Origin: Candidatus Nealsonbacteria bacterium
GTDB taxonomy: Bacteria > Patescibacteriota > Minisyncoccia > Minisyncoccales > RBG-13-42-11
Assembly (NCBI GenBank): GCA_026396115.1
Contig: JAPLXL010000001.1
Span: forward strand, 2,761 to 66,760
Length of the DNA stretch: 64,000 bases
Direction of reading: 5' to 3'
The notes under the pieces are model-generated. The model was not told the DNA's origin. It made no database searches and saw only the letters and a list, made by a program, of their open reading frames with translations. Of this stretch, positions 1-64,000 are shown one piece after another. The position numbers and the translations under genes were made by a program. The first letter of the stretch is position 1. Each line of letters starts with the position of its first letter.

Positions 1-308
1 GAAGAGTGTTGAGAGTGTTGAGAGTGTTGAGAGTGTTGAGAGTGTTGAGAGTGTTGAGAGTGTTGAGAATGTTGAGAATGTTGAGAGTGTTGAGAATGTT
101 GAGCGTGGCAAGAAGAGTGACTGCTGTGCTGAGAATGAGACCAAATAGCATCTACTTTTCTAGGTAGTGCTAACTTGGCCACAAGCAAACTCAAACCTAC
201 TAATCCGATACCTAAATCCAAAACACTTTTTTTACTTATCTTTCCTTCTTCATTAAAAAGAAAATCTTTAATATTTTTTTTGATAAAAGGTATCTTCTTT
301 TTAGCCAT
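1..308 (-). CDS. Partial small protein (3' end beyond window): N-terminal hydrophobic anchor, then His-Ser-Gln tripeptide repeats; HxsA-like candidate radical-SAM substrate
   Basis: Own minus-strand translation from ATG at 306-308: MAKKKIPFIKKNIKDFLFNEEGKISKKSVLDLGIGLVGLSLLVAKLALPRKVDAIWSHSQHSSHSSCHAQ, followed by at least 10 uninterrupted HSQ units reaching position 3. Absent from the ORF track because no stop codon lies inside the window. Confidence 0.6.
   Translation of the reverse strand, partial: MAKKKIPFIKKNIKDFLFNEEGKISKKSVLDLGIGLVGLSLLVAKLALPRKVDAIWSHSQHSSHSSCHAQHSQHSQHSQHSQHSQHSQHSQHSQHSQHSQHS
2..109. repeat. 9-bp tandem repeat GAGAGTGTT/GAGAATGTT: 11 clean units plus one degenerate unit, continuing past the left edge
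   Basis: Direct reading. The unit length is a multiple of 3 and encodes the HSQ repeat on the minus strand. Confidence 0.95.
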
Positions 309-329
309 AAAATATAATCTAATTACTCA

Positions 330-358
330 ATAATAATAAATTACATAAAATCTGTCAA
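330..358 (-). promoter_or_regulatory. Sigma70-like promoter for the repeat-protein gene (TTGACA, 17 nt, TATTAT)
   Basis: Minus-strand reading gives TTGACA (353-358), a 17-nt spacer and TATTAT (330-335), about 22 nt upstream of the ATG at 308. Confidence 0.4.
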
Positions 359-508
359 ATAGCTATACAACTTTCTAGCGTTAAGGATAGAGAAAAAAGT
401 TGTTTTAAGCTTAAACCAAGCAGCTTCTCATTTTGATAGTAATACTCACACTTAATTTTTTTCACTTTAATTTTTAAATATACTCAAAAAAACCTAAAAT
501 GGATTCTT

Positions 509-1615
509 TTAGTTTTTAATCCACCTGAAATCCAACTTTTCTTTTCTTTTTTGAAAACTTTTTTTCCATCTTATTCCCGGCTCTGACAATATTTCGAACA
601 AACGCCAACACTGAGGATCAGGAGCTGAAGCATCTTTAAAATAACTAAAAGACATACATTTAGCGCCACCGCGACATTTTTCATAATAAGAACAAGAAAA
701 ACATATGTTATTGATATTATTTTGGTTTCTTATTTTTTGCAAAGCTTTTGAATTATAATAAATATCTTCAAAAGATTGTTTTAATAAATTACCGGAAAAA
801 AGAGGTAATCTTCGACAAGGATAGACATCACCATTAGGCAAAACACTAAAACTCATATAGCCAGCCGAACAACTTCCTGCTTGATATTGAGGAAAATCTT
901 GAAGTAACATTCCATCTTCACAACCCAAACCAATCGGCCGCCAAAAGTTTTGTTTCGCTTTTAAAATATAATGCCACAATGCCCTAACTTCTTTTGGTTC
1001 TAAAAGAAATTTTTTCATCTTTTTCCCACTCCCCAAAGGAATACACCGCCTTATACCCAAACCAACTTCTAATTCTCTGCTCAGATTAATAACTTCAGGA
1101 ACCTCCTTAAGATTAACCTTGCTTACTGTTATTGAAAAATTTGTATTTATCCCTGCATTTTTTAATAATTTAACTGCTTTAATTGCTTTTTTAAAAACGC
1201 CCTTGCCCCTAATATAATCATTTATCTCTTCCATGCCTTCCAAGCTTATTTGAACATAATCCACCTCTAAATCTTTTAATTTTTTTATATTTTTTTCATC
1301 TAAAAAAGTTCCGTTGGTTAAAATTCCATATTGAAAAAAAGACCGGTTTTGATAACATTTTTCCAAAAAATCAAAAAAATCTTTTCTTATTAAAGGCTCT
1401 CCGCCTGTAAGTGAAATTCTAACAACCTCTTTTGGTAGTTTCCACTTTTTAATTTGACTGATAAAATCTTCTAAGATATCAACAAGTGCTTGAAATGTAA
1501 CTTCTTCTTTTAAAAAAGCAGGGTCTTGATAACAGTGCTTACAACGCAAATTACATCTTTCTGTCATGTGCCACTGTAAGTGAAATGATTTCGGTTTAAA
1601 TTTATTCATAAGCAA
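509..1615 (-). CDS. Radical SAM enzyme with Cys-rich SPASM-like C-terminus (HxsC-like position in the locus)
   Basis: CNLRCKHC (CxxxCxxC) at aa 21-28; GGEPL. The C-terminal Cys cluster is CSAGY..PCRRL..CFSCSYYEKCRGGAKC..PQCW. Its start directly abuts the stop of the upstream rSAM gene. Confidence 0.85.
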   Translation of the reverse strand: MLMNKFKPKSFHLQWHMTERCNLRCKHCYQDPAFLKEEVTFQALVDILEDFISQIKKWKLPKEVVRISLTGGEPLIRKDFFDFLEKCYQNRSFFQYGILTNGTFLDEKNIKKLKDLEVDYVQISLEGMEEINDYIRGKGVFKKAIKAVKLLKNAGINTNFSITVSKVNLKEVPEVINLSRELEVGLGIRRCIPLGSGKKMKKFLLEPKEVRALWHYILKAKQNFWRPIGLGCEDGMLLQDFPQYQAGSCSAGYMSFSVLPNGDVYPCRRLPLFSGNLLKQSFEDIYYNSKALQKIRNQNNINNICFSCSYYEKCRGGAKCMSFSYFKDASAPDPQCWRLFEILSEPGIRWKKSFQKRKEKLDFRWIKN

Positions 1616-3034
1616 TTATTTCTTTCCTGCCCATTTTTTAAAGATTTCTTCCACTTTTTTATCTCGCATTTTAGAAAAAAAGTAATCAAACTGTGCTTTT
1701 TTCATTTTACAGTGCTCAGTATTTTCTATTTGTGGAAAAAGGTTTCCGTAATAAACATAATTTTTAAGAGGACATATACCACAATAAGGTTTATAAACAC
1801 AATAATCACACGATGTATTTTCTAAACAAGAAGCTGCCATCATGACTCTTGTTTTGCTGTTTAAAATAACATCTTTATACTCATTTGTTATGTTTCCTAT
1901 TAAAAAAGTATCATTCTCAAGCATCCTTCCTTCGTCACAAGTATAAATGTTGCCGTCATAATTGTAGAGCATTTGTCCAAGAACTGCTCCACAGGGAGAA
2001 CTTAAATCAGTATATCCAGGATTCTTATTTGTCATAATTCTTTGAAGCATTATCTGAGACTCTCTTTCTTCAAAATATCTTCCATTCTTGTTAATTGAAA
2101 TAATATAATCCATTGATTTTTTCCAAAACCTTATAAATTCTTCAACCGAATAACCAATTTTATCTTGGTGAACCCTCGAGTATCCTAAATAACTTAATTG
2201 TCTTAGATGAATTGATTGAAATTCCCACTTTAAATATTCATCAATAATTTGTTTCGGATATTTGAGAGAATACTTTGAAATGGTTAGTAGCGCTCCAATT
2301 TTTCCATTTTTTTTAATTTTTTTAATCCAATCAGTTGTAGTTTTATAGCTATCACCACCAGGCCAAGGTCTGTTTTTATTATGAATTTTTTTAGGACCAT
2401 CTAATGAAGTGCAAATATTTACTTTATTTTTTGTCAAAAATTCAAGTTTTTTTTCTGTCATTAATGTTAAATTAGAAACCAATTGAATTTTAAGATTTCT
2501 TCCTGTTTTTTGGGATTTCTCTCTAGCATATTCAACAATAAATTTAACCACTGGCCAATTAACCAAAGGTTCACCACCTTGAAATTCAATAGTAATAAAT
2601 GGGTTCGGTGTATCAAAAATAAAATCAACTGTTTTTTTTGCAGTATCTAAACTCATATCATATTTTTTTTCTTTTAACGATCTAGAGCTGGCCTGACAAT
2701 AAATACATCTGAAATTACATCTTAAGGTTACAGCTACTATATGAAGAGACGGGCCCGACTTAAACAAATTTGATTTTCTCGCCCTGTAAGTGCTAATTAA
2801 TTCTTCTTTTTGATAAAAAGGAATATTTTTAAAAAATCCTTTGTCCCTTAACTCTTCATAAGCTTGATTTTCCTTATTTAACTTCCCTTCTAAAAAATTC
2901 TTGAATTGATCAGGGGTTAATATCGCGTAAAAACCAAAATCATTTGTTAATAAATAATTACCGTCTATTTTTCCAAAACGAAAAAATCCAACCTTTCTTG
3001 AATTTATTTTAATATTTTTTAATTCTGAATCCAT
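1616..3034 (-). CDS. Radical SAM enzyme with SPASM-like C-terminus (HxsB-like / anSME-like)
   Basis: CNFRCIYC at aa 106-113; GGEPL. The C-terminal cluster is CGAVLG..YTCDEG..CLENTSCDYCVYKPYCGICP..EHC. Confidence 0.85.
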   Translation of the reverse strand: MDSELKNIKINSRKVGFFRFGKIDGNYLLTNDFGFYAILTPDQFKNFLEGKLNKENQAYEELRDKGFFKNIPFYQKEELISTYRARKSNLFKSGPSLHIVAVTLRCNFRCIYCQASSRSLKEKKYDMSLDTAKKTVDFIFDTPNPFITIEFQGGEPLVNWPVVKFIVEYAREKSQKTGRNLKIQLVSNLTLMTEKKLEFLTKNKVNICTSLDGPKKIHNKNRPWPGGDSYKTTTDWIKKIKKNGKIGALLTISKYSLKYPKQIIDEYLKWEFQSIHLRQLSYLGYSRVHQDKIGYSVEEFIRFWKKSMDYIISINKNGRYFEERESQIMLQRIMTNKNPGYTDLSSPCGAVLGQMLYNYDGNIYTCDEGRMLENDTFLIGNITNEYKDVILNSKTRVMMAASCLENTSCDYCVYKPYCGICPLKNYVYYGNLFPQIENTEHCKMKKAQFDYFFSKMRDKKVEEIFKKWAGKK

Positions 3035-3240
3035 TGTGACTTATTTTTCATCTCACTTAAAATGTAATTACAAAACTCATCTCTAAATATGTTTTTTACT
3101 TCTTCATTAATATTGGTTACTTTTACTACAATATTACGTTTATTTTTCTCAATATTAAATGTCGCCAAACCCACATAAGCTCTAATACTATTTTCTATTG
3201 CTGTTAAGTTATAAAATTTTTTGCTGAAACTTATCATCAT
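3019..3240 (-). CDS. Small protein, HxsD-like (paralogous to the N-terminus of the 213-aa neighbour)
   Basis: 73 aa, overlapping the rSAM start by 16 nt. The pattern FYNLTAIENSIRAY...IVVKV...FRDEFCNYILSEM parallels LYSLEAVYGAAYAF...IQVSL...EFLNELLNFSLRD in the upstream ORF. Confidence 0.5.
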   Translation of the reverse strand: MMISFSKKFYNLTAIENSIRAYVGLATFNIEKNKRNIVVKVTNINEEVKNIFRDEFCNYILSEMKNKSQWIQN

Positions 3241-3253
3241 TTCTTTTTAGTTG

Positions 3254-3895
3254 CTAATTTTTCTTAATATTTTTCTTAGTACTTTTTTTCTTTTTATTTT
3301 TCTTACATTTTTCTTGTTTTTGATCTTCCTTTTTCCATGGAATAACGATTTCCTCAGATTCTTTTCCCCAATCTGGTTCCTTTATAAATTCTTCTTTTTC
3401 TTGTTTTGAACTTTTTTTGTCTAAACATAGATGTTTTTCTTCCCAAGTAACAGCAATTCCTTCAGGATCTTTTTCCCAAGATAAAGCCTTTTCAAATTCC
3501 TCTGTTAAAGTTTCTTTGTCCCAGGCATCAGCTTTGTCTAAAGGTTTTCTTCTTAAAGTTTCTTCCCTTTTCTCCATTAATTTTCCAGAATTAGGCAAAG
3601 CTGAAGCTAATGCTCTGCCAATTATATATTCTCTAATTTTTCTGTTGCTTTTGGAAATTTTATCACGCAAACTGAAATTCAAAAGTTCATTTAAAAATTC
3701 TCCTTTCAAAGTTTCTAAACTTTTTTTTGTCAATTTTTCTTTTCCCTTTAAGCTAACCTGAATTTTAGATTTAAAGCCCTCCTCCAAATAAATATAAGCT
3801 TTATCCAAAAAAGCATAAGCTGCCCCATAAACTGCTTCCAAAGAATAAAGCTTTGGATCTACTGAAATAATTATTTTGTTTTCTTTTTTTTTCAT
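3254..3895 (-). CDS. HxsD-like N-terminal domain fused to a Lys/Glu/Trp-rich C-terminal tail
   Basis: 213 aa. The motif ELLNFSLRD resembles the LLNDYxLRE signature I recall for HxsD. The tail contains two W(D/E/G)K(E/D)...W(E/K)(E/K)K repeats. Confidence 0.5.
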   Translation of the reverse strand: MKKKENKIIISVDPKLYSLEAVYGAAYAFLDKAYIYLEEGFKSKIQVSLKGKEKLTKKSLETLKGEFLNELLNFSLRDKISKSNRKIREYIIGRALASALPNSGKLMEKREETLRRKPLDKADAWDKETLTEEFEKALSWEKDPEGIAVTWEEKHLCLDKKSSKQEKEEFIKEPDWGKESEEIVIPWKKEDQKQEKCKKNKKKKSTKKNIKKN

Positions 3896-3915
3896 AATAT
3901 ATAGGTTGTTAATTT

Positions 3916-4512
3916 TTATGGCATGGGTGAAAATTGATCTCTGGAAAAATTATATTTTTCCTTTAATTCCTGCCAGTCTTTTTCGCTTTTAATTTCTTTA
4001 ATATAACAAGTTTTATTTGGCTGGAAATCAGAATTATCTTCAGGAAGTAAAAGATATCTAATCAAAGCAATTTCAGGCTTTGATTCCGGGTAATCAACTA
4101 AAGACCAAGTTTCATAAACATAAGAAAAATAAATTGGCTTTTCTTTTTCATATAAACAAGCATGAAGTATTGGAGTATAATGAACGCCAATTAGTTCAAC
4201 TTCTGATAAAAAATAACGTTCAATTCCTGATTCTCTTAATCTATGTAGTATTTCCGGAGATACTTGTTTAGTATCTTCTAGTAAACTTGGTTCTATTTCT
4301 AATTCCAATTGCCGAATAATCTTCTCTAAATCTTTTTTCATTTCCAGTCTTTCTTTTTCAATCAAGGACTTAAAATAAAATCCTAAAAAACTAACTACCA
4401 GAATTCCACCCATTATTAAAGCTAAAAGAGTCAATCTATCTTTCTTTAATTTTATTTTTTTGAATTTATCTTCCCATTTCTTAAAAGGAGAAATTTTTCT
4501 TTTTCCCTTCAT
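3916..4512 (-). CDS. Hypothetical membrane-anchored protein
   Basis: 198-aa ORF with one N-terminal TM segment (LTLLALIMGGILVVSFLGFYF) and a coiled-coil-like stretch. Confidence 0.5.
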   Translation of the reverse strand: MKGKRKISPFKKWEDKFKKIKLKKDRLTLLALIMGGILVVSFLGFYFKSLIEKERLEMKKDLEKIIRQLELEIEPSLLEDTKQVSPEILHRLRESGIERYFLSEVELIGVHYTPILHACLYEKEKPIYFSYVYETWSLVDYPESKPEIALIRYLLLPEDNSDFQPNKTCYIKEIKSEKDWQELKEKYNFSRDQFSPMP

Positions 4513-4515
4513 ATA

Positions 4516-4989
4516 TTAAATTCCGCAACAATAAAGTCTCATCTGATACCATCTACTAGTCCCGGAGCCGCACAAGCTACCTGTAGTATAACGGTCAACG
4601 CCTGCTACAAACTTACCATTCGCACAAGTCTGGCTAGCATCACAAGTATAAGCTGTCCAAGCACAACCATCCCAAGTATTATTCGGAGCATTAATATTGC
4701 CTGTTGTGTATACATTCCCACTAATGTCTAATTTTTGACTAGGATTCGCCGTCCCGATGCCGACGTTGCCGCTATCTCGTGCCAGAATTGTTCCAAATCT
4801 TGAAATAAAAGCACCCACTGACAGTCCTCCTGATTTTATTTGGTCTACGGAACCAACATTAAGAGGAGCCGGAACATTACCTCCTGGAGGAGTGGTCGTT
4901 GGTTCTGTCCAGGCTAAAACCAAATAACCGACCAGAAAACTCATTGCCAAAACCCCTAAAATAAGGGCTATTGATTTTGTTTTTTGCAT
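4516..4989 (-). CDS. Secreted Cys-rich protein with AWTEP-type leader (paralogous leader to 8312-9781)
   Basis: The N-terminus MQKTKSIALILGVLAMSFLVGYLVLAWTEPTTTPPGGNVPAPLNVGS is about 80 percent identical at DNA level to the first ~150 nt of gene 8312-9781. It shares the NVGIGT motif and has 8 Cys in the C-terminal third. Confidence 0.6.
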   Translation of the reverse strand: MQKTKSIALILGVLAMSFLVGYLVLAWTEPTTTPPGGNVPAPLNVGSVDQIKSGGLSVGAFISRFGTILARDSGNVGIGTANPSQKLDISGNVYTTGNINAPNNTWDGCAWTAYTCDASQTCANGKFVAGVDRYTTGSLCGSGTSRWYQMRLYCCGI

Positions 4990-5007
4990 ATATTTATAAT
5001 ATCTTTA

Positions 5008-5066
5008 GGCGAAGAGAACTCTGTTCTCTTCTTCACCTTCGTCCCGCTATCGCGGGACTCGGTAAT
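5008..5066 (+). repeat. Family-1 palindromic mini-element, short form
   Basis: GGCGAAGAGAAC-TCT-GTTCTCTTC TTCACCTTCG TCCCGC-TAT-CGCGGGA CTCGGTAAT. Confidence 0.85.
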
Positions 5067-5089
5067 TAATTTTTAATCTCGACTTTTTG

Positions 5090-5404
5090 TCAAGGCGTAA
5101 GTTGTTTTAATACTCCTTCCAGTTCTTTTTGCTCTTCTTCGGTCATTGGCTTCGGCTGGGTCGGAGTTAATTGTTTTAAAAGCTCCTCTTGTTCTCTTTT
5201 GTCTTCTTCGGTTAAGGGTTCTGGTTCTGCCGGGGTTAATCTTTCTAAAACTTCCTCTATGGTTTCTTCTTTTTCTGGGGCAACCTCTTTTTCAGAAGAA
5301 ATTTTCCCTTTTTGAAAAAGAGCCACAGAGATAATGATGCTGAAGACCAAAACTACTGCTATTGAAATTCCGATAATAATGTTTTTGTTAATTTTTGGCA
5401 TCAT
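5090..5404 (-). CDS. Small membrane-anchored Glu/Pro-rich protein with MMPKINKNI leader
   Basis: 104 aa. The N-terminus MMPKINKNIIIGISIAVVLVF is shared with 9844-10353 and 6989-7621. There is an internal repeat LTPAEPEP / LTPTQPKP / LKQLTP. Confidence 0.55.
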   Translation of the reverse strand: MMPKINKNIIIGISIAVVLVFSIIISVALFQKGKISSEKEVAPEKEETIEEVLERLTPAEPEPLTEEDKREQEELLKQLTPTQPKPMTEEEQKELEGVLKQLTP

Positions 5405-5527
5405 ACATTTTAAATTCTAATTTCTAATTTCTGCCTTGTTAGAAAGAGAAAAACAAGAAAATACAAAATTGTCTTTTTTGATAAAGTTATATTCATTACA
5501 CCGGGAAGCCATCCAGCAGGATTCTAA

Positions 5528-6838
5528 TTAAATTTTCAAAAACCCATCAAATAAATTAACAATCTCGGCGAAAAGATTCTTGAACCAAGTAGTCGGAGGC
5601 ACCTCTTGGTATTCAGGAAGAGGAAGGGTAATAGCCACTTGGCGAGTAGTATCACAACTGCCAGCCGGAGTAAGACTATTATCAGTTATGGTTAGTCTGA
5701 CTGTTTTTGGTCCAGTAGTAGTATAAGTAGTGGTTGCATTACCCTTTGTTGTGGAAATCTGGCCATTACCAAAATCCCATAAATATGAAATAGACCCACC
5801 AGTAGAACAACTATATTCAGTATTACCAGGGGAAGAATAACATTTAGAATTATCAGTAAAAGTTACTACCTCTCCAATTGCTGGGTTTTGAGGAGAAAGA
5901 GTGAAATCGGAATAAGGATAAGAGTGGCTGACAGTGGTAAATGATTCTGGAGGAGGGGTATTGTTTTGGTAGACGATCCAATCAGTAGAAGTAGTGTCTT
6001 GGCTATCCCAGACTTTTAGTCGCCAATAATAAGTTGTATTCCAGGAAAGAGTTGGATAAGGTGATTGGATAACAAATGCTTGAGATTGACCAGTTGAACC
6101 AGTTATTTTGCCAGTATCCAAGACTAGAGGGGAGAAACCAGAAATAGCGGCTACTTGAATCTGATAGGCAGATTGACTATCTCCTGGGTCAGAAAACTGC
6201 CATTTCAACCGAACCAGAGGGTAACCGGTAATTCCACAATAATCTGTTGAGTTTGGAGGATCGACCGAAAGATTAATAGCTGAAGGCGGTTGGTTGAAAA
6301 TGAAGGAAGTTATTACTTTGTAGTTTGAAGTGCCGCAAACCCCTTGATTGCTACAATTAAAACTAATCCAGCCAATAACCATATCTGACCAAGCCCAGCT
6401 GGAAAATTCGCCATTCTCAGTATTAATATAAACTCCGTAATTTGAACCTTTCAATTTTATCCAACCATCCCAGCCGTCGCCATAATTCAATGCCCTTGCC
6501 CAGCCGGAAACTTCGCCGCTGCCAGTAGTATCCACTTTTGTCGAATAATTGGGTAATGTGGGATAAGGACCGGCTGGCGCAAAGTGAATCCAGCCAATAT
6601 GCTCTGACCAGGCATAACCTGAAAAAGTTCCATCGCTATTTATATTTACACCGTAATTCCCTGTCCCACAAGTTCCCTGATTTGTACAATTAAAACTAAT
6701 CCAACCAATATTCTCTGACCAAGCCCAGCCAGAAACATTATCTCCTGACCCCGCTTGGACTTCTCCGGTAAAAAGAAAACTAAAAACTGCAAATAATGTT
6801 ATTGTAATCGCTAAAAATTTTTTGTTCATAAAAAACAC
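5528..6838 (-). CDS. Secreted repeat protein with C-terminal PKD-like domain
   Basis: Signal peptide. Four copies of the motif SGWAWSENIGWISFNC / SGYAWSEHIGWIHF / SSWAWSDMVIGWISFNC. The C-terminal VVTFTDNS...YLWDFGNG...TYTTTGPKTVRLTITDN looks like a PKD domain. Confidence 0.7.
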   Translation of the reverse strand: MFFMNKKFLAITITLFAVFSFLFTGEVQAGSGDNVSGWAWSENIGWISFNCTNQGTCGTGNYGVNINSDGTFSGYAWSEHIGWIHFAPAGPYPTLPNYSTKVDTTGSGEVSGWARALNYGDGWDGWIKLKGSNYGVYINTENGEFSSWAWSDMVIGWISFNCSNQGVCGTSNYKVITSFIFNQPPSAINLSVDPPNSTDYCGITGYPLVRLKWQFSDPGDSQSAYQIQVAAISGFSPLVLDTGKITGSTGQSQAFVIQSPYPTLSWNTTYYWRLKVWDSQDTTSTDWIVYQNNTPPPESFTTVSHSYPYSDFTLSPQNPAIGEVVTFTDNSKCYSSPGNTEYSCSTGGSISYLWDFGNGQISTTKGNATTTYTTTGPKTVRLTITDNSLTPAGSCDTTRQVAITLPLPEYQEVPPTTWFKNLFAEIVNLFDGFLKI

Positions 6839-6988
6839 GGTGAATTAATTTTTCTTGTTTCATTTTACCACAAGTGAGCAAAATGTCGCCTGTGGAAAAC
6901 TAAGCAATGTTTGGAGGCCCGACCTACAAACATTTAATTTCCGAAGAGTCAAACCCGTGTGAGTGTTACAAGTACCCATTGTCCCTTG

Positions 6989-7621
6989 TCATCGAAGCTT
7001 CAGCTCTTCTTCTGCTGTCTGTAGATTCTGCCTAGCTAAATTAAAATCAACATCCAAAGAGAGGGCTTTTTTATATTCAATAATAGCCTCCTCTATTCTG
7101 TCCTGGTCGTGAAAAGCATTACCTAAATCATTATAAGCAGAAGCAAAATTTGGACTTATAGCTATAGCCCTCTGATAATATTCTATTGCTTTATCTACAT
7201 TTCCCTGATCAAAGTAAATATTGCCCAAATTGTCTAAACTAACTACAGATTGAGGGTCTAAGTTAAGCACTATCTCATATTCTTTGATTGCCTCATCAAA
7301 CAGTCCCATAGTGTAATAAGTTCCAGCCAAATCAAAATGGACTTCAATGTTGTCTTTATCAATTTCAAGTATTCTCTTCAATACCTCCACTGCCTTATCG
7401 CGCTCACCTAATGTATTATAGAGAGTGGCTAGTTTATTAAGTACTGCAATGGAATTATCACTTTTTTTGTATTCTTTGATTGCCTCATCAAATTGAAATT
7501 CTGTTTCATAAATTATTCCCTTAATCAAGTGTCGGTTGATATTTATTTGCCACTGAGTATAACCAGCTATTAAGAAAATAGCTACTCCTCCTAATAAGAT
7601 GTTTTTGTTAATTTTTGGCAC
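6989..7621 (-). CDS. TPR-repeat protein with MPKINKNI membrane anchor (GTG start)
   Basis: Repeated 34-aa units (AIKEYKK..., AVEVLKRILEIDKDN, AIKEYEIVLNLDPQS, AIEYYQRAIAISPNF, AIIEYKKALSLDVDF). Confidence 0.8.
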   Translation of the reverse strand: MPKINKNILLGGVAIFLIAGYTQWQININRHLIKGIIYETEFQFDEAIKEYKKSDNSIAVLNKLATLYNTLGERDKAVEVLKRILEIDKDNIEVHFDLAGTYYTMGLFDEAIKEYEIVLNLDPQSVVSLDNLGNIYFDQGNVDKAIEYYQRAIAISPNFASAYNDLGNAFHDQDRIEEAIIEYKKALSLDVDFNLARQNLQTAEEELKLR

Positions 7622-7654
7622 TGGCTTTATTATTTTTTATTTTCTTTAAGATCT

Positions 7655-8209
7655 TTAATAGGGAAGATGAATCCCACCTTCCACAATTTGAATTTCTTTG
7701 GCAGTAATTTCTTTTTTGCCTTTGATGTTCTCTTCAGAATTTACCATAATATAATCTCCTGTTTTAATATCTTCAAAGCTTAAAAGTACTTTTTCGAAGG
7801 GTTCCAAAGGCATTTCTTCCGACACTTTTGGCGCTACTATTTCAGTCTGGAAAATCTCTGTTTCCTCGATCACATTTACCTTAATATTTCGTCTTTCGTA
7901 ATCTTTTCCTTCTGGTAAAGGGAATTGGCTCACTCGAATTTGGGCTTCCATTACTAAGAATTTATCTCCTACTTCGGTTACGGTTCCATCAATACTATAA
8001 ACTTCTTCCTGCAGAGGAGGATAAACCGTTTCTAACTGGGATTTCAGTAAATCAATCTCTTCTTGGGCTTGGCTAATTTTTACTTGTTGGTTTGCTTTTT
8101 CAGAGATTTTACCCATTCCAAAACCTATTATAAGAGAGATGATAGAGACTATAATTATAGAGACTATAATTAATGATACAATAATCCTCTTTTTCATGTT
8201 TTTATTCAT
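7655..8209 (-). CDS. Hypothetical membrane-anchored protein (paralogous C-terminal region to 9844-10353)
   Basis: The track ORF starts at 8266. I prefer MNKNMKKRIIV (8209, or 8197) because the upstream 40 nt is a copy of the non-coding region at 10670-10711. Confidence 0.55.
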   Translation of the reverse strand: MNKNMKKRIIVSLIIVSIIIVSIISLIIGFGMGKISEKANQQVKISQAQEEIDLLKSQLETVYPPLQEEVYSIDGTVTEVGDKFLVMEAQIRVSQFPLPEGKDYERRNIKVNVIEETEIFQTEIVAPKVSEEMPLEPFEKVLLSFEDIKTGDYIMVNSEENIKGKKEITAKEIQIVEGGIHLPY

Positions 8210-8311
8210 GATTAATTTAAAATAGACCTTTATTGATTTTCTTTGATTTCTTGCGTTTCCAACCAATCAATGCTTATAAACTGAATAAGAATCAAACAAG
8301 CATCCACCCCG

Positions 8312-9781
8312 TTAAAGTTTCATTATGAAGGCAAGTTGAATAAAAGCAGGTCTGTTGTCAATACTAGCTCCGCTACCTGCGCTGTCTGTAGTCCCACTAT
8401 GAGAGTGTGCGCCGCATGTACTCATTGAAGAGGTGTGTGAGTGATCCCCAGCCGAGGCTGCGGAGGCAAGTGATGGGGATGTGGACTTCGCTGCAAAGTA
8501 TTTGGCGGTGCTAGCTGCAGAGCAGCACCCTACGCCGTTACTAGAGCATGAGTACGGCGTCCCGTAGGCGTACACGGATGCTATACTATGGGTATGGGCG
8601 CCTGCACTGTTTATGGTAATTGTGTGTACGTGACAACCGCTAGTATCTGTTGTGAAAGTGTGTGTATGAGATGGCAGCTGACTAGCCGTTAGCGTGTATG
8701 AGTTTGCCCCGCCTGTTGCACCCAGGGTAGCAGAATTTATTGTGCCCATTACAAACCTGTCGCTAAGATTTGGTGTACCGTTATTACCGTTGCATAATGC
8801 CCAACCGGCAAGAGAACCGGTGCCTAACCCTGTGCCATCAAAATTCCATGCCCCCGAGTACATAATTATACCACCTGTTGGAGTACCGCCTGCAGGCGCA
8901 GGAGTCTGCCAGATTGCCAAACCAGCAGCATCTGAAGTAAGAACTTTGCCGGCGGCCGGAGAGCCACCGGTAATTTTAACCTGACCGGCAACTTCCAACT
9001 TGGCTCCGGGCGCAGCCGTCCCGATGCCGACGTTAGTGCCACTATCATAGATTTGAGAATTTCCAATTGTTGTACCGGCTGTAAATTTGACAAGATAGTT
9101 TGTTGTTCCACTCCCACCGATTCCAGCTGGTGGAACAGAACAAGTCAAGGTAGAACCAACCGCTGTCACATACTGACCAGAAGAACAGGCAGAAGGAAAA
9201 GAGGTTAATCTTGCCCAGGGAACAGAACCACCTTGTAAGGTTCCCGTCCATCTAACGTCTCCTGAAATGTCTAGTTTGTATCCCGGTGCCGCCGTCCCGA
9301 TGCCGACGTTAGTTCCATTGTTATAAATAACACTATTAGCTACCCAATTAGTGCCGTCATTCCTTAAAGTTTGGCCAGAAGATCCTGAGGGCAAAGTACC
9401 TGTAATTGTTTGCCAAGAAGCTAAACCTGCTGCGTCAGAAATTAAAGCCTTGCCTACACCTGGGATGCCTCCAGTAATCTTTATCTGCCCAGCAACTTCT
9501 AATTTGGCTCCCGGACTCGTCGTCCCGATGCCGACGTTGCCAGCTAAAACTGTTGTTCCAGCTGGATTAACATAATAGGCATTATTATCTGAATCATAAA
9601 AAATCGGAAAGGTTAAACTGCCAGTTTTGGTTTGGGCAGTGGAACCAACATTTATTGGAGCAGGAACATTACCCCCGGTTGGAGCGACACCGGGTTCTGT
9701 CCAAGCAAAAACCAGATAGCCAACCAAAAAACTCATTGTTAAAACCCCAAAAATTAGGGCTAAAGATTTTGTTTTTGACAT
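8312..9781 (-). CDS. Secreted repeat protein with AWTEP leader and C-terminal phage tail-collar-like domain
   Basis: There are internal ~45-aa repeats (NVGIGT.PGAKLEVAGQ.KITGG.P..GK.L.SDAAGLA.WQT). The C-terminal GWALCNGNNGTPNLSDRFVMG...YTLTASQLPSHTHTF matches my recollection of the tail-collar/MdpB signature. Confidence 0.75.
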   Translation of the reverse strand: MSKTKSLALIFGVLTMSFLVGYLVFAWTEPGVAPTGGNVPAPINVGSTAQTKTGSLTFPIFYDSDNNAYYVNPAGTTVLAGNVGIGTTSPGAKLEVAGQIKITGGIPGVGKALISDAAGLASWQTITGTLPSGSSGQTLRNDGTNWVANSVIYNNGTNVGIGTAAPGYKLDISGDVRWTGTLQGGSVPWARLTSFPSACSSGQYVTAVGSTLTCSVPPAGIGGSGTTNYLVKFTAGTTIGNSQIYDSGTNVGIGTAAPGAKLEVAGQVKITGGSPAAGKVLTSDAAGLAIWQTPAPAGGTPTGGIIMYSGAWNFDGTGLGTGSLAGWALCNGNNGTPNLSDRFVMGTINSATLGATGGANSYTLTASQLPSHTHTFTTDTSGCHVHTITINSAGAHTHSIASVYAYGTPYSCSSNGVGCCSAASTAKYFAAKSTSPSLASAASAGDHSHTSSMSTCGAHSHSGTTDSAGSGASIDNRPAFIQLAFIMKL

Positions 9782-9843
9782 ATTTTAACTAAATAGCTTG
9801 CTCCTAACCTTATTAAACAAAGCTAGAGATTTACTATTTAGCA

Positions 9844-10353
9844 TTAAAGCTTATTAATATAATCGACTTTAAATTGAGTTTTTCCTCGAATATTCTCTGG
9901 CGAGGAAATATTAACTTTTTCTCCTATTTTTAAATGTTTTAAACCTTCCATTCCTTGATATTGCGCTTTTTGGCCAGTTTCAAAGGTAATGGTTTCATCG
10001 GTAAAAATTAAAGTTAATTCTCGCGGTTTTTGATCGGTAAAATTAGAGCCTGACCCTTGAACTATTAATCTATCGGTTTTAATTTCAATAATCGTTCCCT
10101 CTGTATTAAGAATAACCGGTGGTAATTCTGGAATTTGCACTCCTTCTGGAATTTCGGTTTTTTCAATCTCGCCGATTTCTCCCGGAGCCAGAATTTCTTC
10201 GATGGTTTGAACTTCAACTGGAACCTCGGCCGGAACCTCAACTTGAGCAATTTTGTCTTTTTGCCAGAAAGCATAAATTATAATACTGATGAAAATTAAA
10301 ATCACCGCTATTACGATTCCGATAATGATGTTTTTATTAACTTTTGGCATCAT
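9844..10353 (-). CDS. Hypothetical membrane-anchored protein with MMPKVNKNI leader
   Basis: 169 aa; the first ~40 nt are near-identical to the starts of 5090-5404 and 6989-7621. Confidence 0.6.
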   Translation of the reverse strand: MMPKVNKNIIIGIVIAVILIFISIIIYAFWQKDKIAQVEVPAEVPVEVQTIEEILAPGEIGEIEKTEIPEGVQIPELPPVILNTEGTIIEIKTDRLIVQGSGSNFTDQKPRELTLIFTDETITFETGQKAQYQGMEGLKHLKIGEKVNISSPENIRGKTQFKVDYINKL

Positions 10354-10373
10354 AGATTTTAAATCTTAATTTC

Positions 10374-10643
10374 TCATTTTTCTACTGGTACTTCTTCTTC
10401 CAAACAATGCGTGCCTATTATACTGATTTGCTTTTCAACGCCGGTAACAGTAACCGGTTCGCATTTCTCAGCTTCAGTAATTAAAACATTTATTGTATTT
10501 ATTCTGCCTTGCTCATAAGCGTTTAATATCTGGACGTTTTTGAAATCGCTCCAGATGTCCCAAGCGATATAGACTACGGAAAAAACTATCCAAATGAAAA
10601 CAAGAAAATACAAAATTGTCTTTTTTGATAAAGTCATCTCCAT
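10374..10643 (-). CDS. Small membrane protein
   Basis: 89 aa with one TM segment. A remnant of its 5' end is duplicated at 5449-5487. Confidence 0.5.
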   Translation of the reverse strand: MEMTLSKKTILYFLVFIWIVFSVVYIAWDIWSDFKNVQILNAYEQGRINTINVLITEAEKCEPVTVTGVEKQISIIGTHCLEEEVPVEK

Positions 10644-10799
10644 TGTTTTGTTTGTTTAATGTAAATCCTATTTTTATTTATGATTAATTTAAAATACGAC
10701 CTTTATTCAATTATAACAAACTATGTCAGTCAAATAAAGTTGAATTACATTACGCTGGGAAGCCATCTCGCAGGACTCTTTTTACTATAAAATATCTCA

Positions 10800-10831
10800 A
10801 AAAATAAAAAACTCTCCAATAAACGGAGAGT
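10800..10831 (-). terminator. Intrinsic terminator downstream of clpP
   Basis: Minus-strand hairpin CTCTCC-N7-GGAGAG followed by a T-run. Confidence 0.65.
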
Positions 10832-10920
10832 TATTATCAACGTAAAAACTCATAAAAATTCTCATTTTCCATAGTGCATAAATTCCTATAGTTCTTGTCT
10901 GCTCGGTTTAAGGACAATTT

Positions 10921-11505
10921 TCATTCTTTTGGCTTAATAACCTGGTCAATCAAGCCGTATTCCTTGGCTTCTTCGGCAGATAAATAAAAATCCCTGTCAG
11001 TGTCTCTTTCAATTTTCTCTAAGGACTGACCGGTGTGCTTTTCCAGAATTTTGTTTAGTTTTTCTTTGATTTTAATAATCTGTTTGGCAGTAATTTCAAT
11101 TTCTACTGCTTCTCCGGTAACTCCGCCTGCTACCTGGTGCAGCAAAATCTGAGAATTGGGGAGAGCGAAACGTTTTCCTTTTTTCCCGGCTGCCAGCAAG
11201 GTAGCTCCCATGGAAGCTGCCAAACCAAAACAAACAGTAGAAATATCAGGCTTGACATACTGCATGGTATCGTAAATTGCCATGCCAGCAGTAACCGAGC
11301 CGCCGGGAGTATTAATGTAAAGTTGAATGTCTTTGTGGGAATCTTTTGAAGCCAAAAATAACATTTGAGCAATAATAGAATTAGCTACAGGGTCGGTAAT
11401 AGGTCCTGCCAAAAATATAATTCTGTCTTTTAAAAGCCGGGAATAAATATCATAAGCCCTCTCTCCATATTGAGATTTTTCTATGACCGTGGGAATTAGG
11501 TTCAT
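10921..11505 (-). CDS. clpP: ATP-dependent Clp protease proteolytic subunit
   Basis: [32 protein letters not shown]..., the GLAASMGA active-site Ser context, and a typical 194-aa length. Confidence 0.95.
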
Positions 11506-11555
11506 AATCTAATTATACCAAAAATCCGATGAAAAGCGAAACAACAATACTCAAA

Positions 11556-12830
11556 TTAGTCCTGAGTTGTTTTAGTCGTCTTTTTCTTTTTGATTTCTTT
11601 TTCAACAGGCGAAGAGGACTTCGTCCTCTTCTTCACCTTCGCTTCCATAGATGGAAGCTCGGTTTCTAATTTTTCTCCCTCCTCTTCTTTTTTATCTTTT
11701 TCGTCCTCTCTTGGAGATCTGATGTCTATTTTCCAACCGGTTAGTTTTGCCGCCAATCTTACATTCTGACCATCTTTGCCAATAGCCAAAGACAATTGAT
11801 CTTCGGAAATAATAACTTGGGCTTTGTTTTTGGGCATTATTTTTACCTCTAAGGACTTGGCAGGCGACAAGGAATTGGCAATATACTTTTCTGGCTCCGG
11901 AGAATATGCGACAATATCAATTTTTTCTCCTGCCAACTCATTAATTACAGCCATAACCCTCGTTCCTTTTTGGCCAATCATGCTGCCAATAGGGTCAACT
12001 CCTTCAATGTCGGAGCATACCGCAATTTTAGACCTGGAACCTGGCTCTCTGGCGATTGACTTTATCTGAACTTGACCTGAAGAAACTTCCGGCACCTCCA
12101 ACTCAAAAAGTTTTGAAATTAATTTGGGGTAAGCCCGAGATAAAATTATGGCCGGCCCTCTTGGCGTTTCTTCAACTTTTAAAAGATAAACCTTGAGCCG
12201 TTGGCCCGGCCGATAAAATTCTCCCGGCACCTGTTCTTCTTTTGGCAAGACGCCAAGGGTTTTGCCAATATCTAAAAAAACATTTCTTCCTTCAATTCTT
12301 TGAACAATTCCGGAAATTATTTCTCCTTCCTTGGCCTTGTATTCATCCAAAATACTTTCTTTTTCTGCTTCTCTAATTCTTTGTAAAATAACTTGTTTTG
12401 CGGTCTGGGCAGCAATCCGACCATAATCTATTTTTGTTTCCAAGGGAATTTCTAATTCTTGAGCAACCTTAATCTTTGGGTTTATTTTTTTTGCTTCTTT
12501 GAGCATAATATGCTTTTCAGGATTAAAACGAACTTTTTTACCGGCCGAAACTTCGCCGGCCACGGGCTTTTCTCCCACCTTCGTTTCCATTTGTGAAAGC
12601 TCGGTTTCAGAATAAATCATGTCTTTATCGATAATTAATTTTACTTGCCAAAACTTAACATCGCCTGATTCCGGATCAAGTTTAGCTTTGATTATCTGTC
12701 CTTTTTTTCCGTAATCTTTTTTATAGGCAGCGGCAATCGCCATTTCAATGGTTCCCAAAACCTTTTCCGTAGAAATACCTTTTTCTTCGGCAATCTGAGC
12801 AATGGCTGACATGAAGTTTTTTATATCCAT
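11556..12830 (-). CDS. nusA: Transcription termination/antitermination factor NusA; C-terminal tail partly encoded by a repeat element
   Basis: The N-terminal NusA signature, S1 domain and two KH-like regions are recognisable. The last ~40 aa overlap family-1 element 11608-11665. Confidence 0.92.
   Translation of the reverse strand: MDIKNFMSAIAQIAEEKGISTEKVLGTIEMAIAAAYKKDYGKKGQIIKAKLDPESGDVKFWQVKLIIDKDMIYSETELSQMETKVGEKPVAGEVSAGKKVRFNPEKHIMLKEAKKINPKIKVAQELEIPLETKIDYGRIAAQTAKQVILQRIREAEKESILDEYKAKEGEIISGIVQRIEGRNVFLDIGKTLGVLPKEEQVPGEFYRPGQRLKVYLLKVEETPRGPAIILSRAYPKLISKLFELEVPEVSSGQVQIKSIAREPGSRSKIAVCSDIEGVDPIGSMIGQKGTRVMAVINELAGEKIDIVAYSPEPEKYIANSLSPAKSLEVKIMPKNKAQVIISEDQLSLAIGKDGQNVRLAAKLTGWKIDIRSPREDEKDKKEEEGEKLETELPSMEAKVKKRTKSSSPVEKEIKKKKTTKTTQD
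11608..11665 (+). repeat. Family-1 mini-element inside the 3' end of nusA
   Basis: GGCGAAGAGGAC-TTC-GTCCTCTTC TTCACCTTCG CTTCCAT-AGA-TGGAAG CTCGGTTTC. Confidence 0.85.
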
Positions 12831-12924
12831 AATTTTAATAAAAGTGTCCGCACTCCACGGACTATGTTAATTATAACAAAACAAAACTATCCGTCAATGA
12901 AATGAAAAACCGCAAAGAGTGCAT

Positions 12925-13320
12925 CTAAAAAACAGAGTTTTTAAAATGCCGAATTTTAGCCAGCTTACTCTTGAAATCTATTTTAATGGCAATAACATCA
13001 ATCTGCCACTTTGAATCCAAGGGAATTTTCTTTTCCATTAACCAAAATTCAGCCGTCTTGATTATTTTCCTTTGTTTTAAAAAATTAACTTTTTGTTCCG
13101 GCCTTATCAACGAGAACTGTTCTCGTTGATTTTGGGTTTGGGTTTTTACTTCAATAAAAGAAATTATGTTATCTTTTTTTGTCACAAGGTCAACTTCTCC
13201 TCTTTTGGGGCCGGAATTGAAATTGGTTGAATAATTCTTATCTAAAATTTGATATCCTTTCTTCATCAAATAATTTTCGGCAATTTTCTCTCCCCAAATT
13301 CCTGTTTGTTTTGAATCCAT
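12925..13320 (-). CDS. YraN-family (UPF0102) endonuclease-like protein
   Basis: GIWGEKIAENYLMKKGYQILDKNY...GEVDLV...ISFIEVKT. The start is moved to MDSKQ (13320) because the longer track ORF runs through tRNA-Ala. Confidence 0.8.
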   Translation of the reverse strand: MDSKQTGIWGEKIAENYLMKKGYQILDKNYSTNFNSGPKRGEVDLVTKKDNIISFIEVKTQTQNQREQFSLIRPEQKVNFLKQRKIIKTAEFWLMEKKIPLDSKWQIDVIAIKIDFKSKLAKIRHFKNSVF

Positions 13321-13322
13321 AG

Positions 13323-13394
13323 TGGACCCAGAGGGAATTGAACCCTCAGTCTCCTCAATGCGAATGAGGTGTTTTGCCGTTAAACTATAGGCCC
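13323..13394 (-). tRNA. tRNA-Ala (anticodon CGC)
   Basis: Hand-folded cloverleaf: acceptor GGGCCTA/TGGGTCC with G3:U70, D-stem GTTT/AAAC, anticodon loop TTCGCAT, T-arm GAGGG-TTCAATT-CCCTC. No encoded CCA. Confidence 0.9.
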
Positions 13395-13413
13395 TTTTTA
13401 CCTCCAGCTTAAT

Positions 13414-13484
13414 TCGGGCTGCTGAGATTTGCACTCAGGCTAAATCCTCCCGAAGGACTCGTGCTACTATTACACTACAGCCCG
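13414..13484 (-). tRNA. tRNA-Pro (anticodon CGG)
   Basis: Hand-folded: acceptor CGGGCTG/CAGCCCG, D-stem GTGT/GCAC, anticodon stem AGTCC/GGATT with loop TTCGGGA, T-arm CTGAG-TGCAAAT-CTCAG. No encoded CCA. Confidence 0.85.
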
Positions 13485-15026
13485 TTACGTTACCCAGTAC
13501 TTCTTTTTTGTCATTTCATCTTTTTTTGTTTCAATTTTGTCTCTTTCTCCTCTGGCTTTTTGAGCCAACTTCTGAAGTTTCTTTTCTGGCAATTTTCCTA
13601 ATTTTTTAATTTCTTTTTCTAAAAAATCTTTTTTGTTTTTTTTTGGATCAGATAAGACATAACCAAGCAGAACATCCAAAATTTGTCCTATCATTGGTCC
13701 TGGCTGAATTTTCAAAATTTCCATTACATCTTTTCCATTTACTTTAAGCATCTTAACAGAGATCGGATCTCTACTAACTTTTTCAACGATATATTTTAAG
13801 TGTCTTAATTTATATGGCTCTGCTTTGGGGACGCCAGAGCCAATTCTGTCTGCCATTCTGACCTGTAATAATTCTTCCATGTTTTCCGGGTCTACCTGAC
13901 GGACCAATCTTCTGACCGAACTCTCTCCTACCTCCTCAGTGTTATAATAAAAAAGATGGTATCTAACTAATTTGACGATTTTTTCAATATCTCTTTTAGA
14001 AAATTTCAATCTGTTTAAAATTTGAGCGGTCATTTTAGCGCTAACTATTTCGTGGCCATAGAAAGTGGCATCCTGTCCCTCACCGCGCTTGCAGCGGGGC
14101 TTAGCAACATCATGCAAGAGAGCAGCCATTCTTACACATTTATTAAAATTTTTTCTGGCAGCATAATCCAATGATTTTAAACTATGCTCGTAACAATCGT
14201 ATATATGATGTTTATTCTGTAAAATACCGTAGCCCTCTTCCAATTCCAGAATAATATATTTTAAAAGGCCTAATTTCCTTAAAAGTTCGATGCCCTCGGC
14301 CGCTCTTCCTGACATAATAATTTTCATTAATTCATCCCTGATTCTTTCTTTAGAAATTGCCTGAATCCAAACCGCATTATTCTTTATAGCTTTGGCGGTA
14401 TTGGTTTCAACCTGCCAACCCTCGCCCAAAACAACAGCAAATCTTGCAGCGCGCATCATTCTCAAAGCGTCTTCTGAAAACCTTTCTTCCGGACTCCCCA
14501 CCGCTCTGATAATTTTATTTTTAAGGTCTTGCTGGCCATTAAATGGATCGACAATTTTAATCTCTAGTTTTTTCCCCGGATAAACTCCTCCTGCCGTTTT
14601 TCCATAAATTTGACTTAGAGGAGTTGGTTCAATCGAAAGTATTTTTCTTATTTCCATTGCCATGGCATTGACTGTAAAATCCCTTCTGGCCAAATCTTCT
14701 TCAATGGTTTTGGCAAATTTTATCTCGTCTGGATGCCTTTTATCAGAATACTTTGCTTCAGAACGATAAGTGGTGATTTCAATTTCTTTTAATTTAGGGT
14801 TTTTGCTCCCGGTTTGAACGGTTACTGTTAAAAATTTATTTTCATAAAAACTCTTAGGGAATACTTTTTGAATTTCTTCTGGTTTAGCATTAGTTGCCAC
14901 GTCCCAATCTTCCGACTCCGCTCCCCGCAAAAAATCTCTGATGCAGCCACCCACAACAAAAGCTTCAAACCCTCCTGCCTTTTCCAACTTTTCAATAATA
15001 AGTTTTACTTCTTTTGGGACCTGCAT
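13485..15026 (-). CDS. cca: CCA-adding tRNA nucleotidyltransferase (PolyA-pol family head plus HD domain)
   Basis: FVVGGCIRDFLRG...DWDVAT at the N-terminus and an HD region (LLHDVAKP). This is consistent with none of the four tRNAs encoding CCA. Confidence 0.85.
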   Translation of the reverse strand: MQVPKEVKLIIEKLEKAGGFEAFVVGGCIRDFLRGAESEDWDVATNAKPEEIQKVFPKSFYENKFLTVTVQTGSKNPKLKEIEITTYRSEAKYSDKRHPDEIKFAKTIEEDLARRDFTVNAMAMEIRKILSIEPTPLSQIYGKTAGGVYPGKKLEIKIVDPFNGQQDLKNKIIRAVGSPEERFSEDALRMMRAARFAVVLGEGWQVETNTAKAIKNNAVWIQAISKERIRDELMKIIMSGRAAEGIELLRKLGLLKYIILELEEGYGILQNKHHIYDCYEHSLKSLDYAARKNFNKCVRMAALLHDVAKPRCKRGEGQDATFYGHEIVSAKMTAQILNRLKFSKRDIEKIVKLVRYHLFYYNTEEVGESSVRRLVRQVDPENMEELLQVRMADRIGSGVPKAEPYKLRHLKYIVEKVSRDPISVKMLKVNGKDVMEILKIQPGPMIGQILDVLLGYVLSDPKKNKKDFLEKEIKKLGKLPEKKLQKLAQKARGERDKIETKKDEMTKKKYWVT

Positions 15027-15095
15027 ATTATCATATTATCTCAAAAACTTGTTTTTTTCAATGCGTCTGTTAAAATAATAAAATACAAACGAAAA

Positions 15096-15135
15096 GCCCC
15101 CGTGGTCTAATGGATAAGGTGCCCCGCCCTTTTAC
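15096..15135 (+). pseudogene. 5' half of a tRNA (reads as Lys, anticodon UUU) truncated immediately after the anticodon loop
   Basis: GCCCCCG TG GTCT AATGGATA AGGT .. CCGCC CTTTTAC, then the 5' end of tRNA-Arg begins. No 3' anticodon stem, T-arm or acceptor strand follows locally. Confidence 0.55.
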
Positions 15136-15207
15136 GTCCCCTTAGCTTAATGGATAAAGTGCTGGTCTTCGGAACCAGCGATAGAGGTTCGACTCCTCTA
15201 GGGGACA
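15136..15207 (+). tRNA. tRNA-Arg (anticodon UCG)
   Basis: Hand-folded: acceptor GTCCCCT/AGGGGAC, anticodon stem CTGGT/ACCAG with loop CTTCGGA, T-arm AGAGG-TTCGACT-CCTCT. Confidence 0.9.
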
Positions 15208-15215
15208 CACAAAAA

Positions 15216-16370
15216 ATGAATTATAATAAAATCAACATGAGGAAAATATTTTTAATTGTTTTTTTATTTTTGTTTCTATTTCCTTTTTTGATTAACGCCC
15301 AAGGTTTGGTTCCTTGCGGCGGTCCGGACAAGCCAGCTTGTCAGCTTTGCCATATTTTTGTCTTGTTTGACAATATTGTTAAATTTCTTCTCATTCCTTG
15401 TCTCCTTAACAGTTATGTGGCTATTGTTCCGCTTATTGCCACTTTGATGATAGTGATTGGCGGAGTAATGTTTTTTGCTGCTGTCGGAGATCCCTCTAAA
15501 ATCGGCAAGGCAACAAGCCTTTTAACAGCGGTTGCTATTGGCTTGGTCATAATTTATGGCGCCTGGTTGTTAGTTAATGCTTTTTTCCTGGTAATAGGAG
15601 TAAATGTATGGACCGGACCAGGAGAGGGTTGGTTTAAAATTGATTGTCCAATAGAAGAGGGGGGAGTTCCGATAACTCCCCCAACTCCCCCAACTCCCCC
15701 AACTCCCACAGTTCCCAGCGATTACACTACTAAAGACGAATGCATAGGGGCAGGTTATTATTGGTATGACGGAGCTTGCCATGAAGAAGAAGAAGATTGG
15801 AGCGGTGTTCCGCAATATGAAATTAATGATCCTAATATGACATGTTCTCCTATAAGTATATCTCGTGAATGTGCCGCCGGATTTAAATTAAATAGAGGCA
15901 AATGTGAGCCAGGTGATAATACGGAACTAATTAAGAGCGCAGAAATTGTCGGTGAAGGATGGTATTGTGAGTTTCAAGGAAAGGAATGGGTTATGGGAAC
16001 TTGTCATCCTCCTGTTGGCACTCTATATATTGATTGTATTATTGATCCCGATTATATTCCTCCTGAAGAACAAATAGAGCAGAAGAAAAAAGAAATAGAA
16101 GAAAAATATCCTAACTTAGTTGGAGAATGGAAAGAAATGCCTATCGGTTGTCCGGACTGGGATCAGGATTGCGATGAGGCTATTGGAACAGCCGAGTGTG
16201 GGACACAAAAGAAGATAAAAGATGGTTTTTGTTTTCCTACAGAACCAACCAAATTACTTAACCCTCCAGGAGAAATTATGGGAAATGGATGGCATTGTGA
16301 GCTCGGAAAAGCTGACGCTAATAGTCCAAGTCCAGAGGGTAAATCTTTTGCCTATTGTGTTCCGGAATAA
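15216..16370 (+). CDS. VirB2/TrbC-like T4SS-pilin-family membrane protein with PTPP linker and Cys-rich C-terminal extension
   Basis: Signal peptide, then GLVPCGGPDKPACQLCHIFVLFDNIVKFLL plus two TM helices. This matches the LVPCG..C..C pilin family I recall from CPR genomes. The start is moved to 15216 because the track ORF overlaps tRNA-Arg. Confidence 0.65.
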   Translation: MNYNKINMRKIFLIVFLFLFLFPFLINAQGLVPCGGPDKPACQLCHIFVLFDNIVKFLLIPCLLNSYVAIVPLIATLMIVIGGVMFFAAVGDPSKIGKATSLLTAVAIGLVIIYGAWLLVNAFFLVIGVNVWTGPGEGWFKIDCPIEEGGVPITPPTPPTPPTPTVPSDYTTKDECIGAGYYWYDGACHEEEEDWSGVPQYEINDPNMTCSPISISRECAAGFKLNRGKCEPGDNTELIKSAEIVGEGWYCEFQGKEWVMGTCHPPVGTLYIDCIIDPDYIPPEEQIEQKKKEIEEKYPNLVGEWKEMPIGCPDWDQDCDEAIGTAECGTQKKIKDGFCFPTEPTKLLNPPGEIMGNGWHCELGKADANSPSPEGKSFAYCVPE

Positions 16371-16371
16371 A

Positions 16372-16445
16372 GCCCCGCTAGCTCAATTCGGTAGAGCAGA
16401 TCCCTCTTAAGGATAAGGTTGCAGGTTCGAGCCCTGCGCGGGGCA
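16372..16445 (+). tRNA. tRNA-Lys (anticodon CUU)
   Basis: Hand-folded: acceptor GCCCCGC/GCGGGGC, D-arm GCTC-AATTCGGTA-GAGC, anticodon loop CTCTTAA, T-arm GCAGG-TTCGAGC-CCTGC. Confidence 0.9.
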
Positions 16446-16524
16446 CTGGAAATTGGGGCGGGGTGAAAATCCTGGCGGGGGCACCAAAAACAATTTTTAA
16501 TTTTCAATTATTAATTTTAAAATA

Positions 16525-16622
16525 GTCGAAGAGATAAATCTCTTCTTCACCTACCCGAGTCGCAACGAAGGGTAGAGAAGAAGGAATCTTCTTTGACTTC
16601 GCTTCCTTCGGAAGCTCGATAT
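16525..16622 (+). repeat. Family-1 mini-element, long form, ending at the rpsO start codon
   Basis: GTCGAAGAGAT-AA-ATCTCTTC ... CTTTGACTTCG CTTCC-TTC-GGAAG CTCGATAT, then ATG. Confidence 0.85.
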
Positions 16623-16889
16623 ATGATTACGCCAGAAGAAAAAGAAAAAATAATCAAAAGCTATAAACTGCACGATTTAGATACGGGTTCTCCGGAAGTT
16701 CAGGTTGCTCTGTTGTCAGAAGAAATCAAGCAATTGCTTTTACATTTGAAAAAGCATGCTAAAGATTTTCATTCAAAAAGAGGGTTATTAAAAATGGTTT
16801 CAAAAAGAAGGACTTTGTTAAATTATTTAAAGCAGGAAGACACAAAAAGATATAATAGTATAATTAAAAAAATAGGGTTGAAGAAATAA
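16623..16889 (+). CDS. rpsO: 30S ribosomal protein S15
   Basis: [38 protein letters not shown]...; 88 aa. The 10 extra N-terminal codons in the track ORF lie in the repeat element. Confidence 0.93.
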
Positions 16890-16900
16890 ATTTTTACGTT

Positions 16901-17407
16901 ATGATAATTAAACATTTCGGACAACGCGTAGCCGTCTTAATTGACGTTCAAAATCTTTATCACTCTGCCAAAAATCTTTATGGAGCCCGCGTTAATTTCG
17001 GAGCCATTTTAAAATCAACTGTTTCTGGCAGAATCCTAATCAGGGCTTTTGCTTACGTTGTCAGAACAAAAAGCGGAGAAGAAAAGCCGTTTTTTGAGGC
17101 CTTAATCAAGCTAGGAATTGAAACCAGGGTTAGAGATCTGCAGGAATTTTTTGGCGGCTTAAAAAAAGCTGACTGGGACGTGGGAATTACGGTTGATGCC
17201 ATAAGAATTGCTCAAAGCTGCGATACAATTATTTTGTGTTCTGGCGATGGCGACTTTATCCAGTTGGTAGAATATTTGAAAAACCAAGGAAAAAGAGTGG
17301 AAATCGTTGCTTTTGGAAGATCGTCTTCTTCTAAATTAAAAGAAGTTGCAGATGAGTTTATTGATTTGGAAAAAAGCCTGGAAAAATATTTATTAAAAAC
17401 AAAATGA
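16901..17407 (+). CDS. NYN/LabA-like domain protein
   Basis: RVAVLIDVQNLYHSAKN...ILCSGDGDFIQLVEYLKNQGKRVEIVAF. Confidence 0.8.
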   Translation: MIIKHFGQRVAVLIDVQNLYHSAKNLYGARVNFGAILKSTVSGRILIRAFAYVVRTKSGEEKPFFEALIKLGIETRVRDLQEFFGGLKKADWDVGITVDAIRIAQSCDTIILCSGDGDFIQLVEYLKNQGKRVEIVAFGRSSSSKLKEVADEFIDLEKSLEKYLLKTK

Positions 17408-17409
17408 TG

Positions 17410-17469
17410 CTCAATGAATTTTCAATTCATTTCAATCTTCGATGTTCAATAAATTTTTAATTTATTTCA
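17410..17469 (+). repeat. Family-2 double-hairpin element abutting the pnp start codon
   Basis: AATGAATT-TTC-AATTCATT ... AATAAATT-TTT-AATTTATT TCA, then ATG. Confidence 0.75.
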
Positions 17470-19602
17470 ATGAATAAAGAAATTTTCAAACTAAATATTG
17501 GCGGAAAAGAGTTAAAGGTTGAAGTCAGAAATTTAGCCGAACAAGCTTCAGGCGATGTTTTAGTTCAGTATGGAGAAACTATGGTTTTGGCGACAGCAGT
17601 TATGTCAAATTACGAAAGAGAAGGAATAGATTTTTTTCCTTTAACGGTTGATTACGAAGAAAGATATTATGCCGCCGGCAAAATTCTGGGCTCAAGATAT
17701 ATCAGAAGAGAGAGCCGGCCTTCAGACGAGGCCATTTTAACTTCAAGATTTATTGACAGAGCAATAAGACCAAGATTTCCCAAGCACTTAAAAAAAGAGG
17801 TTCAGGTAGTAGTTACTTGCCTTTCCTGGGACAAGGAAAACGATCCCGACATTATTGGTTTGCTTGCTGCTTCCCTGGCCTTATCTATTTCTAATATTCC
17901 TTGGTCAGGCCCGATAGCAGTTTTAAGGGTTGGCAAAAACGAAAAAGATTTTATTCTTAATCCTATTTATCAAGAAAGAGAAAAAAATGATCTGGATTTG
18001 GCAATAGCGGGGGTGAAATCTCATGAAATTTTAATCAATATGATTGAAATGGAGGGAAGCGAAGTAACAGAAGATATGATTTTAAAAGCAGTAGATTTTG
18101 CTAAACCTACTCTTGAAAAACTGATTGATTTTCAAAAAGAAATTGTTAAAAAAGTTGGCAAGGAAAAAGATAAAATAGAAACACCTGCAAAGGATTTGGA
18201 ACTGGAAAAAGAAATTAAAGATTTTCTTGGCTCAAGATTAGAAAAAGCTCTTTTCCGAAAAGACAAAGTTAGCCGAATGGATGAAGTTAATGCCTTGAAA
18301 GAAGAATTGATTTATTATATTCAAGGAAAATATCCTGTTGGTAGGGGCAAAGAGGATAAATCCTCTTCTTTACCCTTAGCTGCGGCTCGGGTTTTTGAAG
18401 AAGAAATAGAAAAATTAGTTCATGAAAATGTTATTAAATTTGAAAAGAGGCCTGACAATAGAAAAATTGATGAAATAAGAAATATCCAATGTGAAGTGGG
18501 ACTATTACCCAGAACCCATGGCTCCGGTCTTTTTATTAGAGGACAAACTAAAGCTCTCTCCATTTTAACCTTGGGGGCACCGGGGGATGTAAGGTTGCTT
18601 GAGGGAATGGAAGCAACCTACAAAAAAAGATTTATGCACCACTATAATTTCCCTCCTTATTCTGTCGGAGAAGTAAAACCAATGAGGGGGCCGGGCAGAA
18701 GAGAAATAGGACATGGAATGCTGGCAGAAAAAGCTTTAATGTCATTGGTCCCCAGTTTTGATGATTTTCCTTATACCATTAGAATAGTCACCGAAATTCT
18801 CTCGTCTAACGGTTCAACCTCGATGGCCTCTGTTTCAAGTAGTTCTCTGGCCTTAATGGATGCCGGAGTGCCAATAAAAAGACCGGCTGCCGGAATTGCT
18901 TTAGGATTAATGCAGGACAATAAAGGAGATTACAAAATTTTAACCGACATTCAGGGACCGGAAGATCATCACGGCGACATGGATTTCAAAATCGCCGGGA
19001 CAGAAAAAGGAATTACCGCCATTCAAATGGATGTTAAAAATGATGGAATTGACAAAGAAATTTTAGAAAAAACCTTGTCTCAAGGAAAAAAAGCAAGGCT
19101 TCAAATTTTAAACGAAATGGCAAAAGTAATTTCAAAACCAAGGCCAGAACTATCGTCCCATGCTCCCAGAATATTGATATTACAAATAAATCCTATTAAA
19201 ATAAGAGAAGTGATTGGTCCTGGCGGAAAAGTAATCAATGAAATTATTGATGAGTGTGGAGCTTCAATAGACATTGAGGACTCGGGCAGAATTTTTGTAA
19301 CAGCCGAAAGGGAAGAGGCAGCAAAAAAAGCCGTTGAAAGGATAAAGAACATTACTCGCGAAGTTAAGGTAAACGAAGTTTTTCAGGGAAAAGTTAAAAG
19401 AATTTTGGATTTTGGAGCTTTTGTTGAAATTTTGCCCGGACAAGAAGGATTGGTTCATATTTCTCAATTGGCTCCTTATCACGTCAATAAAGTGGAAGAT
19501 ATTGTTAAGACGGGGGACATTATCCCGGTTAAAGTAATTTCAATTGACGAACAGGGAAGAATAAATCTGTCTCTCAAAGAGGCAAAAAGTAAGCCCCGTT
19601 AG
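17470..19602 (+). CDS. pnp: Polyribonucleotide nucleotidyltransferase (PNPase)
   Basis: Two RNase PH-like halves, then KH and S1 at the C-terminus. It carries an in-frame family-1 repeat insertion at 18346-18393. Confidence 0.95.
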   Translation: MNKEIFKLNIGGKELKVEVRNLAEQASGDVLVQYGETMVLATAVMSNYEREGIDFFPLTVDYEERYYAAGKILGSRYIRRESRPSDEAILTSRFIDRAIRPRFPKHLKKEVQVVVTCLSWDKENDPDIIGLLAASLALSISNIPWSGPIAVLRVGKNEKDFILNPIYQEREKNDLDLAIAGVKSHEILINMIEMEGSEVTEDMILKAVDFAKPTLEKLIDFQKEIVKKVGKEKDKIETPAKDLELEKEIKDFLGSRLEKALFRKDKVSRMDEVNALKEELIYYIQGKYPVGRGKEDKSSSLPLAAARVFEEEIEKLVHENVIKFEKRPDNRKIDEIRNIQCEVGLLPRTHGSGLFIRGQTKALSILTLGAPGDVRLLEGMEATYKKRFMHHYNFPPYSVGEVKPMRGPGRREIGHGMLAEKALMSLVPSFDDFPYTIRIVTEILSSNGSTSMASVSSSSLALMDAGVPIKRPAAGIALGLMQDNKGDYKILTDIQGPEDHHGDMDFKIAGTEKGITAIQMDVKNDGIDKEILEKTLSQGKKARLQILNEMAKVISKPRPELSSHAPRILILQINPIKIREVIGPGGKVINEIIDECGASIDIEDSGRIFVTAEREEAAKKAVERIKNITREVKVNEVFQGKVKRILDFGAFVEILPGQEGLVHISQLAPYHVNKVEDIVKTGDIIPVKVISIDEQGRINLSLKEAKSKPR
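18346..18393 (+). repeat. Family-1 mini-element, in-frame inside pnp
   Basis: GGCAAAGAGGAT-AAA-TCCTCTTC TTTACCCTTAGCTGCGGCTCGGGTT; 48 nt encoding GKEDKSSSLPLAAARV. Confidence 0.75.
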
Positions 19603-19637
19603 AAATGATATTTCTAAATGGGTAAATAATAATTCAT

Positions 19638-19739
19638 AAACCGAGCCCCGAGTAGTGGGGCGAAGTCGAAGAAGATTCCTTCTTCTCCACCTCAGCTGAA
19701 GCTTCGGTAGGTGAAGAAGAGGACGAAATCCTCTTCGCC
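19638..19739 (-). repeat. Family-1 mini-element, long form, inverted orientation
   Basis: Positions 19661-19721 are 61/61 identical to 59671-59731. It ends 15 nt before the ATG at 19754. Confidence 0.9.
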
Positions 19740-19753
19740 AAACATAATTAAGA

Positions 19754-22700
19754 ATGGAAGAAGAAAATAAAAAACTAGAATTTTTGAAAAAAGAGAAAGT
19801 CAGAACAATGCAAAAAGATATTGCCAGCTTGGAAGAATTGGGGAGCCAAAGAGAAAGTGAGGAGAGAGAAGAGGTCGCGGTTGAAAAAACAGAAGAAAAA
19901 ATAGAGGCTGTGGCCAAAGAGGAAGAAAAAGAAAGACAAGAAAAACTTGAGAAACTTTTGGCAGAAAAAAGAGCGGCAGCACAGGCAGAAATAGAAAGAG
20001 CAAAAGAAGAAGAGGAAAGGAAGAAAATTGCTGAGGAAGAAATGAAAAAAAGAGTCGCCGAAGAAGAAGAAAGAAGAAGAAAAGAAGAAAAGCTCTTGGC
20101 AGAAAGAACCGAGGAGGAAAAAATAGCTGAAATTGATAAAGAAATTGAAAATATCGGCCTGGAAAAAAAGAGAGTAAACGAAGAAAAGGAGCGATTTTTA
20201 GCTGGGATTAAAAATTTTGAAATTCAATTAGAACCGATTTTGAAGGAAGAGGAGATTATTGAAAATAAAATTTTGGAAATTGAAGAATTAGAAAAAACAG
20301 CTCCTTTTGAAAAAAGAAGTCAAATTGAAAAGAAAAGATGGGAAACGGATGCCAAAAGACGAGATATTGAAAAAACAAAATGGTCAATCCAGGAAGAAAT
20401 AGAAAAAACGGAAGAAAAAATTAAAACGATTGAATTAAAATACCAGGAAGTTTTAAAAAAGGAAGAAAGATTCAAAGCAGAAAAGGAAAAAATTTTCCGA
20501 AAAAGACAAGAAAAAGAATCGACTCGGGAAAAATCTCTCTTGAAAAACGAAATTTTTCAGTTAATCGACGAGAAAAAAATAATAGAAAACAAAGAAAATG
20601 AACTTTTGGCAAAGAAAAACAGAATTGAAACTGAGTTAAAAGAACTTTTAAAAGAAGAACAAATTACCGAAGAGGTGATTAGAGATATTGAAAAAAGAGA
20701 AAAAGAAATTTCGGATCCAAAAGAGCAAAGAAAAGTTGAAAAAGACAGGTGGAAAGTTGAAGATGACAGAAAAACATTGGAAGGAAAAAGATGGGAATTA
20801 GAACAAGAAAAAAAAGATTTTTCCACTGAATTAAAAAAGATAGAAGAAGAATATCAGAAAATTTTGGAAAAAGAAACCCCTTTAAGAGAAAGATTAAAAG
20901 AAATTAATCGTTTATTAAGAATATCTCCGGGAGAGGAATCTCTAGAAAAAGAGGAGGAAAAAGAGGAAATGATAACGGAAGATAAAAAAAAACTTTTTGA
21001 AAAACTTGAAGAAGAAAAAACAACAATAGGATTAGAAAAAAGAGCAGTAACACAAGTCCCCACACCAAAATTTGATAGTGAGGAGCAAATAGAAATAGAA
21101 AGGGCAAAAGAGAAAGAGGAGAGGAAGAAAATTGCTGAAGAAGAAATGAGAAAAAGAATCGCCGAAGAAGAAGAAAGAAGAAGAAAAGAGAAACTTTTGG
21201 CAGAAAAAAGAAGATTAGAGGAAAATCAAATAAAAATAACCGAAGAAAATCCTCCTTTTGAAAATTCAGAAGTCAAAGAGGATAAATCCTCTTCTTCAGC
21301 CACCGAGCTTTCGCACAGCGAAAGTGAAGGTGAAAAAGAGGCTCGCCTCTTTGACTTCGCTGCGACTCGGACAATAAAAGAAGAAACATCGGAAACTTTA
21401 ATTCCCAAATTACCCAAAAAACCTTCTCCTATTCAAAAAATCTTAATTAGGGCTTTAATATTTGCCATTCTTTTATCTGTAATTGGATTTCTTTACTGGT
21501 TTTTTACGGTGAAAAAAGTTGAACAGCAGAAAATAATTCTGCCGCCGGAAGAAAAAAAAGAGGAAGAAAGGAACAAATACCCGGAAATTATAATTCCTGC
21601 TTCCTTAATTTCAGTAGACACTACAGAAACTCTGGAAATTATGAATTCTTCAGAAATTCCAGGGTTGCTCCCTCAACTTCTGGAAAAAACCTTTGAAACA
21701 GGAGAATACATCAGAATTTTATTTAAGAATATAAACGAAAATAAGGTTGTCGGTCTAAAAGAGTTTTTTGAAGCTTTTGAAGTTAAAACTCCCGAAAAGC
21801 TTTTAGAAAAACTGAACAACGATTTCACTTTATTCATTTTTTCCAGTGGAAATAAAAACCATTTAGGTTTTGTAACTAAAATTGAAAACAAAGAAAACCT
21901 TCTAAATTCATTGTTCTCCTGGGAGGCAACAATGGAAAAAGATACAGAAAAACTCTTTGAAGTTTTGGGCAAAGAAAAGCCGGCTCTGTCTTCAAGTTTT
22001 AAAACCAGTTTCCACCAAGAAATAAGTTTTAGATTTTTAACCATTTCTCAAGAAGATTTTGGAATTTGTTATGCCTGGTTTGATGATTATTTTGTTTTTA
22101 CCTCTTCCTTTGAAAACATAAAAAAGACAATTGATTTAATAAAGGCCAGCACATTGGAAAATCAGGTTGGTCAGATGTTTATTATTGGGTTTGAAGGCAA
22201 AACTGTTACTCCTCAATTAGAGGAGTTTTTTCATAAATATAAACCTGGAGGTATCCTTTTGCTGTCAAAAAACATTGAAAGCGCAGAACAATTAAAAAAA
22301 CTTACTAAAGACCTCCAAAATCTTTCTTTAAGAGAAACCGGTCTTCCTCTTTTTATTACTATTGACCAAGAGGGCGAAATTATCTCCAGAGTGGATTTTC
22401 TCCAAGAAAAAACCCTTCAGTCAGAAATTGAAGACACAGATGAAGCTTATCAGATTGGCTTGACAAGGGGCCAAGAATTAAAAGAATTAGGAATTAATCT
22501 TAATCTGGCTCCGCTGTTAGATGTTACCGAGGAAACAGATTTTTTATTCAATCGCTCTTTTCAAAAAAATGCAGCCAGAACCGGAAATCTGGCAAAGTCT
22601 TTAATTGAAGGACAAAAAACAGCAAACATTTTAACTGCTGTCAAACACTTCCCGGGATATGGCGGAATTTCTTTTAACCCGGAGGAAACTTTAGCTAAAA

Positions 22701-23101
22701 CAGAAACATTGCCAGAAATATTTCAATTCAAAAAAGCAATTGAGGCTAACCCTGAATTTATCATGACCGCCAACATGGTTTATAAAAATCTTGACCCAAA
22801 TCTACTCTTTACATTCTCTCCGACAGCTATCCAATTTTTAAAAGACAATTTGGGCTCTGAAATTATAATCATTAGCGACGATTTAGCCCAAAAGTATCTC
22901 TTGGCAAATTTTTCTTTAAAAGATATAATGATTAAACCAGTTCAGGCTGGTGTAAATCTTTTAATTTTTTCCGGCTGGGAAATAAGCGTTTCTGAAGGGT
23001 TAGATATTTTTTTTGATACTTTTAAAAAAGGAGGGGTTTCTCAATCTAAAATTAAAGAATCGCTATCAAAAATTATTAAAATAAAAGAGAGATTAATGTA
23101 A
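19754..23101 (+). CDS. Large membrane protein: Glu/Lys-rich coiled-coil N-terminal half, TM segment, C-terminal glycoside hydrolase family 3 (NagZ-like) domain
   Basis: The C-terminus has GQMFIIGFEGKTV...GGILLLSKNI...KHFPGYGG. There is a TM segment at ILIRALIFAILLSVIGFLYWFF and an internal duplication ERAKE.EERKKIAEEEM.KR.AEEEERRRKE. Confidence 0.75.
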   Translation: MEEENKKLEFLKKEKVRTMQKDIASLEELGSQRESEEREEVAVEKTEEKIEAVAKEEEKERQEKLEKLLAEKRAAAQAEIERAKEEEERKKIAEEEMKKRVAEEEERRRKEEKLLAERTEEEKIAEIDKEIENIGLEKKRVNEEKERFLAGIKNFEIQLEPILKEEEIIENKILEIEELEKTAPFEKRSQIEKKRWETDAKRRDIEKTKWSIQEEIEKTEEKIKTIELKYQEVLKKEERFKAEKEKIFRKRQEKESTREKSLLKNEIFQLIDEKKIIENKENELLAKKNRIETELKELLKEEQITEEVIRDIEKREKEISDPKEQRKVEKDRWKVEDDRKTLEGKRWELEQEKKDFSTELKKIEEEYQKILEKETPLRERLKEINRLLRISPGEESLEKEEEKEEMITEDKKKLFEKLEEEKTTIGLEKRAVTQVPTPKFDSEEQIEIERAKEKEERKKIAEEEMRKRIAEEEERRRKEKLLAEKRRLEENQIKITEENPPFENSEVKEDKSSSSATELSHSESEGEKEARLFDFAATRTIKEETSETLIPKLPKKPSPIQKILIRALIFAILLSVIGFLYWFFTVKKVEQQKIILPPEEKKEEERNKYPEIIIPASLISVDTTETLEIMNSSEIPGLLPQLLEKTFETGEYIRILFKNINENKVVGLKEFFEAFEVKTPEKLLEKLNNDFTLFIFSSGNKNHLGFVTKIENKENLLNSLFSWEATMEKDTEKLFEVLGKEKPALSSSFKTSFHQEISFRFLTISQEDFGICYAWFDDYFVFTSSFENIKKTIDLIKASTLENQVGQMFIIGFEGKTVTPQLEEFFHKYKPGGILLLSKNIESAEQLKKLTKDLQNLSLRETGLPLFITIDQEGEIISRVDFLQEKTLQSEIEDTDEAYQIGLTRGQELKELGINLNLAPLLDVTEETDFLFNRSFQKNAARTGNLAKSLIEGQKTANILTAVKHFPGYGGISFNPEETLAKTETLPEIFQFKKAIEANPEFIMTANMVYKNLDPNLLFTFSPTAIQFLKDNLGSEIIIISDDLAQKYLLANFSLKDIMIKPVQAGVNLLIFSGWEISVSEGLDIFFDTFKKGGVSQSKIKESLSKIIKIKERLM
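21271..21372 (+). repeat. Family-1 mini-element, in-frame inside the 1115-aa gene
   Basis: GTCAAAGAGGAT-AAA-TCCTCTTC ... GCTTTCGC-ACA-GCGAAAG ... CTTTGACTTCGCTGCGACTCGG; 102 nt encoding VKEDKSSSSATELSHSESEGEKEARLFDFAATRT. Confidence 0.75.
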
Positions 23102-23104
23102 AAA

Positions 23105-23215
23105 AACAATATTCAATGAATCTTCGATTGTCGAGCTTCCGAAGGAAGCGAAGATGAAGAAGAGATTTATCTCTTCGACTCATCTCACTTTTCAATAAAT
23201 TTTCAATTTATTTCA
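23105..23215 (+). repeat. Family-2 element carrying a nested 51-nt family-1 insertion (23130-23180)
   Basis: With 23130-23180 removed, the sequence aligns with the reverse complement of 39508-39565 (ttcaatgaatcttcgatt|catctcac.tttcaataaattttcaatttatttc). Confidence 0.85.
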
Positions 23216-23605
23216 ATGGATAAAAACTTGATAAATCAATTAAAAGAAAAATTAGAGAAAGATAAAAAAAATATTGAAAAACAGCTTGAAAAATTTGCCA
23301 CTAAAGATGAAAAACTCAAGGACGACTGGGATACTCGTTTTCCCCGTTTTGATGGCAGAGAAACAGGGTCAGCTGCCCTGGAACAGGCAGCTGACGAAGT
23401 AGAAGAATACAGCACTCTTTTACCTATTGAATATAGCTTGGAATTATGGTTAAAAAACATTAATTTAGCTTTGGAAAAAATCAAAATTGGCAAATACGGA
23501 ATTTGCGAAAAATGCCAAAAAAGAATCAAAGAAGAAAGACTCAAAATTTATCCTGTTGCCCAATATTGCTTAAATTGCAAAAAGCCCAAGAAAACTCAAG
23601 CTTAA
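23216..23605 (+). CDS. DksA/TraR-family C4 zinc-finger protein
   Basis: CEKCQKRIKEERLKIYPVAQYCLNC (CxxC-N17-CxxC) at the C-terminus. Confidence 0.8.
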   Translation: MDKNLINQLKEKLEKDKKNIEKQLEKFATKDEKLKDDWDTRFPRFDGRETGSAALEQAADEVEEYSTLLPIEYSLELWLKNINLALEKIKIGKYGICEKCQKRIKEERLKIYPVAQYCLNCKKPKKTQA

Positions 23606-23617
23606 ACATTTTTTTTT

Positions 23618-23773
23618 ATGGAAAAAGAAGAAAATGTAATTAAAAAAATGGTAGAAAATCTTCCGCCTCGGCCTCAACCGTTTAAAAAAGTCTTCAATCG
23701 GATTATTTTAGTTTTTGCGGTAATAGTTTTAATTCTTTTTCTTAGTGTTATCATTCTTCTTTTTCGAGGCTAA
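23618..23773 (+). CDS. Small (51-aa) single-TM protein, not in the ORF track
   Basis: Own translation: MEKEENVIKKMVENLPPRPQPFKKVFNRIILVFAVIVLILFLSVIILLFRG. Confidence 0.4.
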   Translation: MEKEENVIKKMVENLPPRPQPFKKVFNRIILVFAVIVLILFLSVIILLFRG

Positions 23774-23811
23774 ATCATTGTTTTCTTTCTTTTCACTGAT
23801 ATAATTAATAA

Positions 23812-23935
23812 TCAAAGAGGACTTCGTCCTCTTCTCCACCTTCGCTTCCATAAATGGAAGCTCGGTAATAGAATAGAAAGTCGAAGAAAATAAAATTTTT
23901 TTCTCCATCTTCGTTCCGTAAACGAAACTCGATAA
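23812..23935 (+). repeat. Two tandem family-1 units ending at the start codon of 23936
   Basis: Unit 1 is CAAAGAGGAC-TTC-GTCCTCTTC TCCACCTTCG CTTCCAT-AAA-TGGAAG CTCGGTAAT. Unit 2 is GTCGAAGAAAA..TTTTTCTCC ATCTTCG TTCCG-TAAA-CGAAA CTCGATAA, then ATG. Confidence 0.85.
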
Positions 23936-25993
23936 ATGATAGAAACAATTAAAGAAAAACTTAAATCAGCTATCTCTTTTTTTAAAACACGGGAGTTTTC
24001 TGAGCGGTCAGCTCTTTTGACCACCATCTTGGCTTTTGTTCTAATTTTAGTGGTGTTTTTCTTAATTATAAGGGTCGTTTTACCCAGAACCAAAGTTGAA
24101 ATCAATATTTCGGGACCGGAAACAGCAAAAGTCGGAGAAGAAATAACTTATACCGTAACTTGTAAGAACACAGGGAATGTTGTTTTAAAAAATCCGGAAT
24201 TGGTTTTTAATTATCCGTCTTTTTCTCTGCCGGAAAAAAGTTTAATCGAGACAATAATATTAGGAGAATCTCTTTACCCCAACGAAGAGAAAGTGCTTAA
24301 CTTTAAAGCGCAGCTTTTTGGAACGGAAGGCGAAAGAAGAGAAGCCAAAACTTGGTTGAATTATTCTAAGGGAAAGCAACCAGCAATAAAAATGTCAAAA
24401 GTTGCCAATTTTTCTAGTCTTATTTCCGAAGTACCAATAGATTTTATTTTGGATATCCCTAAAAAAATTCCAATATCTCCCAAAACGGAAACCGAGTTCA
24501 TTTTTAGGCTAAGATATTTTTCCTTAATTGACCACACTATTTCCAATTTAAAACTATCTATAAATTTTCCTTTTGATTTTACTTTTAAAGAATCAATGCC
24601 TCCAAAGACGGAGGAGCAAAAATGGGAAATTCCAAAATTAGAATATCTTGGCGGAAAAGAAGCGGAAATAACAGGATCTTTTCCCCAGGGACAAGAGATC
24701 GGAAAAGAATTAGATTTCAGCGCTCAATTATTCATTAATCTTAACGGCCAAGACGTTTTATTAAAAGAAGTTTCGGCCCGCTCTGTCACCTATGAACCCA
24801 ATTTCTTGTTTTCTCAAAAAATTAATAATCAAGAAAAATACTTTCCCTATTCCGGAGAAAGACTCTATTACGAAATTTATTTTAAAAATATCCAAGATAA
24901 GCCTTTGAGAGATCTGGTTTTAACTACTGTTTTGGAAGGAAATCTTTACGATCTGTCTACCATTGAAACTCCTTTGGGAGAATTTCCCAAAGGAGGAAAC
25001 TCTATCTCTTGGAATGGAGAAAAAATTCCCCAGCTTAGATATTTAACGCCTGGCGAAGAGGGCAAGGTAGAATTTTGGGTCCAATTGAAAGAAGATTTCA
25101 AACCAAAAGATTTAACTGAAACCAACGCCTTAATAAAAAATAGGGTAATCTTGGCCGGTTTTGAAGCAGAATTTAGAAACCGAGTTAATTCTCAAATAAA
25201 AATCTCTCAGGAAGGTTATTTTAAAGACAAATATGGATTTTTTGAAAACCCCGGCCAACATCCTCCTCAAGTAAACGAAACTACTAATTATACAATTGTT
25301 TGGAAACTTGAAAATTATTATAATTGGATAGAAAACGCCATAATCAAAGCCACCCTTCCTTCGGGAGTTTATTTTAGAAGCGTTAAACCCACCCATGGAG
25401 AAATGAAGGTTATAACGGATCCTCTTCAAATGAAAGGTTCTTATCCGGAAATTCCAACAACCTTCAGGTTTGAAAAACCATTATACGAAGGACTAAGCAG
25501 CGAAGAGGTTCGGTATCTCCAAATTATACTTAAAAGAGAGGTTCCTTATTGGTATCCGGCAAATGTGCCAACTACCGGTTATTTCGGAAGAACAACTCTT
25601 GCTGCTGTAAAAGGCTTTCAAGAAAAATACAGAAAAGAAATATTAGAGTCTCAAAATCTCGAAAATCCCACCGGCTATGTTGACGAAGTGACACGGCTAA
25701 AACTTAATGAATTATTAATTAAAGGGATGCCTTTGGGTCCTACCGAAGTAATTTGGGAAATCGAAAATATCAATCCCGGAGTGGGAGTTTTAGAAGATCC
25801 CTGGATTGCTGCTTTCCAAATCGCTTTTGTTCCTGATTTAATTCAGAGAGGGAAAATCGCGACGCTAATTAACGAGGTTATATTTTCAGCAAAAGACCAA
25901 TGGACGGAAATGATCGTTTCTTCAAGCGACGAACCAATAGATACTACCCTGCCCGATGATCTTACCGTAGAAAAAGTGGGAAAAATTCGCTAA
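23936..25993 (+). CDS. Membrane-anchored protein with repeat-fold domains and a peptidoglycan-binding (PG_binding_1-like) module
   Basis: N-terminal TM segment. GEEITYTVTCKNTGNVVLKNPELVF resembles a DUF11-type repeat. LSSEEVRYLQIILKRE...GYFGRTTLAAVKGFQEKY is PG-binding-like. Confidence 0.65.
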   Translation: MIETIKEKLKSAISFFKTREFSERSALLTTILAFVLILVVFFLIIRVVLPRTKVEINISGPETAKVGEEITYTVTCKNTGNVVLKNPELVFNYPSFSLPEKSLIETIILGESLYPNEEKVLNFKAQLFGTEGERREAKTWLNYSKGKQPAIKMSKVANFSSLISEVPIDFILDIPKKIPISPKTETEFIFRLRYFSLIDHTISNLKLSINFPFDFTFKESMPPKTEEQKWEIPKLEYLGGKEAEITGSFPQGQEIGKELDFSAQLFINLNGQDVLLKEVSARSVTYEPNFLFSQKINNQEKYFPYSGERLYYEIYFKNIQDKPLRDLVLTTVLEGNLYDLSTIETPLGEFPKGGNSISWNGEKIPQLRYLTPGEEGKVEFWVQLKEDFKPKDLTETNALIKNRVILAGFEAEFRNRVNSQIKISQEGYFKDKYGFFENPGQHPPQVNETTNYTIVWKLENYYNWIENAIIKATLPSGVYFRSVKPTHGEMKVITDPLQMKGSYPEIPTTFRFEKPLYEGLSSEEVRYLQIILKREVPYWYPANVPTTGYFGRTTLAAVKGFQEKYRKEILESQNLENPTGYVDEVTRLKLNELLIKGMPLGPTEVIWEIENINPGVGVLEDPWIAAFQIAFVPDLIQRGKIATLINEVIFSAKDQWTEMIVSSSDEPIDTTLPDDLTVEKVGKIR

Positions 25994-26015
25994 AAAATTA
26001 AAAAATATATGAAAC

Positions 26016-26058
26016 CAACCCCCCACCTTTATATTAGTGAGGGGTTGTTGTTAAATTT
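26016..26058 (+). terminator. Hairpin terminator after gene 23936-25993
   Basis: CAACCCC-N18-GGGGTTG followed by TTGTTAAATTTT. Confidence 0.5.
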
Positions 26059-26069
26059 TACCAATCAAT

Positions 26070-26207
26070 TAGAATAAAATATGCCTTCAAAAGTTTTTTC
26101 AGCCGCTCTCACGGGCTTAAACGCTCAAATTGTTGAAGTAGAAGTAGATGCTTCTTACGGCCTTCCATCTTTTTTTAAGTTATGGACAACATCCCAACAA
26201 TTATCTC
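26070..26207 (+). pseudogene. Duplicated 5' fragment of the comM/yifB-like gene (first 31 codons, then out-of-context tail)
   Basis: 26070-26162 matches 27881-27973 with 1 mismatch in 93 nt. The reading frame terminates at 26207. Confidence 0.85.
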
Positions 26208-26305
26208 AGGTTTGAGTTGGAAGTGAAGGTTTAAAAAACAAAAATGCCCGGCAATGGGCTTTTGGAATAGAGTCTGTTCGAACCTGTTTGATGGCTAATT
26301 AGTCC

Positions 26306-27007
26306 TTATAGATTGGTGTATTCACTTCGCTCAAATGAATCTATCAGATATTTATCTCCGCTCTTAACCACAGTTAAGGTTTCGTCAAAATATCCTACCT
26401 TGCCCTGTCCGGTATATTCTTCGTAGATTCTTACTTTGAATTTAAATTGGGCTCCATCCAATTTTTCTCTCTCCAAAATCTCAAAATCAGCAAAATGAGG
26501 ATTGGAAAGCCCTGCCAAAGGAAAATCGCGCTGCAAAAGATACTGCACCTTGGCGTTATCAGTGAACCAAGATAAAGCCGCTTCTTCATTTCTCTGCAAG
26601 CGAGCTTCCAGAAAGGCAATGACCGAGGATTCGGTCAATCTTTCTTCCTTTGACTTTTCAACCACATTATAACACTCTTCTTTACTATGAACTCCATTAA
26701 ATTCTTTAATCTCGCTGCACGCCTCTTTTGCTTTTTCTGCATCATAAAAAGAAACTGCTTGGGCAATATATTCAAAACAACTGTCTTTTTTAGGAACATC
26801 TTCCATCTCTCGACATAGTTGCATTGCTTTTTCAAAATCAGAATTTTCTGGGTTGGAAAAAATAGTATCCATCATTTCATAAAAATTACAGATATTCTTT
26901 CCGTAAATCAGTTTGCATTTAGCGCGTTTATCCAAAGAAAACCAAATACCGATCAATATAATCCCGATAACAAATAAAGCAATGATAACTTTTAATACAA
27001 TTTTCAT
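26306..27007 (-). CDS. Hypothetical membrane-anchored protein
   Basis: 233-aa ORF with an N-terminal TM segment (VIIALFVIGIILIGIWF). No family recognised. Confidence 0.55.
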   Translation of the reverse strand: MKIVLKVIIALFVIGIILIGIWFSLDKRAKCKLIYGKNICNFYEMMDTIFSNPENSDFEKAMQLCREMEDVPKKDSCFEYIAQAVSFYDAEKAKEACSEIKEFNGVHSKEECYNVVEKSKEERLTESSVIAFLEARLQRNEEAALSWFTDNAKVQYLLQRDFPLAGLSNPHFADFEILEREKLDGAQFKFKVRIYEEYTGQGKVGYFDETLTVVKSGDKYLIDSFERSEYTNL

Positions 27008-27155
27008 CTCAATTTTATTCTACCAAAAAACCGCCTGATTGGCGAGAAATAAAAACTGCCCAGCGATGGGCTTTTTATTTTAACGCAGCTTAATCTGGGT
27101 TTAATCTTAATATGAAAACTTTGTTTTTTTTATTAAGCGTTATATAATTTAATCA

Positions 27156-27731
27156 ATGGTGGATATAAAAAAATGTACAAATTTTAATTTATTGTCACAA
27201 AAGTATTGTTTGGAAAATAAAATTAGGGACCAAAGAAGCTTCACTTTAATAGAACTTTTAGTGGTAATTGCAATTATTGGTTTGCTATCCTCAATAGTCT
27301 TAGTTGCTTTAACCCCTGCCCGGGCCAAAGCTCGCGATGGTCGCAGAATGACAGAAATAAATCAATTTTATAAGCTTTTAGAAGTATGTTATTCAGAAAC
27401 AGGGGGGTATCCATCTTCCGATGACATATGGGACAGTTCTGGTCTGGGCTGGAAATACGGTTTTTCCTGCGGACCTTGCTATGGAAATTTTGATAATGCT
27501 ATTAAACAGTGTACCGACGCCAAACTTAAAGATCCCATCAACGTAGACCCGCTAGCATATTACTATTTTTATTTTGAGCCCACTGCTACAACCTATAACG
27601 GTGTACCTATTAACGATATTTGCAAAGGTCATTATGCACTGATGACACATCTGGAATCACCCACTTATCAAAACGGTATATGTTTTGACGAACCTAATCA
27701 ATATGAATATTGGGCAGTTCTCGGCTACTGA
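27156..27731 (+). CDS. Type IV pilin-like / pseudopilin protein (prepilin-type N-terminal helix)
   Basis: RSFTLIELLVVIAIIGLLSSIVLVAL is a class III signal-like motif. The long 28-aa leader makes the start uncertain. Confidence 0.75.
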   Translation: MVDIKKCTNFNLLSQKYCLENKIRDQRSFTLIELLVVIAIIGLLSSIVLVALTPARAKARDGRRMTEINQFYKLLEVCYSETGGYPSSDDIWDSSGLGWKYGFSCGPCYGNFDNAIKQCTDAKLKDPINVDPLAYYYFYFEPTATTYNGVPINDICKGHYALMTHLESPTYQNGICFDEPNQYEYWAVLGY

Positions 27732-27880
27732 AAATTATAGAAAACTTCTTTAATCTTTAAAAGTTTCAAAAGTTTCTCCTTTAACACGAGAAAGAATAAT
27801 AAGAATTAGTAATAATTAAATAAAAATTGCCCAGCGAAGGCTTTTTGTTTTATGACAGCCTTTTGATATACTAAAGTAAT

Positions 27881-29419
27881 ATGCCGTCAAAAGTTTTTTC
27901 AGCCGCTCTCACGGGCTTAAACGCTCAAATTGTTGAAGTAGAAGTAGATGCTTCTTACGGCCTTCCATCTTTTAATATCGTTGGCTTGCCGGACAAGGCC
28001 ATCCAGGAATCAAAAGAGAGAGTGGCTTCAGCCATAAAAAGCTCGGGCTTTCAATCTCCCCACCAACAACCTATCAGGACTTTGGTTTCTCTGGCTCCGG
28101 CAGATTTAAAAAAAGAAGGTTCTCTATATGACCTGCCAATTTCTTTGGGTTTTTTATTTGCCACAAAACAAATAAAATTCGACTTCCAAAGTCGCATTTT
28201 TGTTGGGGAATTGGCTTTAGACGGAAATTTAAGGCCAATAAAAGGGGCTCTTTCTTTTGCTTTAGCGGCAAAAGAAAATGGTTTTAAAGAAATAATTTTG
28301 CCTTGGTCAAATTCTGCCGAAGCAGCCTTAATAAAAGAAATAAAAACAATCGGGGTCAAAAACTTAAAAGAAACAATCGATTATTTGTTGGGCAAAAAAG
28401 AAATATCCCAAACTAAAATAAATCCCAAAGGATTTCTTGACAAAGAAGATTATCCAATAGACCTTGGCTGGATAAAAGGGCAAGAATATGCCAAAAGAGC
28501 TTTGGAAATCTCAGCTGCCGGCTCCCACCATCTCTTAATGACTGGCCCTCCGGGAGCTGGCAAGTCTATTTTAGCCAAATCTCTCTCTTCGATTTTACCT
28601 CCTCTTTCTTTTGAAGAAGCTTTGGAAGTAAGCAAAATTTATAGCGTGGTTGGTCTTCTACCAGAAGAAAAACCTTTAATTAGTCAAAGGCCTTTCCGCT
28701 CTCCTCATCATACTGCCTCAGAAGTTGCTTTAATCGGCGGCGGCAATCCGCCGAAGCCGGGTGAAATAACTTTGGCCCACAGAGGAGTTTTATTTTTAGA
28801 TGAATTCCCGGAATTCCACCGCGATGCTTTAGAATCCTTACGCCAGCCGATTGAGGAAGGGGAAATTACAATTTTAAGATCAAAGCATTATCTTAAATTT
28901 CCTAGCCGCTTTACGCTCGTGGCTGCTGCCAACCCCTGTCCTTGCGGCTATTTTGGCGACCCGGAAAAAGAATGCAAATGCTATCCTTCACAGATTCAAA
29001 ACTATAGAAGAAAGCTTTCAGGACCCCTGATGGACAGAATTGATATTTTTGTTACCGTGCCTCAATTAAAATACGATAAACTGACTGCTCCGGACGAAGA
29101 AAATTCCAGTAAAGTTATAAGAGAAAAAGTGGAAAAAGCAAGAGAAATTCAAAGAGAAAGGTTTACCGAGCACATAAATCGTTATGTGCTCGGGTTAACC
29201 AATTCTGAAATGGATATCCCAAAAATAAAAAAATACTGCCAAATTGACAGTAAATCAGAAGGACTTTTGAGAAAATATGTTGATTCTGGCAAACTATCTG
29301 CCAGAGGATACCACCGCGTCTTAAAAGTGGGCCGGACAATCGCTGACTTGGATAATTCGGAGAACATCCAATACAATCATCTCTCAGAGGCCTTAATGTA
29401 TAGAATCAGGGAAGATTAA
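27881..29419 (+). CDS. YifB/ComM-family Mg-chelatase-like AAA+ ATPase
   Basis: N-terminal Lon-like domain MPSKVFSAALTGLNAQIVEVEVD..., Walker A GPPGAGKS, GVLFLDEFPEF, and a C-terminal CPCGY Zn motif. Confidence 0.9.
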   Translation: MPSKVFSAALTGLNAQIVEVEVDASYGLPSFNIVGLPDKAIQESKERVASAIKSSGFQSPHQQPIRTLVSLAPADLKKEGSLYDLPISLGFLFATKQIKFDFQSRIFVGELALDGNLRPIKGALSFALAAKENGFKEIILPWSNSAEAALIKEIKTIGVKNLKETIDYLLGKKEISQTKINPKGFLDKEDYPIDLGWIKGQEYAKRALEISAAGSHHLLMTGPPGAGKSILAKSLSSILPPLSFEEALEVSKIYSVVGLLPEEKPLISQRPFRSPHHTASEVALIGGGNPPKPGEITLAHRGVLFLDEFPEFHRDALESLRQPIEEGEITILRSKHYLKFPSRFTLVAAANPCPCGYFGDPEKECKCYPSQIQNYRRKLSGPLMDRIDIFVTVPQLKYDKLTAPDEENSSKVIREKVEKAREIQRERFTEHINRYVLGLTNSEMDIPKIKKYCQIDSKSEGLLRKYVDSGKLSARGYHRVLKVGRTIADLDNSENIQYNHLSEALMYRIRED

Positions 29420-29421
29420 AA

Positions 29422-30543
29422 TTACCGAGCAAAAGGATTCCTGGCGCCCGTTACTCCGAAATGCACATGACAACCGGTTGAAAGCCCTACTCCCGCAGTG
29501 CCGGGCTGGCCACCCATTAAAGCAATTCTATCGCCCTGAGAAACCCTGTCTCCCGGCTTAACCAAGCTTGCGCTAATATGACCATACATTGTTACCACAC
29601 CGTTAGGATGCAATATTGTTATATGATTTCCGGCTCCACCAAAAGCCCAGCGAGAAGTAGAACTGGTTAAAGCAACTTTAAGAACTTGTCCGGCTGCTGC
29701 AGCGTAAATTGGGTCTCCGCATTTGCCGTCAAAATCAATTGCATTGTACCAATGAAGTCCTTGGGTAATACGGCAAGCTGAATGGGGACATATAAAATAA
29801 GTGTTGGCCAAAGGAACGCTAACAGGGGCAGGCGATAGCTTTACAGGAGGGGGCGGCATTACGCCATTGGGAACAATGATAATATCTCCGACATAGATAT
29901 CGTTTTCATCAAGAAGATAGTTAAAAGCGACTATTTCTTCTGTTTTTCCTTTATAGGTTTCAACAATTCCGGAAACAGTATCCCCGGATTTAACATGATG
30001 AATTACTCCGGAAACCGGCAAAATAACCAGCTTTCGACCTACTTTCAATATTGAATTTTTATTCAGATCATTTGCCCAGAGAATGGTATCCAAAGAAATA
30101 TTAAATTTGGCAGCCAAAGACGACAAAGTGTCTCCGCTCTCAACAATATACTCGGTAATCACCATTTTTACATCTTCTGGCTCATAACCCGCAATCAAAG
30201 AACCCAGAACCTGAGAAGAAAAAGTGGTGGGAGGAGAAGAAGCTTTAAGACTGGAATTTTCCACTAAAAGAAATTCTGGTGATTCCGGCAAAAATCTTTT
30301 TGTCGGACTAACAAATAAATTGTCTTTTTCTGACTCTTCAAAACCTATTATTTTAGAAATATTAGCTAAATAAAAATCGTTTTTGCCAGCCAAAGATTTT
30401 ACGATTAAGCCCGAATCCGCAGAAACAAAAATAAACAAAAAAACAGCGATTATCCTTAAACAAAGACAAGGGGTCTTTGGGGAACCCTTGATTTTTCTTC
30501 TCAGATTATTTAAAAGTTTTTTACTACGCAAATAGTCCAGCAT
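29422..30543 (-). CDS. LysM-domain M23-family metallopeptidase
   Basis: Two LysM-like modules (GDTLSSLAAKFNISLDTILWAN; GDTVSGIVETYKG) and the M23 motifs HPNGVVTMYGH and GCHVHFGV. Confidence 0.85.
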   Translation of the reverse strand: MLDYLRSKKLLNNLRRKIKGSPKTPCLCLRIIAVFLFIFVSADSGLIVKSLAGKNDFYLANISKIIGFEESEKDNLFVSPTKRFLPESPEFLLVENSSLKASSPPTTFSSQVLGSLIAGYEPEDVKMVITEYIVESGDTLSSLAAKFNISLDTILWANDLNKNSILKVGRKLVILPVSGVIHHVKSGDTVSGIVETYKGKTEEIVAFNYLLDENDIYVGDIIIVPNGVMPPPPVKLSPAPVSVPLANTYFICPHSACRITQGLHWYNAIDFDGKCGDPIYAAAAGQVLKVALTSSTSRWAFGGAGNHITILHPNGVVTMYGHISASLVKPGDRVSQGDRIALMGGQPGTAGVGLSTGCHVHFGVTGARNPFAR

Positions 30544-30645
30544 TGATAAATGACGAACTTCTTTTAATTTAACCTTTTGAGATAAGAAGTCAAGGGTTTC
30601 AAGATTAGTTTTCCACAGCCCTGAAATTAGTGCTAAAATGATTAA

Positions 30646-31488
30646 ATGGGCTTATTTTCAAAAAGAAATATTAAAAACTTGCTCGAAAAACATAAAATTC
30701 AACCCTCAAAAGGGTTGGGACAGAATTTTCTGATTGATAAAGAGGTTGTCAAAAAGTTTATTGAATCAGCTGAACTCAAACCGAATGATGTTGTTTTGGA
30801 AATTGGTCCTGGTCTTGGCGTTCTAACTCAGGAATTGGCTAAAAAAGCGGGGAGAGTAATTGCTGTGGAAAAAGATCCAAACATGGTAAAAGTTCTAAAG
30901 GAATTGTTGGACTGTTGGAATGCTAGAAATGTTAGAGTTGTCAAAGACGATATTTTAAAAATTAATCCTAAATACTATATAATACCGAATACTAAATACA
31001 AAATTGTTGCTAATCTGCCTTTTTATCTGACGGCTCCGGTAATTAGAAAGTTTTTAGAGTCAAATTATCAGCCAAGAGAAATGATTCTAATGGTTCAAAA
31101 AGAAGTAGGGCAAAGAATTTGTGCAAAGCCGCCGGACATGAGCCTTCTGGCGGTTTCCGTTCAAATTTATGCCAAACCCGAAATCATTTCTTATATCTCC
31201 AAGAACTCCTTTTGGCCGAAACCTAAAGTTGACAGTGCGATTATACGAATCGCACCGCTGATTAACACTGATAGAAAGCTGATTAACGCTGATTTGTTTT
31301 TTAAAATTGTCAGGGCCGGGTTTTCCCAACCCAGGAAGCAATTATTGAACAATTTGTCAAAGACTCTAAAATTCAACAAGGAAAAAACAAAGTCTTGGCT
31401 TTTGAAAAATAAAATTCAGCCTATCCAAAGAGCAGAAACTCTTAAGATTTGCGACTGGATTAACTTAACTAAAAGTTTTACGTTATAA
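30646..31488 (+). CDS. rsmA: 16S rRNA (adenine1518/1519-N6)-dimethyltransferase
   Basis: GQNFLIDKEVVKKFIESA...VLEIGPGLGVLTQELA. Confidence 0.9.
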   Translation: MGLFSKRNIKNLLEKHKIQPSKGLGQNFLIDKEVVKKFIESAELKPNDVVLEIGPGLGVLTQELAKKAGRVIAVEKDPNMVKVLKELLDCWNARNVRVVKDDILKINPKYYIIPNTKYKIVANLPFYLTAPVIRKFLESNYQPREMILMVQKEVGQRICAKPPDMSLLAVSVQIYAKPEIISYISKNSFWPKPKVDSAIIRIAPLINTDRKLINADLFFKIVRAGFSQPRKQLLNNLSKTLKFNKEKTKSWLLKNKIQPIQRAETLKICDWINLTKSFTL

Positions 31489-31533
31489 ATAAAACAGAGT
31501 TTTGATATGTCAGACAAAGCCTGTTATAATAGA

Positions 31534-31630
31534 GTCGAAGAGATAAATCTCTTCTTCAACTACCGAAGCTTTAGCTGAGGTGGAGAAGAAGAAATCTTCT
31601 TCGACTTCGCTTCCTTCGGAAGCTCGATAA
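31534..31630 (+). repeat. Family-1 mini-element, long form, 16 nt upstream of the ATG at 31647
   Basis: Its core is the reverse complement of the 61-nt block shared by 19661-19721 and 59671-59731 (a few mismatches). It ends CTTCC-TTC-GGAAG CTCGATAA. Confidence 0.85.
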
Positions 31631-31646
31631 TTGAAAATTAATTATT

Positions 31647-32069
31647 ATGAGATTTACTATTCCACAATTTATTGAACATGAAGCAAAAATCATCGGACCC
31701 TTGACTTTTAAACAGGTTATTTTTATTGGAACGGCTGGAGTTATTTGTTTTATTCTTTATTTTTTGGTACCTTTTTCGGTCTTCTTGGTTGCTTGTGTTA
31801 TCCTGGTAGGCGGGGGAATTGCCTTGGCTTTCTTGAAAATCGGTGGCAGATCTTTACCTTTAACTTTAGTCAACTTCTTGAAATTCAGCGTTATGCCCAA
31901 AATCTATATTTGGAAAAAAAGAGAGCAATCAGGGATAAATGTTTATAAAAAGAAAACGGAGTTCCGCGCAGCTTTATCTGTAGAGAAGGGCGAAGAGTCA
32001 CCTTTGAAAATCGGAGGGAAAAGCCAACTTAAAAAATTACACAATGAAATTGAAATTAAAACAAAATAA
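31647..32069 (+). CDS. PrgI-family membrane protein (T4SS-associated)
   Basis: MRFTIPQFIEHEAKIIGPLTFKQVIFIG plus two TM helices. It lies immediately upstream of a VirB4-like ATPase. Confidence 0.65.
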   Translation: MRFTIPQFIEHEAKIIGPLTFKQVIFIGTAGVICFILYFLVPFSVFLVACVILVGGGIALAFLKIGGRSLPLTLVNFLKFSVMPKIYIWKKREQSGINVYKKKTEFRAALSVEKGEESPLKIGGKSQLKKLHNEIEIKTK

Positions 32070-32072
32070 TTT

Positions 32073-32693
32073 ATGGCAGAAGTATCGACCCAACAGTTTT
32101 TAGAAATTGAACAAATAAGAGAAGGGGTTTTACTCTTAAAAAATAAATCTCTCAGGGGTGTTTTAATGATCTCCTCTTTGAATTTTGCTTTAAAATCGGC
32201 CGACGAACAACAAGCGATTATTTATCAGTTCCAGAATTTTTTAAACTCTTTGGACTTTCCTGTTGAAATTGTTGTTCAGTCCAGGATTCTAAACATTACC
32301 GGCTACCTGGATAAATTAAAAGAGATAGAGACAGCTCAGAAAAATGAACTAATGAAAATTCAAACCGCTGAATATAGAAAATTTATCAGCGACTTGGTTG
32401 CCGGTCGGCAAATTCTTTCCAAAATCTTTTTTGTCACGATACCTTTTACTTTAATTGAAATTCCAAAAATAGGAATCAAAAAAGAATCCGGTTTTAACGA
32501 AGGACAGTTTCAAAGAGCCAAATCCCAATTGTGGCAAAGAATGGAGTTTGCGGCTTTGGGATTAAGAAGATGCGGACTACAATGTTCCTTTCTTAATACC
32601 CAGGAATTAATTGAGCTTTTTTGGAGCTTGTATCACCCGGAAGAAGCTGAGGTTGGTTATTACCCTGAAATCCCGCCTGAAATAATTAGATAA
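32073..32693 (+). CDS. Hypothetical protein between the PrgI-like and VirB4-like genes
   Basis: 206-aa ORF, with a 3-nt gap to the upstream gene. Confidence 0.55.
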   Translation: MAEVSTQQFLEIEQIREGVLLLKNKSLRGVLMISSLNFALKSADEQQAIIYQFQNFLNSLDFPVEIVVQSRILNITGYLDKLKEIETAQKNELMKIQTAEYRKFISDLVAGRQILSKIFFVTIPFTLIEIPKIGIKKESGFNEGQFQRAKSQLWQRMEFAALGLRRCGLQCSFLNTQELIELFWSLYHPEEAEVGYYPEIPPEIIR

Positions 32694-32697
32694 TTAA

Positions 32698-32798
32698 GGC
32701 GAAGAGGACTTCGTCCGTTGAGTCAAAGACGAGACGAAAGAAGAAAAACTTTTCTTCGCACTCTTTTCCACCTTCGTCCCGTAAACGGGACTCGCTAT
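32698..32798 (+). repeat. Family-1 mini-element, long form, ending at the ATG at 32799
   Basis: It is near-identical to the reverse complement of 59721-59794 and ends TCCCG-TAAA-CGGGA CTCGCTAT, then ATG. Confidence 0.85.
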
Positions 32799-34595
32799 AT
32801 GAAATTTCCTTTTTTAAAAAAGAAAAAAACTATCGAGATGCCGGAAAAAATTTTTGAGGCATCAACAATAGAAGCAAAAGACATTATTGCTCCTTCTTCG
32901 ATTGAAATAAAGCCCGACCATATAAAATTGGGTGAAAGGTTTACCAAATCATTTTTTATTTTTTCTTATCCAAGATATTTAAGCACTGCCTGGCTGTCAC
33001 CGGTAATCAATCTTGATCAGCCGATGGACATTAGCTTTCATGCCCACCCGATCGATACAGGACAGGTTTTAAAACAATTAAGAAAGAAAGTGACAGAAGT
33101 TCAGGCTGAAATTATGGAAAAAGAAGAAAAAGGGCTAATAAGAGATCCTGTCTTAGAAACTGCTTATCAGGATTTAGAAAACTTAAGAGACAGTCTGCAA
33201 ACTGCCCAAGAGAAAATGTTTAAAATTGGCCTTTATTTAACTGTCTATGGAAAAACTCTCGAAGAAATAAAAGAAGTAGAAATAACTTTAAGATCAATTC
33301 TGGAATCAAGGTTAATTTATATTAAACCTACCCTTTACCAGCAAAAAGAAGGATTTAATTCAACCTCGCCTTATGGATTAGACCAAATTCAAGTCCACAC
33401 CTCAATGAACACAGAGCCCCTGTCCTCTATCTTTCCTTTTACCTCTTTTGATTTGAGTTCCAACGATGGAATTTTATACGGAATAAACATGCATAATAAT
33501 TCTTTGATTTTGTTTGACAGATTTAGTTTAGAAAATGCCAATGAGGTTCTTTTTGGAAAAGCCGGCTCTGGAAAAAGCTATTGCATTAAATTAGAGATTT
33601 TAAGATCTCTGATGTTAGGAGTCGACGTAATTGTTTTAGATCCAGAAAATGAGTACAAAACATTATCTGATGCTGTTGGTGGTTCCTTCTTTAATATCTC
33701 TTTGGCCAGTCCAAACCATATTAATCCTTTTGATTTGCCGATTCCCAGAGAAGATGAAGAACCGGAAGATGTTTTAAGGTCGAATATTATTAACTTAGTT
33801 GGTTTATTAAGAATTATGTTGGGCGGCTTGTCTCCGGAGGAAGACGGAATTGTTGACAGGGCTCTGACTGAAACTTATGCTGCCAAAGATATCACCCCGG
33901 AAACAGACCCTGCCACCTGGAAAGACAAAATTCCTTTAATGTCTGATTTTGAACAAGTTCTTGAAGGAATGGAAGGGGCAGAATCCTTAGTTAGGAGAGT
34001 GAGAAAATTCACCAAAGGAACTTTTGCCCAATTTTTCAATCAGCCAACCAATATTTCTATGGAAAAACCCTTTGTTGCTTTTGGGATAAGAGATATGGAA
34101 GACGAATTAAGACCAATGGCCATGTTTATAATTATAAGATACATCTGGAATAAGGTCAGATCGGAGATGAAAAAAAGAATTTTGGTTGTTGATGAGGCCT
34201 GGTGGCTAATGCGGACGGAAGATAGCGCTTCTTTTCTTTTTGGAATGTGTAAAAGAGCAAGAAAATACTGGCTGGGAGTGACAACTATAACCCAGGACGT
34301 TAACGATTTTATGAAATCAGAATACGGTAAACCGATTATTACCAATTCTTCTCTTCAATTTCTAATGAAACAATCTCCGGCCACCATTGAGATCATTCAA
34401 AAAACTTTTAACTTGACAGACGAAGAAAAATATTTGTTATTAGAGTGCGAAGTGGGTGAAGGAATATTTTTTGCCGGGCAAAAACGCGTGGCCATAAAAG
34501 TGATGGCTTCTTATGCCGAAGACCAGTTTATCACCACCTCTCCGGAAGAAATAGTAAAAATAAAAAGGGCCAAACGAGAATTAGCCGGAGAATAA
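32799..34595 (+). CDS. VirB4/TraC-like T4SS ATPase (DUF87-type P-loop)
   Basis: Walker A GKAGSGKSY and Walker B ILVVDEAWWL. The start is moved to MKFPFLKKKK because the 27 upstream codons in the track ORF lie in the repeat element. Confidence 0.8.
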   Translation: MKFPFLKKKKTIEMPEKIFEASTIEAKDIIAPSSIEIKPDHIKLGERFTKSFFIFSYPRYLSTAWLSPVINLDQPMDISFHAHPIDTGQVLKQLRKKVTEVQAEIMEKEEKGLIRDPVLETAYQDLENLRDSLQTAQEKMFKIGLYLTVYGKTLEEIKEVEITLRSILESRLIYIKPTLYQQKEGFNSTSPYGLDQIQVHTSMNTEPLSSIFPFTSFDLSSNDGILYGINMHNNSLILFDRFSLENANEVLFGKAGSGKSYCIKLEILRSLMLGVDVIVLDPENEYKTLSDAVGGSFFNISLASPNHINPFDLPIPREDEEPEDVLRSNIINLVGLLRIMLGGLSPEEDGIVDRALTETYAAKDITPETDPATWKDKIPLMSDFEQVLEGMEGAESLVRRVRKFTKGTFAQFFNQPTNISMEKPFVAFGIRDMEDELRPMAMFIIIRYIWNKVRSEMKKRILVVDEAWWLMRTEDSASFLFGMCKRARKYWLGVTTITQDVNDFMKSEYGKPIITNSSLQFLMKQSPATIEIIQKTFNLTDEEKYLLLECEVGEGIFFAGQKRVAIKVMASYAEDQFITTSPEEIVKIKRAKRELAGE

Positions 34596-34605
34596 AAAAA
34601 TATGC

Positions 34606-35088
34606 CTAAGTTCGGGGATAGGGACTAATTATTATCCTTCTTTCTGGCTCCTGTCCTATACTTTCGGTGGTGACATTTTGACGATTGGCTAATTCCAGAT
34701 GAATAATTCTCCTTTCGTAAGCTGGCATCGGGGCCAGTGTTTTTTCTTTTTTACTAAGAACAACCTCATCGGCTGCTGAGAGAGCTAACTCTTTTAAATA
34801 TTCGTACTTTTTTTGCTTGTAATTGTTTATATCAAGGTTGATGTAAAAGGACTCAGCAATGGGAAGCGAGGCGAGTTTTCTTTTCAAAATTACTTTTAAC
34901 AAATGTTGAATTTCTGCCAAGGTTTGCCCTCCTTCGCCGATTAAAATTTGGGGCTCTTCGGTTCTAAGATTAATGGGGATGGTTCCTTCCTTTTCTGGTA
35001 AAACTTCAACCTCTATATCAAAAGTTGTTTTCTGGAAAAACTCTTCGGTAATTTTTTTAATTTTTTTTAGATAATTTTGATTAAGCAT
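34606..35088 (-). CDS. jag: Jag-like RNA-binding protein (KH plus R3H)
   Basis: The C-terminal region has YERRIIHLEL..NVTTESIGQEPERRIIISP (R3H). It lies downstream of yidC. Confidence 0.8.
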   Translation of the reverse strand: MLNQNYLKKIKKITEEFFQKTTFDIEVEVLPEKEGTIPINLRTEEPQILIGEGGQTLAEIQHLLKVILKRKLASLPIAESFYINLDINNYKQKKYEYLKELALSAADEVVLSKKEKTLAPMPAYERRIIHLELANRQNVTTESIGQEPERRIIISPYPRT

Positions 35089-35131
35089 ACTTTAAAATAT
35101 CAGCGTTAATCAGCGCTTAAATCAGCGTGTA

Positions 35132-35884
35132 TCAGCGTGTATCAGCGGGTGTTCGCTTCGCGAACGCTAAATATTGCTGAAAAATTGAAAAAAGGGCGGT
35201 GACTATCCAATAAAGGGCAATAGCTGAGGGCAACCTTAAAAGAATTAAAACCGTAAAAATTGGGAAAAAATAAAGCATCTGTTTTTGCATTATATTTGAA
35301 AACTGGGCCTTTTGGTCTGTTTTTTTTACCTCCCCCTCACCGGCCTGCTGACGGGGGGTTTTTGACATTAACATTTTTGATTGAAAAAATTGGCTAATTC
35401 CGGCAAAAATTGCCAGTCCAAAATTTGACTCAGCAAGATTTATCAACCCAAAGAAAATTGGATTTATCACTCCGGGATTAGGCACAAAACTGTAAAGATG
35501 ACTTATTGCCCCAGGCTGCAACCCTCTCCAAAAAACCCTATAAAGAGCGATTAAAATCGGGAGTTGAATTAAAAGGGGAAGACAACCACCGAAGGGATTA
35601 ATCTTCTCTTTTTGATAAAGGCTCATCATTTCCTTGGCTTGTTTTTCTTTGTCGTTTTTGTATTTCTGCTGGATTTCTTGGATTTTTGGCTGTAATTCAG
35701 AAAGCATTTTTTGGGATTTAATAGATTTCAGCATTAAAGGATAAAGAATGATTCTGATTATAATTGTCAAAGTAATTACGGCTATTCCAAAATCTTTTCC
35801 TGGCAGGAATTGATAAAGAAAAACTAGAGCGTTAAATAGGGGCTGATATAAAACTATATTAAAGGCACTAATAAAAAAATTCAT
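35132..35884 (-). CDS. yidC: Membrane protein insertase YidC
   Basis: GIAVITLTIIIRIILYPL, multiple TM segments, and the conserved rnpA-yidD-yidC context. Confidence 0.9.
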   Translation of the reverse strand: MNFFISAFNIVLYQPLFNALVFLYQFLPGKDFGIAVITLTIIIRIILYPLMLKSIKSQKMLSELQPKIQEIQQKYKNDKEKQAKEMMSLYQKEKINPFGGCLPLLIQLPILIALYRVFWRGLQPGAISHLYSFVPNPGVINPIFFGLINLAESNFGLAIFAGISQFFQSKMLMSKTPRQQAGEGEVKKTDQKAQFSNIMQKQMLYFFPIFTVLILLRLPSAIALYWIVTALFSIFQQYLAFAKRTPADTR

Positions 35885-35885
35885 A

Positions 35886-36095
35886 TTACGGCAGGTCTAT
35901 TCCTCCTCTATTAAAAGGATGACATCTTAATATTCTCCCAAGCCCTTTTTTTAGCCCTTTTAGTGTTCCGTATTTTTGAATCGTATCTGCTGCATATTTA
36001 GAGCAACTCGGGTAAAAACGACAGTTATAACCCAGCCACGGAGAAATAAACATTTGATAAAATTTTATAATTTTTAAAATTGTTTTTTTAACCAT
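35886..36095 (-). CDS. yidD: Membrane protein insertion efficiency factor YidD
   Basis: FYQMFISPWLG.NCRFYPSCSKYA...HPFNRGGIDLP. Confidence 0.92.
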   Translation of the reverse strand: MVKKTILKIIKFYQMFISPWLGYNCRFYPSCSKYAADTIQKYGTLKGLKKGLGRILRCHPFNRGGIDLP

Positions 36096-36103
36096 CGAAA
36101 TAA

Positions 36104-36156
36104 GTCGAATAGATAAATCTCTTCTTCATCTTCGCTTCCTTCGGAAGCTCGATAAT
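36104..36156 (+). repeat. Family-1 mini-element between rnpA and yidD
   Basis: GTCGAATAGAT-AA-ATCTCTTC TTCATCTTCG CTTCC-TTC-GGAAG CTCGATAAT. Confidence 0.85.
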
Positions 36157-36163
36157 TGAAAAT

Positions 36164-36508
36164 TTATCGAACATTGATATTCGCCTTCTTAAATAATTTT
36201 TCAATTGTTTCTTCAATATTTTTAAACTCTTTTTTTTCTATTCCGGGAAGAGTGATAAATAAATTATCGGTGCCCGAACCCAGTAATTTTATTTTCAACC
36301 TGACCATTTCTCTTAATCTTCTCTTAATTTTATTTCTAACATTTGCTTTTTTTGAGATTTTCTGCGAGACAATAAAACCAAAACGGGCGATATTCAAATT
36401 ATTCTTCGCTGTTTTTAAAACTAAAAAGCCTTCTCTAAAGCTTTTTCCTTCTTTAAAAATTCTCTCAATATCTTTCTTTTTTTGGATCCGATGTTTTTTT
36501 GACAACAT
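36164..36508 (-). CDS. rnpA: Ribonuclease P protein component
   Basis: MLSKKHRIQKKKDIERIFKEGKSF...; basic, 114 aa, downstream of rpmH. Confidence 0.88.
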   Translation of the reverse strand: MLSKKHRIQKKKDIERIFKEGKSFREGFLVLKTAKNNLNIARFGFIVSQKISKKANVRNKIKRRLREMVRLKIKLLGSGTDNLFITLPGIEKKEFKNIEETIEKLFKKANINVR

Positions 36509-36520
36509 AAACTAAGCTGT

Positions 36521-36655
36521 CTAAACCACCAACTTTGATCTTTTTTTTCTTCTTCGTCGGGATAATATTCTTCTTCCGTCTTTTGTCTTCATTCTTTTTC
36601 TAAAACCGTGCGTCCTTTTTCTTTTCCTTGTTTTTTTTTGATAAGTAACAGACAT
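36521..36655 (-). CDS. rpmH: 50S ribosomal protein L34 (not in the ORF track)
   Basis: Own translation: [44 protein letters not shown]. Confidence 0.9.
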
Positions 36656-36833
36656 AAATAAATACAATTAAACTTTACTGAGCACATAATTTGTTATGTG
36701 CTTCAGTTTATTATTTACATTAGCAAAAAATATAATTACCGTCAATTTTCACAGTTTTTCCTCAACTTTTCAACAACCCAAGTCCTTTTCTCCTTCATTT
36801 TGATTTTTTTTGACATGTGATATAATACTCAAT

Positions 36834-38204
36834 ATGAACATTTCTAACTCCATCGTGAACAAAGATGAACTATGGCAAGCGATTCTTGCTCAAATCCAAC
36901 TAGACATCTCTCAAGCTAACTTTGCCACCTGGTTTAAAGATACCAATATAGCCGTTTATAAAGATGGTCAGGTAATTGTTTCCACTCCAAACTCTTTTGC
37001 TAAGGAATGGCTGGAAAACAAATACGGAAAAACCATTTTCAAGATTTTTTATAATTTAGATAAAAGGATTAAAGAAGTTAAATACACGGTTGGAAAATCG
37101 GAATTAAAAACAATTAAAAAACCGACAATTTCGTTTCCCAGTGCCGGACAACTTGAGTTTGAAGAATTTAAAATTGATAAAGAAACAAATCTTAATCCTC
37201 GTTACACTTTTGAAAATTTTGTAGTAGGCCCCTTTAATGAATTGGCTCACGCTGCCGCCTGGGCTATCTCAAAAAAGCCGGGGCTGGTTTATAATCCTCT
37301 TTTTATTTATGGAGGAGTAGGCCTGGGCAAAACACATCTTTTACAATCTGTCGGCAATGCAGTAATGAAAAACTTTTCTCAAAAAAAAATAAGATATATA
37401 CCATCTGAAAAGTTTACTACCGGACTGGTTTCTTCTATAAAAAACCAAAGTATCGAAGATTTTAAAATAAAATATCGAGCCATTGATGTTTTAATTTTAG
37501 ACGATGTTCAATTCTTGACCGGAAAAGAAAAAACCCAAGAAGAGTTTTTTCATATTTTCAATGCTTTGTATGAAAAAAATAAACAAATAATTATTTCTTC
37601 GGACAGGCCCCCAAAAGCCATTCCGGCCTTAGCTGAAAGACTGAGGTCACGCTTTGAAGGAGGAATGATCGGGGATATAAGTTATCCTGATTACGAAACA
37701 AGAATTGCTATCCTTAAAACTAAAAGTCAGGAAAGAGGAGTAAATTTTTCCGATGAAGTGTTGGATTATATTGCTGTAAATATTCAAAAAAATATAAGAG
37801 AGCTTGAAGGGGCTTTAAACAGATTAATTGCTTATCAAAAAATAAACAATCAACCGCCTAACTTAGAAATAGCTAAATCTTTATTAAAAACGCTATTCCT
37901 TTCTCCAAATAAGGTAGCTAATTATAAAAAAATAATTCAGGCAGTGACCGAGTTTTATGATTTAAAAGAAAAAGACTTACTTTCTTCGTCAAGAAAAAAA
38001 GAGATAGTCGGGCCTCGCCAGGTAGCAATGTTTTTGTTGAGAGAATTATTAAAAAGTTCTTATCCTTTTATAGGCAGGAAGCTTGGAGGAAAAGACCACA
38101 CCACGGCTATTCATGCTTGTGGAAAAATTGTTAAAGAAATAGAAAATAACGAAAATCTTAATAATGAAATTGACTTGATAAAACAGCGCATCTTTAGTGC
38201 ATAA
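36834..38204 (+). CDS. dnaA: Chromosomal replication initiator DnaA
   Basis: Walker A GGVGLGKTHL, ILDDVQF, and a C-terminal DNA-binding helix region (GGKDHTTAIHA). I prefer the ATG at 36834, 7 nt after TATAAT (36821-36826), over the TTG at 36810. Confidence 0.93.
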   Translation: MNISNSIVNKDELWQAILAQIQLDISQANFATWFKDTNIAVYKDGQVIVSTPNSFAKEWLENKYGKTIFKIFYNLDKRIKEVKYTVGKSELKTIKKPTISFPSAGQLEFEEFKIDKETNLNPRYTFENFVVGPFNELAHAAAWAISKKPGLVYNPLFIYGGVGLGKTHLLQSVGNAVMKNFSQKKIRYIPSEKFTTGLVSSIKNQSIEDFKIKYRAIDVLILDDVQFLTGKEKTQEEFFHIFNALYEKNKQIIISSDRPPKAIPALAERLRSRFEGGMIGDISYPDYETRIAILKTKSQERGVNFSDEVLDYIAVNIQKNIRELEGALNRLIAYQKINNQPPNLEIAKSLLKTLFLSPNKVANYKKIIQAVTEFYDLKEKDLLSSSRKKEIVGPRQVAMFLLRELLKSSYPFIGRKLGGKDHTTAIHACGKIVKEIENNENLNNEIDLIKQRIFSA

Positions 38205-38358
38205 ATTGGGGGAAAATACAAAAATTTTAAAATCCACAAAAAATTAAATATTTTTTCATGCTTCTTTAAACCCTTTTAAATATATTAAAATCAACTCAAA
38301 TAAAAATTAATTAACAGCACTAATAATAATTAATAATAAAATATAAAATAAAATAATT
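38205..38358. other. Candidate oriC unwinding region (dnaA-dnaN intergenic, extremely AT-rich)
   Basis: A 154-bp run that is almost entirely A/T, with one DnaA-box-like AAATCCACA near 38232. The rpmH-dnaA spacer (36656-36833) is the alternative. Confidence 0.4.
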
Positions 38359-39507
38359 ATGAAGATTACTATTTTAAAAGATAAACTAAAAGAAGGTATT
38401 AATATAATTGAAAAAATTTCAACCAAATCGATAAGTTTACCAATTTTAAATAATGTTTTAATTTCGACTGAAAAAAATTTTTTAAATTTAACCACCACCG
38501 ATTTAGAAGTCGGAGTAAAATGGTGGTCACTTATTAAGACGGAAAGAGAAGGAAAAGTTGCTGTTCCTTCAAGAATTCTATCCGGTTTTATTAATTTTTT
38601 ACCGAACAGATTGGTAAATTTAGAATTAGAAGATTTTAATTTAAAAATTAAATGTGAAAATTATGAAACAACAATAAAAGGTGTTAACCCGGAAGATTTT
38701 CCCATCATTCCTCAAGTTTCTGACGAAGAAAAGATTGAAGTTCAAATTAAATCTTTTTGTAAAAGTTTAAGTAGCGTGGTGGATGTCGCCAGTATTTCTT
38801 CAACTAAACCAGAAATTTCAGGAGTTTATTTTATCTTTCAAAAAAATTTAATAACAATGGCAGCTACCGATAGTTTCCGTTTAGGAGAGAAGAAAATTTA
38901 TTTAGATTCTCCTTTAAATAATATTTCTAAAGATTATTCATTGATTCTTCCCCAAAAAGCGGCCAAGGAAATTATTAATATTTTTGGCGAAAAAGAAGGT
39001 GTTTTAACAATTTATTTTTCTCCTAATCAAATTTTGTTTGAGACTTCTCTTTTAGAGGTTTCTCACCCCCAAATTCAACTTACTTCAAGATTGATTGAGG
39101 GAGATTATCCAAATTACCAAGAAATTATTCCCAAAAGATACGATACTCGTATTATTTTTTCTCTTGAAGAATTCATCAACCAAATTAAATTGGCATCGCT
39201 TTTTAGCGGGAAAATCAACGAAATTAAATTGAAAATTGATCCCTCAAAAAATCAAATTAATTTTTTTAGTCAAAACTCCGACGTTGGAGAATATCAAAGT
39301 TTTCTGATTGGTAAAGTAGAGGGAAAACCTTGTGAAATTTCTTTTAATTATCGATTTTTATTAGATGGCCTTTTAAACCTTAGCTCCTTGCAACAAAAAA
39401 AACCAGAAGCTGTTTTAGAACTAACTGGCTCAGAAAAGCCGGGTATTTTAAGATTAAAGGATGAAGAGAGTTATCTTTATTTAGTCATGCCGATCAAAAG
39501 CAGTTAA
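38359..39507 (+). CDS. dnaN: DNA polymerase III beta sliding clamp
   Basis: MKITILKDKLKEGINIIEKI..., 382 aa, directly downstream of dnaA. Confidence 0.92.
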   Translation: MKITILKDKLKEGINIIEKISTKSISLPILNNVLISTEKNFLNLTTTDLEVGVKWWSLIKTEREGKVAVPSRILSGFINFLPNRLVNLELEDFNLKIKCENYETTIKGVNPEDFPIIPQVSDEEKIEVQIKSFCKSLSSVVDVASISSTKPEISGVYFIFQKNLITMAATDSFRLGEKKIYLDSPLNNISKDYSLILPQKAAKEIINIFGEKEGVLTIYFSPNQILFETSLLEVSHPQIQLTSRLIEGDYPNYQEIIPKRYDTRIIFSLEEFINQIKLASLFSGKINEIKLKIDPSKNQINFFSQNSDVGEYQSFLIGKVEGKPCEISFNYRFLLDGLLNLSSLQQKKPEAVLELTGSEKPGILRLKDEESYLYLVMPIKSS

Positions 39508-39565
39508 ACCTAGAAATAAATTGAAAATTTATTGAAAGGTGAGATGAATCGAAGATTCATTGAAC
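39508..39565 (-). repeat. Family-2 double-hairpin element, empty-site version
   Basis: The minus strand reads GGTTCAATGAATC-TTC-GATTCATCTCACCTTTC AATAAATT-TTC-AATTTATT TCTAGG. Confidence 0.8.
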
Positions 39566-41593
39566 CTAAGGTGTAAATTGTTCCTTAGGAAGTTCGAGTA
39601 ATATTTCTTTAAGAAAATCATGAAAAATTGGCCCGGCAACTGTGGCGGCGGGCTGTTTTTTTATCATCGGTGCGTTATTGTTATTGCCGACCCAAACCCC
39701 GACCACAATTGAAGGAGTGTATCCTATTGTCCAGGCATCTCTGAAATTATCCGTTGTCCCAGTTTTTGCTGCTACCTGATAGTCGTCAAAATATAAATGA
39801 GACCTGGCGCCAAACATAGGCGTTCTTGCTTCATTGTCCGATAAAATATTATTAATGAGCCGGGCTACATCTTTGGGTAAAACTCTTTTTAGAGTTTTTT
39901 TATTTTTTTCAATAGTGTTGCCATCATAATCTTCAATTTTTAAAACTGAAACCGGCGGTATCGCCAATCCCTCAGTGGCAAAAGCGCCGTAAGCTGAAGC
40001 CATATCTAAAAGTTTTACTTCTCCTCCACCTAAGACAATTGCCGGGCCATAAGAAGACAAAGGTTTATTTAAGGTGGTAATCCCCATATTTTTGGCTGTT
40101 TCAATACTATTTTCTAAGCCTTTGAGAAAGACGTTTTCCAGCCCTAAAAAGTTATTGATTCCTAAACTTTCCACTTTGTTTTCCAGGCCGGCCAGAAAAA
40201 GAACTTTTATCGAAGGAATGTTTAATGATTGAGCCAAACCTTGCCGCAGATTAACCCAACCCCGAAACATTCCATCGTAGTTTTGGGGAGTGTATTCTTT
40301 ATTCCCCCAAACACCAAAATTGGAGGCTTCATCAGTTACTTTTGTTCTATCATCATACCCTCCTTTTTCAAAAGCAGTAGCGTAAATAAAAGGTTTGAAA
40401 GCAGAACCCGGTTGCCTTCCGGGACTTTCTTTGGTTCCAATTGCCACATTGAATTTTGGATCAAACAAACAATCTCTGCCGGCAGTGCAATTTTGAGGAT
40501 AGGAACTAGTGGCGTACCAATCAGCTGAGCCGACCATAGCTAAAATTTCGCCATTTTCAGGATTTATAGCCACCAAGGCAGCATTATAGGCGTTATATAT
40601 TTTATTCCTTTCAACTCCTTCCTTAATTACTTTTTCCGCCAATTCTTGCAATTCCCAATCTAAAGAGGTATAGATTTTAACTCCATTTTCTTTTAAATAT
40701 TCAAGGTCCTGACCGTATTTTGGTTTAAGGTAATTTTCAATTATATATAAGACAAAATGAGGAGCCTTAATTGTTGTTGGAGTTTTGAACTCAATTATTT
40801 CTTCTTTTGCTATCTCTAAGTTTTCTTTAGTTAAAAAACCCTCTTCCAGCATTCTTTCTAAAACATAATCTTTTCTTGCTAAAAGCTTATCTTTATCTTC
40901 TCCGTATGGAGAAAAGTGATAGGGGGCCTGGATTAAAGCAGCCAAAACGGCAGATTCAGCCATTGTGATATCGGAAACAGGTTTATTAAAATAAATTTGG
41001 CTGGCAGATTCCACTCCATAAGCGTTTTGGCCAAGAGGAATTTGGTTTAAATACCATCCTAGAATTTCATCTTTTGAATAACGCCTGTCTAATTCTAAAG
41101 CCAAAATAATTTCTCTTATTTTTCTCTCTATAGTTTTCTCGGGCGTGAAAAAAGCTGACCTAATCAATTGCTGGGGAATTGTTGAGCCACCGTAGACCGG
41201 CCTACCAATTTTTAAATTAATTAGTATAGATCTCAATATTCCTTCAAAATCAATCCCAAAATGGTGATAAAAATTAGCGTCTTCAGTGACAATAACCGCC
41301 TGTTTTAAATATTCAGGGATGTTTTCTAAGGAAACAATCGTTCTTTTTTCTTCTCCGTATATTTCATACAACAAAACTTTGCCGGTGCGGTCATAGATTT
41401 TAGTTGATTCGATAAAGTGTTTTTCGGTGAAAATCTCCGGCCTTGGCAAATCTTTAGCATAGAAAACAAAAACAAAAAGAACAATAAAAGTCGCTAAAAG
41501 ACATCCGAGACCAAACAATTTTAAAACAGAAAAAAACAAAACTTTTTTCCTGTTTTTCTGGTAGATTTTACGATATGTTTTTCGCTGAGCCAT
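39566..41593 (-). CDS. Class A penicillin-binding protein (transglycosylase plus transpeptidase)
   Basis: GT51 motifs EDANFYHHFGIDFEGILRS and GGSTIPQQL; a transpeptidase SxxK context (GSAFKP) and KTGTT. Confidence 0.9.
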   Translation of the reverse strand: MAQRKTYRKIYQKNRKKVLFFSVLKLFGLGCLLATFIVLFVFVFYAKDLPRPEIFTEKHFIESTKIYDRTGKVLLYEIYGEEKRTIVSLENIPEYLKQAVIVTEDANFYHHFGIDFEGILRSILINLKIGRPVYGGSTIPQQLIRSAFFTPEKTIERKIREIILALELDRRYSKDEILGWYLNQIPLGQNAYGVESASQIYFNKPVSDITMAESAVLAALIQAPYHFSPYGEDKDKLLARKDYVLERMLEEGFLTKENLEIAKEEIIEFKTPTTIKAPHFVLYIIENYLKPKYGQDLEYLKENGVKIYTSLDWELQELAEKVIKEGVERNKIYNAYNAALVAINPENGEILAMVGSADWYATSSYPQNCTAGRDCLFDPKFNVAIGTKESPGRQPGSAFKPFIYATAFEKGGYDDRTKVTDEASNFGVWGNKEYTPQNYDGMFRGWVNLRQGLAQSLNIPSIKVLFLAGLENKVESLGINNFLGLENVFLKGLENSIETAKNMGITTLNKPLSSYGPAIVLGGGEVKLLDMASAYGAFATEGLAIPPVSVLKIEDYDGNTIEKNKKTLKRVLPKDVARLINNILSDNEARTPMFGARSHLYFDDYQVAAKTGTTDNFRDAWTIGYTPSIVVGVWVGNNNNAPMIKKQPAATVAGPIFHDFLKEILLELPKEQFTP

Positions 41594-41673
41594 ATTTTTT
41601 TCTACCTAAACTTTAAAAGATTTAGCTTAATTTGGCAAGTTTTTGCTTTCTTGTTATACTAAAAACATATGGA

Positions 41674-41804
41674 CTCCGTTAGAAGCTTTGGGCAGAAAAA
41701 AATCATTAGAAATTTTTTTCTGCTCGAAAATAGCGGGGTATTATAAAGAAATAGAGAGTCTGTCTGAAATTATTTGTATATATAAAGACAGATTTCTAAC
41801 GGGG
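41674..41804 (+). promoter_or_regulatory. Structured leader upstream of tyrS (three-helix candidate)
   Basis: P1 is CCGTTAGAA (41676-41684) paired with TTCTAACGG (41794-41802). P2 is GCAGAAAAAAAT (41692-41703) paired with ATTTTTTTCTGC (41712-41723). P3 is TCTGTCT (41759-41765) paired with AGACAGA (41786-41792). The GTG start at 41804 abuts P1. Confidence 0.4.
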
Positions 41805-43000
41805 TGAAAATTAATACCGATTCTAAAAAAATTGAAGAACTGCTTGCCAGAAACACAGAAAAGATTATTGAAAGAGAAAGCTTGCTCAAGAAATTGAAGT
41901 CAGGTAAGAGACTTCGCATAAAACACGGACTAGACCCAACCGGCTCCAAAATTCATATTGGTCGGGCTATTCAATTTAGAAAACTTAAAAGATTTCAGGA
42001 ATTGGGACATCAGATTGTTTTGATTATCGGCGATTTTACAGCTCAAATTGGCGATGCTTCTGATAAACAGGCAATGAGAAAGCCCTTATCCGAAAATGAG
42101 ATTAAAGAGAATATGAAAGATTATGAAAGACAGATTGGAAAAATTTTAGATATGAAAAAAGTAGAAGTTCGTTATAATAGCGAATGGTTGGCTAAGTTAA
42201 GTATAAAAGAACTGCTTTCATTGGCTATGTATTTTACTACTCAACAAATGATCCAAAGAAGGAACTTCAAGGAAAGGTGGGATCAAGGCAAACCAATTGG
42301 GGTTCATGAACTGACTTATCCGTTATTTCAAGGATATGATTCTGTGGCTGTAAAAGCGGATGTAGAAATTGGTGGTTCCGATCAGTTATTCAATCTAAAA
42401 ATTGGCCGAGATATTCAAAAAATGTTCGGACAATTGCCTCAGGATATTATAACTTCAAAGATGCTTTCAGGGTTGGATGGAAGGAAAATGTCAACCAGTT
42501 GGGGTAATGTGGTAACAATTATTGACAAACCAAATGATATGTACGGAAAAATTATGTCAATGAAAGATGAACTAATACCGCAATATTTTGAACTTTGTAC
42601 CGATATTGTTTTGTCAGAAGTAGAAAAAATAAAAAAAGATTTAAAATTTCAAAAATTAAACCCTCGAGATGCTAAAGCCAGATTAGCCAGTGAGATCGTT
42701 AAAATTTATTATTTTCCAAAAGCAGCCCAAAAAGCCGAGGAGGAATTTAATAAAGTTTTTAAAGAAAAAGAGCTGCCATCAAAAATTCCGGCAATTAAGA
42801 TTAAAGAGAAAAGATTAAATATTTTAGATTTATTAGTAAGAACGAAATTAGTTGGTTCTAAAGCTGAAGCTAAAAGATTAGTTCTGCAAAAAGGAGTGAA
42901 AATTAATAGAGAAGTCCAAGACGACTGGAAAAAAGAAGTTGAAACAAAAAAAGGACTGATAATCCAGATAGGGAAAAGAAAGTTTGTAAAGCTTGTTTAA
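41804..43000 (+). CDS. tyrS: Tyrosine--tRNA ligase (GTG start)
   Basis: A HIGH-like KIHIGRA, a KMSKS-like KMSTS, and a C-terminal S4 domain (LLVRTKLVGSKAEAKRLVLQKGVKIN). Confidence 0.88.
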   Translation: MKINTDSKKIEELLARNTEKIIERESLLKKLKSGKRLRIKHGLDPTGSKIHIGRAIQFRKLKRFQELGHQIVLIIGDFTAQIGDASDKQAMRKPLSENEIKENMKDYERQIGKILDMKKVEVRYNSEWLAKLSIKELLSLAMYFTTQQMIQRRNFKERWDQGKPIGVHELTYPLFQGYDSVAVKADVEIGGSDQLFNLKIGRDIQKMFGQLPQDIITSKMLSGLDGRKMSTSWGNVVTIIDKPNDMYGKIMSMKDELIPQYFELCTDIVLSEVEKIKKDLKFQKLNPRDAKARLASEIVKIYYFPKAAQKAEEEFNKVFKEKELPSKIPAIKIKEKRLNILDLLVRTKLVGSKAEAKRLVLQKGVKINREVQDDWKKEVETKKGLIIQIGKRKFVKLV

Positions 43001-43006
43001 AAAATT

Positions 43007-43034
43007 CCCCCGTTTTTAGCGGGGGTAATTTTTT
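43007..43034 (+). terminator. Intrinsic terminator after tyrS
   Basis: CCCCCG-N7-CGGGGG followed by TAATTTTTT. Confidence 0.75.
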
Positions 43035-43287
43035 ACTCTTCAGAGGATTCTTTTTCCTCTTCTTCTTTTTCCTCTTCTTCTTGACTGACAAAAGGAGTTA
43101 AAATTTCATCTTTCATATTATTAGGCCTTGTTATATTAATTATTTTACTCCGCTTTTGGGCGGAGTTTATTGTTTTTAATTTTAGATTTCGACCTTTTCC
43201 GAACACGTAAATTAAATTATGTGTTCAGATGGTTCTATTAGAATTATATTTATCTAAAAAATTTTGTCAAGTCTTTTCTGGATATAT

Positions 43288-43590
43288 TTATTTCCCGTTG
43301 AACTTTTCTTTTTTGAATTGTTTTTTCTTCTTCGACCACGCCCAGATTTCAACTGTCATTTCAACTTTATTTTTTTTTAAAAAGTTTGCTATTTTTTTTC
43401 TTCTGGTTGAAACGTTTGACAGTGTGGTGAGCTGAATATTTTTTTTCTTTCTTCCTTTTATGGCCAATAAATCAATAATTCCGAATATATCGGTTTGTTT
43501 AAATTTCACTTTCGGCCCAAACCACGTTATCCAGCCGCCAGCTTGAAGTTCTTCGATTGCTTTTTTTCTGATTTCACTCTCTTTTGGCAT
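43288..43590 (-). CDS. Small basic protein, possible PD-(D/E)xK nuclease fold (resolvase-like)
   Basis: 100 aa. The DIFGIIDLLAIKG...IQLTT pattern is loosely Hjc/RecB-like, which is weak evidence. Confidence 0.35.
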   Translation of the reverse strand: MPKESEIRKKAIEELQAGGWITWFGPKVKFKQTDIFGIIDLLAIKGRKKKNIQLTTLSNVSTRRKKIANFLKKNKVEMTVEIWAWSKKKKQFKKEKFNGK

Positions 43591-43591
43591 A

Positions 43592-44323
43592 TTATAATTT
43601 TAAATTTGAATATATTTCCTGGACTGCGTCGTTTTCGTCTAGAATTTCAAAAAGTTTTTGGCAGGCTTCTTTTGTTTTTTTATCAACAGAAATTTCTTCC
43701 TTGGGCATCAAGTCCAGTGAGGTTGCGTCAATTTTTATTTCTTTTTCTTCTAATTTTTTCTTTACCGCGTCCAGGTCTTTAGGATTTGTGTAAACGTCTA
43801 AAGTGTTGTCGTACCAATAAACGTCCTCGGCACCGGCCTCAATAGCCGTTAATTCCAGGTCGTCCTTATTTTTAATCTTTGGCTGTTCATCCGGCTTGAC
43901 GGTAATTGCCCCTCTTTTTTCAAAAAGCCATTTTACCGACCCTTCTCCAGCCAGTTTTCCCTGATTTTGATTTAAGATTTGTTTGATTTCTCCAAGCGTG
44001 CGATTTTTGTTGTCGGTAATTCCTTCAACAATAATGGCTATGCCTCCCGGGCCGAAGGCCTCAAAAACCACTTCAGTTAAGTTGGTCCCTTCTTCTCCTC
44101 CAGTTGCCTGCTTTATAGCCCGTTCAATATTTTCTTTGGGTAAATTAAAACCCTTGGCTTGCTCAATTGCCACTTTTAGCTTCGTATTGGTTTCAGGGTT
44201 TGGTCCTCCATCTTTTACCGCAATCGAAATTACTCTAGCCATTTTGGAAAAAATTTGGCCTCTTTTTTGGTCGGTAATATCCTTTTGGTGTTTTATGGTT
44301 CGCGCATGGCTATGACCGCTCAT
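43592..44323 (-). CDS. yebC: YebC/PmpR-family transcriptional regulator
   Basis: MSGHSHARTIKHQKDITDQKRGQIFSKMARVISIAVKDGGPNPETN... Confidence 0.92.
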   Translation of the reverse strand: MSGHSHARTIKHQKDITDQKRGQIFSKMARVISIAVKDGGPNPETNTKLKVAIEQAKGFNLPKENIERAIKQATGGEEGTNLTEVVFEAFGPGGIAIIVEGITDNKNRTLGEIKQILNQNQGKLAGEGSVKWLFEKRGAITVKPDEQPKIKNKDDLELTAIEAGAEDVYWYDNTLDVYTNPKDLDAVKKKLEEKEIKIDATSLDLMPKEEISVDKKTKEACQKLFEILDENDAVQEIYSNLKL

Positions 44324-44874
44324 ACTTTTTTATTATATCCCTTTTTAATTTTATTTTTAAGTATTAAAATTATTACTCCGAAAAAAATAGCGAGACCTAA
44401 AGCGATTAAAAAAATATGTAAAGAATCAAATGCTCTAGGAAGCTGTTCGCCGATGTCTGCCAATTGCTGTTTTTGAAATTGATTTTTTTGTAATTCTTTG
44501 TTTGGTTCGACTTTTTCTTTTTGGCCAATTTCGTTTTGAGTTGCCGGCAATGACGTTATATTGACGGAGCCCTGAGTTAGAACAGAACTCCAAACCCAAC
44601 CGTTTTCTGTTTTATTATAGGATTGGTCCAGAGGAGCTTTTTGATAGTTGACCTTATCTAATATATTCCCATTTGGCTGGATAAGCAATAATCCGTCTTC
44701 GTCATTATTTAAAGTGATTTTACTTTCGGGTCGGGGAAGAACTAAAAATCCTTGGGCTGAAATTTTTGTTCCAGCAGGAAGCATATAAGTAGTGGTTCCG
44801 CCGGCCGTGTCAACTATTTGCCATTTAGAGAGATCTACTTCAAAATTATTTTGGTTAAAAATCTCAATCCATTC
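44320..44874 (-). pseudogene. C-terminal fragment of a lamin-tail-domain (LTD) membrane protein split by the integrated element
   Basis: It encodes ..EEWIEIFNQNNFEVDLSKWQIVDTAGG... and a C-terminal TM segment. The first 16 codons of track ORF 44320-44925 come from element DNA. Confidence 0.8.
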
Positions 44875-46543
44875 TTCTGTTGTCGCTACAACCGACAGTA
44901 GCAAGTTGTAATGAACTGTTTTCAAAAGGTAGATTAAACTCTATATCCAGTCTTTCGCCGGTTTTAATGATTTTTTCTGTTAATCGTTGGAGAATCTCCC
45001 TCTTAGTTTCATACGTAGCATTTTCAAGGCTTTCTTTCAATTGGGAATAGAGTTTTTTCACAGAACCTATTCGTTTTTCCTTTTCGCCTTCTGTCAATAA
45101 AAGCTGAGATAGTTTCTCCTCCTCTTTTTTAAATGTCTCTATTTCCGTTTCGCATTCCCGGACCTTCTTATCATAGAATTCTTTAGTGATAGAACTTTCA
45201 GCATAAAGTTCGGCATACCTTTCCTTCTCGATGTTTAAAGAATCTATCGCATTTTTTATATTTTTTAACTGTCCCTCAATTTTATTTTTTCTACCTTTTT
45301 GGTTTATGTAATCCTTAAGTTCCTGCATTATTATGTCAGGGTTAGTGAGGATTTCTTTTAACTTATCCCATACAGGTGGCACGATTCGGGATTCGCTTAT
45401 GGTCGGGACGATGCATTTCTTGGGAGTAAAATAGCTCCTATTTCCCGTGCAGAAGTAATATTTTGTTTCGCTTGAACCCCTTTTTTTAGAATGATAAACC
45501 CTTCTGGCGCATTGATAGTGGTAGCCGTCAAAACCGCAAATTATCTTATGTTGAAGAATATAAACTTGCTTTGTATTTCTGGGAGATAACTCTTTGTTCT
45601 TTTGTAGTTGTAACTGAGCTTTCTCGAATAATTTTTCAGGAATAATTTTAAGGTCCCGATCCTCGACTTTTATCCATTCTTCCTTTGGTCTTAAATTTTT
45701 TTCATTTTTTGTTTTTGTAGGATTTTTATATTTTCTGTAGTAATAGATTCCTGTAGCATAGAAATCATTTCTTATGATTCTTCCGATGGTTTTTCTATTC
45801 CACCAACATTTACTTCCTGTTTTCTTTTTTCTCCCTAAGTCGTCATATTTAGTGGGAACTTTCATTCGGTTTATTCTTTGCTGAATTTTGTATTCGCTTA
45901 GTTTTTCTTCTACGAGCCACGAAAAGAGCATTTTTACAATAGAGAGTTCTTGTTCGTTTCTTTTCAGCTTTTGATTTTTTTCGTTTATATCATACCCATA
46001 ACGAGCAGTGCCACTTAGATATTTTCCTTCTTTCATTGCCTTTATCATTCCCTCATTTCTTGACTCTAATCCTACCTCTCGCATCCATTCTGCAAATACT
46101 CCTGCGTTCGCAAACATTGCCCGGCCGGTTGGAGTTGATGTATCAAATGGCTCTGTGACTGATTTAAACTCTATACCTATCTCTCTTAACTCGGCTACCG
46201 TGTTTAATAATAACCTAAGGTTCCTAAAGAATCGATCCATTCTGTAGACAGTGATTACGTCAAATTCTCTATTCTTAGCGTCTGTTAGGAGTTTCTGTAG
46301 TCCGGGGCGTTTATCAACTCCTCCCGAATAGCCAATATCAACATAGATGTGCTTTTTGTCTAAATGATAGTCGTTTAGTCTAATAAAATCTTTTGCCTTT
46401 TCTTCCTGTGTTTGAGGGCTATAACCTTCTTTCCCGGCCTCGTCCGAAGAGCACCTGATATAAATCGCTGCCTTTTTGGTTTTTGTTGTTATCGGTTGTA
46501 TTCCGGCAGGGGGAGAATAGATAATTGTTGATGTTTTCGCCAT
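44864..46543 (-). CDS. Large serine recombinase (integrase)
   Basis: An N-terminal resolvase domain (AAIYIRCSSDEAGKEGYSPQTQ), a recombinase domain, Cys-containing zinc-ribbon-like region (CGFDGYHYQC..YYFC..C) and a C-terminal coiled coil. The last 3 codons and the stop lie in core/host sequence. Confidence 0.9.
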   Translation of the reverse strand: MAKTSTIIYSPPAGIQPITTKTKKAAIYIRCSSDEAGKEGYSPQTQEEKAKDFIRLNDYHLDKKHIYVDIGYSGGVDKRPGLQKLLTDAKNREFDVITVYRMDRFFRNLRLLLNTVAELREIGIEFKSVTEPFDTSTPTGRAMFANAGVFAEWMREVGLESRNEGMIKAMKEGKYLSGTARYGYDINEKNQKLKRNEQELSIVKMLFSWLVEEKLSEYKIQQRINRMKVPTKYDDLGRKKKTGSKCWWNRKTIGRIIRNDFYATGIYYYRKYKNPTKTKNEKNLRPKEEWIKVEDRDLKIIPEKLFEKAQLQLQKNKELSPRNTKQVYILQHKIICGFDGYHYQCARRVYHSKKRGSSETKYYFCTGNRSYFTPKKCIVPTISESRIVPPVWDKLKEILTNPDIIMQELKDYINQKGRKNKIEGQLKNIKNAIDSLNIEKERYAELYAESSITKEFYDKKVRECETEIETFKKEEEKLSQLLLTEGEKEKRIGSVKKLYSQLKESLENATYETKREILQRLTEKIIKTGERLDIEFNLPFENSSLQLATVGCSDNRRMD

Positions 46544-46764
46544 ATTATTCTTTTACTTTTAAGTTCTAATCGACCTTTTTAAAGAAGCCCGCCTGGACTG
46601 ATCAAGCGGGCTTCTTTAATAGCTGATCAGTCCGGCCTTAATTATTTGTTGTTATATGTTCTAATAGGCTTCTCAATACAACACATGCCGTTATCAAGAC
46701 ACTAAGTCAAGCTGAAAGAGTGAATAACTTTCCTTCCCCATTCTTAAGAATTTTCTATATTTAC

Positions 46765-47349
46765 TTATTGGTTTTCTTCTTTTATTTCTCCCTGGAGGGC
46801 TTTCCTTAATTCCTCCTGGGCTTCGTGAACGACCTTTATGATTTTCTCGTTTTTGGTTAAGAAGATGTTTATTGGCGGGGCCTGTATTGGTATTATTTCT
46901 TGCCCGATTGATTTCCCTAATTCTATCCTCGCTACTTCCCACATCTTTTTGAAGTCGCTGGCGCTTGGTATTATGTCTCCAGAGAGTATGGCCTGGTTAT
47001 ACCTTATCATTGTATTCTTTACTGCCTTTAAGATATCGGATTTCCTTGCGATGGCTTCTTTGATTGCTATCTGTTCGGCCCTGTCGAATACTTCCTGGTC
47101 CATAATGGAAATTCTTTCTTGCCATTTAAACTTTCGAGACCAATTCTTTAATGTTTCCAAAGAAACCGCCTTTTTTGGTATAGTTTTAGTATAATGCTGG
47201 TATAGTTTTTCCAGGCTTCTTTCTTCTAAATTAAAATAGACCAGAAATGCCTCTCTTTGTTTTGGTGTTTCTTTTGTTGCGATTTGTTTGTTTTTTTCCA
47301 TAGACGTAGTTTTACCCCAGTTGGTCCCTGAAAGCTTCACACTGTCCAT
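46765..47349 (-). CDS. Hypothetical DNA-binding-like protein (terminase-small-subunit-like HTH; possible directionality factor)
   Basis: The SLETLKNWSRKFKWQERI pattern resembles phage small-terminase/HTH N-termini. This is weak evidence, and an alternative start lies at 47301. Confidence 0.4.
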   Translation of the reverse strand: MDSVKLSGTNWGKTTSMEKNKQIATKETPKQREAFLVYFNLEERSLEKLYQHYTKTIPKKAVSLETLKNWSRKFKWQERISIMDQEVFDRAEQIAIKEAIARKSDILKAVKNTMIRYNQAILSGDIIPSASDFKKMWEVARIELGKSIGQEIIPIQAPPINIFLTKNEKIIKVVHEAQEELRKALQGEIKEENQ

Positions 47350-47550
47350 TCTGATTGCTCAAACTTCGCTTATTATTCCAGGATTGATGCTTTCCTGGCT
47401 TGTTCCGATCTTTTTATTTCCACTCTATCTCTTTTTCTGAGCCCGCAAATTCTGAAAAATCGTCTTTTCTCTTATAACCATCGCTTACCATTTTCATCGT
47501 CTTATCAAGTAAATAGTAGCGATTATTCAGTAATTAGATAAAAAGAATAT

Positions 47551-47696
47551 CGCAAAACTTTAGTTTTGCCGTTATTATACTCTTAGTATAATAACGATAC
47601 TTAGTATTGTTATAGTTAGTATTGTTAGATGCTCCCACAGATAAATCACTCTACTCTGTCAGACAAATCACCTGATTACTCTGTCAGACAAATCAC
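47551..47696. repeat. Palindrome and iteron cluster (candidate origin/operator of the element)
   Basis: GCAAAACT-TT-AGTTTTGC (47551-47568); CGTTATTATACT-CTT-AGTATAATAACG (47569-47595); TTAGTATTGTTA twice (47600, 47615); ACTCTGTCAGACAAATCACC twice (47652-47671, 47677-47696). Confidence 0.8.
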
Positions 47697-48079
47697 CCTG
47701 CTTTAACTGGAATGCTTTTGAACGGTCTGTATTCTTTTCCTTGATTAGACCAGTTAGACACTGGTTTCCACTCGCTTCTATCTAAAAGCCAATAGACGTT
47801 AGATTGTGTTTTTCCTCGCCTTTCAACAACAATTATATTGCATGCTTTTAATTTTTTAATGCCTCTTTCCGCAGATGCTATCGAAATCCCCAATTCTATC
47901 GCTAAATGTTTCAGAGAAGGAAAACAAGTTTCATCTTTGGCGTGCCGACAAAGAGCCATATAAACAGATTGTCCATAAACTCCAACATTTTTGGCATAAC
48001 CATTGAGAAATTCGTTATCAATATAATAACGATGCTCTTTCCTTTTATCTCTTACTTTGAATAATATTTGTTGTTTCAT
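47693..48079 (-). CDS. Winged-helix/HTH protein (replication-initiator-like or regulator)
   Basis: VYMALCRHAKDETCFPSLKHLAIELGISIASAERGIKKLKACNIIVVERRGK. Confidence 0.6.
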   Translation of the reverse strand: MKQQILFKVRDKRKEHRYYIDNEFLNGYAKNVGVYGQSVYMALCRHAKDETCFPSLKHLAIELGISIASAERGIKKLKACNIIVVERRGKTQSNVYWLLDRSEWKPVSNWSNQGKEYRPFKSIPVKAG

Positions 48080-48119
48080 CTATTTATAGGTTAATAACAA
48101 AAAAAGCCGAAAAGCTAAG

Positions 48120-48386
48120 CTATGCCTTCGGTACGCTATATTTATCGCTACTTGCCCAATTATTCCTCACATTTAAAACCACCTTCTTTATTAGAGGTGA
48201 TATTCTACCCCCGAACATTCTCTTAGTCTTTCTTTTACCTAAAACCTTCCAATATAGGCATCGGGGGTCTTCCGGCAATTCAACTCTCTCTTTGGCCCAA
48301 AAGTCGAGGGGGCATTTTGGGATGTCGCAACTTTCAAATCTCGGGCATCTTTTCATATTTCGATTGTTTTCTTTTTCTGTTGGCAT
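48120..48386 (-). CDS. Small Cys-containing protein
   Basis: 88 aa, including CPRFESCDIPKCPLDFW. Confidence 0.45.
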   Translation of the reverse strand: MPTEKENNRNMKRCPRFESCDIPKCPLDFWAKERVELPEDPRCLYWKVLGKRKTKRMFGGRISPLIKKVVLNVRNNWASSDKYSVPKA

Positions 48387-48645
48387 TTGATTTTTTGTTT
48401 ATTAGATGAATTATTTTTGGACAATAATAAATCCCAAGTTTCCCAGAGCAATTTCCGGTTTTGTTCCCGAGATGAATCATTTGATAATCCAACCTTTTTT
48501 ATTTCAAAATTTTTCTCTTTCTGGTTCAGCATAATTACTCCTTGTTATATAAATAAATTAGATTCACCTTGATTTTCTTATTCCTTTTATTACTCTTCGT
48601 TCTGAATTTTTTCTCTTTTACCATTCATTTTTTATTAAATGAAAA

Positions 48646-48669
48646 AACGGAAGCGTTTGCGCTTCCGTT
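48646..48669. terminator. Strong 10-bp hairpin in the divergent control region of the element
   Basis: AACGGAAGCG-TTTG-CGCTTCCGTT, flanked by an A-run on the left and T-rich sequence on the right, so it could terminate in either direction. Confidence 0.45.
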
Positions 48670-49034
48670 TGATATTTCTTTTAAACAAGAAAGGGCTGAA
48701 AAATAAAATCGGAAACGCAAACACAAATAGTGTAAACGTTTTTGACTTTATTTCTCAGCCCTTCAACTCCTCATATCGAGGCGAAAGAATAAAACTGACA
48801 TTTCGGCCGTCAAGCCTAATCTACTTGGTTTTATTTTTCAATTACCTCCGATATTCATAAGGAGAGTCGCATTGAAATCAAAACTTATTAAATACTTAAG
48901 GAACTATATTTTATAATAGCAAGCCCAAGAGGCGATGTCAACTGATTTTATTTTTTGACCGGGTATGCTAATCTAAAATCAGACAACTTAATATTTAATT
49001 GCCTAAACCTTATTTTATAAGGCACGGCATAAAA

Positions 49035-49150
49035 TCCACGTGTATACTGAGCCCGTCGCTCAGGCTCCATACACGTGGTCATATCTCGAAAGAGATATGG
49101 AGACGCAAGTCTCGGCCTAACGGCGGGCTTTGTGTTTTACCGCCAGATAC
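49035..49150 (+). ncRNA. Candidate structured 5' leader RNA; partial resemblance to the c-di-GMP-I (GEMM) riboswitch core
   Basis: CCACGTGTAT..(CTGAGC-N5-GCTCAG)..ATACACGTGG; CATATCTC-GAAA-GAGATATG; GAGAC-GCAA-GTCTC; GGCCTAAC GGCGG-N13-CCGCC. Its GC content is well above the surrounding sequence, and it ends ~30 nt before the ATG at 49177. Confidence 0.35.
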
Positions 49151-49176
49151 AATCTCTATTTGATTAAGTATGATCT

Positions 49177-49764
49177 ATGCTATCAAAAGAAGCGTTAGAT
49201 GCATTCAAAAAACAATATAAAGAGGAGCACGGAAAAGAGTTGTCTGACGATGAGGCTCTGGCTATTGCGCTCCACGAAAACGCTATTTTGCACACACAGA
49301 AATTTATTCCCGCAATAGAAAAAGAAATTGGAGAAATTGATTCCGATACAAAATCTAGGCTTGCAGAAGACATTTCAAGTTTCTTTTTGAGCCTAATTTT
49401 TATTTATTTAGGCTGGGATAAGAAGTTTGATAATCTGCGCCCTCTGGTTCTAAAGGAATACGAGAAATTTATTAAAGATAATTCCGGAGCAATAAATGAA
49501 GGACAGGGTAGAACAATCCATAACTTTCTTATCGATAAGCTACGTGACAATATAATGTGGTTGTCTACGCCATTTGAGAAGAGAGCAGTAGTCGATAAGA
49601 TAGCTTCTGCTATTAAAATTGCCCTCGGTGTATCTGGTCGTATTTCACGTTTTGGACACGACTACAAACCCATTGTCGAACTGTTTGTTTATAATACAGA
49701 GCTCAGCATGTATCACTTCGGAATAATTTCAGAGGCGACTAATAAAGGAAAACTATTTTATTAG
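49177..49764 (+). CDS. Hypothetical protein (first rightward gene of the element)
   Basis: 195-aa ORF with no recognised family. Confidence 0.5.
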   Translation: MLSKEALDAFKKQYKEEHGKELSDDEALAIALHENAILHTQKFIPAIEKEIGEIDSDTKSRLAEDISSFFLSLIFIYLGWDKKFDNLRPLVLKEYEKFIKDNSGAINEGQGRTIHNFLIDKLRDNIMWLSTPFEKRAVVDKIASAIKIALGVSGRISRFGHDYKPIVELFVYNTELSMYHFGIISEATNKGKLFY

Positions 49765-49882
49765 TAACGAATCGTTGACAGGAAGCTTTCTATTTACTCT
49801 TTACTTCGCAAACGACAAATAACTTTATGAAAGAAAAAATTAAGAAAGGTCAGAGATTATTAAAAATTAACATTAAAAAATT

Positions 49883-50227
49883 ATGAAAAAAACAATAATT
49901 ATTACACTTATCTTGGCGCTTTTGTTAATTCCAAGAACAAGCGTTCTCGCCTCAACAACAGATCTTGAAATACAAATATTGAAGATAAGAATCCAGATCC
50001 TTGAATTGCAGATACAACGATTGCTGATTTTGCTGAATGAGATTCAACTAAGTAAAATAGAAACGAATGAAATAACCGAAAAAGCGGTAATTGAGGATAG
50101 TCCAGAAATTAAGCCAGAAAGTAAATCAGAGATAGAAATACCAGCACCACAAAAAAGAGCTCAGGATTGTTTATTACGTCATCCAGGGCAGCCACAATAT
50201 TGTAATTTTTCTGGTGCCCAAGAATAA
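49883..50227 (+). CDS. Small secreted protein
   Basis: A signal peptide MKKTIIITLILALLLIPRTSVLA and a leucine-zipper-like ILKIRIQILELQIQRLLILL. Confidence 0.5.
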   Translation: MKKTIIITLILALLLIPRTSVLASTTDLEIQILKIRIQILELQIQRLLILLNEIQLSKIETNEITEKAVIEDSPEIKPESKSEIEIPAPQKRAQDCLLRHPGQPQYCNFSGAQE

Positions 50228-50240
50228 ATTATAAAAAGAA

Positions 50241-50489
50241 ATGAAAGAGAAAATTGAGAAGATTATAAAATACTTAAATAAATATCTTCCCGACATTCTG
50301 TTTCTAATAGGAGTTTGGGTTGCATCTTATAATTTATTAAGACCATCTCAAAAAGTAGGACTTCTACCGTCTTTGCCATCACTTACACACACCGAATATT
50401 TCACAGAGTATAAGGTTTTGGGAATAATGTTAATTGCGCTTGCTCTTGATATAGCTATTAGACGCTATTCCGCTAAAAGGAATAAATAG
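50241..50489 (+). CDS. Small membrane protein (MKEKIEKI head)
   Basis: 82 aa, two hydrophobic segments. Confidence 0.5.
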   Translation: MKEKIEKIIKYLNKYLPDILFLIGVWVASYNLLRPSQKVGLLPSLPSLTHTEYFTEYKVLGIMLIALALDIAIRRYSAKRNK

Positions 50490-50528
50490 TGAGTAGCGAG
50501 GTGGGGTAAAATAAGGTAAAATAAATCT

Positions 50529-50942
50529 ATGAGAAAAATTACTAAATACTTTGTTGGTGGAATAATTGTATTGGTATTAGTTTTTGTTTTACTAAGTTCT
50601 TTTGTTATTGATGTTGGTATAAATAGTATTTTTTTTATTAAAAGAGATTTTAATCAAGCTTTCACATACCGAGCAACTGGCGATTGTGATTCGTTTGTAA
50701 ATTATTTATCTCGTGATACTGAGAAGTGGAAAAAAACTTGTGAAGAAGAAAAAAGTCATAATGCAGAACCAATAAGAAATTTTGAAATTCAGAATATTTC
50801 GCATCGTTTTGGAAGCGACCGTGCATTTTTACAGGTTGAGCTTACACGAAATACAACAGAGGGAAAAGATTATTCTTATTCAGTAAATTATGAAATGAGA
50901 AAATTTGGATTTGATTGGAAAATTGACCAAGAGATGAAATAA
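50529..50942 (+). CDS. Membrane-anchored hypothetical protein
   Basis: 137 aa with an N-terminal TM segment. Confidence 0.5.
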   Translation: MRKITKYFVGGIIVLVLVFVLLSSFVIDVGINSIFFIKRDFNQAFTYRATGDCDSFVNYLSRDTEKWKKTCEEEKSHNAEPIRNFEIQNISHRFGSDRAFLQVELTRNTTEGKDYSYSVNYEMRKFGFDWKIDQEMK

Positions 50943-50946
50943 ATCT

Positions 50947-51513
50947 ATGAAAGAAAAAATTAAGAAAATTATATGGATTTCTGGTGGGTGCGATTATGGA
51001 AAAACGGCATTTGTAGATTCTATAATCAAAGAATTTAAAAATAAAAATAAGAAAACCTACAAATTAGACGGAAAAGATTTCATAGGTTTTTTAGTTAAAA
51101 ATATAAGGAATAAGAATCCTATTGAGAATTTTGTATCTCGTTTTCAAAACCATGATTTGCTGGTGTTGGACGATATAGATTATGGTTTATTAAGTAAACC
51201 AGCCACCCAAAGAGCAGTTAAAGAGGTAATACAAAGGATAACTGATAACAATAAAACCAAAATAATCTTGATTACACAAAAAAGAGCGAGGAAGATGAGG
51301 AAACTGAAGTTTGACAGCAATTGTTGTGAGTATATCCGATTAAAAGCCCCTTCAACTGATTTCAAGATAAAATTAGTTAAAGAGTGGTTGGAAAAAGAAA
51401 AACTTGCTATCCCACAAGATAAAATTGAAGAAATCGTAAACAAATCTAATAATTTATTCCAACTTAAGGGATTATTGAATCAAATTTCTTTTCCCACAAA
51501 ATATAGCGAGTAG
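50947..51513 (+). CDS. P-loop NTPase, DnaA/DnaC-like AAA core (MKEKIKKI head)
   Basis: A Walker A-like GGCDYGKTAF and a Walker B LLVLDDIDY. Confidence 0.55.
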   Translation: MKEKIKKIIWISGGCDYGKTAFVDSIIKEFKNKNKKTYKLDGKDFIGFLVKNIRNKNPIENFVSRFQNHDLLVLDDIDYGLLSKPATQRAVKEVIQRITDNNKTKIILITQKRARKMRKLKFDSNCCEYIRLKAPSTDFKIKLVKEWLEKEKLAIPQDKIEEIVNKSNNLFQLKGLLNQISFPTKYSE

Positions 51514-51551
51514 CAGGGGCACGGTAGGGCAAAATGAGGTAAAATAAATCT

Positions 51552-51827
51552 ATGAAAGAAAAAATTAAGAAAATTTTATTCGTAATCGCCGAAGTCGGAA
51601 CAGTTACCTGGGCAATTGTAGGAATGGGAACCGTAGTGGCAACCCTAACTAATATCCTTCAAGCATTTACAACTGGACAGATAGGCAAACTACCAGCGAC
51701 TCAACAAGCGATTTTTCGGCTCTCAGAAACAGCAGGTTTTAGTTATCTTATAATAAAGCTATTATTTTATTTTCTTTCGGCAGCTTTAATTCTTTATCTA
51801 TTAAGAAAATATGAAAGGAAAAATTAA
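51552..51827 (+). CDS. Small membrane protein (MKEKIKKI head)
   Basis: 91 aa, two TM segments. Confidence 0.5.
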   Translation: MKEKIKKILFVIAEVGTVTWAIVGMGTVVATLTNILQAFTTGQIGKLPATQQAIFRLSETAGFSYLIIKLLFYFLSAALILYLLRKYERKN

Positions 51828-51836
51828 GAAAACAAA

Positions 51837-51861
51837 ACGCCCATCACTGGGTGTTTTTTTA
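51837..51861 (+). terminator. Intrinsic terminator ending the rightward small-gene array
   Basis: ACGCCCA-TCAC-TGGGTGT followed by T7. Confidence 0.7.
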
Positions 51862-52175
51862 TTCCCTTTTTTATAGTGTCTAATCTGTTGTCTTTCTTTT
51901 GTTTTTGTTCTTGTTTTTTCATAGCCGAGTCATTTACTCGTCTTCTGCTTTTAAGCTCCACAGAATCGATCCTGGTTGTTCAAGAGTCGTCTATTTTGTT
52001 AGTTTTACCGTCGTTTTGGCTGATAATGCCGTAAGTTGGTTTACCTGTCTCTAAATAAAAAACCCGATAATGATGGGCGTTTTTTATTTAGGATAGTAAT
52101 TTTTGAAAAGTTGTGATACTCTAAAAATGTAACCTTAATTCAATCAAATTCGACAAATTAGTCTAAAAATTTAAC

Positions 52176-53012
52176 ATGGCTAATCTTTTTCAATTAAACA
52201 AAAAATATGGAGAATGGGCTGAAAACACAGTTTTCCATTATTTTAAAGAGAACAGAGATAAAATCGGCTTAGATGTTTTTTATTACGGATCGCAAGTGGC
52301 TACACGCAAAAAAGACACGACGGATGCCCCACTAAGACCCGATTTTATTATTGTTAAAACTCAAAATGTTAAATTTTTGGAGAAGAAATACAACTTAGAT
52401 TTTAATAATATTGATGCCGAACGAATTAAAGAATTGTTTAATCTTAATGAAGACTCCTTCAATTTTATAAAAGATAATCCTCATCTCTGGCTGACAAAGA
52501 TATTAGACAAAACTAAGTTCATGAAAGATTTAGTTTCAAAAGCACATTGTAGATTAGAAATAAAATCAGGCTTCGGTTTTTTTGTCCAAAAAAGATACGA
52601 AAAAGGGCAATATAATATTATTGTAGGAAGTGATTTCCAAAAAAGAATGAACGTTCTGAATAGAAGATTTAACTGTAAGCTTAAAACTTATGTGGCCTAC
52701 GTTCAATTAAATAAAGTTTTTATAGCCGAATTGAATAAGATATTTGGTAAAGGTGGCGAATCAATTGTAAGACTTTATGAAAGACGAGGCACTTCAGATA
52801 TAAATAAAGTAAATACGCAAAATCTTAACTTTCTTAAGAGTTTTGAATTCGCAGACGTAGAGGGAGTTGTAGAAGAAAAAAACGGAGAATACTCCGTTAA
52901 GGCAAAACCATATATAGAGATCGTTGGAGGCACAGTAAGATTTAATTTAGACATGCCTCCTGGCATTCTCAAAAATGTAATAATAGAAATTATTAAGAAT
53001 CTAAAAGAATAA
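52176..53012 (+). CDS. Probable type II restriction endonuclease (PD-ExK)
   Basis: LRPDFIIV ... CRLEIKSG fits PD...ExK. It converges on, and overlaps by 12 nt, the adjacent methyltransferase. Confidence 0.6.
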   Translation: MANLFQLNKKYGEWAENTVFHYFKENRDKIGLDVFYYGSQVATRKKDTTDAPLRPDFIIVKTQNVKFLEKKYNLDFNNIDAERIKELFNLNEDSFNFIKDNPHLWLTKILDKTKFMKDLVSKAHCRLEIKSGFGFFVQKRYEKGQYNIIVGSDFQKRMNVLNRRFNCKLKTYVAYVQLNKVFIAELNKIFGKGGESIVRLYERRGTSDINKVNTQNLNFLKSFEFADVEGVVEEKNGEYSVKAKPYIEIVGGTVRFNLDMPPGILKNVIIEIIKNLKE

Positions 53013-54767
53013 TTTTTTTAAAAGACCATCGATTAAATTTCTATTTTTCTCTTCCATATTTTGATTTTTAATTATTCCATCTACTAATTTTACTATTTGG
53101 TTGTGAATATCAACCTCTTTTTTATTACCCCAACTTACTAATCTGAGAGGTGCTTCTTCTATCGCACTTTGGCTATACTGTATTCTATCTCCTCTGTGCG
53201 GCCCCTTTGTTCTATACCAAATATTGAACCAAGTAGAATTAAGATAACCTAAAATATATTTTAAATTTTCTTTTACAATTACATCTTTATTTCTCACTAA
53301 TACCGCACAATCACTACCACCATAGTATGGTTTATCCGTAAAAGCAAATCTACTTATTTTCGCCCTATCTAAGACAGGCACAAATATTTTTTCATCTCTC
53401 ATTGATTGTTTAAATAAGCCTATATTACGAGGAGTCGCATGATGAAACCACAATACTTTCTCGTATCTTTTTTTCGCTCTTTCTTTATAAGGAAGGAGTT
53501 TTTTATAAATATTGGGGCATAATTTTTTTAACGTTTTTTCATTTTCAATACTATCTATCCATATAAAATATGAAGGGTTCTCGACAAAATATCTTCTTAT
53601 ATTTGTTGCTTTAACTATAGGGATAGTATATTTTAATTCAATTCTTGAGAGTTTGGGTAGTTCTTCATTCGTAAGATGAAATGCTTCATCAAATCCAGTT
53701 ACTGTTCCTACCCCAATTTTGAAGATGTGTTTTAGTCTTAAATAATTACTTTCTAAAATATCTTTTGGATTTCGCTTTAGCACATAATAGTCTGAACTAC
53801 CCAATTTTATAGAATTCACATCCTCCTCTCTGGTGTTTAAAAGTTTAAAATCTTTTTTATCAAATAGATTTATAATGGGAATTGTTCCCAAGTTCTTTGT
53901 ATTTACAAAGGGAATGTTTTTTCTGCATGCTTTTTCTATTTTATCAATGACTTCTTTCTTTTGAGGAGAAACTAATCCCCACATAAGAGAATTAGGGAAT
54001 TGTGGAGTCCAAAAACATTCATAACCATCCTCCATTAAAAAATCTTTCGAATCTAATAATTTAAGATAATTACTGATATTTTTTAATATTTCTTGAGGTC
54101 CTCCAACTCTTTTTTTATACTCCACTACCTTTATTGATTTTCTGAAACCAGCAGAAGTTCCTCCTGATTTAATATATTTTAAAATTATATTGTTCGGGTA
54201 AGCGTCTTTAAATAATTTTAATTCACCGAAATGAACGATAATTTCAAAAAATCCATAATTAGTTAAATAATGTCTTAATTTACTGGCATGAGTTGAATTA
54301 AACCAGAAATAGGGAACAATAAATATAAGCTCTCCTCCTATTTTCAATTTTTCAACTGACCATATAATAAATGGGTAAAGAAGGTCTGCCTCGCCATTTA
54401 ATAAATCCTTCCAAAAAGAGTCCCTTTCTAAAAATTTTCTCGTTTCGGATTTAATATTATTCCAATGGACATAGGGAGGATTTCCTATTATTAAATCAAA
54501 TTTTTCATTCCTACTTGTTTTTAAAAAGTCCTGCAATTGTATAGAGACGCCATCTACTTTTTTGGCTAATTTTGGATCAATTTCATAAGACTTTATATTT
54601 CGGAACCCTTTTTCTAATAGAGATTTTATAAATACTCCTTCACCTGCACATGGTTCTAATATTAAAGAACCTTTCTTTTTAGAAATTAGATTTACCATAA
54701 AGTCTGCCACCTCTTTAGAGGTAAAGTATTGCCCCAACATAATCTTTTTATTCATCAATTTCACCAT
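53001..54767 (-). CDS. N6-adenine DNA methyltransferase (gamma class, Eco57I/TaqI-like) with C-terminal target-recognition domain
   Basis: Motif I LEPCAGEGVF and motif IV GNPPYV. Confidence 0.85.
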   Translation of the reverse strand: MVKLMNKKIMLGQYFTSKEVADFMVNLISKKKGSLILEPCAGEGVFIKSLLEKGFRNIKSYEIDPKLAKKVDGVSIQLQDFLKTSRNEKFDLIIGNPPYVHWNNIKSETRKFLERDSFWKDLLNGEADLLYPFIIWSVEKLKIGGELIFIVPYFWFNSTHASKLRHYLTNYGFFEIIVHFGELKLFKDAYPNNIILKYIKSGGTSAGFRKSIKVVEYKKRVGGPQEILKNISNYLKLLDSKDFLMEDGYECFWTPQFPNSLMWGLVSPQKKEVIDKIEKACRKNIPFVNTKNLGTIPIINLFDKKDFKLLNTREEDVNSIKLGSSDYYVLKRNPKDILESNYLRLKHIFKIGVGTVTGFDEAFHLTNEELPKLSRIELKYTIPIVKATNIRRYFVENPSYFIWIDSIENEKTLKKLCPNIYKKLLPYKERAKKRYEKVLWFHHATPRNIGLFKQSMRDEKIFVPVLDRAKISRFAFTDKPYYGGSDCAVLVRNKDVIVKENLKYILGYLNSTWFNIWYRTKGPHRGDRIQYSQSAIEEAPLRLVSWGNKKEVDIHNQIVKLVDGIIKNQNMEEKNRNLIDGLLKKLFF

Positions 54768-54795
54768 AGCTTGTTCGCTAAAGGATTTATATAAA

Positions 54796-55038
54796 TTATT
54801 TTTTCCATTTAGTTAAACCCCACACACCTTCTCCTAATGGATAAAATCTTATTTCTTTTTTTTGTTTCTTACGCCTCTTATTTTCTAAACTCATATCAAC
54901 ACGAAGAGTTGCTTCCGGAGTCTTTCCTTTTGTAATTATTAGCCCCTTTTTTATAGCTATTTCTATAATATCTTTAACGTGTAATGGTTTTTTATAATCC
55001 TTTAAAATTTTATATGCAGCCTCTGTTTTACTAAGCAT
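54796..55038 (-). CDS. HARE-HTH-like small winged-helix protein
   Basis: MLSKTEAAYKILKDYKKPLHVKDIIEIAIKKGLI...GEGVWGLTKW, upstream of the methyltransferase. Confidence 0.6.
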   Translation of the reverse strand: MLSKTEAAYKILKDYKKPLHVKDIIEIAIKKGLIITKGKTPEATLRVDMSLENKRRKKQKKEIRFYPLGEGVWGLTKWKK

Positions 55039-55102
55039 ACTTTATTAACTATATTTTTATTTATGATAAATTTTAGCCGACCCTTTATCTATATTATATT
55101 TC

Positions 55103-55131
55103 AGTCAACTATAAGTCAACCAAAAGTCAAC
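55103..55131. repeat. Three helically phased AGTCAAC repeats (11-bp period), candidate operator
   Basis: AGTCAAC at 55103, 55114 and 55125, lying 65-95 nt upstream of the HARE-HTH/methyltransferase operon. Confidence 0.7.
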
Positions 55132-55244
55132 CATCATTATTTTAGATAACATTGTTTCTTTTTCTTGATGTTCCTAATGCCCTTTGAAAATGCACCATAT
55201 CTTCAAGATTGAGCAACTTCGAATAGTTTCCGTTAGCTGAACCA

Positions 55245-55275
55245 ACAAAAAAGCCCGTCGCCGGGCAGTTTTTAT
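55245..55275 (-). terminator. Intrinsic terminator after the 411-aa gene
   Basis: The minus strand reads GCCCGG-CGAC-GGGC with a T6 tail (hairpin at 55253-55266). Confidence 0.7.
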
Positions 55276-55302
55276 TTTAGTTAAACTGACACTTAATCAC
55301 TA

Positions 55303-56538
55303 TTATTTAAATTCTTTAGGTGAAGTTGGGTATTCTTTTTCTTGACCAAACATTTTCTCACTCCTAAATAGTTTTTTACACAATTCTATTGTCTTATTTT
55401 CAAAATCATCAACTTTATAGTCCTTAGGTTCGCTGTAAATACAAAAATCAAAAGAAACCATTTTATGGTTTATAGGCTCACTTGCTATGCCTAAAGCTTC
55501 TTTTACTCTTGCGATTTTCCTGGTGCATGCAGTGAGGGTAAACAACCTTTCTCTCCTTTTGTTTTTTTCCTCGGGAGTATACAAAAAGAGAAATGCAATT
55601 TCTGGCCTATGAGGAAAGATAAACATTCTGTAAGCTGGTTTATTGGTTTTGGCCGCCTTTATTGCTTTTCCAATAGCTGCTTTGGCTAACATTCTCCTTT
55701 CTAATCTTCGTAATCTACCCAAAATAGTTGCCACCTTAATATATAGTTGATCCTTAGAGGTATGGGTTTTTTCAATAATGTCATCTATATAATAGCTAAT
55801 CCTATCTGCTCCTACTCTTTCTGCTACTTGGTTTGCATATTTGCCTTTTTTATATTCCTCCCAAAACCCAATCAATGTTACCATATCTGCTTTCTCTTGA
55901 TCAGGAATTGGTTTAAAATGGCGTTCATGAATCCGATAATAGGCGACCAGTTCGCTTTCATCAGTCATATTAAACTTCATATCTTTTGTTATTTTTTCTC
56001 TTTGTTCAAGATATTCAAAGAAATCGGTTGGTGTATCAAACTCATTAACGACATACATGAAATCATTTAAATCAAAAATCTGAGGTGTAAATCCATAATC
56101 AAATATTTTAGGATTTATATCCTTAGCCTCCCTTGCAGAAACAATAGGCATAATATCCTGTTCTAAAACAACAAGATAAAACACTCTTTTAATATTATTT
56201 TTATCAAATTCGAAAGACCCCCTACGATTATTACTTAAGAAAATTCTATGGTTGCTAAATAAGATGCTTTTTGAAAATTTCAACTGTCTTATGCAATCGA
56301 GAGTTGTTTTCCTAATATAGGTGTTGATATTCCCGCTCTTTGGGAATGATTTTGTCCTACATTGCACAACCACCAGAGCATCGTCGAATAAGATAAGGAG
56401 GTCGCATATTTCTCTCTCATACCTACCTTCACGCACCTTAGGATTATCAAAAATAAAATCCTCAAAAAAAGTCTTTTTTAAAAAAGACTTAGTTTTTTGT
56501 TCTGCTAATTTCCCTTTGTTTATTTCGGGCGTAATCAT
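55303..56538 (-). CDS. Hypothetical protein with N-terminal NERD/PD-(D/E)xK-like nuclease region (candidate defence gene)
   Basis: KGKLAEQKTKSFL...EREICDLLILFDDALVVVQCRTKS resembles the NERD layout. The C-terminal ~250 aa are unrecognised. Confidence 0.4.
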   Translation of the reverse strand: MITPEINKGKLAEQKTKSFLKKTFFEDFIFDNPKVREGRYEREICDLLILFDDALVVVQCRTKSFPKSGNINTYIRKTTLDCIRQLKFSKSILFSNHRIFLSNNRRGSFEFDKNNIKRVFYLVVLEQDIMPIVSAREAKDINPKIFDYGFTPQIFDLNDFMYVVNEFDTPTDFFEYLEQREKITKDMKFNMTDESELVAYYRIHERHFKPIPDQEKADMVTLIGFWEEYKKGKYANQVAERVGADRISYYIDDIIEKTHTSKDQLYIKVATILGRLRRLERRMLAKAAIGKAIKAAKTNKPAYRMFIFPHRPEIAFLFLYTPEEKNKRRERLFTLTACTRKIARVKEALGIASEPINHKMVSFDFCIYSEPKDYKVDDFENKTIELCKKLFRSEKMFGQEKEYPTSPKEFK

Positions 56539-56558
56539 TATAAAAGATTGTTTTATAA

Positions 56559-56888
56559 CTATTTACTAAAAATCCACTTGTATCTTTTTAATTTATTAAG
56601 ATATATTAACTCAGTTTCTAATTTACTAAGTTTATTTTCGTATTCTTTCTTTAAATCTGCGTTTGCTTTTTCTCTTATACCAGAAAAAGCCAAACCTCTT
56701 TCGGCCATTTCGTTATCTAATTCCTCCTTTCGTTTTGGATACCATCTTTTTACCTCTTCAATTTCTAATTCTTTCAATTTTATTTCCTTATCAATTTTAA
56801 ATCCTTTTAATTTTCTATTTTCCGCATAAAGACAAATACCCCATAGTCCAAGAACAACATTAAGAATTTTTGATAAAGTATCCCACAT
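56559..56888 (-). CDS. Small membrane plus coiled-coil protein
   Basis: 109 aa with an N-terminal TM segment (VVLGLWGICLYA) and then charged helices. Confidence 0.45.
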   Translation of the reverse strand: MWDTLSKILNVVLGLWGICLYAENRKLKGFKIDKEIKLKELEIEEVKRWYPKRKEELDNEMAERGLAFSGIREKANADLKKEYENKLSKLETELIYLNKLKRYKWIFSK

Positions 56889-56987
56889 ATTTTTGAGCTA
56901 ATTGTTATCTTTATTAAATTTTCACTTCTAATTTAAACTCGGGATAATTATTAGGACATTGTCCATAACTTCTCAAAGATATGGACA

Positions 56988-57452
56988 CTATTCCAAAACT
57001 TTTCTGACATCCGTCTTGCTCGTAATTTTGAAGTATGTCTTATTGTGGTCAAAATATCTTGAGTATCCTTTTAGGCTTCTTCTTCCATTTACCCCCAACC
57101 AAAGACTTTTTCGGTGAGGTTCTATCGTGTATGGGCATTGGTTAGAGCCAGTCCAATAAACCAATCTTCTTTTAGTATATTCTTCATGGATGGTTGGATT
57201 GGTGTTCTTTAAATATTGCCTTAATTTCTGAAATTTTCCTTTAAGGTCTTCGTCCAATACCTTATTTTGAAGAGAGGTAAGCGTATATTTCCTCTTTAGT
57301 TTATGCCTATTTCTTGATTTCGGTGTGCCGTCTTCATTCAAGAAGTTCTGGTAGGTGTTGGCTTTTCTATTGATTTCTTCTCTCGGAAGGACGCTGGTGC
57401 TTACGAATATGCTGAACTTGTCCGTGTCTGTTGTATTGTGGCGACAGTCCAT
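56988..57452 (-). CDS. Basic hypothetical protein at the right end of the element
   Basis: 154-aa ORF. Its annotated ATG lies across the junction in core/host sequence, so the true start is uncertain. Confidence 0.35.
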   Translation of the reverse strand: MDCRHNTTDTDKFSIFVSTSVLPREEINRKANTYQNFLNEDGTPKSRNRHKLKRKYTLTSLQNKVLDEDLKGKFQKLRQYLKNTNPTIHEEYTKRRLVYWTGSNQCPYTIEPHRKSLWLGVNGRRSLKGYSRYFDHNKTYFKITSKTDVRKVLE

Positions 57453-58165
57453 TCCTCCTCCGAGTCCGGTCCTTCGGGAGAAGGAAGAATTTCGTTAATC
57501 ACAACGCCTGTAGGATAAGTTTGTTGAAGTCTGACTTCAACAGTAGGTTCTTCCACAGCAGTTTTTTCAGATTCGGGTTTAGGTTGCGGTTCTGCTTGGA
57601 CGACAATACTATTTTTAGCTTTTGGCGTGCCTCCGGCATTTTGGCTCGTTTGCCAATTATTGGGGTCAGAGCCTTCAAACTGAGGGTTTTTTCTTTCCAT
57701 TATTTGTTTGGTTGAGTTGTCGCCGGCAGACCAGCCACTGGAATCATCTACTCTGTCTATCAAATTGCCAAAATTATCATAAAGTTCTAATGTTTCGCCG
57801 CTATTTCCCAAAGCGCCGGTATAAATCTGGTCAGCCGGAACGTTCGGGACCGTAGTGTCATCCGTTCTTTCTAATAAATAAAAACCATTAGCAGGAATTG
57901 TTCCAGATAAGTTGATTTTTGGCGTTCCGTCTTGGCTAACCAACTGCCAGTTATCAAGATTTATGGGGCTTTCAGTATTGTTATATAACTCTATCCATTC
58001 ATCATTCGCCGAAATATTTGTTCCCATCCAGGCCAGTTCGTTAATGACGACATCCAAAGGGTTAACGGCCTGCGCAGCAAACGCAATAAAAAAAAGAGAT
58101 AAAAAAACTACAACTTTTAACCCCTGTACTAAATATTTAACGCGGGGGCTTGACAAAATTGTCAT
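57448..58165 (-). pseudogene. N-terminal fragment of the split LTD membrane protein
   Basis: A signal/TM segment, one complete LTD (VVINELAWMGTNISANDEWIELYNN...) and the start of a second (VVINEILPSPEGPDSEEEW), broken at the junction. Confidence 0.8.
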
Positions 58166-58317
58166 AATCTGTTAGAATTTATTCGTTAGGAAATAGCTCT
58201 TGGGCTGGGGGGATGGAATCTTTTCTTGATGGATAATCTGGCTTAGGCGAGATTACTCCTCAGAAAGACTCTAAACTTTAGTCCCTAGTACTCTAGTCCC
58301 CCAGCCCCAGGGCTATT

Positions 58318-59625
58318 TTATTCTCCGGTTACTCTCTCCACTTCTTCAATAGTTGTTAATCCTTCCAAGACCTTAATTAACCCGTCTTGGTACATCGGAA
58401 TCATTCCTTTTTCAGTCGCCTTTTCTCTAAAGGCAGCTGTCGATGGATTTTTTAAAATAAATTTTTCCATTTCATCATCAACTAAAAAGACCTCAAAAAT
58501 TCCTAATCTCCCTCGATAACCAGTAAAATTACAATCCTTGCAACCTTTAGCTTTTGGAATTTTTAACCCTGCCCTTAATTCAGGAACTTTGATATCTTTT
58601 GGAATTCCCCTAAGTTCTTTTTTTATCTTTTCTAAAATTGATGACGGGGATTTTTCCATTTTTGAACACTCTTTACAAACCTTTCTGACTAACCTTTGAG
58701 CAATAGCTATATTGATAGCTGGAGCAATATTAATTGGTTTTTCTCCTAAGGCCTGCAATCTGGCTATCGTACCAGCAGCATCGTTGGTGTGTAATGTGGT
58801 TAAAACCAAATGGCCAGTTAAAGCAGATTGTAGGGCTATGGAAGCTGTCTCTAAATCTCTAATCTCTCCTACCAAAATTACATCTGGATCTTGGCGCATA
58901 ATTGATTTTAAGCCGTTAGCAAAATCATATCCGGCTCCGGGATCAACTTGAGTTTGGGATATTCCTTCTAGATGATATTCAATCGGGTCTTCAATGGTGA
59001 TAATTTTAATTTCTGGCTTATCAATCTTTTTTAAAAAAGCATAAAGCGTTGTAGTTTTTCCAGAACCCGTGGGGCCGGTAACTATAATCATTCCATTTGG
59101 TTTTTTAATTTCTCTTTCAAATATTTCAACTAAATCTTTTCTTAAACCCAGAGTCTCAATCTCAATTAAACTTTTCGGATTTAAAAGCCTTAGAACAATC
59201 GTTTCCCCATATTCAGCCGGTAAAGTAGAAGTTCTGATCTCAATCGGCAGTTCTTCTATTAAAACAGAAAAACGGCCATCTTGAGGCCGGTCAGTGATAT
59301 TTAATTTAAGCCCGGAAAGAAGTTTAATTCTGGAAAGTAAAGTCTCATATATTTTTTTCTCATGGTTAAGAACATCTAATAAAATTCCGTCAATTCTTAC
59401 TCGAATCTTAACCATTTCTTCTTCAGGTTCAATATGAATATCGGAAGCCGAAAGGGCAATTGCTCCACCTAAAATTATCTCTAAAATCTCAGTGGCGCTT
59501 TTAGTTAAAGTCTTTTCAATTTCTTTCTTTAAATCAGAAATATTTTTTATTTCTTTTTTAAAAAGGTTAAATTTTTTTTGAGAAATGACTATCTCACCAA
59601 CAATTTTTTTTGAAATTTCTGGCAT
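58318..59625 (-). CDS. GspE/PilB-family type II/IV secretion ATPase
   Basis: Walker A GPTGSGKTTT, the Asp box, Walker B and the tetracysteine motif CKECSK...CKDCNFTG. Confidence 0.9.
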   Translation of the reverse strand: MPEISKKIVGEIVISQKKFNLFKKEIKNISDLKKEIEKTLTKSATEILEIILGGAIALSASDIHIEPEEEMVKIRVRIDGILLDVLNHEKKIYETLLSRIKLLSGLKLNITDRPQDGRFSVLIEELPIEIRTSTLPAEYGETIVLRLLNPKSLIEIETLGLRKDLVEIFEREIKKPNGMIIVTGPTGSGKTTTLYAFLKKIDKPEIKIITIEDPIEYHLEGISQTQVDPGAGYDFANGLKSIMRQDPDVILVGEIRDLETASIALQSALTGHLVLTTLHTNDAAGTIARLQALGEKPINIAPAINIAIAQRLVRKVCKECSKMEKSPSSILEKIKKELRGIPKDIKVPELRAGLKIPKAKGCKDCNFTGYRGRLGIFEVFLVDDEMEKFILKNPSTAAFREKATEKGMIPMYQDGLIKVLEGLTTIEEVERVTGE

Positions 59626-59646
59626 GAAAGGTTAAAATTAAATTAG

Positions 59647-59794
59647 TTACCGAGCTTCCATTTATGGAAGCGAAGTCGAAGAAGATTCCTTCTTCTCCAC
59701 CTCAGCTGAAGCTTCGGTAGGTGAAGAAGAGTGCGAAGAAAAGTTTTTCTTCTTTCGTCTCGTCTTTGACTCGACGGTCGAAGTTCTCTTCGCC
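59647..59794 (-). repeat. Family-1 mini-element, longest composite copy, 21 nt upstream of the pilB-like start
   Basis: It contains the 61-nt block identical to 19661-19721 plus a block that is the reverse complement of 32698-32770. Confidence 0.9.
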
Positions 59795-59883
59795 TAGTTA
59801 AAATTAGCTCAAATTTAGCGAAAAGTCAATAAGTCCCGTTAGAAATTTTGTAATTCAAAAAGATTTTTACCGGAAGTTAAAAT

Positions 59884-60378
59884 ATGAAAAAGATAATGGA
59901 AACTTCTAGGAGAGCGGAAATCTATCTAACAAAAAGCTCCGCCCAAACTAAAAAACTTGGAGAATTTTTTGCCAAGAACATTTTGAAACGCAGTCCTACA
60001 AAAAAGGTAATTGTTTTGGGTTTGATAGGAGATTTAGGAGGAGGGAAGACGACATTTTTGCAGGGCTTTGCCAAAGGTTTAGGAATAAAAGAAAAGATAT
60101 TAAGCCCCACTTTTATTATTATGCGAAGGTTTAGAATTTGTGCAAATTCGCGTAAATTCGCGGACTTCTACCACATCGATTGTTATCGAATTAAAAGACC
60201 GGAAGAAATTTTGGAATTAGGTTTCAAAGAAATTATTTCTAATTCTAAAAATCTGGTGGCTGTTGAATGGGCTGGCCGAATTAAAAAAATATTACCTAAA
60301 AATGTCCTCATTCTGAAATTTGAATTTATTAATAGGAACACAAGAAAAATTGTGTTAAAATTAATCAATGGAAAATGA
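59884..60378 (+). CDS. tsaE: tRNA t6A37 biosynthesis ATPase TsaE
   Basis: LIGDLGGGKTTFLQGFAKGLGI...SPTFIIM...HIDCYR. Confidence 0.85.
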   Translation: MKKIMETSRRAEIYLTKSSAQTKKLGEFFAKNILKRSPTKKVIVLGLIGDLGGGKTTFLQGFAKGLGIKEKILSPTFIIMRRFRICANSRKFADFYHIDCYRIKRPEEILELGFKEIISNSKNLVAVEWAGRIKKILPKNVLILKFEFINRNTRKIVLKLINGK

Positions 60379-61315
60379 AAAGAAACGTTTGCTTATTATT
60401 GACAGCAATTCAATTATCCACCGAGCTTATCATGCTTTGCCAAGATTGACGACAAAAAAGGGAGAACTGGTAAATGCTGTCTATGGGTTTTTACTGGTTT
60501 TTTTGAAAGCAATCAAAGATTTCCAGCCAGATTATATTGCCGCTGCCTTTGATTTTCCGGCTCCAACTTTCAGGCATGAAAAATACAAGGAATACAAAGC
60601 AAAAAGGCCAAAAGTCCCGGAGGAACTATATCAGCAAATTCCAAAAGTGAAAGAGGTTTTGGAGGCGTTTAATGTGCCGATTTTTGAAAAAGAAAGATTT
60701 GAAGCAGATGATATTATCGGAACCGTCTCTCGATTAGTCTTGAAAAAAGAGACAATGCCACAAATTGAAAACATTATTTTGTCCGGGGATGCCGATCTTT
60801 TCCAATTGGTGAACCCAGACACCAAAGTTTATTTTTTAAAAAAAGGAATTAAAAATACTATTCTTTATGATGAAGAGCTAGTAAAAGAAAAATATCAAGG
60901 ATTAAATCTAGAAGAATTAGTTAATTTTAAAGCCCTGAAAGGCGATCCTTCAGATAACATCCCGGGTGTTTTTGGAATTGGCGAGAAAATAGCAATGCGA
61001 TTAATCAAAAAATTTGGAAGCTTAGAAAATATATACAAAGAGCTTGAAGAAAATTCTGAGAAAGTAAAAAGCATTAAACCAAAACTAAAAGAAATTCTCT
61101 TAAAATACAAAGAACAGGCCTTTCTTTCCAAATTCTTGGCTCAAATTAATAAAAACATTCCCTTGGATTTCAATTTGGGAAAATGCCGCTGGAGTAAATA
61201 TAGCAAAGAAAACGCAACCAAGATTCTAAAAAATTTAGAATTTAATAGCCTAATAGTCCGCCTGCCAGAGATTCTAACTCATCAATCAAAGAGTGAAAAC
61301 TTAAAGCTTTTTTAG
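60368..61315 (+). CDS. 5'-3' exonuclease / flap endonuclease (Pol I N-terminal domain-like)
   Basis: LLIIDSNSIIHRAYHALP...EADDIIGT...GDPSDNIPGV.GIGEK. Confidence 0.88.
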   Translation: MENEKKRLLIIDSNSIIHRAYHALPRLTTKKGELVNAVYGFLLVFLKAIKDFQPDYIAAAFDFPAPTFRHEKYKEYKAKRPKVPEELYQQIPKVKEVLEAFNVPIFEKERFEADDIIGTVSRLVLKKETMPQIENIILSGDADLFQLVNPDTKVYFLKKGIKNTILYDEELVKEKYQGLNLEELVNFKALKGDPSDNIPGVFGIGEKIAMRLIKKFGSLENIYKELEENSEKVKSIKPKLKEILLKYKEQAFLSKFLAQINKNIPLDFNLGKCRWSKYSKENATKILKNLEFNSLIVRLPEILTHQSKSENLKLF

Positions 61316-61391
61316 AAAAAAAGTTAGAATTATGATATGATAAAATAAAGGTCGAAAATGTTTTAAGATATTTAATTAAAAGAGAAAAAAT

Positions 61392-62189
61392 ATGGGGAAA
61401 AAGTACTTAATTTTTTTAATAATTGTAGCAATAGGAATAATTTCAGTTGCTGGATATATTTTTTTTAGGCCTCTCGCAGAAGAAATAATTGAAGACCCAA
61501 TGCTAAGGGAAATTAAAACCTTGGGCAAAATCCTTGTTGGTACTGAGGCTACCTATCCTCCAATGGAAAGTATTGATGAGGCAGGTAATTTTGTTGGAAT
61601 GGATATTGGTATTGCCCAAGAAATTGCTTTTGATATTGGAGTAGAAGCTGAGTTTAGAAATATCGTCTGGGATGAAATATTTAATACCCTTTTAAACGGG
61701 GAAGTAGATATGTTAATCTCTGCCATTACCATTACTCCCGAAAGAGCCGAAAAAATGGCTTTTTCTGATCCCTATTTTAATGCCGGGCAAATTATTGTCA
61801 CTACCCTTGATAAGGTAAATGAGATTAAGGGAACCCAAAATTTGGCTGGTAAAAAACTGGGAGTTCAAATAGAAACCACCAGCGAAATTGAGGCCCAAAA
61901 ATATACTGACCCTGACTTGGTAATACCTTTTGAGAATAACGATTTGGCAAAAGATGAACTCTTGAAAGGCGAGATTGATGCTATCATTATTGATTACCCT
62001 GCTGCTGCTGGAATGGTTTCCAGAGAAGAGACACTCAGAATAGTTGGCGAACCTTTTACTCAAGAGTTTTATGGGATAGCGGTCAGAAAGGAAGAAAAAG
62101 TGCTTTTGGAAGAAATTAACAAAACTATCAGGCGACTAAAGCGAGAAAATATAATAGAAGAAATGGAAAAGAAATGGTTGACAGAGTAG
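61392..62189 (+). CDS. Periplasmic/extracellular solute-binding protein (family 3, amino-acid type)
   Basis: LVGTEATYPPMESIDEAGNFVGMDIGIAQEIA...DMLISAITITPERAEKMAFSDPYF. Confidence 0.8.
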   Translation: MGKKYLIFLIIVAIGIISVAGYIFFRPLAEEIIEDPMLREIKTLGKILVGTEATYPPMESIDEAGNFVGMDIGIAQEIAFDIGVEAEFRNIVWDEIFNTLLNGEVDMLISAITITPERAEKMAFSDPYFNAGQIIVTTLDKVNEIKGTQNLAGKKLGVQIETTSEIEAQKYTDPDLVIPFENNDLAKDELLKGEIDAIIIDYPAAAGMVSREETLRIVGEPFTQEFYGIAVRKEEKVLLEEINKTIRRLKRENIIEEMEKKWLTE

Positions 62190-62227
62190 ATTGAGCACCG
62201 GAAAGAATTTTTAATTAAAACAAAAAG

Positions 62228-63217
62228 ATGAAATTTAATCTTCAAATTAAATTGCTTTCTTTAGTAGTGATGGTGGTCAGTCTTGTATTGATAATTCTAT
62301 TATTGCAGACTATTTCCAGAGAAAGACAGATTTTTCAAGTCAGCTTTAAAGAGAAGGCTGAGGTTTTAACTTTAGCTCTCGATGCCGGTATTGGGAGTTT
62401 TGAGGAATTAAAAGATACAGCAAAACTTCAGTCTAATATTTATAAATTTATATGGTTATACCCTGAGATTGTCAAGATATCCATTAGTGTACCCAGTCCC
62501 GAAGGTTTAAAAATTGTAGCCTCTAATGCAACAGAAGAGATTGGAACTCTAACTGGGCTAGAAAATACTATTTCTTATGAGCAGGGCAGAGTTTTAACTC
62601 AAACCTTACTTTTGCCTGATGACACCAAAGTCTTTAGCTCTATCATCCCTATTCGTGTCGGAGGACAAAGAGTCGGAACTTACGATATAAGACTTTCTCT
62701 CGAGACCGAAGAAAAAACTATTGCCCAGCGACAAAAAGAAGTTGTTTTAACGATTCTAGTGAGTATTGTGATTATCATTATTATCCTCTTTCTTTTACTC
62801 AGCAAAATGGTTGTCCTACCCGTTGCTGAAATTAAAAAAGGACTGGAAATGATTGGGCAAGGTCAATTAAGTTGGCGAATAACCCCGAGGAGTCAAGATG
62901 AGATTGGAGATTTAGCCAGGGGAGTTAATGAAATGAGTGAAAAACTTGAAGAATCTTACTATGGACTGGAGAAAAAGATAGCAGAAAGAACAGAAGAACT
63001 TCAGGAAGCAAGATCGGTTTTGGAAATAAAGGTTCAGGCAAGAACCAGAGAATTGAAGGATTTGGCAGAAAGTCTCGAAAAACAGGTTGAACAAAGAACA
63101 AAAGAACTTCAAGAAAAAATAGAGGAGTTAGAAAGATTTAACAGATTGGCTGTTGGTAGAGAATTAAAAATGATAGAGCTGAAAAAAGAATTAAGAAAAT
63201 TAAAAAAAGAACAATAA
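62228..63217 (+). CDS. Membrane protein with extracytoplasmic domain, HAMP domain and coiled-coil tail (no kinase or MCP output recognised)
   Basis: Two TM segments, the HAMP region VVLPVAEIKKGLEMIGQGQLSWRI..DEIGDLARGVNEMSEKL, then heptad-rich ERTEEL/ARTREL/QRTKEL repeats. Confidence 0.65.
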   Translation: MKFNLQIKLLSLVVMVVSLVLIILLLQTISRERQIFQVSFKEKAEVLTLALDAGIGSFEELKDTAKLQSNIYKFIWLYPEIVKISISVPSPEGLKIVASNATEEIGTLTGLENTISYEQGRVLTQTLLLPDDTKVFSSIIPIRVGGQRVGTYDIRLSLETEEKTIAQRQKEVVLTILVSIVIIIIILFLLLSKMVVLPVAEIKKGLEMIGQGQLSWRITPRSQDEIGDLARGVNEMSEKLEESYYGLEKKIAERTEELQEARSVLEIKVQARTRELKDLAESLEKQVEQRTKELQEKIEELERFNRLAVGRELKMIELKKELRKLKKEQ

Positions 63218-63263
63218 AAATTGAAAGGTCGAAAATAAAATAATATTTGTTTGAGCTAAAATT

Positions 63264-63851
63264 ATGTCTATAATTTCCGAAGAAGACCTTGAAAAAATAA
63301 AAAGAACAGAAGGAGAAATAATTGGTTCTTCTTTGAAATGCGATAGGGAATTTATCATAGAAAAAGAAGACAGGGAAGGATTAAGAAAAGTAGAGGAAGA
63401 AATGGAAAAATTAGGTTACCCTTTAACGTATGAGGAAATAGATAAATATAAATGGTATCCGGTCCAGCAAGATATTATTTCTCTTCTCTTGGCCCAAAAA
63501 ATTTTTAATTGGGATGACGAAACAATACGAGAGTGGGGTCGTTGGGGAGCCAAAACCAATTTTATTGTTAAATTATTAACCAGGTTAATTTCTAAACAAA
63601 CGATAGTTAAATCAGCGCCTAAACTCTGGAGAAAATATTATACAGTGGGCGAGTTAGATATTAAATTAGATTTCAAAAAGAGAATTGGTATTGCGACGTT
63701 AAAAAATTTTATTCTCTATTCAGTTCACCGCCATTTTTTAGAAGGATATTTTTATCAAATAATGTCTCTTATAGTACCATCGCGGAATTTAAAAGTAGGA
63801 GGAAGTAAAAGCGAAGAACCTAATGTTCATCAATTTGAGATAAGTTGGTAG
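63264..63851 (+). CDS. Hypothetical protein
   Basis: 195-aa ORF with no confident family. Confidence 0.5.
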   Translation: MSIISEEDLEKIKRTEGEIIGSSLKCDREFIIEKEDREGLRKVEEEMEKLGYPLTYEEIDKYKWYPVQQDIISLLLAQKIFNWDDETIREWGRWGAKTNFIVKLLTRLISKQTIVKSAPKLWRKYYTVGELDIKLDFKKRIGIATLKNFILYSVHRHFLEGYFYQIMSLIVPSRNLKVGGSKSEEPNVHQFEISW

Positions 63852-63859
63852 TTATAGAA

Positions 63860-63916
63860 GGCGAAGAGAACTTTGTTCTCTTTTTCACCTTCGTTTCCAT
63901 AAATGGAAGCTCGGTA
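63860..63916 (+). repeat. Family-1 mini-element, short form, running into an ATG
   Basis: GGCGAAGAGAAC-TTT-GTTCTCTTT TTCACCTTCG TTTCCAT-AAA-TGGAAG CTCGGTA, then ATG. Confidence 0.85.
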
Positions 63917-63931
63917 ATGGAAGTTAGGCCT

Positions 63932-64000
63932 ATGGGCGAAAAAACAAAAATAGAAGATTTGCTTAAAATGACTATTGAGGATTTGAAAGATACTGAAACA
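63932..64000 (+). CDS. Partial ORF running off the right edge
   Basis: MGEKTKIEDLLKMTIEDLKDTET... An in-frame alternative ATG lies at 63917 inside the repeat terminus. Confidence 0.3.
   Translation, partial: MGEKTKIEDLLKMTIEDLKDTET

Follow-up and report, generated by a model that had tools for sequence, protein, structure and literature searches.

The window analyzed here, a 64,000-nucleotide stretch of a Candidatus Nealsonbacteria contig, holds at positions 3916 to 10643 a minus-strand cluster of nine open reading frames (ORFs) and one gene remnant; all features given below lie on that strand. A preliminary description had spoken of ten surface or secreted proteins. Proteins that are exported or membrane bound do cluster here, and all nine ORFs have an N-terminal hydrophobic segment, but the count comes down to nine genes and a remnant. 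The first gene of the unit, g89 (10374 to 10643), is an ORF for a small single-pass membrane protein (hydrophobic residues 9 to 27) whose orthologue in locus L002, in the same position, is 59% identical. Because a terminator-like hairpin with a T-run (10810 to 10832; a consensus match only) lies downstream of clpP, and g89 comes after it, the cluster would be a separate transcription unit.

Behind g89 come g169 (9844 to 10353), which has a leader-2 membrane anchor (MMPKVNKNI) joined by a Glu/Pro-rich linker to a small, beta-rich domain at the C terminus that g203 shares; the fiber gene g489 (8312 to 9781); g203 (7655 to 8266, with a probable ATG start at 8209), which crosses the membrane once and carries a small domain at its C terminus; and g210 (6989 to 7621), a TPR protein (Pfam TPR_1, 4.7e-33) with a short N-terminal hydrophobic segment. 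These are followed by g436 (5528 to 6838, probable start 6829), by a g89 remnant (5410 to 5496) in which translation and alignment reveal 28 codons, the first 16 intact and then an internal deletion, and by g104 (5090 to 5404), in which Glu-rich xxLxxLTP repeats come after a leader-2 membrane anchor. The short fiber gene g157 (4516 to 4989) and g198 (3916 to 4512) complete the cluster. The latter, judged from its ORF and hydrophobic segment to be a single-pass membrane protein, begins 3 nt after g157 and ends 20 nt before hxsD, and may be part of either the fiber unit or the Hxs cassette; its orthologue in L266 likewise comes behind the g157 orthologue. Homologues of g203 adjoin fiber genes of the AWTEP family (see below) in L007, L013, and L014. 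We regard the small membrane proteins g89, g169, g104, g203, and g198, together with g210, as putative accessory envelope factors.

The adhesin-like appearance ascribed to the cargo of these proteins was borne out, as were the TPR repeats of g210 and the PKD and WAWSxxIGWIxF repeats, both of which belong to g436. This protein has a signal peptide, four WAWS repeats (approximately 6305 to 6751, with invariant Trp at 37, 74, 110, and 147), confirmed Ig (Rha78A_N-like) and PKD domains, and an amphipathic helix at the C terminus (5534 to 5593); an NCBI protein (P0154) from a Candidatus Nealsonbacteria metagenome-assembled genome (MAG) matches it at 100% identity. A search with the WAWS domain returned no structural neighbor suggestive of function.

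Fiber proteins and their leader

The two fiber proteins belong to what we call the AWTEP family, which carries leader 1 and is named for its A↓WTEP motif. In g489, a signal peptide (9704 to 9781) and a conserved mature N-terminal motif (9614 to 9703) precede three NVGIGT fiber repeats (N codons at 9538, 9310, and 9034) and a tail-fiber-like tip with HxH motifs (8312 to 8962). The shorter g157 has the same order of signal peptide (4912 to 4989), conserved motif (4822 to 4911), and one NVGIGT repeat (N codon at 4767), ending in a Cys-rich C-terminal knob (4516 to 4668); similar Cys-rich ends (...CCGK) are found on paralogues in L022 and L023. The repeats behind leader 1 follow the consensus NVGIGT..P..KLxVxG. 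The label "tail-collar" for g489 holds only in part: no Pfam Collar match was obtained at E values up to 0.1, but its C terminus matches PHROG tail-fiber families (1.2e-19) and entries in 185 phage records, and the protein matches a solved tail fiber (9qgo, 1.3e-6). It also matches Bd2133, a member of the MAT family (8e-4). Elsewhere in the AWTEP family the tips include Peptidase_S74 (8 cases), Dockerin (9 cases), Gp34_trimer, Collagen, Collar, and H_lectin.

DNA identity comparisons and a repeat search confirmed that two N-terminal leaders each recur on proteins of the cluster. For leader 1, the DNA identity between g157 and g489 is 83% in the first 90 nt and 78% when 150 nt are compared, and the repeat search paired 4829 to 4994 with 9621 to 9786 (77%). 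It had been proposed that the leader heads otherwise different proteins; on their alignment (42% over 166 amino acids, E 1.7e-33, with the fiber repeat and a Cys-containing module in common), g157 and g489 are paralogues rather than unrelated cargo. Their shared starts are a product of gene duplication inside the AWTEP family. Nor is leader 1 a generic anchor. Its profile matched 5,663 representative proteins at E values of ≤1e-3 (861 at ≤1e-10), the match was N terminal in all 150 among the matches listed (protein lengths, 62 to 1131 amino acids), and the genomic loci found with it are nearly all from Patescibacteria, with labels of Nealsonbacteria, Parcubacteria, and related Paceibacteria groups. 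AWTEP is a very large, uncurated Patescibacteria family, of which we found no description in the curated libraries or literature searched.

The residue before the Trp is Ala in 146 of 153 sequences and that at −3 is Val, Ala, or Ile in 139 of 153; with this pattern, leader 1 looks like a Sec signal peptide of the ordinary kind, which signal peptidase I probably cleaves at the Ala-Trp bond. Distant members retain ASA↓W, VSA↓W, or ALA↓QNSW, and in one locus a signal peptidase I gene is embedded among six AWTEP paralogues. The uncharged run of ca. 21 residues is also long enough for an uncleaved signal anchor. The conserved mature N terminus has the form WTEPTxxPPGGNVPAPxNVGxxxQxKxGxL.

Leader 2 and a block duplication

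In the case of leader 2, g104 and g169 show DNA identities of 90% (30 nt) and 87% (45 nt) and a protein identity of 56% over 55 amino acids, g104 and g210 have 22 identical nucleotides in common (5379 to 5400 and 7599 to 7620), and the first 8 residues of g210 match the leader. The leader-2 profile gave 29 matches, and leader 2 is the N terminus of one narrow family; g169 also resembles g203 (E 6.6e-6) and has the homologues P0301 and P0302. The similarity between positions 5297 to 5430 and 10246 to 10379 (76%) reaches into intergenic DNA, and the g89 remnant matches the start of g89 itself (5450 to 5497 and 10597 to 10644, 94%). Since the g104/g169 similarity takes in the upstream intergenic DNA and the g89 start, it reflects block duplication, and leader 2 does not qualify as the mobile leader cassette for which it had been taken. 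The duplicated block would have comprised g89, a leader-2 gene, and a fiber gene; the second copy would then have lost most of g89, and the fiber genes would have diverged by exchange of their C-terminal modules. On this evidence the recurring leaders are best explained by descent.

Discussion

We consider it probable, from sequence comparison, that the region is a surface-fiber locus of Candidatus Nealsonbacteria, tiny symbionts within the Patescibacteria (CPR), encoding modular host-contact fibers with a shared start and different tips. The AWTEP fibers would be exported via their ordinary Sec signal peptide, leaving the conserved proline-rich segment as the new N terminus, with beta-helical fiber repeats and then a variable tip behind it. 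This tip is tail-fiber/collar-like with HxH motifs in g489 and a Cys-rich knob in g157, and relatives can have a dockerin, collagen, lectin, or S74 chaperone domain in its place. Presumably the fibers are trimeric, and the conserved N-terminal segment may anchor their base in the envelope through a shared partner; our best guess for it, made from gene neighborhood, is the co-conserved g436 or the type IV pilus machinery, beside which the unit is often found. The tips would bind the surface of the host cell carrying the epibiont. Candidatus Nealsonbacteria are epibionts that attach firmly to Methanothrix (bioRxiv 10.1101/2022.04.20.488981).

The gene neighborhood speaks for this reading and also bears on a possible, though unlikely, alternative, in which the AWTEP fibers and the WAWS protein are not independent fibers but accessories of type IV pili, such as tip or base adhesins. 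Such adhesins would take the part of PilY1/PilC, which are non-pilin adhesins with genes in the minor-pilin operons of type IV pili, or of the shufflon adhesin R64 PilV. Across Patescibacteria we found a recurring order of a small transmembrane (TM) protein, one or more AWTEP genes, and a WAWS-repeat/Ig/PKD protein: in small and phylogenetically non-independent samples, 10 of 20 leader-centered loci had a WAWS gene close to the AWTEP gene, 7 of 9 WAWS-centered loci had an AWTEP gene close to the WAWS gene, and type IV pilus genes were no more than 10 kb away in 5 of the 20 and in 5 of the 9, respectively. The unit sits inside a pilus operon in L016 (pilC, AWTEP-like, WAWS, pilD) and L260 (pilC, pilins, pilD, AWTEP ... 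WAWS, minor pilins) and directly behind pilD or minor pilins in L006, L003, and L012; L262 has a peptidase A24-like gene, a small TM protein, WAWS, and minor pilins. Three family members also carry the PilV Shufflon_N domain. Such proximity may, however, merely reflect the clustering of envelope genes, and about half or more of the loci, the window included, have no pilus ATPase or platform gene nearby (none was found among the window ORFs scanned, where the sole pilus gene seen was a pilin ca. 17 kb from the cluster). Moreover, the prepilin motif G↓F(T/M)LxE was not found in leader 1.

Somewhat less likely still is that shuffling places two mobile leader cassettes on unrelated cargo genes while recent gene conversion within the genome keeps a 17-mer identical. 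The string GTCCCGATGCCGACGTT (coding strand AACGTCGGCATCGGGAC, encoding NVGIGT) does occur exactly four times in the window, at 4751, 9018, 9294, and 9522, and matched in 0 of 100 shuffles; the count of four perfect copies stood, but the earlier coordinates were off by 1 to 9 nt. One copy lies in g157 (4751 to 4767) and three lie in g489 (9018 to 9034, 9294 to 9310, and 9522 to 9538). The four agree at six synonymous sites, whereas invariant flanking residues use differing codons, as conversion would have it. Yet gene conversion normally needs longer homology than a 17-nt tract. The 17-mer also occurs in fiber genes of L002, L004, L006, L260, L261, and L264; of 16 motif copies taken from other Patescibacteria loci, 11 have it or its 12-nt core, as do at least 120 viral contigs, which argues against local conversion alone. 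As for shuffling, the mosaic C termini are real. Among the close metagenome contigs compared for fiber differences (L264 against the window and L266), L264 has g203 and g210 proteins 96% identical to those of the window, yet its fiber differs in position and tip, so the cluster is not invariant; in this fiber, which starts like g157, a segment resembling g489 (GKVLTSDAAGLASWQTITGT) is combined with collagen-like repeats and a Cys knob of another kind. What is exchanged, though, is the tip, while the leader and first ca. 100 amino acids are conserved and vertically related, and the leader-2 recurrence is part of the block duplication described above.

That the tail-fiber genes are left over from a prophage or tailocin is highly improbable: the g489 tip and fiber repeats are homologous to phage tail fibers and nucleotide similarity to viral contigs spans 40 to 60 nt around the motif, but no other product of phage type, be it capsid, terminase, tail tube, or sheath, was found (the nine cluster proteins and HxsD against Pfam/NCBIfam; five against PHROGs), the chromosomal position (NusA ... 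ClpP, cluster, RNase Y) is kept in several relatives, and a search of 2.9 million viral contigs found no AWTEP Sec leader with the WTEP motif.

The surface fibers that we favor resemble several known systems. As with PilY1/PilC and R64 PilV, variable adhesin genes adjoin pilD and minor pilin genes in several AWTEP loci, and Shufflon_N is common to R64 PilV and the three family members mentioned; unlike the PilV shufflon, the AWTEP system has no prepilin leader, no inverted repeats (the four 17-mers are all direct), and no adjacent recombinase, and g436 showed no sequence or fold similarity to PilY1. The C-terminal 216 amino acids of g489 align at 28 to 43% identity with phage tail fibers bearing collar-like, HxH tips (PDB 9qgo, PHROG 8469, Burkholderia Bcep22, Ralstonia UAM5, Pseudomonas Lyrsu01, and other annotated tail fibers), with GWxxCxGxxGTPxLxxRF, the HxH motifs, and a terminal ...AFIMKL in common. 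In contrast to these, g489 is a chromosomal gene without other phage genes as neighbors and has the Sec signal peptide and AWTEP segment missing from viral contigs.

Pam pili, surface filaments specific to CPR bacteria, are exported via Sec and have accessory proteins anchored in the membrane, and a tail-fiber-like protein is consistently co-located with the pam operon; their pilins have an Ig fold, are linked to one another through donor-strand exchange, and occur mainly in Saccharimonadia and Microgenomatia (bioRxiv 10.64898/2026.03.03.709456). The AWTEP system would be of the same general type (CPR specific, Sec exported, with membrane-anchored accessory proteins). It differs in being built on fiber repeats, in its loci in Nealsonbacteria, Parcubacteria, and related Paceibacteria groups, and in that no chaperone-usher-like genes were found at the cluster.

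MAT (mosaic adhesive trimer) fibers of Bdellovibrio bacteriovorus, such as Bd2133 and Bd3182 (PDB 8ond), have been described (PMC10769870). The AWTEP proteins differ from these in phylum and envelope, Patescibacteria being taken to lack an outer membrane (as stated for another CPR lineage; bioRxiv 10.64898/2026.03.03.709456), in length (157 to 489 amino acids in the cluster, against ca. 1,000), and in belonging to a conserved unit that also includes small membrane proteins and a WAWS-repeat protein. Like MAT fibers, they are cell encoded and phage-tail-fiber-like, in a bacterium that lives on other microbes; they have beta-helix repeats with a motif of the NVGIGT..P..KL.V.G type; and they come as numerous paralogues that resemble one another in the N-terminal part but have had their C-terminal tips exchanged, some ending in an S74 chaperone.

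Results

Most likely, this is a cluster for surface fibres of the tail-fibre type, exported through Sec, and for their envelope accessory proteins; judged from sequence, these would serve in host contact. Nine closely packed ORFs occupy positions 3916 to 10643; the preliminary description had been right to place a cluster on the minus strand but had counted ten proteins. Named by protein length and taken in the order of transcription, the ORFs are g89 (10374-10643), g169 (9844-10353), g489 (8312-9781), g203 (7655-8266), g210 (6989-7621), g436 (5528-6838), g104 (5090-5404), g157 (4516-4989), and g198 (3916-4512), and all nine products begin with a hydrophobic segment. nusA and clpP lie upstream, and the terminator-like hairpin that follows clpP (10810-10832) was the sole convincing terminator-like site; promoter-like sites (31, versus a shuffled expectation of 23.9 [SD, 4.9]) were not clearly in excess, and an Rfam scan of positions 1 to 16000 returned tRNAs only. 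The g436 product has a 100% identical counterpart at NCBI in a Candidatus Nealsonbacteria MAG, which places the window in the Patescibacteria (CPR). Searching the assembly index for an exact copy of g489 gave no match.

Directly downstream, also on the minus strand, lies a His-Xaa-Ser (Hxs) radical-SAM peptide-maturation cassette (1-3895) comprising HxsD (3254-3895), an HxsD-like protein (3019-3240), HxsB (1616-3034; 498.7 bits), a second radical SAM/SPASM protein (509-1615; no HxsC model was among the 25 best models listed), and an HxsA-like precursor (1-308) whose (HSQ)n tail runs past the window edge. Because the gaps between g157 and g198 (3 nt) and between g198 and hxsD (20 nt) are so short, g198 and hxsD may be cotranscribed with g157. 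The idea that cluster proteins are themselves HxsA-type substrates was rejected: the HxH motifs of g489 are of the tail-fibre type, and the actual HxsA-like precursor has an ORF of its own, outside the nine of the cluster. Elsewhere in the window we noted a TraG/VirB4-like ATPase of type IV secretion (32718-34595), dnaA and dnaN (36810-39507; probably the origin region), a large serine recombinase (44864-46543), and an Eco57I-like restriction-modification methylase (53001-54767).

Two N-terminal modules do recur within the cluster, as had been described. Leader 1, carried by g157 and g489, is 83% identical between the two genes over 90 nt and 78% identical over 150 nt. A profile built from five leaders, searched alone against 1.84 billion representative proteins, matched 5,663 proteins at an E value of ≤1e-3 and 861 at ≤1e-10, and the match was N-terminal in all 150 proteins listed (of the 5,663), whose lengths range from 62 to 1,131 residues. 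The exhaustive profile search was required, a word-indexed search with the leader alone returning only 3 proteins. A genome scan placed the motif in 20 Patescibacteria loci, labeled Nealsonbacteria, Giovannonibacteria, Wildermuthbacteria, Kaiserbacteria, Paceibacterota, Minisyncoccia, and, for several TPA assemblies, Saccharibacteria; an additional match, in a Bifidobacteriaceae assembly, covers 22 residues only and is doubtful. We refer to the proteins with this leader as the AWTEP family. The leader profile found no relative among 2.9 million viral contigs, the N-terminal module has no match among Pfam or NCBIfam models, and literature text searches returned no relevant paper naming the AWTEP module, AWSENIGW, or NVGIGT.

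The consensus of leader 1, taken from 153 AWTEP members, has a basic n-region followed by an uncharged run of about 21 residues and a putative cleavage site with Ala at position −1 in 146 of the 153 and Val, Ala, or Ile at position −3 in 139, in keeping with the criteria for Sec export and signal peptidase I. After the site, it reads W-T-E-P-(T/S)-x-x-P-P-G-G-N-V-P-A-P-(I/L)-N-V-G-x-x-x-Q-x-K-x-G-x-L. Distant members do not keep the sequence of the hydrophobic core, but their site is canonical (ASA↓W, VSA↓W, AFA↓W, and ALA↓QNSW). We infer that leader 1 would be an ordinary Sec signal peptide, cleaved by signal peptidase I, joined to a conserved mature N terminus. C-terminal sorting by an LPXTG/sortase or PEP-CTERM/exosortase system was rejected, as NCBIfam lists no such model for the cluster proteins; the resemblance of g210 to PrsT, the TPR protein of the XrtA/PEP-CTERM system, is sub-threshold and TPR-driven (66.9 bits against an NCBIfam cut-off of 312), and the C-terminal amphipathic helix of g436 has no basic tail. 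A type IV prepilin (class III) signal was likewise rejected: neither g157 nor g489 nor any of the 153 members has its Gly and F/M-T-L-x-E motif, which does occur in the true type IV pilin encoded elsewhere in the window (27156-27731).

The preliminary description had treated the proteins behind leader 1 as otherwise different, which proved incorrect: a 166-residue alignment of g157 with g489 shows 42% identity (E value, 1.7e-33), and the two have a fibre repeat in common and match again where the Cys-rich part of g157 aligns with residues 150 to 229 of g489 (E value, 6.5e-10). Over its last ~216 residues, g489 is clearly the tip of a phage tail fibre, which matches phrog_8469 (1.2e-19 over residues 324 to 488), PDB entry 9qgo (residues 274 to 489; E value, 1.3e-6), and 185 phage records. 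The earlier tail-collar assignment therefore survives as a tail-fibre tip but not as Pfam Collar (PF07484), to which g489 has no match with E values up to 0.1 and which matches 1 of 116 AWTEP members (1.2e-4). Domains found downstream in these 116 members include Dockerin (9), Peptidase_S74 (8; an intramolecular chaperone), EF-hand (4), Shufflon_N (3), Gp34_trimer, Collagen, Collar, and H-lectin. In the alignment of the same 116 proteins (A4), the Shufflon_N matches are to the PilV constant region (best E value, 9.9e-16), and the dockerin matches are to type I repeats. The AWTEP proteins thus constitute a fibre set with one conserved base and many tips.

Leader 2, (M)MPK(I/V)NKNI plus a transmembrane segment, is 87 to 90% identical between g104 and g169 over the first 30 to 45 nt; g210 has 22 nucleotides identical to those of g104, its likeness being limited to the first eight residues. 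The g104 family is narrow (29 matches of ~100 aa, all beginning M(M)PKINKNIIIG), and g169-type proteins have their first ~55 residues in common with g104 and carry an extra small C-terminal domain related to that of g203. The similarity of g104 and g169 reaches 26 nt upstream of the start codon (5297-5430 versus 10246-10379), and the first 16 codons of g89 are copied upstream of g104 (5450-5497 versus 10597-10644; 94%), where an internal deletion after codon 16 leaves a 28-codon ORF. Since both this intergenic DNA and the start of g89 were copied, a block consisting of g89, a leader-2 gene, and a fibre gene was duplicated, and the window holds one full unit (g89, g169, g489, g203, g210, and g436) and one partial unit (the g89 remnant, g104, g157, and perhaps g198). 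Micro-conversion of the g210 start by g104 was considered, but no clear sign of a recent event was seen: the orthologue in a close relative (L264) carries almost these same 22 nt, the two differing at 3 positions in about 100 nt.

The WAWSxxIGWIxF repeats claimed for the cluster lie in g436 and number four, with invariant Trp residues at positions 37, 74, 110, and 147, and the PKD and TPR domains reported for the cluster were confirmed, along with an Ig domain. AlphaFold modeled g436 confidently (pLDDT of 87 for the whole protein; pLDDT of 87 and pTM of 0.80 for the repeat domain alone), and the predicted order is signal peptide, all-beta Trp-rich domain, Ig, PKD, and C-terminal amphipathic helix. 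The Trp-rich domain (residues about 27 to 175; window positions 6305-6751) is predicted to be compact and built of four ~37-residue repeats. This WAWS family has 3,020 matches at an E value of ≤1e-5; no Pfam or NCBIfam model covers the domain, and Foldseek searches of PDB and BFVD returned no neighbour at an E value below 0.1.

A g436-type WAWS protein occurred within the fetched flanks in 10 of the 20 leader-centred Patescibacteria loci; its gene there usually directly follows the fibre gene(s), which a small single-pass membrane protein usually precedes. AWTEP genes were nearby in 7 of 9 WAWS-centred loci. Between one (L260, L261, L264, and L268) and six (L023 and L269) AWTEP paralogues are present per locus, many with g157-like Cys-rich ends, and several relatives have the unit at the chromosomal position it occupies here, after NusA and ClpP and before RNase Y. 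Type IV pilus genes (Pfam) lie within 10 kb in 5 of the 20 leader-centred and 5 of the 9 WAWS-centred loci. The order is pilC, AWTEP-like gene, WAWS gene, and pilD in L016; pilC, pilins, pilD, AWTEP gene, and then WAWS gene and minor pilins in L260; and peptidase A24-like gene, small transmembrane protein, WAWS gene, and minor pilins in L262, and the unit follows pilD or minor pilins in L006, L003, and L012. A pilus locus takes up only a small part of a genome of roughly 1 Mb, so this proximity is far above chance, in samples that are small and made up of loci related to one another. The only pilus gene found in the window is the pilin, about 17 kb away. In a Pacebacteria locus (L023:11334-11729), a 131-aa protein matching T4SS_pilin (PF18895) is encoded directly after the WAWS gene.

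Comparison with close relatives showed that the cluster is variable; the invariance that the preliminary description had named as a ground for refutation was not seen. In L266, the gene order is the same, with g104 and g157 orthologues 98 to 99% identical to ours and a g436 orthologue at 93%. In L264, g203 and g210 are 96% identical at the protein level, whereas the WAWS protein (79%), g104 (72%), and the fibre start (65%) are much less so, and the g104-like gene and its fibre gene stand before the WAWS gene, not after it as they do in the window. The 287-aa fibre of L264 is a mosaic: it starts like g157, shares a second repeat and a GKVLTSDAAGLASWQTITGT segment with g489, and has collagen-like GAT repeats and a Cys knob of a different kind. 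The divergence of the WAWS protein, g104, and the fibre start reflects either more rapid evolution of exposed parts or their replacement by recombination.

A 17-nt string encoding NVGIGT, AACGTCGGCATCGGGAC, is present in four exact copies (4751-4767, 9018-9034, 9294-9310, and 9522-9538), as noted previously at slightly different coordinates, with no match in any shuffle. The copies are identical at six synonymous sites, whereas the invariant residues that flank them (P, K, L, V/I, and G) have codons that differ from copy to copy; for a genome of 35% G+C such as this one, the 17-mer codons are rare ones, their joint probability being 2.3e-4 for the given amino acids. Gene conversion had been proposed to explain this identity, but local conversion alone fails to do so, because the string is also found in other Patescibacteria loci and in viral contigs. 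Its 12-nt core is present in 11 of 16 motif copies of other Patescibacteria loci, and the exact string is present in L002, L004, L006, L260, L261, and L264, in L266 and L267 (both with near-identical g157 copies), and in at least 120 viral contigs (L024 to L143), where the similarity to g489 spans 40 to 60 nt. Its synonymous sites are conserved across genomes of 31 to 59% G+C. A codon choice universal to phage fibres was rejected, since none of 116 NVGIGT..P motifs in an unbiased viral sample was an exact copy. This leaves either a constraint at the nucleotide level or a crossover point common to a widely exchanged fibre-repeat subfamily.

Discussion

The preliminary description had proposed that the cluster diversifies by cassette shuffling. 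Modular exchange stands, at the tip end, but leader swapping does not: leader recurrence reflects family membership and block duplication, and the fibres diversify by gain and loss of paralogues and by exchange of tips. A shufflon or other invertible switch was rejected: it does not fit four 17-mers that are all in direct orientation, and the nearest recombinase found, the large serine enzyme, is ~35 kb off. A diversity-generating retroelement was also considered, but identity among the repeats of the region is just 63 to 77%, and those ORFs of the window that were scanned included no reverse transcriptase.

Host recognition by Patescibacteria is largely unexplained, and type IV pili are the main suspects. 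Judging by this locus, uncurated and hypervariable fibre proteins number in the thousands; they have one conserved N-terminal module in common, come with a conserved partner protein, and are often encoded beside pilus genes. It is suggested that the Trp-rich WAWS domain may bind the proline-rich N-terminal segment of the fibres. One bolder proposal, to which we would give little weight, is that WTEPTxxPPGGNVPAPxNVG acts as a docking signal that, once the signal peptide is removed, plugs interchangeable fibres into a WAWS base; that the unit is an undescribed, Patescibacteria-specific type IV pilus accessory that sets host range; and that the 17-mer is the crossover point for module swaps. If the fibres are host-recognition adhesins, they would supply sequence markers from which host range might be predicted in metagenomes, and the few cultivable systems would gain concrete targets. 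According to the abstracts of published reports, the Patescibacteria cultivated so far are all epibionts, and one Nealsonbacteria lineage has been described as firmly attached to Methanothrix filaments (bioRxiv 10.1101/2022.04.20.488981).

Parts of this arrangement recall known systems. In one locus (L269:7208-7762), a Peptidase_S26 gene (signal peptidase I; 7.8e-23) lies between clpP and the WAWS gene, amid six AWTEP paralogues, and may encode a dedicated processing enzyme; a signal peptidase gene among fibre paralogues brings to mind SipW, the dedicated signal peptidase of the Bacillus tapA-sipW-tasA fibre operon. As a crossover point, the 17-mer would resemble in principle the conserved motifs through which T-even tail-fibre genes swap modules. 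A close parallel lies with the mosaic adhesive trimer (MAT) fibres of Bdellovibrio. The GNVGIGT..P..KLxVxG repeat matches the beta-helix of the MAT fibre Bd2133 (PDB 8ond; g489 residues 79 to 133; E value, 8.1e-4), with weaker matches for the other g489 repeats. MAT proteins form chimeric trimeric fibres on the cell surface, alike in their N-terminal parts but with tips that have been exchanged (PMC10769870); the AWTEP family, too, consists of paralogues in which the N-terminal part is conserved and the C-terminal tips are swapped. We regard the fibres as kin of MAT-like and phage-like fibre adhesins; what is new is the N-terminal module, with no curated model or paper in our searches, the partner domain, for which the libraries searched gave no structural neighbour, and a suggestive connection with type IV pili. 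Should they prove to be host-recognition adhesins, they would be the Patescibacteria counterpart of the Bdellovibrio MAT fibres.

Follow-up and report, generated by a model that had tools for sequence, protein, structure and literature searches.

A family of tiny hairpin-forming DNA units, probably a non-autonomous mobile element widespread in Patescibacteria

The palindromic repeats scattered through the window, by which we mean the whole stretch of 64,000 nucleotides analyzed here, are a real family of tiny, hairpin-forming mobile units that had not been described before. We estimate the probability that they represent a non-autonomous miniature mobile DNA element widespread in CPR/Patescibacteria at about three in four. 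The basic unit is ~54-57 nt long and reads AG(G/T)CGAAGAG-hairpin-CTCTTC TTCAC CTTCG-variable hairpin-CTCGGT; AG(G/T) is followed by hairpin 1 (CGAAGAG, loop, CTCTTC), the linker TTCAC-CTTCG, hairpin 2, in which the stem sequence can vary freely, and the terminal CTCGGT. No Rfam family matched the unit. The window comes from a Candidatus Nealsonbacteria (CPR) genome, and its NusA shows 100% identity to a protein from a Ca. Nealsonbacteria MAG.

An earlier note on this DNA had listed 13 loci carrying the element and had proposed a covariance model as a check. We built such a model on 58 units drawn from a wide range of genomes and scanned the window end to end with filters off. All 13 loci were matched, with E values from 4e-26 to 4e-4 for the 64-kb window, and the copy at 12543..12605 was added to the list (Table 1). 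A match at 37947-37991(-) was dismissed as chance, being native DnaA domain IV sequence. The family is also picked up by a repeat finder in the window (entries D3, D12, D16, D19 and I1-I18), and the core patterns arose in 0 of 100 shuffles.

Table 1. Copies of the unit in the window, with their form, support and immediate surroundings.
Position	Strand	Form	Support	Surroundings
5007..5063	+	short unit, subfamily A	covariance model 77 bits, E 5e-24	3' flank AAT-TAA; between two minus-strand genes, antisense to both
11607..11663	+	short unit	covariance model 83 bits	NusA C-terminal tail; antisense to nusA, in frame, encodes TELPSMEAKVKKRTKSSSP
12543..12605	+	degenerate unit	covariance model 27.7 bits, E 3.5e-7	variable insertion loop of NusA N-terminal domain; antisense, in frame
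16524..16620	+	long form, outer unit plus inverted inner unit 16554-16598(-)	covariance matches 16524-16559, 16570-16620, 16554-16598(-)	
18345..18391	+	degenerate unit	covariance model 25.6 bits	PNPase, between two RNase PH domains; sense, in frame, encodes GKEDKSSSLPLAAAR; 3' flank TTT-TGAAGAAG
19640..19740	-	long form, inner inverted unit 19664-19708(+)	covariance matches	between PNPase and GH3-domain gene, antisense
21271..21371	+	composite	inner inverted unit 21302-21356 55 bits; outer parts 18.9, 8.5 bits	in frame inside coiled-coil/GH3 protein; encodes KEDKSSSSATELSHSESEGEKEARLFDFAATR (translation)
23130..23180	-	short unit, subfamily B (AGTCGAAGAGAT...TTCATCTTCG...CTCGAC)	covariance model 56 bits	between GH3 gene and dksA-like gene, adjoining AT-rich hairpin module
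23810..23933 (23810-23866, 23879-23933)	+	two same-orientation units, 12-nt spacer	covariance model 72.8, 54.3 bits	between -10 box TGATATAAT (23796-23804) and ATG 23936
31533..31628	+	long form, inner inverted unit 31562-31606	covariance matches; promoter scan	between promoter TTGATA-17-TGTTATAAT (31502-31530) and PrgI-like gene (ATG 31647)
32696..32796	+	composite, further module nested in 3' arm of hairpin 1	covariance model 32.4 bits	upstream of VirB4-like ATPase gene
36103..36153	+	short unit, subfamily B	covariance model 51.8 bits	just 3' of rnpA; within AT-rich hairpin module at AAT-TGAA
59649..59795	-	triple composite: outer unit, inverted inner 59674-59718(+), third module 59731-59775	covariance matches 45.4, 26.6, 15.3 bits	upstream of pilB-like ATG (59625)
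63859..63915	+	short unit, subfamily A	covariance model 76.8 bits	terminus CTCGGT-A-ATG (63917)

The hairpins are genuine and covary. In a covariance test, 96.2% of cells were paired, compared to 82.1% in shuffles, and double-sided changes numbered 144 as opposed to 44; in the second hairpin 6/6 pairs covary, with slid controls at ~55%. Mismatches in hairpin 1 lacked strand asymmetry (16 A.C, 12 G.T). Subfamilies are defined by linked diagnostic substitutions, as in subfamily C, which has a CAAAG 5' end and a TCCAC linker. In the linker, TTCA could pair with the target TGAA, and TTCG with the CGAA of the unit itself, but subfamily C has no matching change.

Comparing filled and empty sites, a check also suggested in the earlier note, revealed mobility among relatives (L numbers below). 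Clean pairs, with flanks 92-99% identical in the relatives compared, were found in the window at NusA, PNPase, 19638, 31533-31628, the head of VirB4 and 23810-23933, and ten more orthologous pairs came from metagenome loci. The NusA-tail unit is a clean 57-nt indel without target duplication, present in the window and L001 and missing from L002-L005, and relatives hold other unit-derived inserts in the NusA N-domain loop. The copy at 31533..31628 is an exact 96-nt indel relative to L251, where, between near-identical flanks, TTATAATAG directly joins AATTGAAAATT without duplication. PNPase carries one unit in the window, two in tandem in L001 and none in L004. At 19640..19740, L004 has a short form without the 45-nt inner unit, and L001 is empty, retaining TTTTATGAA. 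At the VirB4 head L250 is empty, with 8 nt from the upstream stop to the ATG, and L248 and L251 carry a different composite; at 23810..23933 L248 has neither unit and reads TGATATAATTAACAAATA-ATG. The 5007..5063 unit is missing at the orthologous site in L005, the 16524..16620 long form is present in L001 and L235 and missing in L004, the 23130..23180 unit is present in L001, and the 36103..36153 site is the same in L248 and has AT-rich modules only in L249.

No filled/empty pair compared had a target-site duplication, and the empty sites keep NNNTGA/TAA. These alignments show a unit that goes in (or out) precisely, in either orientation and without target-site duplication or terminal inverted repeats; they fit insertion and precise excision alike. 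The unit lies directly 5' of NNN-T(G/A)A(A), the triplet being the target's own. We picked 86 short copies regardless of what follows them on the 3' side; counted from CTCGGT, their positions +9 to +11 were T in 75%, G in 74% (A in 19%) and A in 95%, against per-position backgrounds of 1.6% for TGA and 3% for TAA. TGA or TAA follows in 11/15 window flanks, with A at the third position in 15/15, and at least 120 further metagenome copies follow the same rule, as do nested, tandem and inverse copies.

The long copies are units into which a second unit has inserted inversely, or tandem or nested units. The earlier note had described extra blocks shared by the long copies; the blocks exist, and covariance matches show them to be whole units inserted inversely or nested. 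Inverse insertion into the linker yields a REPIN-like doublet that folds as a single long rod. Identical 45-61-nt blocks recur at unrelated loci of the same genome: the reported identity of 19661-19721 and 59671-59731 is exact (61/61), and both reported reverse-complement relationships stand at 58/61 and 68/73, with coordinates off by 1-4 nt.

Beyond the window, exact-pattern loci number at least 120 in metagenomes, and 131 units occur in 457 kb of CPR loci, a density of ~1 per 3-4 kb. True copies among the genome-scan matches listed were confined to CPR-labelled genomes, with a near-identical consensus across CPR lineages. Between 44.8 and 57 kb of the window, where an integrated element lies, the covariance scan found no unit. 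The metagenome copies listed comprise 95 intergenic and 21 in-ORF copies (~18%), in both orientations; many lie between co-directional genes, and 22/63 copies with both neighbors called are antisense. The copies that survive within ORFs are all in frame and free of stops, and they add peptides to loops and tails of NusA, PNPase and the GH3-domain protein; the Pfam NusA_N match, for instance, covers 154 aa for a 119-position profile.

The 3' terminus of the unit is tied to start codons far above chance. In 27/95 intergenic metagenome copies listed, CTCGGT-NN-ATG opens a long ORF with a spacing of exactly two nt, and gene-heading copies make up 28% compared to a rough neutral expectation, by our own estimate, of ~11%. 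The proximity to start codons reported for the window holds: CTCGAT-AT-ATG at 16623 (rpsO, S15), CTCGAT-AA-ATG at 23936, CTCGCT-AT-ATG at 32799 (the VirB4-like ATPase), and gaps of one nt at 63917, 18 nt before the ATG at 31647 and 23 nt before pilB. A Shine-Dalgarno sequence is indeed absent, as had been noted, but this is a genome-wide trait (SD in 2/60 genes) rather than a peculiarity of the element. About 40% of genes start with ATGA, and the target rule combined with these frequent ATGA starts can explain why 27/95 copies end two nt before a start codon. More generally, insertion just 5' of TGA/TAA means that units often end up as a gene leader or as an in-frame peptide in essential proteins.

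Many of the genome's own genes have a -10 box (TAnnnT) 6-9 nt before the ATG. Gene-heading copies have their -10 boxes in the flank upstream, where the boxes end 3-6 nt before the 5' end of the unit, and TAnnnT is enriched 9-12 nt 5' of the unit start. Because the promoters preceding 31533..31628 and 23810..23933 (Table 1) also exist in the empty alleles of L251 and L248, the unit is more plausibly transcribed as a leader than a source of promoters. Thus, copies located between a -10 box and an ATG would be transcribed as a structured 5' leader, with the AUG unpaired in predicted folds. The predicted fold of 16524..16620 is a long rod plus hairpin (z -3.4) with its AUG unpaired, and that of 31533..31628 has z -4.3.

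These observations bear on whether the unit might instead be a domesticated 5' leader cassette, its RNA functional in gene-heading copies, a reading compatible with mobility that we regard as possible though rather unlikely. The terminal hairpin could protect the 5' end, a purine arm (GGAAG, GGGGA) 8 nt before the AUG could act like an SD, or cleavage between CTCGGU-NN and AUG could regenerate a leaderless mRNA. Such a role would account for conservation across CPR, and it fits the exact ATG spacing at unrelated genes (L11, L35, GroES, DnaE, S15, VirB4), the ~2.5-fold gene-heading excess, a predicted transcription start at the unit 5' end, the unpaired AUG, the mostly purine-rich 3' arm of hairpin 2 in a genome otherwise without SD, and units that split once-abutting operon genes needing translation (yidC-jag in L136, L163 and L199; traC-virB4 in the window). 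However, a third of the copies with called neighbors are antisense and in-ORF copies occur in both orientations, presence varies between strains 95-99% identical, only some hairpin 2 arms look like an SD (TAAAAA and GCGGGG, for example, do not), the TGA is target-derived and conserved at non-start sites too, and sense copies in essential ORFs speak against obligatory RNA cleavage. The near-identical CPR consensus and the gene-heading excess could mean that some copies are retained for function.

The earlier note had raised the possibility of outward-facing promoters driving leaderless or short-leader mRNAs, a model with TTGACT as the -35-like and GATAAT/GGTAAT as the -10-like box. Some long forms do have TTGACT with GATAAT or GATATA 19 nt further on, the terminus is similar to a -10 hexamer, and genes start 0-23 nt downstream. 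We find the model highly improbable: TTGACT is absent from short units and is created where a nested inverted unit joins its host unit, the internal boxes are at least 19 nt apart and the linker-terminus distance shifts with hairpin 2 (13-19+ nt), an ATG two nt past CTCGGT leaves no TAnnnT 6-9 nt upstream and would place a start 6-8 nt past the terminus inside the ORF, good -10 boxes lie upstream and are shared by empty sites, and one unit in three lies antisense or within a gene. Just as improbable, in our judgment, is structural DNA or RNA punctuation (protein-binding site, terminator, insulator or uptake sequence) kept by selection rather than transposition. Its high density, conserved single-stranded linkers beside covarying stems, and many positions between co-directional genes would suit such a role, and enterobacterial REP/BIME elements bind gyrase and IHF (PMC6006769). 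The terminator or insulator role raised earlier is not supported, given the lack of a U-tract 3' of the hairpins, the use of both orientations and the in-ORF copies; presence also varies among near-identical strains, units inserted into units are difficult to reconcile with selection for a binding site, and division into subfamilies is what copying typically produces. Patescibacteria also have TIGR-Tas stem-loop arrays, whose stems are palindromic with CUU at the base and which may sit in frame within tas (bioRxiv 10.64898/2026.09.09.750476), so that host, stems and in-frame location would all suit orphan or dispersed TIGR-like guide units (stem-loop tigRNA). This reading is nearly ruled out by a Pfam scan that found no Nop-domain Tas protein among the 49 window ORFs, by units that have neither box C/D motifs nor a spacer pair and whose variable part is a self-complementary stem, and by their dispersal, singly, beside housekeeping genes.

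For the mobile element that we favor, a trans-acting single-strand enzyme (HUH/Y1, IS200/IS605- or RAYT-like) might recognize the subterminal hairpins and bring a unit, in either orientation, to a site 5' of NNN-T(G/A)A. Further units would hit resident ones, giving inverse doublets, tandems and nested arrays. At leaderless or short-leader genes with ATGA, a unit would land in the gap separating the -10 box from the ATG, or at the junction of two coupled genes, and be transcribed there as a structured 5' leader ending two nt before the AUG. Pfam scans of 49 window ORFs turned up no transposase, ~1 Mb of loci yielded no protein with an HUH-Y1 motif, and no protein family recurs next to the units; the proposed mechanism is therefore read from the anatomy of the units.

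In that anatomy the units resemble IS200/IS605 elements, which likewise lack terminal inverted repeats and target-site duplications, have a small hairpin just inside each end, insert beside a short specific target, restore the empty site precisely and can self-insert. The units differ in that the conserved T(G/A)A is one-sided and set 3 nt off the junction instead of abutting it, and in their free-varying stem, far smaller size (~55 nt) and lack of a TnpA found. With REP/REPIN sequences (RAYT, TnpA-REP) they share high copy number, short covarying palindromes, non-autonomy, and inverted doublets folding as one long hairpin, equivalent to our long forms. REPs, however, have a GTAG or CGTC tag and are extragenic and lineage-specific in sequence, whereas the units have CTTCG and CTCGGT flanks, ~18% of copies in ORFs, a defined target and one consensus across several CPR lineages. 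Correia (Neisseria), BOX/RUP (Streptococcus pneumoniae) and ERIC elements are also dispersed intergenic mini-elements that enter transcripts and may alter expression, and BOX is likewise modular; the terminal inverted repeats and TA or other duplications of Correia and RUP, and the promoters carried by some of these elements, are not seen in the units. The Rickettsia palindromic elements are likewise palindromic mini-elements of a reduced genome that lie in frame in genes, including essential ones, and add peptide segments in tolerant regions. They belong to another host phylum and have no sequence relationship to the units, which are half to a third the size, modular and nested, and which differ further in obeying a precise target rule and in being strongly associated with start codons.

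The earlier note had proposed a dispersed family of structured repeats at 13 loci, and this family was recovered by a repeat finder and by a covariance model, whose construction that note had recommended. We built the model from 58 aligned units of many genomes, with the two-hairpin structure fixed, and scanned the window with filters off. Every reported locus was matched, at E values from 4e-26 to 4e-4, and an extra degenerate copy was found in the NusA N-domain (12543-12605); a match at 37947-37991 was discarded as native DnaA sequence. The 61/61 identity described between two copies is exact, and for two pairs described as reverse complements the identities hold, with coordinates slightly offset from those first given. 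The hairpins also covary, with 96.2% of cells paired against 82.1% in shuffles (slid controls gave ~55%) and 144 double-sided changes against 44 in shuffles.

Each unit, a repeat of about 54-57 nt, runs from a first hairpin, AG(G/T)-CGAAGAG..loop..CTCTTC, through the linker TTCAC-CTTCG to a second hairpin with an almost unconstrained stem, and closes with CTCGGT. Hairpin 1 begins 4 nt inside the left end and hairpin 2 stops 6 nt before the right end, both of them covarying; the ends themselves, AGGCGAAG on the left and CTCGGT on the right, form no inverted repeat. Alignment of the units separates three subfamilies with linked diagnostic changes (Table). The "long copies" proved, in the covariance scan, to be an outer unit with a whole inverted second unit within its linker, and such doublets are predicted to fold into a single long rod, with hairpin 2 after it (z -3.4 and -4.3). 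Among the loci fetched from relatives and metagenomes (handles beginning with L), units also form tandem arrays with the junction CTCGGT-AGG-CGAAG (L160, L015, L131) or are nested within hairpin 2 of another unit, in its loop or arm (L017, L165, L243, L209). We rejected the idea that the TGA closes a conserved reading frame or uORF, since hairpin 2 is free to vary in length (13-19 nt), and also strand-specific folding, since G.T and A.C mismatches in hairpin 1 show no asymmetry.

Mobility had been suspected from the start, with a comparison of filled and empty sites as the check, and syntenic contigs of relatives (flanks 92-99% identical) provided clean pairs. The NusA C-terminal copy (11607-11663) is a clean 57-nt in-frame indel, found in the window and in L001 and not in L002-L005. 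PNPase has one unit in the window, two in L001 and none in L004, and the site at 19640-19740 is long in the window, short in L004 (minus exactly the 45-nt inner unit) and empty in L001. The 96-nt doublet at 31533-31628 is missing exactly, as a whole, from L251, where TTATAATAG runs directly into AATTGAAAATT. The head of the VirB4 gene is empty in L250, leaving 8 nt from the upstream stop to the ATG, and both units of 23810-23933 are absent from L248, which reads TGATATAATTAACAAATA-ATG there. Ten further orthologous filled/empty pairs came from metagenome loci. None of the filled/empty pairs, including NusA, 31533-31628 versus L251 and the ten metagenome pairs, had a target-site duplication; apparent duplications in AT-rich flanks (ATAATAGA/ATAATTGA at 31534; TAACTA at 59647) were rejected on the evidence of real empty sites. 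Differing units or composites occupy one orthologous site in L135, L156 and L162, and at the VirB4 head in the window compared with L248 and L251, which indicates that such sites have undergone repeated hits or conversion.

A metagenome scan whose pattern constrained hairpin 1 and the first part of the linker, and nothing else, yielded at least 120 loci, nearly all true copies. In 86 short copies among the matches listed, CTCGGT is followed by three variable nucleotides and then by T (75%), G (74%; A, 19%) and A (95%), against per-position backgrounds of 1.6% for TGA and 3% for TAA. The T(G/A)A triplet is kept at empty sites and is therefore target, not cargo. The target, T(G/A)A(A), is one-sided and separated from the junction by the three variable nucleotides. 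The inverse, tandem and nested architectures arise because units follow this rule: inverse inner units lie 5' of AGG-TGAA on the opposite linker strand (GTGAAGAAG), tandem units 5' of another unit's AGG-CGAA, and nested units 5' of AA-ATGG within a common CATAAATGG loop. An AT-rich hairpin module holds the unit at 36103-36153 in its ATTGAAAAT loop. The linker's TTCA and TTCG are complementary to the target TGAA and to the unit's own CGAA; guide-target covariation of the linker with the target or left end was unsupported by subfamily C, which shows none.

Two other kinds of small hairpin sequence were seen in the window. A second, AT-rich hairpin family, CAATAAATTTTCAATTTATTTCAATG, has four window copies against none expected (Table), lies immediately 5' of the ATG of pnp and of the dksA-like gene, and is polymorphic in presence: 35 nt at 17410 are missing in L004, and a 57-nt AT-rich block of L248 is missing from the window near 23770. 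The GC-rich units often insert into these AT-rich modules. A 33-nt hairpin, GCCCCGTTAGAAATGATATTTCTAAATGGGTAA, sits at 19593-19625 between GTAA direct repeats, is missing in L001 and L004, and alters the PNPase C-terminus; it may represent a third kind of small insert.

Features of the window and of one relative's contig, in window positions unless stated, with the unit subfamilies from many genomes
Feature	Position	Strand	Remarks
Inner inverted unit	16554-16598	-	covariance model
Inner inverted unit	31562-31606	-	covariance model
Inner inverted unit	21302-21356	-	covariance model
Inner inverted unit	19664-19708	+	covariance model
Inner inverted unit	59674-59718	+	covariance model
Unit subfamily			AGGCGAAG...TTCACC...CTCGGT
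Unit subfamily			AGTCGAAGAGAT...TTCATC...CTCGAT
Unit subfamily			AGTCAAAG...TCCACC
AT-rich repeat	17412-17437	+	
AT-rich repeat	17447-17472	+	
AT-rich repeat	23193-23218	+	
AT-rich repeat	39509-39534	-	
AT-rich repeat	2727-2783 of L248		
Window genes			Pfam: clpP, nusA, rpsO, pnp, dksA-like
Window genes			Pfam: ksgA, PrgI/VirB4 type IV secretion cluster
Window genes			Pfam: yidC, rnpA, dnaA, dnaN, pilB, tsaE
Large serine recombinase	44864-46543	-	in putative integrated element
HTH protein	within ~44.8-57 kb		
LOOT RNA	49000-49113		Rfam, 84.6 bits
Eco57I-like restriction-modification methylase	53001-54767		
Five small ORFs	within ~44.8-57 kb		common start region TATGAAAGAAAAAATTAAGAAAA

The window's NusA matches a protein from a Candidatus Nealsonbacteria MAG at 100% identity. 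The window has a GC content of ~35% and essentially no Shine-Dalgarno sequences, with GGAG/GAGG upstream of 2 of 60 genes. None of the loci contained a 16S rRNA 3' end, where an anti-Shine-Dalgarno sequence would be sought. TAnnnT ends 6-9 nt 5' of the ATG in about 21 of the 60, and 25 start with ATGA. Across these 60 gene starts, the -10 boxes 6-9 nt 5' of many ATGs are of the TGnTAnAAT type, and in a second class of genes TAnnnT lies directly against the ATG. The near-absence of Shine-Dalgarno sequences together with -10 boxes close to the ATG suggests that mRNAs of this lineage are mostly leaderless or short-leadered. GC skew tracks gene orientation with no clear switch; dnaA and dnaN (36810-39507) adjoin rnpA and yidC, which probably places the chromosomal origin region within the window. 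A 96-nt direct duplicate of 99% identity (26078-26173 and 27878-27973) comprises the start of a ComM/Mg-chelatase-like gene and an upstream copy 1.8 kb away, and the window's edge (1-110) carries about 12 copies of a 9-nt tandem repeat, AGAGTGTTG. In L004, a ~0.9-kb insertion (4700-5560) absent from the window lies in the tRNA region upstream of rpsO and holds an ORF between tRNA-like halves. The block at ~44800-57000 is probably an integrated element (Table), in which the covariance scan of the window found no hairpin units.

Many units stand at gene starts. Among the matches listed, 116 metagenome copies have the terminus, 95 intergenic and 21 in long ORFs, and in 27 of those 95 CTCGGT-NN-ATG opens a long ORF. 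The genes so headed are unrelated (L11, L35, GroES, DnaE, S15, a response regulator and others). This share, 28%, compares with a neutral expectation of ~11% by our rough estimate from intergenic TGA sites and ATGA starts; extra target preferences or some selective retention possibly lie behind the excess. In gene-heading copies, a -10-like box stops 3-6 nt 5' of the unit's 5' end. Units have thus come to lie between -10 box and ATG, or between two abutting operon genes, and should be transcribed as the leader; the AUG is left unpaired in predicted folds.

This arrangement bears on the roles that the earlier note had offered. Sigma-70 promoters have -35 and -10 hexamers 16-18 nt apart, with the start at or before the ATG. 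The outward promoter proposed for the element is not borne out: within units the -35/-10-like spacing is variable and at least 19 nt, and consensus promoter sites lie upstream of the unit. The clearest in the window, TTGATA-17-TGTTATAAT 5' of 31533 and TGATATAAT 5' of 23810, are also present in empty alleles. An intrinsic terminator consists of a GC-rich hairpin and a U-tract; a terminator role for the units is not supported, as their hairpins are followed by TTCACCTTCG or CTCGGT and no T-run. A bolder reading, which we consider unlikely, would make the unit more than a parasite: a CPR-wide, self-propagating 5'-leader module for genomes without Shine-Dalgarno sequences, moved by a single-strand mechanism, so far unrecognised, that is guided to its target by NNN-T(G/A)A. 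Precise docking 2 nt before the AUG would then bring the expression of leaderless or translationally coupled genes under the unit's control, whether through 5'-hairpin protection, a hairpin-masked purine-rich ribosome contact, or clipping that restores a leaderless mRNA.

Other copies lie inside genes, four of them within long ORFs of the window. In-frame units occur in both orientations in NusA (two sites), PNPase and a coiled-coil/GH3 protein, and the consensus unit, as we read it, has no stop in five of six frames. The peptides they encode recur (KEDKSSS.., TELPSMEAKVKKRTKSSSP, GEESKLSSSPFAIAREGE), and NusA of other CPR genomes carries the same peptides at other positions. Peptide segments added to NusA and PNPase offer a concrete source for some lineage-specific insertions in CPR proteins.

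Genomes of CPR/Patescibacteria are considered streamlined and poor in repeats. In this one, a 55-nt element occurs about once per 3-4 kb; it is met again in metagenomes from sediment and groundwater, and 457 kb of CPR loci contain 131 units. Many unrelated genes have had their 5' ends rewritten by it, in a lineage that seems to depend on leaderless or Shine-Dalgarno-free initiation. A genome scan with a loose pattern, ~90% of whose matches were chance, gave true copies only in CPR-labelled MAGs (Nealsonbacteria, Parcubacteria, Berkelbacteria and Saccharibacteria by record title); an exact-pattern search of IMG/VR viral contigs gave no true copy, only two chance-like matches. No Rfam family was found on the units (whole window at gathering threshold; 16400-24100 at E<=5), and full-text literature searches turned up no account of elements of this kind in CPR. 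We conclude that the units form a new family of mobile hairpin elements, very small and putatively of the REP or IS200-derived kind, notable for a precise insertion rule without target-site duplication, for becoming a 5' leader in a genome lacking Shine-Dalgarno sequences, for in-frame persistence in essential proteins, and for wide distribution across CPR. Strains 95-99% identical differ in the element, which could therefore be used as a strain marker. The element is also a likely practical obstacle to MAG assembly: exact-protein searches for PilB and PrgI retrieved no more than short contigs that terminate within units, and the short-read Logan contigs L124 and L125, which carry the window's PilB and PrgI genes, stop 72 and 38 nt upstream of them, where units lie in the window.

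As to what moves the units, clustering of 1,212 ORFs from the loci gave no recurrent neighbouring protein, a motif scan of ~1 Mb of loci no HUH-Y1 protein, and Pfam no transposase or Y1 HUH TnpA among 49 window ORFs. Apart from the serine recombinase, part of the separate, probable integrated element, these searches found nothing. Classical MITEs, IS-derived and moved by cut-and-paste, have terminal inverted repeats and target-site duplications, and the units show neither. CPR also have TIGR-Tas stem-loop arrays, which may lie in frame in genes and are defined by a spacer pair between box C/D motifs, in an array at a tas (Nop-domain) gene (bioRxiv 10.64898/2026.09.09.750476); this identity is very unlikely, as the units lack box C/D and spacers and Pfam showed no Tas protein in 49 window ORFs. 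Our preferred inference, to which we give roughly one chance in three, is that the units would be moved by an IS200/IS605 "peel and paste" or REP/RAYT-type system, because there is no duplication, there are no inverted ends, a hairpin lies just inside each end, the target is short and one-sided, empty sites are precise and units self-nest, the hallmarks of these systems being those summarised in PMC6006769. Target-specific insertion without duplications or terminal inverted repeats would point to an undescribed single-strand transposition system in CPR.

Like IS200/IS605 elements, the units show no target-site duplication, lack terminal inverted repeats and carry subterminal hairpins, one at either end. 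IS200/IS605 insertion takes place directly 3' of a conserved tetra- or pentanucleotide, which flanks the left end and is read by a guide sequence located 5' of the hairpin foot (PMC6006769). The units depart from these and from REP/RAYT in the 3-nt gap between target and junction, the freely varying second stem, the lack of a GTAG/CGTC tag and the lack of linker covariation with target or left end. REPs and REPINs carry a GTAG or CGTC tetranucleotide at one palindrome end (PMC3733652), whereas unit hairpins are flanked by GGC/TTCAC and CTTCG/CTCGGT, and GTAG arises only at the tandem junction CTCGGT-AGG. REPs and REPINs are also extragenic, unlike 21 of the 116 metagenome copies among the matches listed and four window copies, which lie in long ORFs; in-frame insertion into protein genes is common to the units and Rickettsia palindromic elements, a likeness of behaviour only, no relatedness in sequence being expected. 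The inverted doublet that forms the mobile unit of REPINs is matched by the long forms, the 96-nt doublet at 31533 being absent as a whole in L251.

Follow-up and report, generated by a model that had tools for sequence, protein, structure and literature searches.

A modular two-hairpin repeat between and inside genes of a Candidatus Nealsonbacteria genome

The repeat family in the window

The window, a 64-kb stretch of DNA from Candidatus Nealsonbacteria (an ultra-small groundwater bacterium of the Candidate Phyla Radiation, or CPR), contains about 15 loci of a modular two-hairpin repeat that together account for approximately 2% of its length. The simple unit is 57 nt long and consists of hairpin A (GCGAAGAG…CTCTTC), a TTCACC linker, and hairpin B between TTCG and CTCGGT; the consensus reads (G/T)C(G/A)AAGAG-stem-loop-stem-CTCTTC, TTCACC, TTCG-stem-loop-stem-CTCG(G/A)T. 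Stems are 5–10 bp long; hairpin A is set back 3 nt from the left end of the unit, and some 6 nt separate hairpin B from the right end. In composite copies, the linker of one unit holds a nested unit in inverted orientation.

Approximately 11 of the 15 loci are intergenic. Simple units are found on the plus strand at 5009..5071, 36104..36160, and 63861..63923 (profile E = 2.5e-16, 8e-16, and 2e-20, respectively), and on the minus strand at 23123..23181, directly past the stop codon of a gene for an 1115-aa protein (19754..23101, plus strand) with a coiled-coil N-terminal region, a transmembrane helix, and a GH3 domain. The spacer between this GH3-domain gene and pnp (17470..19602, plus strand; PNPase, 710 aa) is occupied by a composite copy (19632..19741, minus strand), in which the linker of a simple unit holds an inverted unit of 44/45 nt. 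Other composite copies abut the rpsO start codon (16524..16627, plus strand; ATG at 16629), lie upstream of a PrgI-like gene that starts at 31647 (31532..31635, plus strand), or, in a 160-nt form, precede a T2SSE ATPase gene that starts at 59625 on the minus strand (59641..59800, minus strand). Two tandem units occupy 23814..23939 (plus strand), the second reaching the start codon of a 685-aa gene at 23936, and a copy with an expanded hairpin A (32697..32802, plus strand) reaches the likely true start, the ATG at 32796, of a TraG-like ATPase gene.

Four copies lie within genes and keep the reading frame. The preliminary description of this DNA had reported three of them, each in frame with no stop codon, and in these respects all three are as described. 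The pnp copy, a 48-nt unit with a short hairpin B (18346..18393, plus strand), encodes GKEDKSSSLPLAAARV, exactly as given there; these residues (293–308) fall within the all-alpha domain that separates the two RNase PH cores. The copy in the GH3-domain gene has the reported length of 102 nt, but its codon-aligned position is 21272..21373 (plus strand), one base away from the 21271–21372 first assigned. It is a composite of hairpin A, inverted hairpin B, hairpin A, and short hairpin B, and it encodes 34 aa (507–540) directly before the transmembrane helix. The tail of nusA (11556..12830, minus strand; 424 aa) likewise contains a copy, although its extent needed revision from 11608–11665: the encoded peptide ETELPSMEAKVKKRTKSSSP (aa 389–408) spans 11607–11666 on the minus strand, and comparison with an empty site delimits a 57-nt simple unit at approximately 11608..11664 (plus strand), which nusA reads in reverse as (E)TELPSMEAKVKKRTKSSSP. 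Hairpin A is a palindrome, and for this reason K-S-S-S is encoded in either orientation, as had been proposed (AAA TCC TCT TCT forward, AAG TCC TCT TCG in reverse).

The fourth intragenic piece, missed earlier, is a hairpin-B module in the N-terminal loop of NusA (12576..12608, plus strand; profile E = 1e-5), where it encodes ETELSQMETKV in place of the EELEKMKALPFEALAKE of close relatives. Relative to the proteins of T. maritima and E. coli, the whole loop resembles an insertion of approximately 30 residues, but the loop is present in all CPR orthologues; only the hairpin-B module within it comes from the repeat family, and this module replaces host sequence.

The palindromic core AAGAGGAnnnnTCCTCTT occurs twice in the window, compared with 0.05 occurrences expected from shuffles, and a 23-nt exact core is common to the pnp and GH3-gene copies. 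Since an exact-core search matches only two genic copies, it is too strict for mapping the family, and a profile search was used instead. A profile built from six intergenic units recovered all window copies with E-values down to 1e-20, the pnp copy being weak by itself (E = 0.07).

Stem sequences vary freely among units while complementarity is kept. Covariation was measured directly, as arm complementarity in cis and in trans, because a MAFFT alignment puts short-stem variants out of register. Among 21 distinct hairpin A stems, complementarity is 0.97 in cis and 0.46 in trans; for the 17 distinct hairpin B stems, the values are 0.88 and 0.37. Folding z-scores relative to shuffled controls are −5.1 for the nusA tail, −2.7 for pnp, and −3.9 for the GH3 gene, with a range of −2.7 to −5.3 over all units tested. 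Template-switch correction of quasi-palindromes could produce such stem covariation without selection or recognition by an enzyme. We also considered a promoter reading of the TTCACC … GATAAT arrangement and rejected it, as a spacing of 20–23 nt does not fit a sigma-70 promoter.

Occupied, empty, and rearranged sites

Related genomes show the same sites in different states. Upstream of rpsO, the 104 nt of the window correspond to 103 nt in L081, to a 64-nt simple unit in L082, and to no unit in L084. The pnp-GH3 spacer, with 110 nt of repeat in the window, holds a 57-nt simple unit in L082 and L084 and is empty in L081 (23-nt spacer) and L001 (6-nt spacer). The site upstream of the 685-aa gene has no element in L081 and a different 102-nt form in L082. 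Within nusA, the tail copy is an exact 57-nt insertion between conserved flanks, present in L081 and absent from L084 and L085, so that strains 94–98% identical carry alleles of 6 or 63 nt; the N-terminal loop has three alleles among near-identical strains, including a different 75-nt composite insert in L081. The GH3-gene copy recurs as the same 102 nt in L082 and as a rearranged 108 nt in L081, both multiples of 3.

At the pnp site, strains 94–98% identical carry 24, 48, or 96 nt, which correspond to empty, single, and tandem-double states; the site is empty in P0003, P0004, P0006, and P0007, and P0002 has the double copy. A second site in pnp accommodates a full 57-nt unit. In orthologues with an empty site, an unrelated stretch of 24 nt (GK-IKYARDF) takes the place of the 48 nt of the window, so the net gain is 8 codons: the copy does lie between the RNase PH halves, as first described, but rather than adding 16 residues it replaces about 9 with 16. 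The proposal that the copies are lineage-specific, in-frame insertions of a dispersed palindromic element is supported, with qualifications. Empty sites exist at 94–98% identity; in pnp and the NusA N-loop host sequence was replaced, and the GH3-gene copy lies in a hypervariable, E/K-rich linker where orthologues lack a counterpart and no exact empty site can be defined.

The preliminary description had also named repeat-free orthologues with matching residues at these positions as a sign of mere coincidence. The outcome favours insertion: no family copy is present in 22 kb of L001, the closest reference genome, whose sequence is ancestral wherever the sites can be compared. The idea behind that test, that Lys/Glu/Ser-rich variable loops evolved in place under AT-rich codon usage and resemble one another by chance, draws on the low complexity and variability of the NusA N-loop, the NusA tail, and the GH3 linker in all CPR orthologues, and on the way distant PNPases align across the pnp copy with gaps of only 1–3 aa. 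We find it scarcely credible. An exact 57-nt block between conserved flanks and the other filled/empty comparisons contradict it, as do the shared 23-nt core, the excess of core matches over expectation, and the recovery of genic copies, pnp weakly, by a profile of intergenic units; moreover, hairpins and their conserved flanking motifs are kept within genes, and the same encoded peptides recur in the unrelated proteins NusA, LeuRS, TsaD, and uL18.

Host genes are numerous. In relatives, in-frame copies are present in the genes for RsmA (rsmA), UPF0102, LeuRS, MetRS, TsaD, MurB, uL18, Hsp20, and a Mur ligase, and overall approximately 14 of 68 loci are intragenic and in frame. The M23 peptidase gene in L081 looked like a further host, but this is probably an artefact of gene calling, since in the orthologue of the window the copy lies upstream of the start codon. 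Length differences within genes are all multiples of 3 (48, 57, 60, 45, 75, 96, 102, and 108), and none of the genic copies seen, which cover more than 12 genes, breaks the frame or carries a stop codon; between genes, lengths are free (44/45, 59, 64, 103/104, and 110 are not multiples of 3) and stops are frequent. The intragenic copies use three recurring frames.

These frame and stop-codon constraints suggest that the genic copies are translated. Stable hairpins of 48–102 nt in essential genes might instead be cut out of the mRNA or skipped by the ribosome, in the manner of the mobile bypass elements of yeast mitochondria or of T4 gene 60. Neither splicing nor bypass, however, would need a kept frame or an absence of stops; the same three frames also recur, and AAARV, in the pnp copy, extends the following helix in an AF2 model. 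We regard non-translation as very improbable. The positions of the copies are permissive, in agreement with the loop locations originally suggested: the pnp copy is modelled by AF2 as a low-confidence inter-helix loop and helix start in the PNPase all-alpha domain, the nusA copy lies in a low-complexity tail past KH2, and the GH3-gene copy is in the hypervariable linker.

Conservation of the pnp copy is at the nucleotide level. Codon identity reaches 0.88 within the element, the highest among 697 windows, compared with 0.51 elsewhere in pnp, and the copy is the gene's most conserved window at synonymous sites. Three compensatory double changes have occurred in stems within the pnp coding sequence of L086/L087. 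Conservation above what the protein needs, together with these compensatory changes and the family-wide covariation, could mean that the units are hairpins with a role at the RNA or DNA level (a transcript stabiliser, a terminator, a translation-initiation structure, or a protein-binding site), kept by selection even within coding sequence and spread mainly by recombination. Two further features favour such a role. Many forward units stop exactly at a start codon, the ATG falling within a conserved 3′ end, CTCG[GA]TnnATGA (only clear cases are cited above, as a loose regular-expression count contains false positives), and 12 of the window's units are on the plus strand, with 3 on the minus strand. 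However, near-identical strains may have, lack, or rearrange the copy at a given site, which shows that no individual copy is required, L001 lacks units in 22 kb, and units occur in both orientations relative to transcription, inside and outside genes. An Rfam scan of the window, which returned only four tRNAs and a LOOT RNA, matched no family to the repeats, and the strong conservation could equally be due to a recent spread or to gene conversion that homogenises the copies. We judge selection for structure to be an unlikely basis for the family.

We are instead fairly confident that the copies form a family of short, non-autonomous repeats defined by their structure, and that in Ca. Nealsonbacteria and related CPR genomes this family undergoes active gain, loss, nesting, duplication, and exchange. 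Some of the turnover may be exchange. The pnp site is occupied in 35 of 120 PNPase orthologues, with at least 14 changes of state on the tree; differences between the nearest occupied and empty pairs are concentrated in a patch of 20–25 codons, and residues flanking the site are common to occupied alleles across lineages, which suggests that many of the 14 changes may reflect one old allele recombining rather than new insertions.

Known repeats and the means of movement

The preliminary description drew a parallel with the palindromic elements of Rickettsia (RPEs), which holds for behaviour and fails for size, architecture, and end tags. According to the summaries consulted (Ogata et al. 2000, in PMC10969869 and PMC3733652), RPEs are approximately 100–150 bp long, and one of these accounts (PMC3733652) has them end in a CGTC tag. 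As these sources portray them, RPEs resemble the present family as dispersed palindromic repeats of a small, host-dependent genome that lie between genes and in frame within unrelated housekeeping genes, leave their host genes intact, occupy sites compatible with protein structure, and have no dedicated transposase known. They differ from the family described here, which has a CPR host and a 57-nt unit of two distinct hairpins framed by GCGAAGAG, TTCACC-TTCG, and CTCGGT, and whose ends, (G/T)C(G/A)AAGAG and CTCG(G/A)T, have no conserved CGTC. By these descriptions, the resemblance is one of behaviour only. Rfam has no family for RPEs.

Likenesses to other families are also partial. The REP, BIME, and REPIN sequences of Proteobacteria are GTAG-tagged and mobilised by RAYT proteins. 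Like them, the present repeats are short palindromes with stems of 5–10 bp (5–13 bp in REPs) and unpaired conserved flanks, mostly extragenic and in alternating clusters, with mosaic arrays, no inverted termini or target duplications, strain-variable abundance, and occasional intragenic units. As defined in PMC3733652, REP and BIME sequences bear a tetranucleotide tag, GTAG or CGTC, at one of their ends, whereas an alignment of 23 units shows neither tag at the ends of either hairpin. The present family also differs in having a fixed pair of two distinct hairpins rather than one REP and in a far higher in-frame intragenic share. REPs accompany a RAYT gene that they flank, and no RAYT was found in the 64 kb of the window.

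BOX elements of Streptococcus pneumoniae share the combination, repetition, and rearrangement of modules and the stable stem-loops, but have modules of 45–59 nt each, another sequence, and another host; BOX elements are not known for frequent in-frame insertion into essential genes. MITEs are small, non-autonomous repeats that can carry open frames, form in-frame fusions, and supply start or stop codons to neighbours, as the units here do, and Correia and Nezha are among those with in-frame fusions. Such fusions are documented for ERIC/RU in enterobacteria (PMC2759123) and QMITE in Coxiella (PMC5896051). What defines a MITE, however, is the possession of terminal inverted repeats and a target-site duplication, and neither is present at the junctions examined here: the two ends of the unit, GGCGAAGAG… and …GCTCGGTT, are not reverse-complementary, and in two clean filled/empty pairs (the nusA tail and the pnp-GH3 spacer) there is no target duplication beyond a 2-nt boundary ambiguity. 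MITEs also derive from a full-length IS with matching ends, and the window contains no IS. On the coding strand the exact junctions are TTCATA|AAACAT and TTAGA|TGTTG, two only and too few to define a target motif.

The units are also reminiscent of palindrome-associated elements (PATEs), which derive from IS200/IS605: hairpins lie close to both ends, inverted termini and target duplications are absent, and insertion could couple to single-stranded DNA. They differ in that their stems vary between copies, where recognition by a PATE-type transposase usually keeps stems constant. PATEs insert 3′ of a fixed tetra- or pentanucleotide and have a cognate TnpA in the genome; no TnpA/Y1 gene is seen in the window, and the two junctions identify no conserved target tetranucleotide. 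Our preferred guess, which we offer tentatively, is a trans-acting enzyme of the IS200/IS605 or RAYT type that recognises single-stranded hairpins; this would fit the hairpins near both ends and the absence of terminal inverted repeats and target duplications. A Pfam scan of all 59 ORFs in the window found no Y1 (no Y1_Tnp), RAYT, or DDE transposase and no IS, and the gene tables of approximately 150 kb of related loci flag no mobilising enzyme. A large serine recombinase, the sole recombinase in the window, was rejected as the mobiliser, as its island lacks the repeats. The replacement events in pnp and the NusA N-loop count against simple cut-and-paste or peel-and-paste transposition, which predicts clean insertion.

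Our best reading is that CPR bacteria harbour a new family of non-autonomous repeats, akin to REP/BIME and RPE sequences, that is translated where tolerated. Units would insert into AT-rich spacers, in the opposite orientation into the linkers of resident units to give composites, and occasionally into genes, where the survivors would be those that keep the frame, lack stops, and land in loops, linkers, or tails. Surviving genic copies would be translated in one of the three frames to hydrophilic peptides rich in Ser, Lys, Glu, and Ala. An established occupied allele could then move between lineages by short-patch homologous recombination, and events of the replacement type may arise by microhomology-assisted gene conversion.

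The CPR bacteria considered here rely on pili and are presumed competent to take up DNA. It is conceivable, if rather improbable, that the units exceed passive selfish DNA and bias DNA exchange, for example as uptake or recombination signals, or, as a related possibility, that they are moved by a hairpin-specific enzyme of a new kind with no relationship to RAYTs. If the units were exchange signals, occupied alleles, those of essential genes included, would spread between lineages by short-patch replacement. The scattered pnp allele, its 20–25-codon patch, and its nucleotide conservation, the tightest in the gene, are compatible with such signals.

Repeats in streamlined genomes

Genomes of CPR bacteria (Patescibacteria) are regarded as small and streamlined. 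The repeat nevertheless sits in essential information-processing genes, those for PNPase and NusA in the window and for LeuRS, MetRS, TsaD, and uL18 in relatives, and it extends "selfish DNA in protein-coding genes," best known from Rickettsia, to a distant and largely uncultivated bacterial branch. Occurrence in both groups suggests a possible recurring feature of reduced, host-dependent genomes. As the preliminary description supposed, full-text literature searches found no account of such elements in Patescibacteria or CPR bacteria; the repeats mentioned in the paper on a closed Nealsonbacteria genome are transposase repeats longer than 400 bp only. The units affect annotation, supplying start and stop codons and breaking Pfam domains, and the PNPase alpha domain goes undetected by Pfam in many occupied alleles. 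They are natural strain markers as well, and a natural experiment on loops that tolerate approximately 16–34 extra residues.

In a metagenome scan by 16-mer, in which contigs had no taxon labels and most 16-mer matches were due to chance and included unrelated contigs, profile filtering left full units in approximately 26 of the first 120 motif-bearing contigs. Candidate peptides spanning insert junctions are YPVGRGKEDKSSSLPLAAARVFEEEIEK and LETELPSMEAKVKK.

A two-hairpin repeat within and between genes

The source genome belongs to the Patescibacteria (CPR) and its nearest reference genomes are CPR MAGs; by protein search the window PNPase is identical to an orthologue (P0001) annotated as Candidatus Nealsonbacteria. 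Repeat searches and direct reading of the window reveal a dispersed, modular family in which hairpin A, (G/T)C(G/A)AAGAG-stem-loop-stem-CTCTTC, is joined through a TTCACC linker, occasionally GAC, to hairpin B, which is framed by TTCG and CTCG(G/A)T, with AA/ATGA after it in many cases. A profile derived from six intergenic units finds about 15 loci in 64 kb (best E-values reach 1e-20), about 11 intergenic and four within ORFs. The units are far more stable on folding than shuffled controls (z -2.7 to -5.3), the palindromic core pattern is observed twice in the window against 0.05 expected, and an Rfam scan of the window returned no family matching them. Twelve loci run forward on the + strand and three on the - strand, irrespective of the direction of neighboring genes; dnaA and dnaN lie at 36810-39507, and 12 versus 3 loci are too few for a link to replication direction.

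The preliminary description reported three genic copies, in pnp, in the gene for a 1115-aa protein (the GH3 gene) and in the nusA tail. All three are present, but a fourth, a hairpin-B module in the nusA N-terminal loop (12576-12608), had been overlooked. The pnp copy lies at 18346-18393, as described, and encodes GKEDKSSSLPLAAARV (aa 293-308) in the all-alpha domain between both RNase PH domains. The GH3-gene copy is in frame but had been placed one base too far left; it occupies 21272-21373 and is a composite of hairpin A, inverted hairpin B, hairpin A and a short hairpin B, with a 23-nt exact core in common with the pnp copy, in the same reading frame. The nusA tail peptide, ETELPSMEAKVKKRTKSSSP, is indeed read through a unit and is encoded at 11607-11666 of the minus strand. 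An AlphaFold2 model of the window PNPase (mean pLDDT 76) places residues 291-299, with pLDDT below 50, between helices 266-287 and 300-324, so that GKEDKSSSL is predicted to be an inter-helix loop and PLAAARV to begin the next helix. The nusA tail copy falls beyond KH2, within an E/K-rich tail, and the GH3 copy within a disordered linker N-terminal of a TM helix.

Filled and empty sites among close strains

PNPases 85-94% identical in the protein search vary from 700 to 737 aa in length, and the flanks of each window copy were compared with contigs of the strains carrying them (L handles). This comparison with orthologues, proposed in the preliminary description, uncovered both filled and empty sites. 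The nusA tail block is present in the window and L081; L084 and L085 read AAATTAAAA directly followed by CTTAAAAAAG and are shorter by exactly 57 nt (19 codons), the flanks being conserved. The pnp-GH3 spacer is empty in L081 (23 nt) and in the closest reference genome, L001 (6 nt), contains a 57-nt simple unit in L082 and L084, and in the window contains a simple unit with a 44/45-nt inverted unit nested in the linker between TTCAC and CTTCG. At the pnp site itself, 24 nt of unrelated sequence (…GGAAAAATTAAATATGCCAGAGATTTT) in L082, L084 and L001 corresponds to 48 nt in the window and to two tandem 48-nt units in L081, and the GH3 gene holds 102 nt in the window and L082 and a rearranged 108 nt in L081. 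Intergenic sites 5′ of rpsO and of a 685-aa gene vary by strain, with a composite copy, a simple unit, another form or no copy at all. Assembly artifacts are unlikely to lie behind these alleles, because independent assemblies agree (L082 with L083, L084 with L085) and a unit fits within a single sequencing read. The exact junctions examined have neither terminal inverted repeats nor target duplication.

In-frame insertion, as originally proposed, describes the nusA tail block exactly, but pnp has undergone replacement, not pure addition: 16 residues stand in place of about 9 (GK-xxYxKDF), a net gain of eight codons, and the pattern also holds against L090, which has a common upstream haplotype yet is empty. 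The nusA N-terminal loop is variable and about 30 aa long in all CPR orthologues compared; the window module takes the place of EELEKMKALPFEALAKE, and L081 has another, 75-nt composite insert. The GH3 linker around the copy is hypervariable among orthologues, and therefore an exact empty site is not definable there.

The PNPase site is occupied in 35 of 120 orthologues; when it is masked for tree building, the resulting tree calls for no fewer than 14 state changes. Flanking residues IQKK[YH]S[TA]… are common to occupied alleles and missing from empty ones, and nearly all differences between the nearest occupied and empty pairs lie inside a 20-25-codon patch (24 of 31 for the orthologues P0060 and P0105). 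Short-patch recombination of occupied pnp alleles across lineages fits these comparisons no less well than a series of new insertions does. About 20 residues upstream, a second pnp site carries a full 57-nt unit (MGKEDKSSFSSSFPRSGNS) in P0005/L090 and P0009/L089.

Probable translation and possible nucleic acid constraint

Genic length differences are all multiples of three and intergenic ones are not, a pattern that we read as the signature of selection on translated sequence; it argues against the intragenic copies being spliced out or bypassed rather than translated, which we consider highly improbable. Of the 68 element loci in all DNA retrieved, 15 are traversed by a frame that is free of stops and extends 40 codons or more to either side of the element; one of these 15 frames is antisense and spurious. 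In-frame copies in related loci add 20 aa to RsmA/KsgA (L091) and 15 aa to UPF0102 (L090). A 16-nt junction motif matched at least 120 metagenome contigs, about 26 of the listed ones having full units by profile filter; hosts among the matches listed include LeuRS, MetRS, TsaD, MurB, a Mur ligase, Hsp20 and ribosomal protein uL18, the last about 32 residues longer than its B. subtilis counterpart. Three frames recur: forward GKEDKSSS…, reverse …TELPxMEAKVKKRTKSSSP and reverse …SEGxEGEEExxVLFA. In L089 (3965-3975) and L090 (5749-5760) a unit lies at the pnp 3′ end, and TAA of the hairpin-A loop is the stop codon, after …KEAKR.

The conserved 3′ end of forward units, CTCG[GA]TnnATGA, contains or adjoins the downstream start codon in several independent genes, among them rpsO, the 685-aa wall-associated protein gene and a pilin-like gene (window 16620-16631 and 23933-23938; L088 8404, L090 10106, L091 2227, L145 6324 and L165 1159 in relatives), so units may provide the initiation codon or make up the leader directly 5′ of the gene.

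To judge from its sequence variation, the element appears to act as a nucleic acid, not as a peptide alone. Copies have 21 distinct stems in hairpin A and 17 in hairpin B, with arm complementarity of 0.97 (A) and 0.88 (B) within a copy versus 0.46 and 0.37 between copies. The pnp genes of L086 and L087 read GATGAAGC-TAAA-GCTTCATC (DEAKASS) instead of GAAGAGGA-TAAA-TCCTCTTC (EEDKSSS), three compensatory double changes in all; template-switch correction of quasi-palindromes could also produce stem covariation. Among six diverged occupied pnp genes, identical residues have identical codons at a frequency of 0.88 in the element versus 0.51 elsewhere, the highest of 697 windows. Two explanations offer themselves: a constraint on structure or sequence that acts on the DNA or RNA, or uniformity that arose via recent spread or gene conversion.

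Known mobile repeats and neighboring inserts

In anatomy the units come closest to REP/BIME and IS200/IS605-derived elements: both ends have a hairpin close by, inverted termini and duplication are lacking, units nest in opposite orientation and tandem copies occur. They carry neither of the tags by which REP superfamilies are defined, GTAG and CGTC (PMC3733652), and they lack the inverted termini and duplication of MITEs. Unrelated housekeeping genes harbor in-frame insertions of Rickettsia palindromic elements (RPEs; PMC10969869); the parallel drawn earlier is apt for behavior, but size and end tag put this family outside the RPEs. A Pfam scan of all 59 window ORFs detected no Y1/RAYT and no DDE transposase, and the sole recombinase of the window, a large serine recombinase (44864-46543), belongs to an island without the hairpin repeats. 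The empty pnp sequence GACAAAGAAAAT is similar to the unit 5′ end GGCAAAGAGGAT, and the replacement-type events point to microhomology-assisted recombination. From the REP/IS200-like anatomy and these events we infer a non-autonomous, hairpin-defined repeat that would first have been moved in trans, its copies later being reshuffled by recombination. The literature searched contains no description of such elements in CPR/Patescibacteria, in line with the preliminary description, and a paper on a closed Nealsonbacteria genome mentions only transposase repeats >400 bp; the hairpin repeats bear on both CPR genomics and mobile-element biology.

No hairpin-family copy occurs at 36.2-59.6 kb of the window. 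An apparent integrated element at about 43-57 kb holds the serine recombinase, an HTH protein, a DnaA-like ATPase, an Eco57I-like methyltransferase (53001-54767) and a LOOT RNA (Rfam RF03000, 84.6 bits; 49000-49113, + strand). A second dispersed motif, AT-rich (TTCAATnAATTTTCAATTnATTTCAAT; 17410-17477, 23172-23223 and 39504-39555), often adjoins hairpin units, and a 35-nt piece is present or absent between strains. At the extreme end of pnp, a 33-nt hairpin-like indel (GTAAGCCCCGTTAGAAATGATATTTCTAAATGG; 19589-19621), not obviously of the hairpin family, gives the gene a C-terminus and stop codon different from those of L081 and L084. At the window edge (3-134), a 9-nt unit (AGAGTGTTG) forms a tandem array of about 12 copies.

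A 96-nt direct repeat, 99% identical (26078-26173 and 27878-27973), is the duplicated 5′ end of a ComM/Mg-chelatase-like gene (27881-29419) and flanks a 1.8-kb insert. Of the two ORFs in this insert, one is pilin-like and has an N-methylation motif. Because the insert is missing in L081 and present in L082, it appears to be a small island that integrated at comM. Two further direct-repeat pairs (4829-4994 with 9621-9786, and 5297-5430 with 10246-10379; 130-170 nt, 76-77% identity) are spaced about 4.8-4.9 kb apart; the two pairs point to a diverged duplication of a gene cluster for repeat-rich surface-type proteins. In L088 (1101-3308), NusA reaches 735 aa because its KH region is interrupted by an intein that includes a LAGLIDADG endonuclease domain; nusA thus also hosts a selfish insert of a different type.
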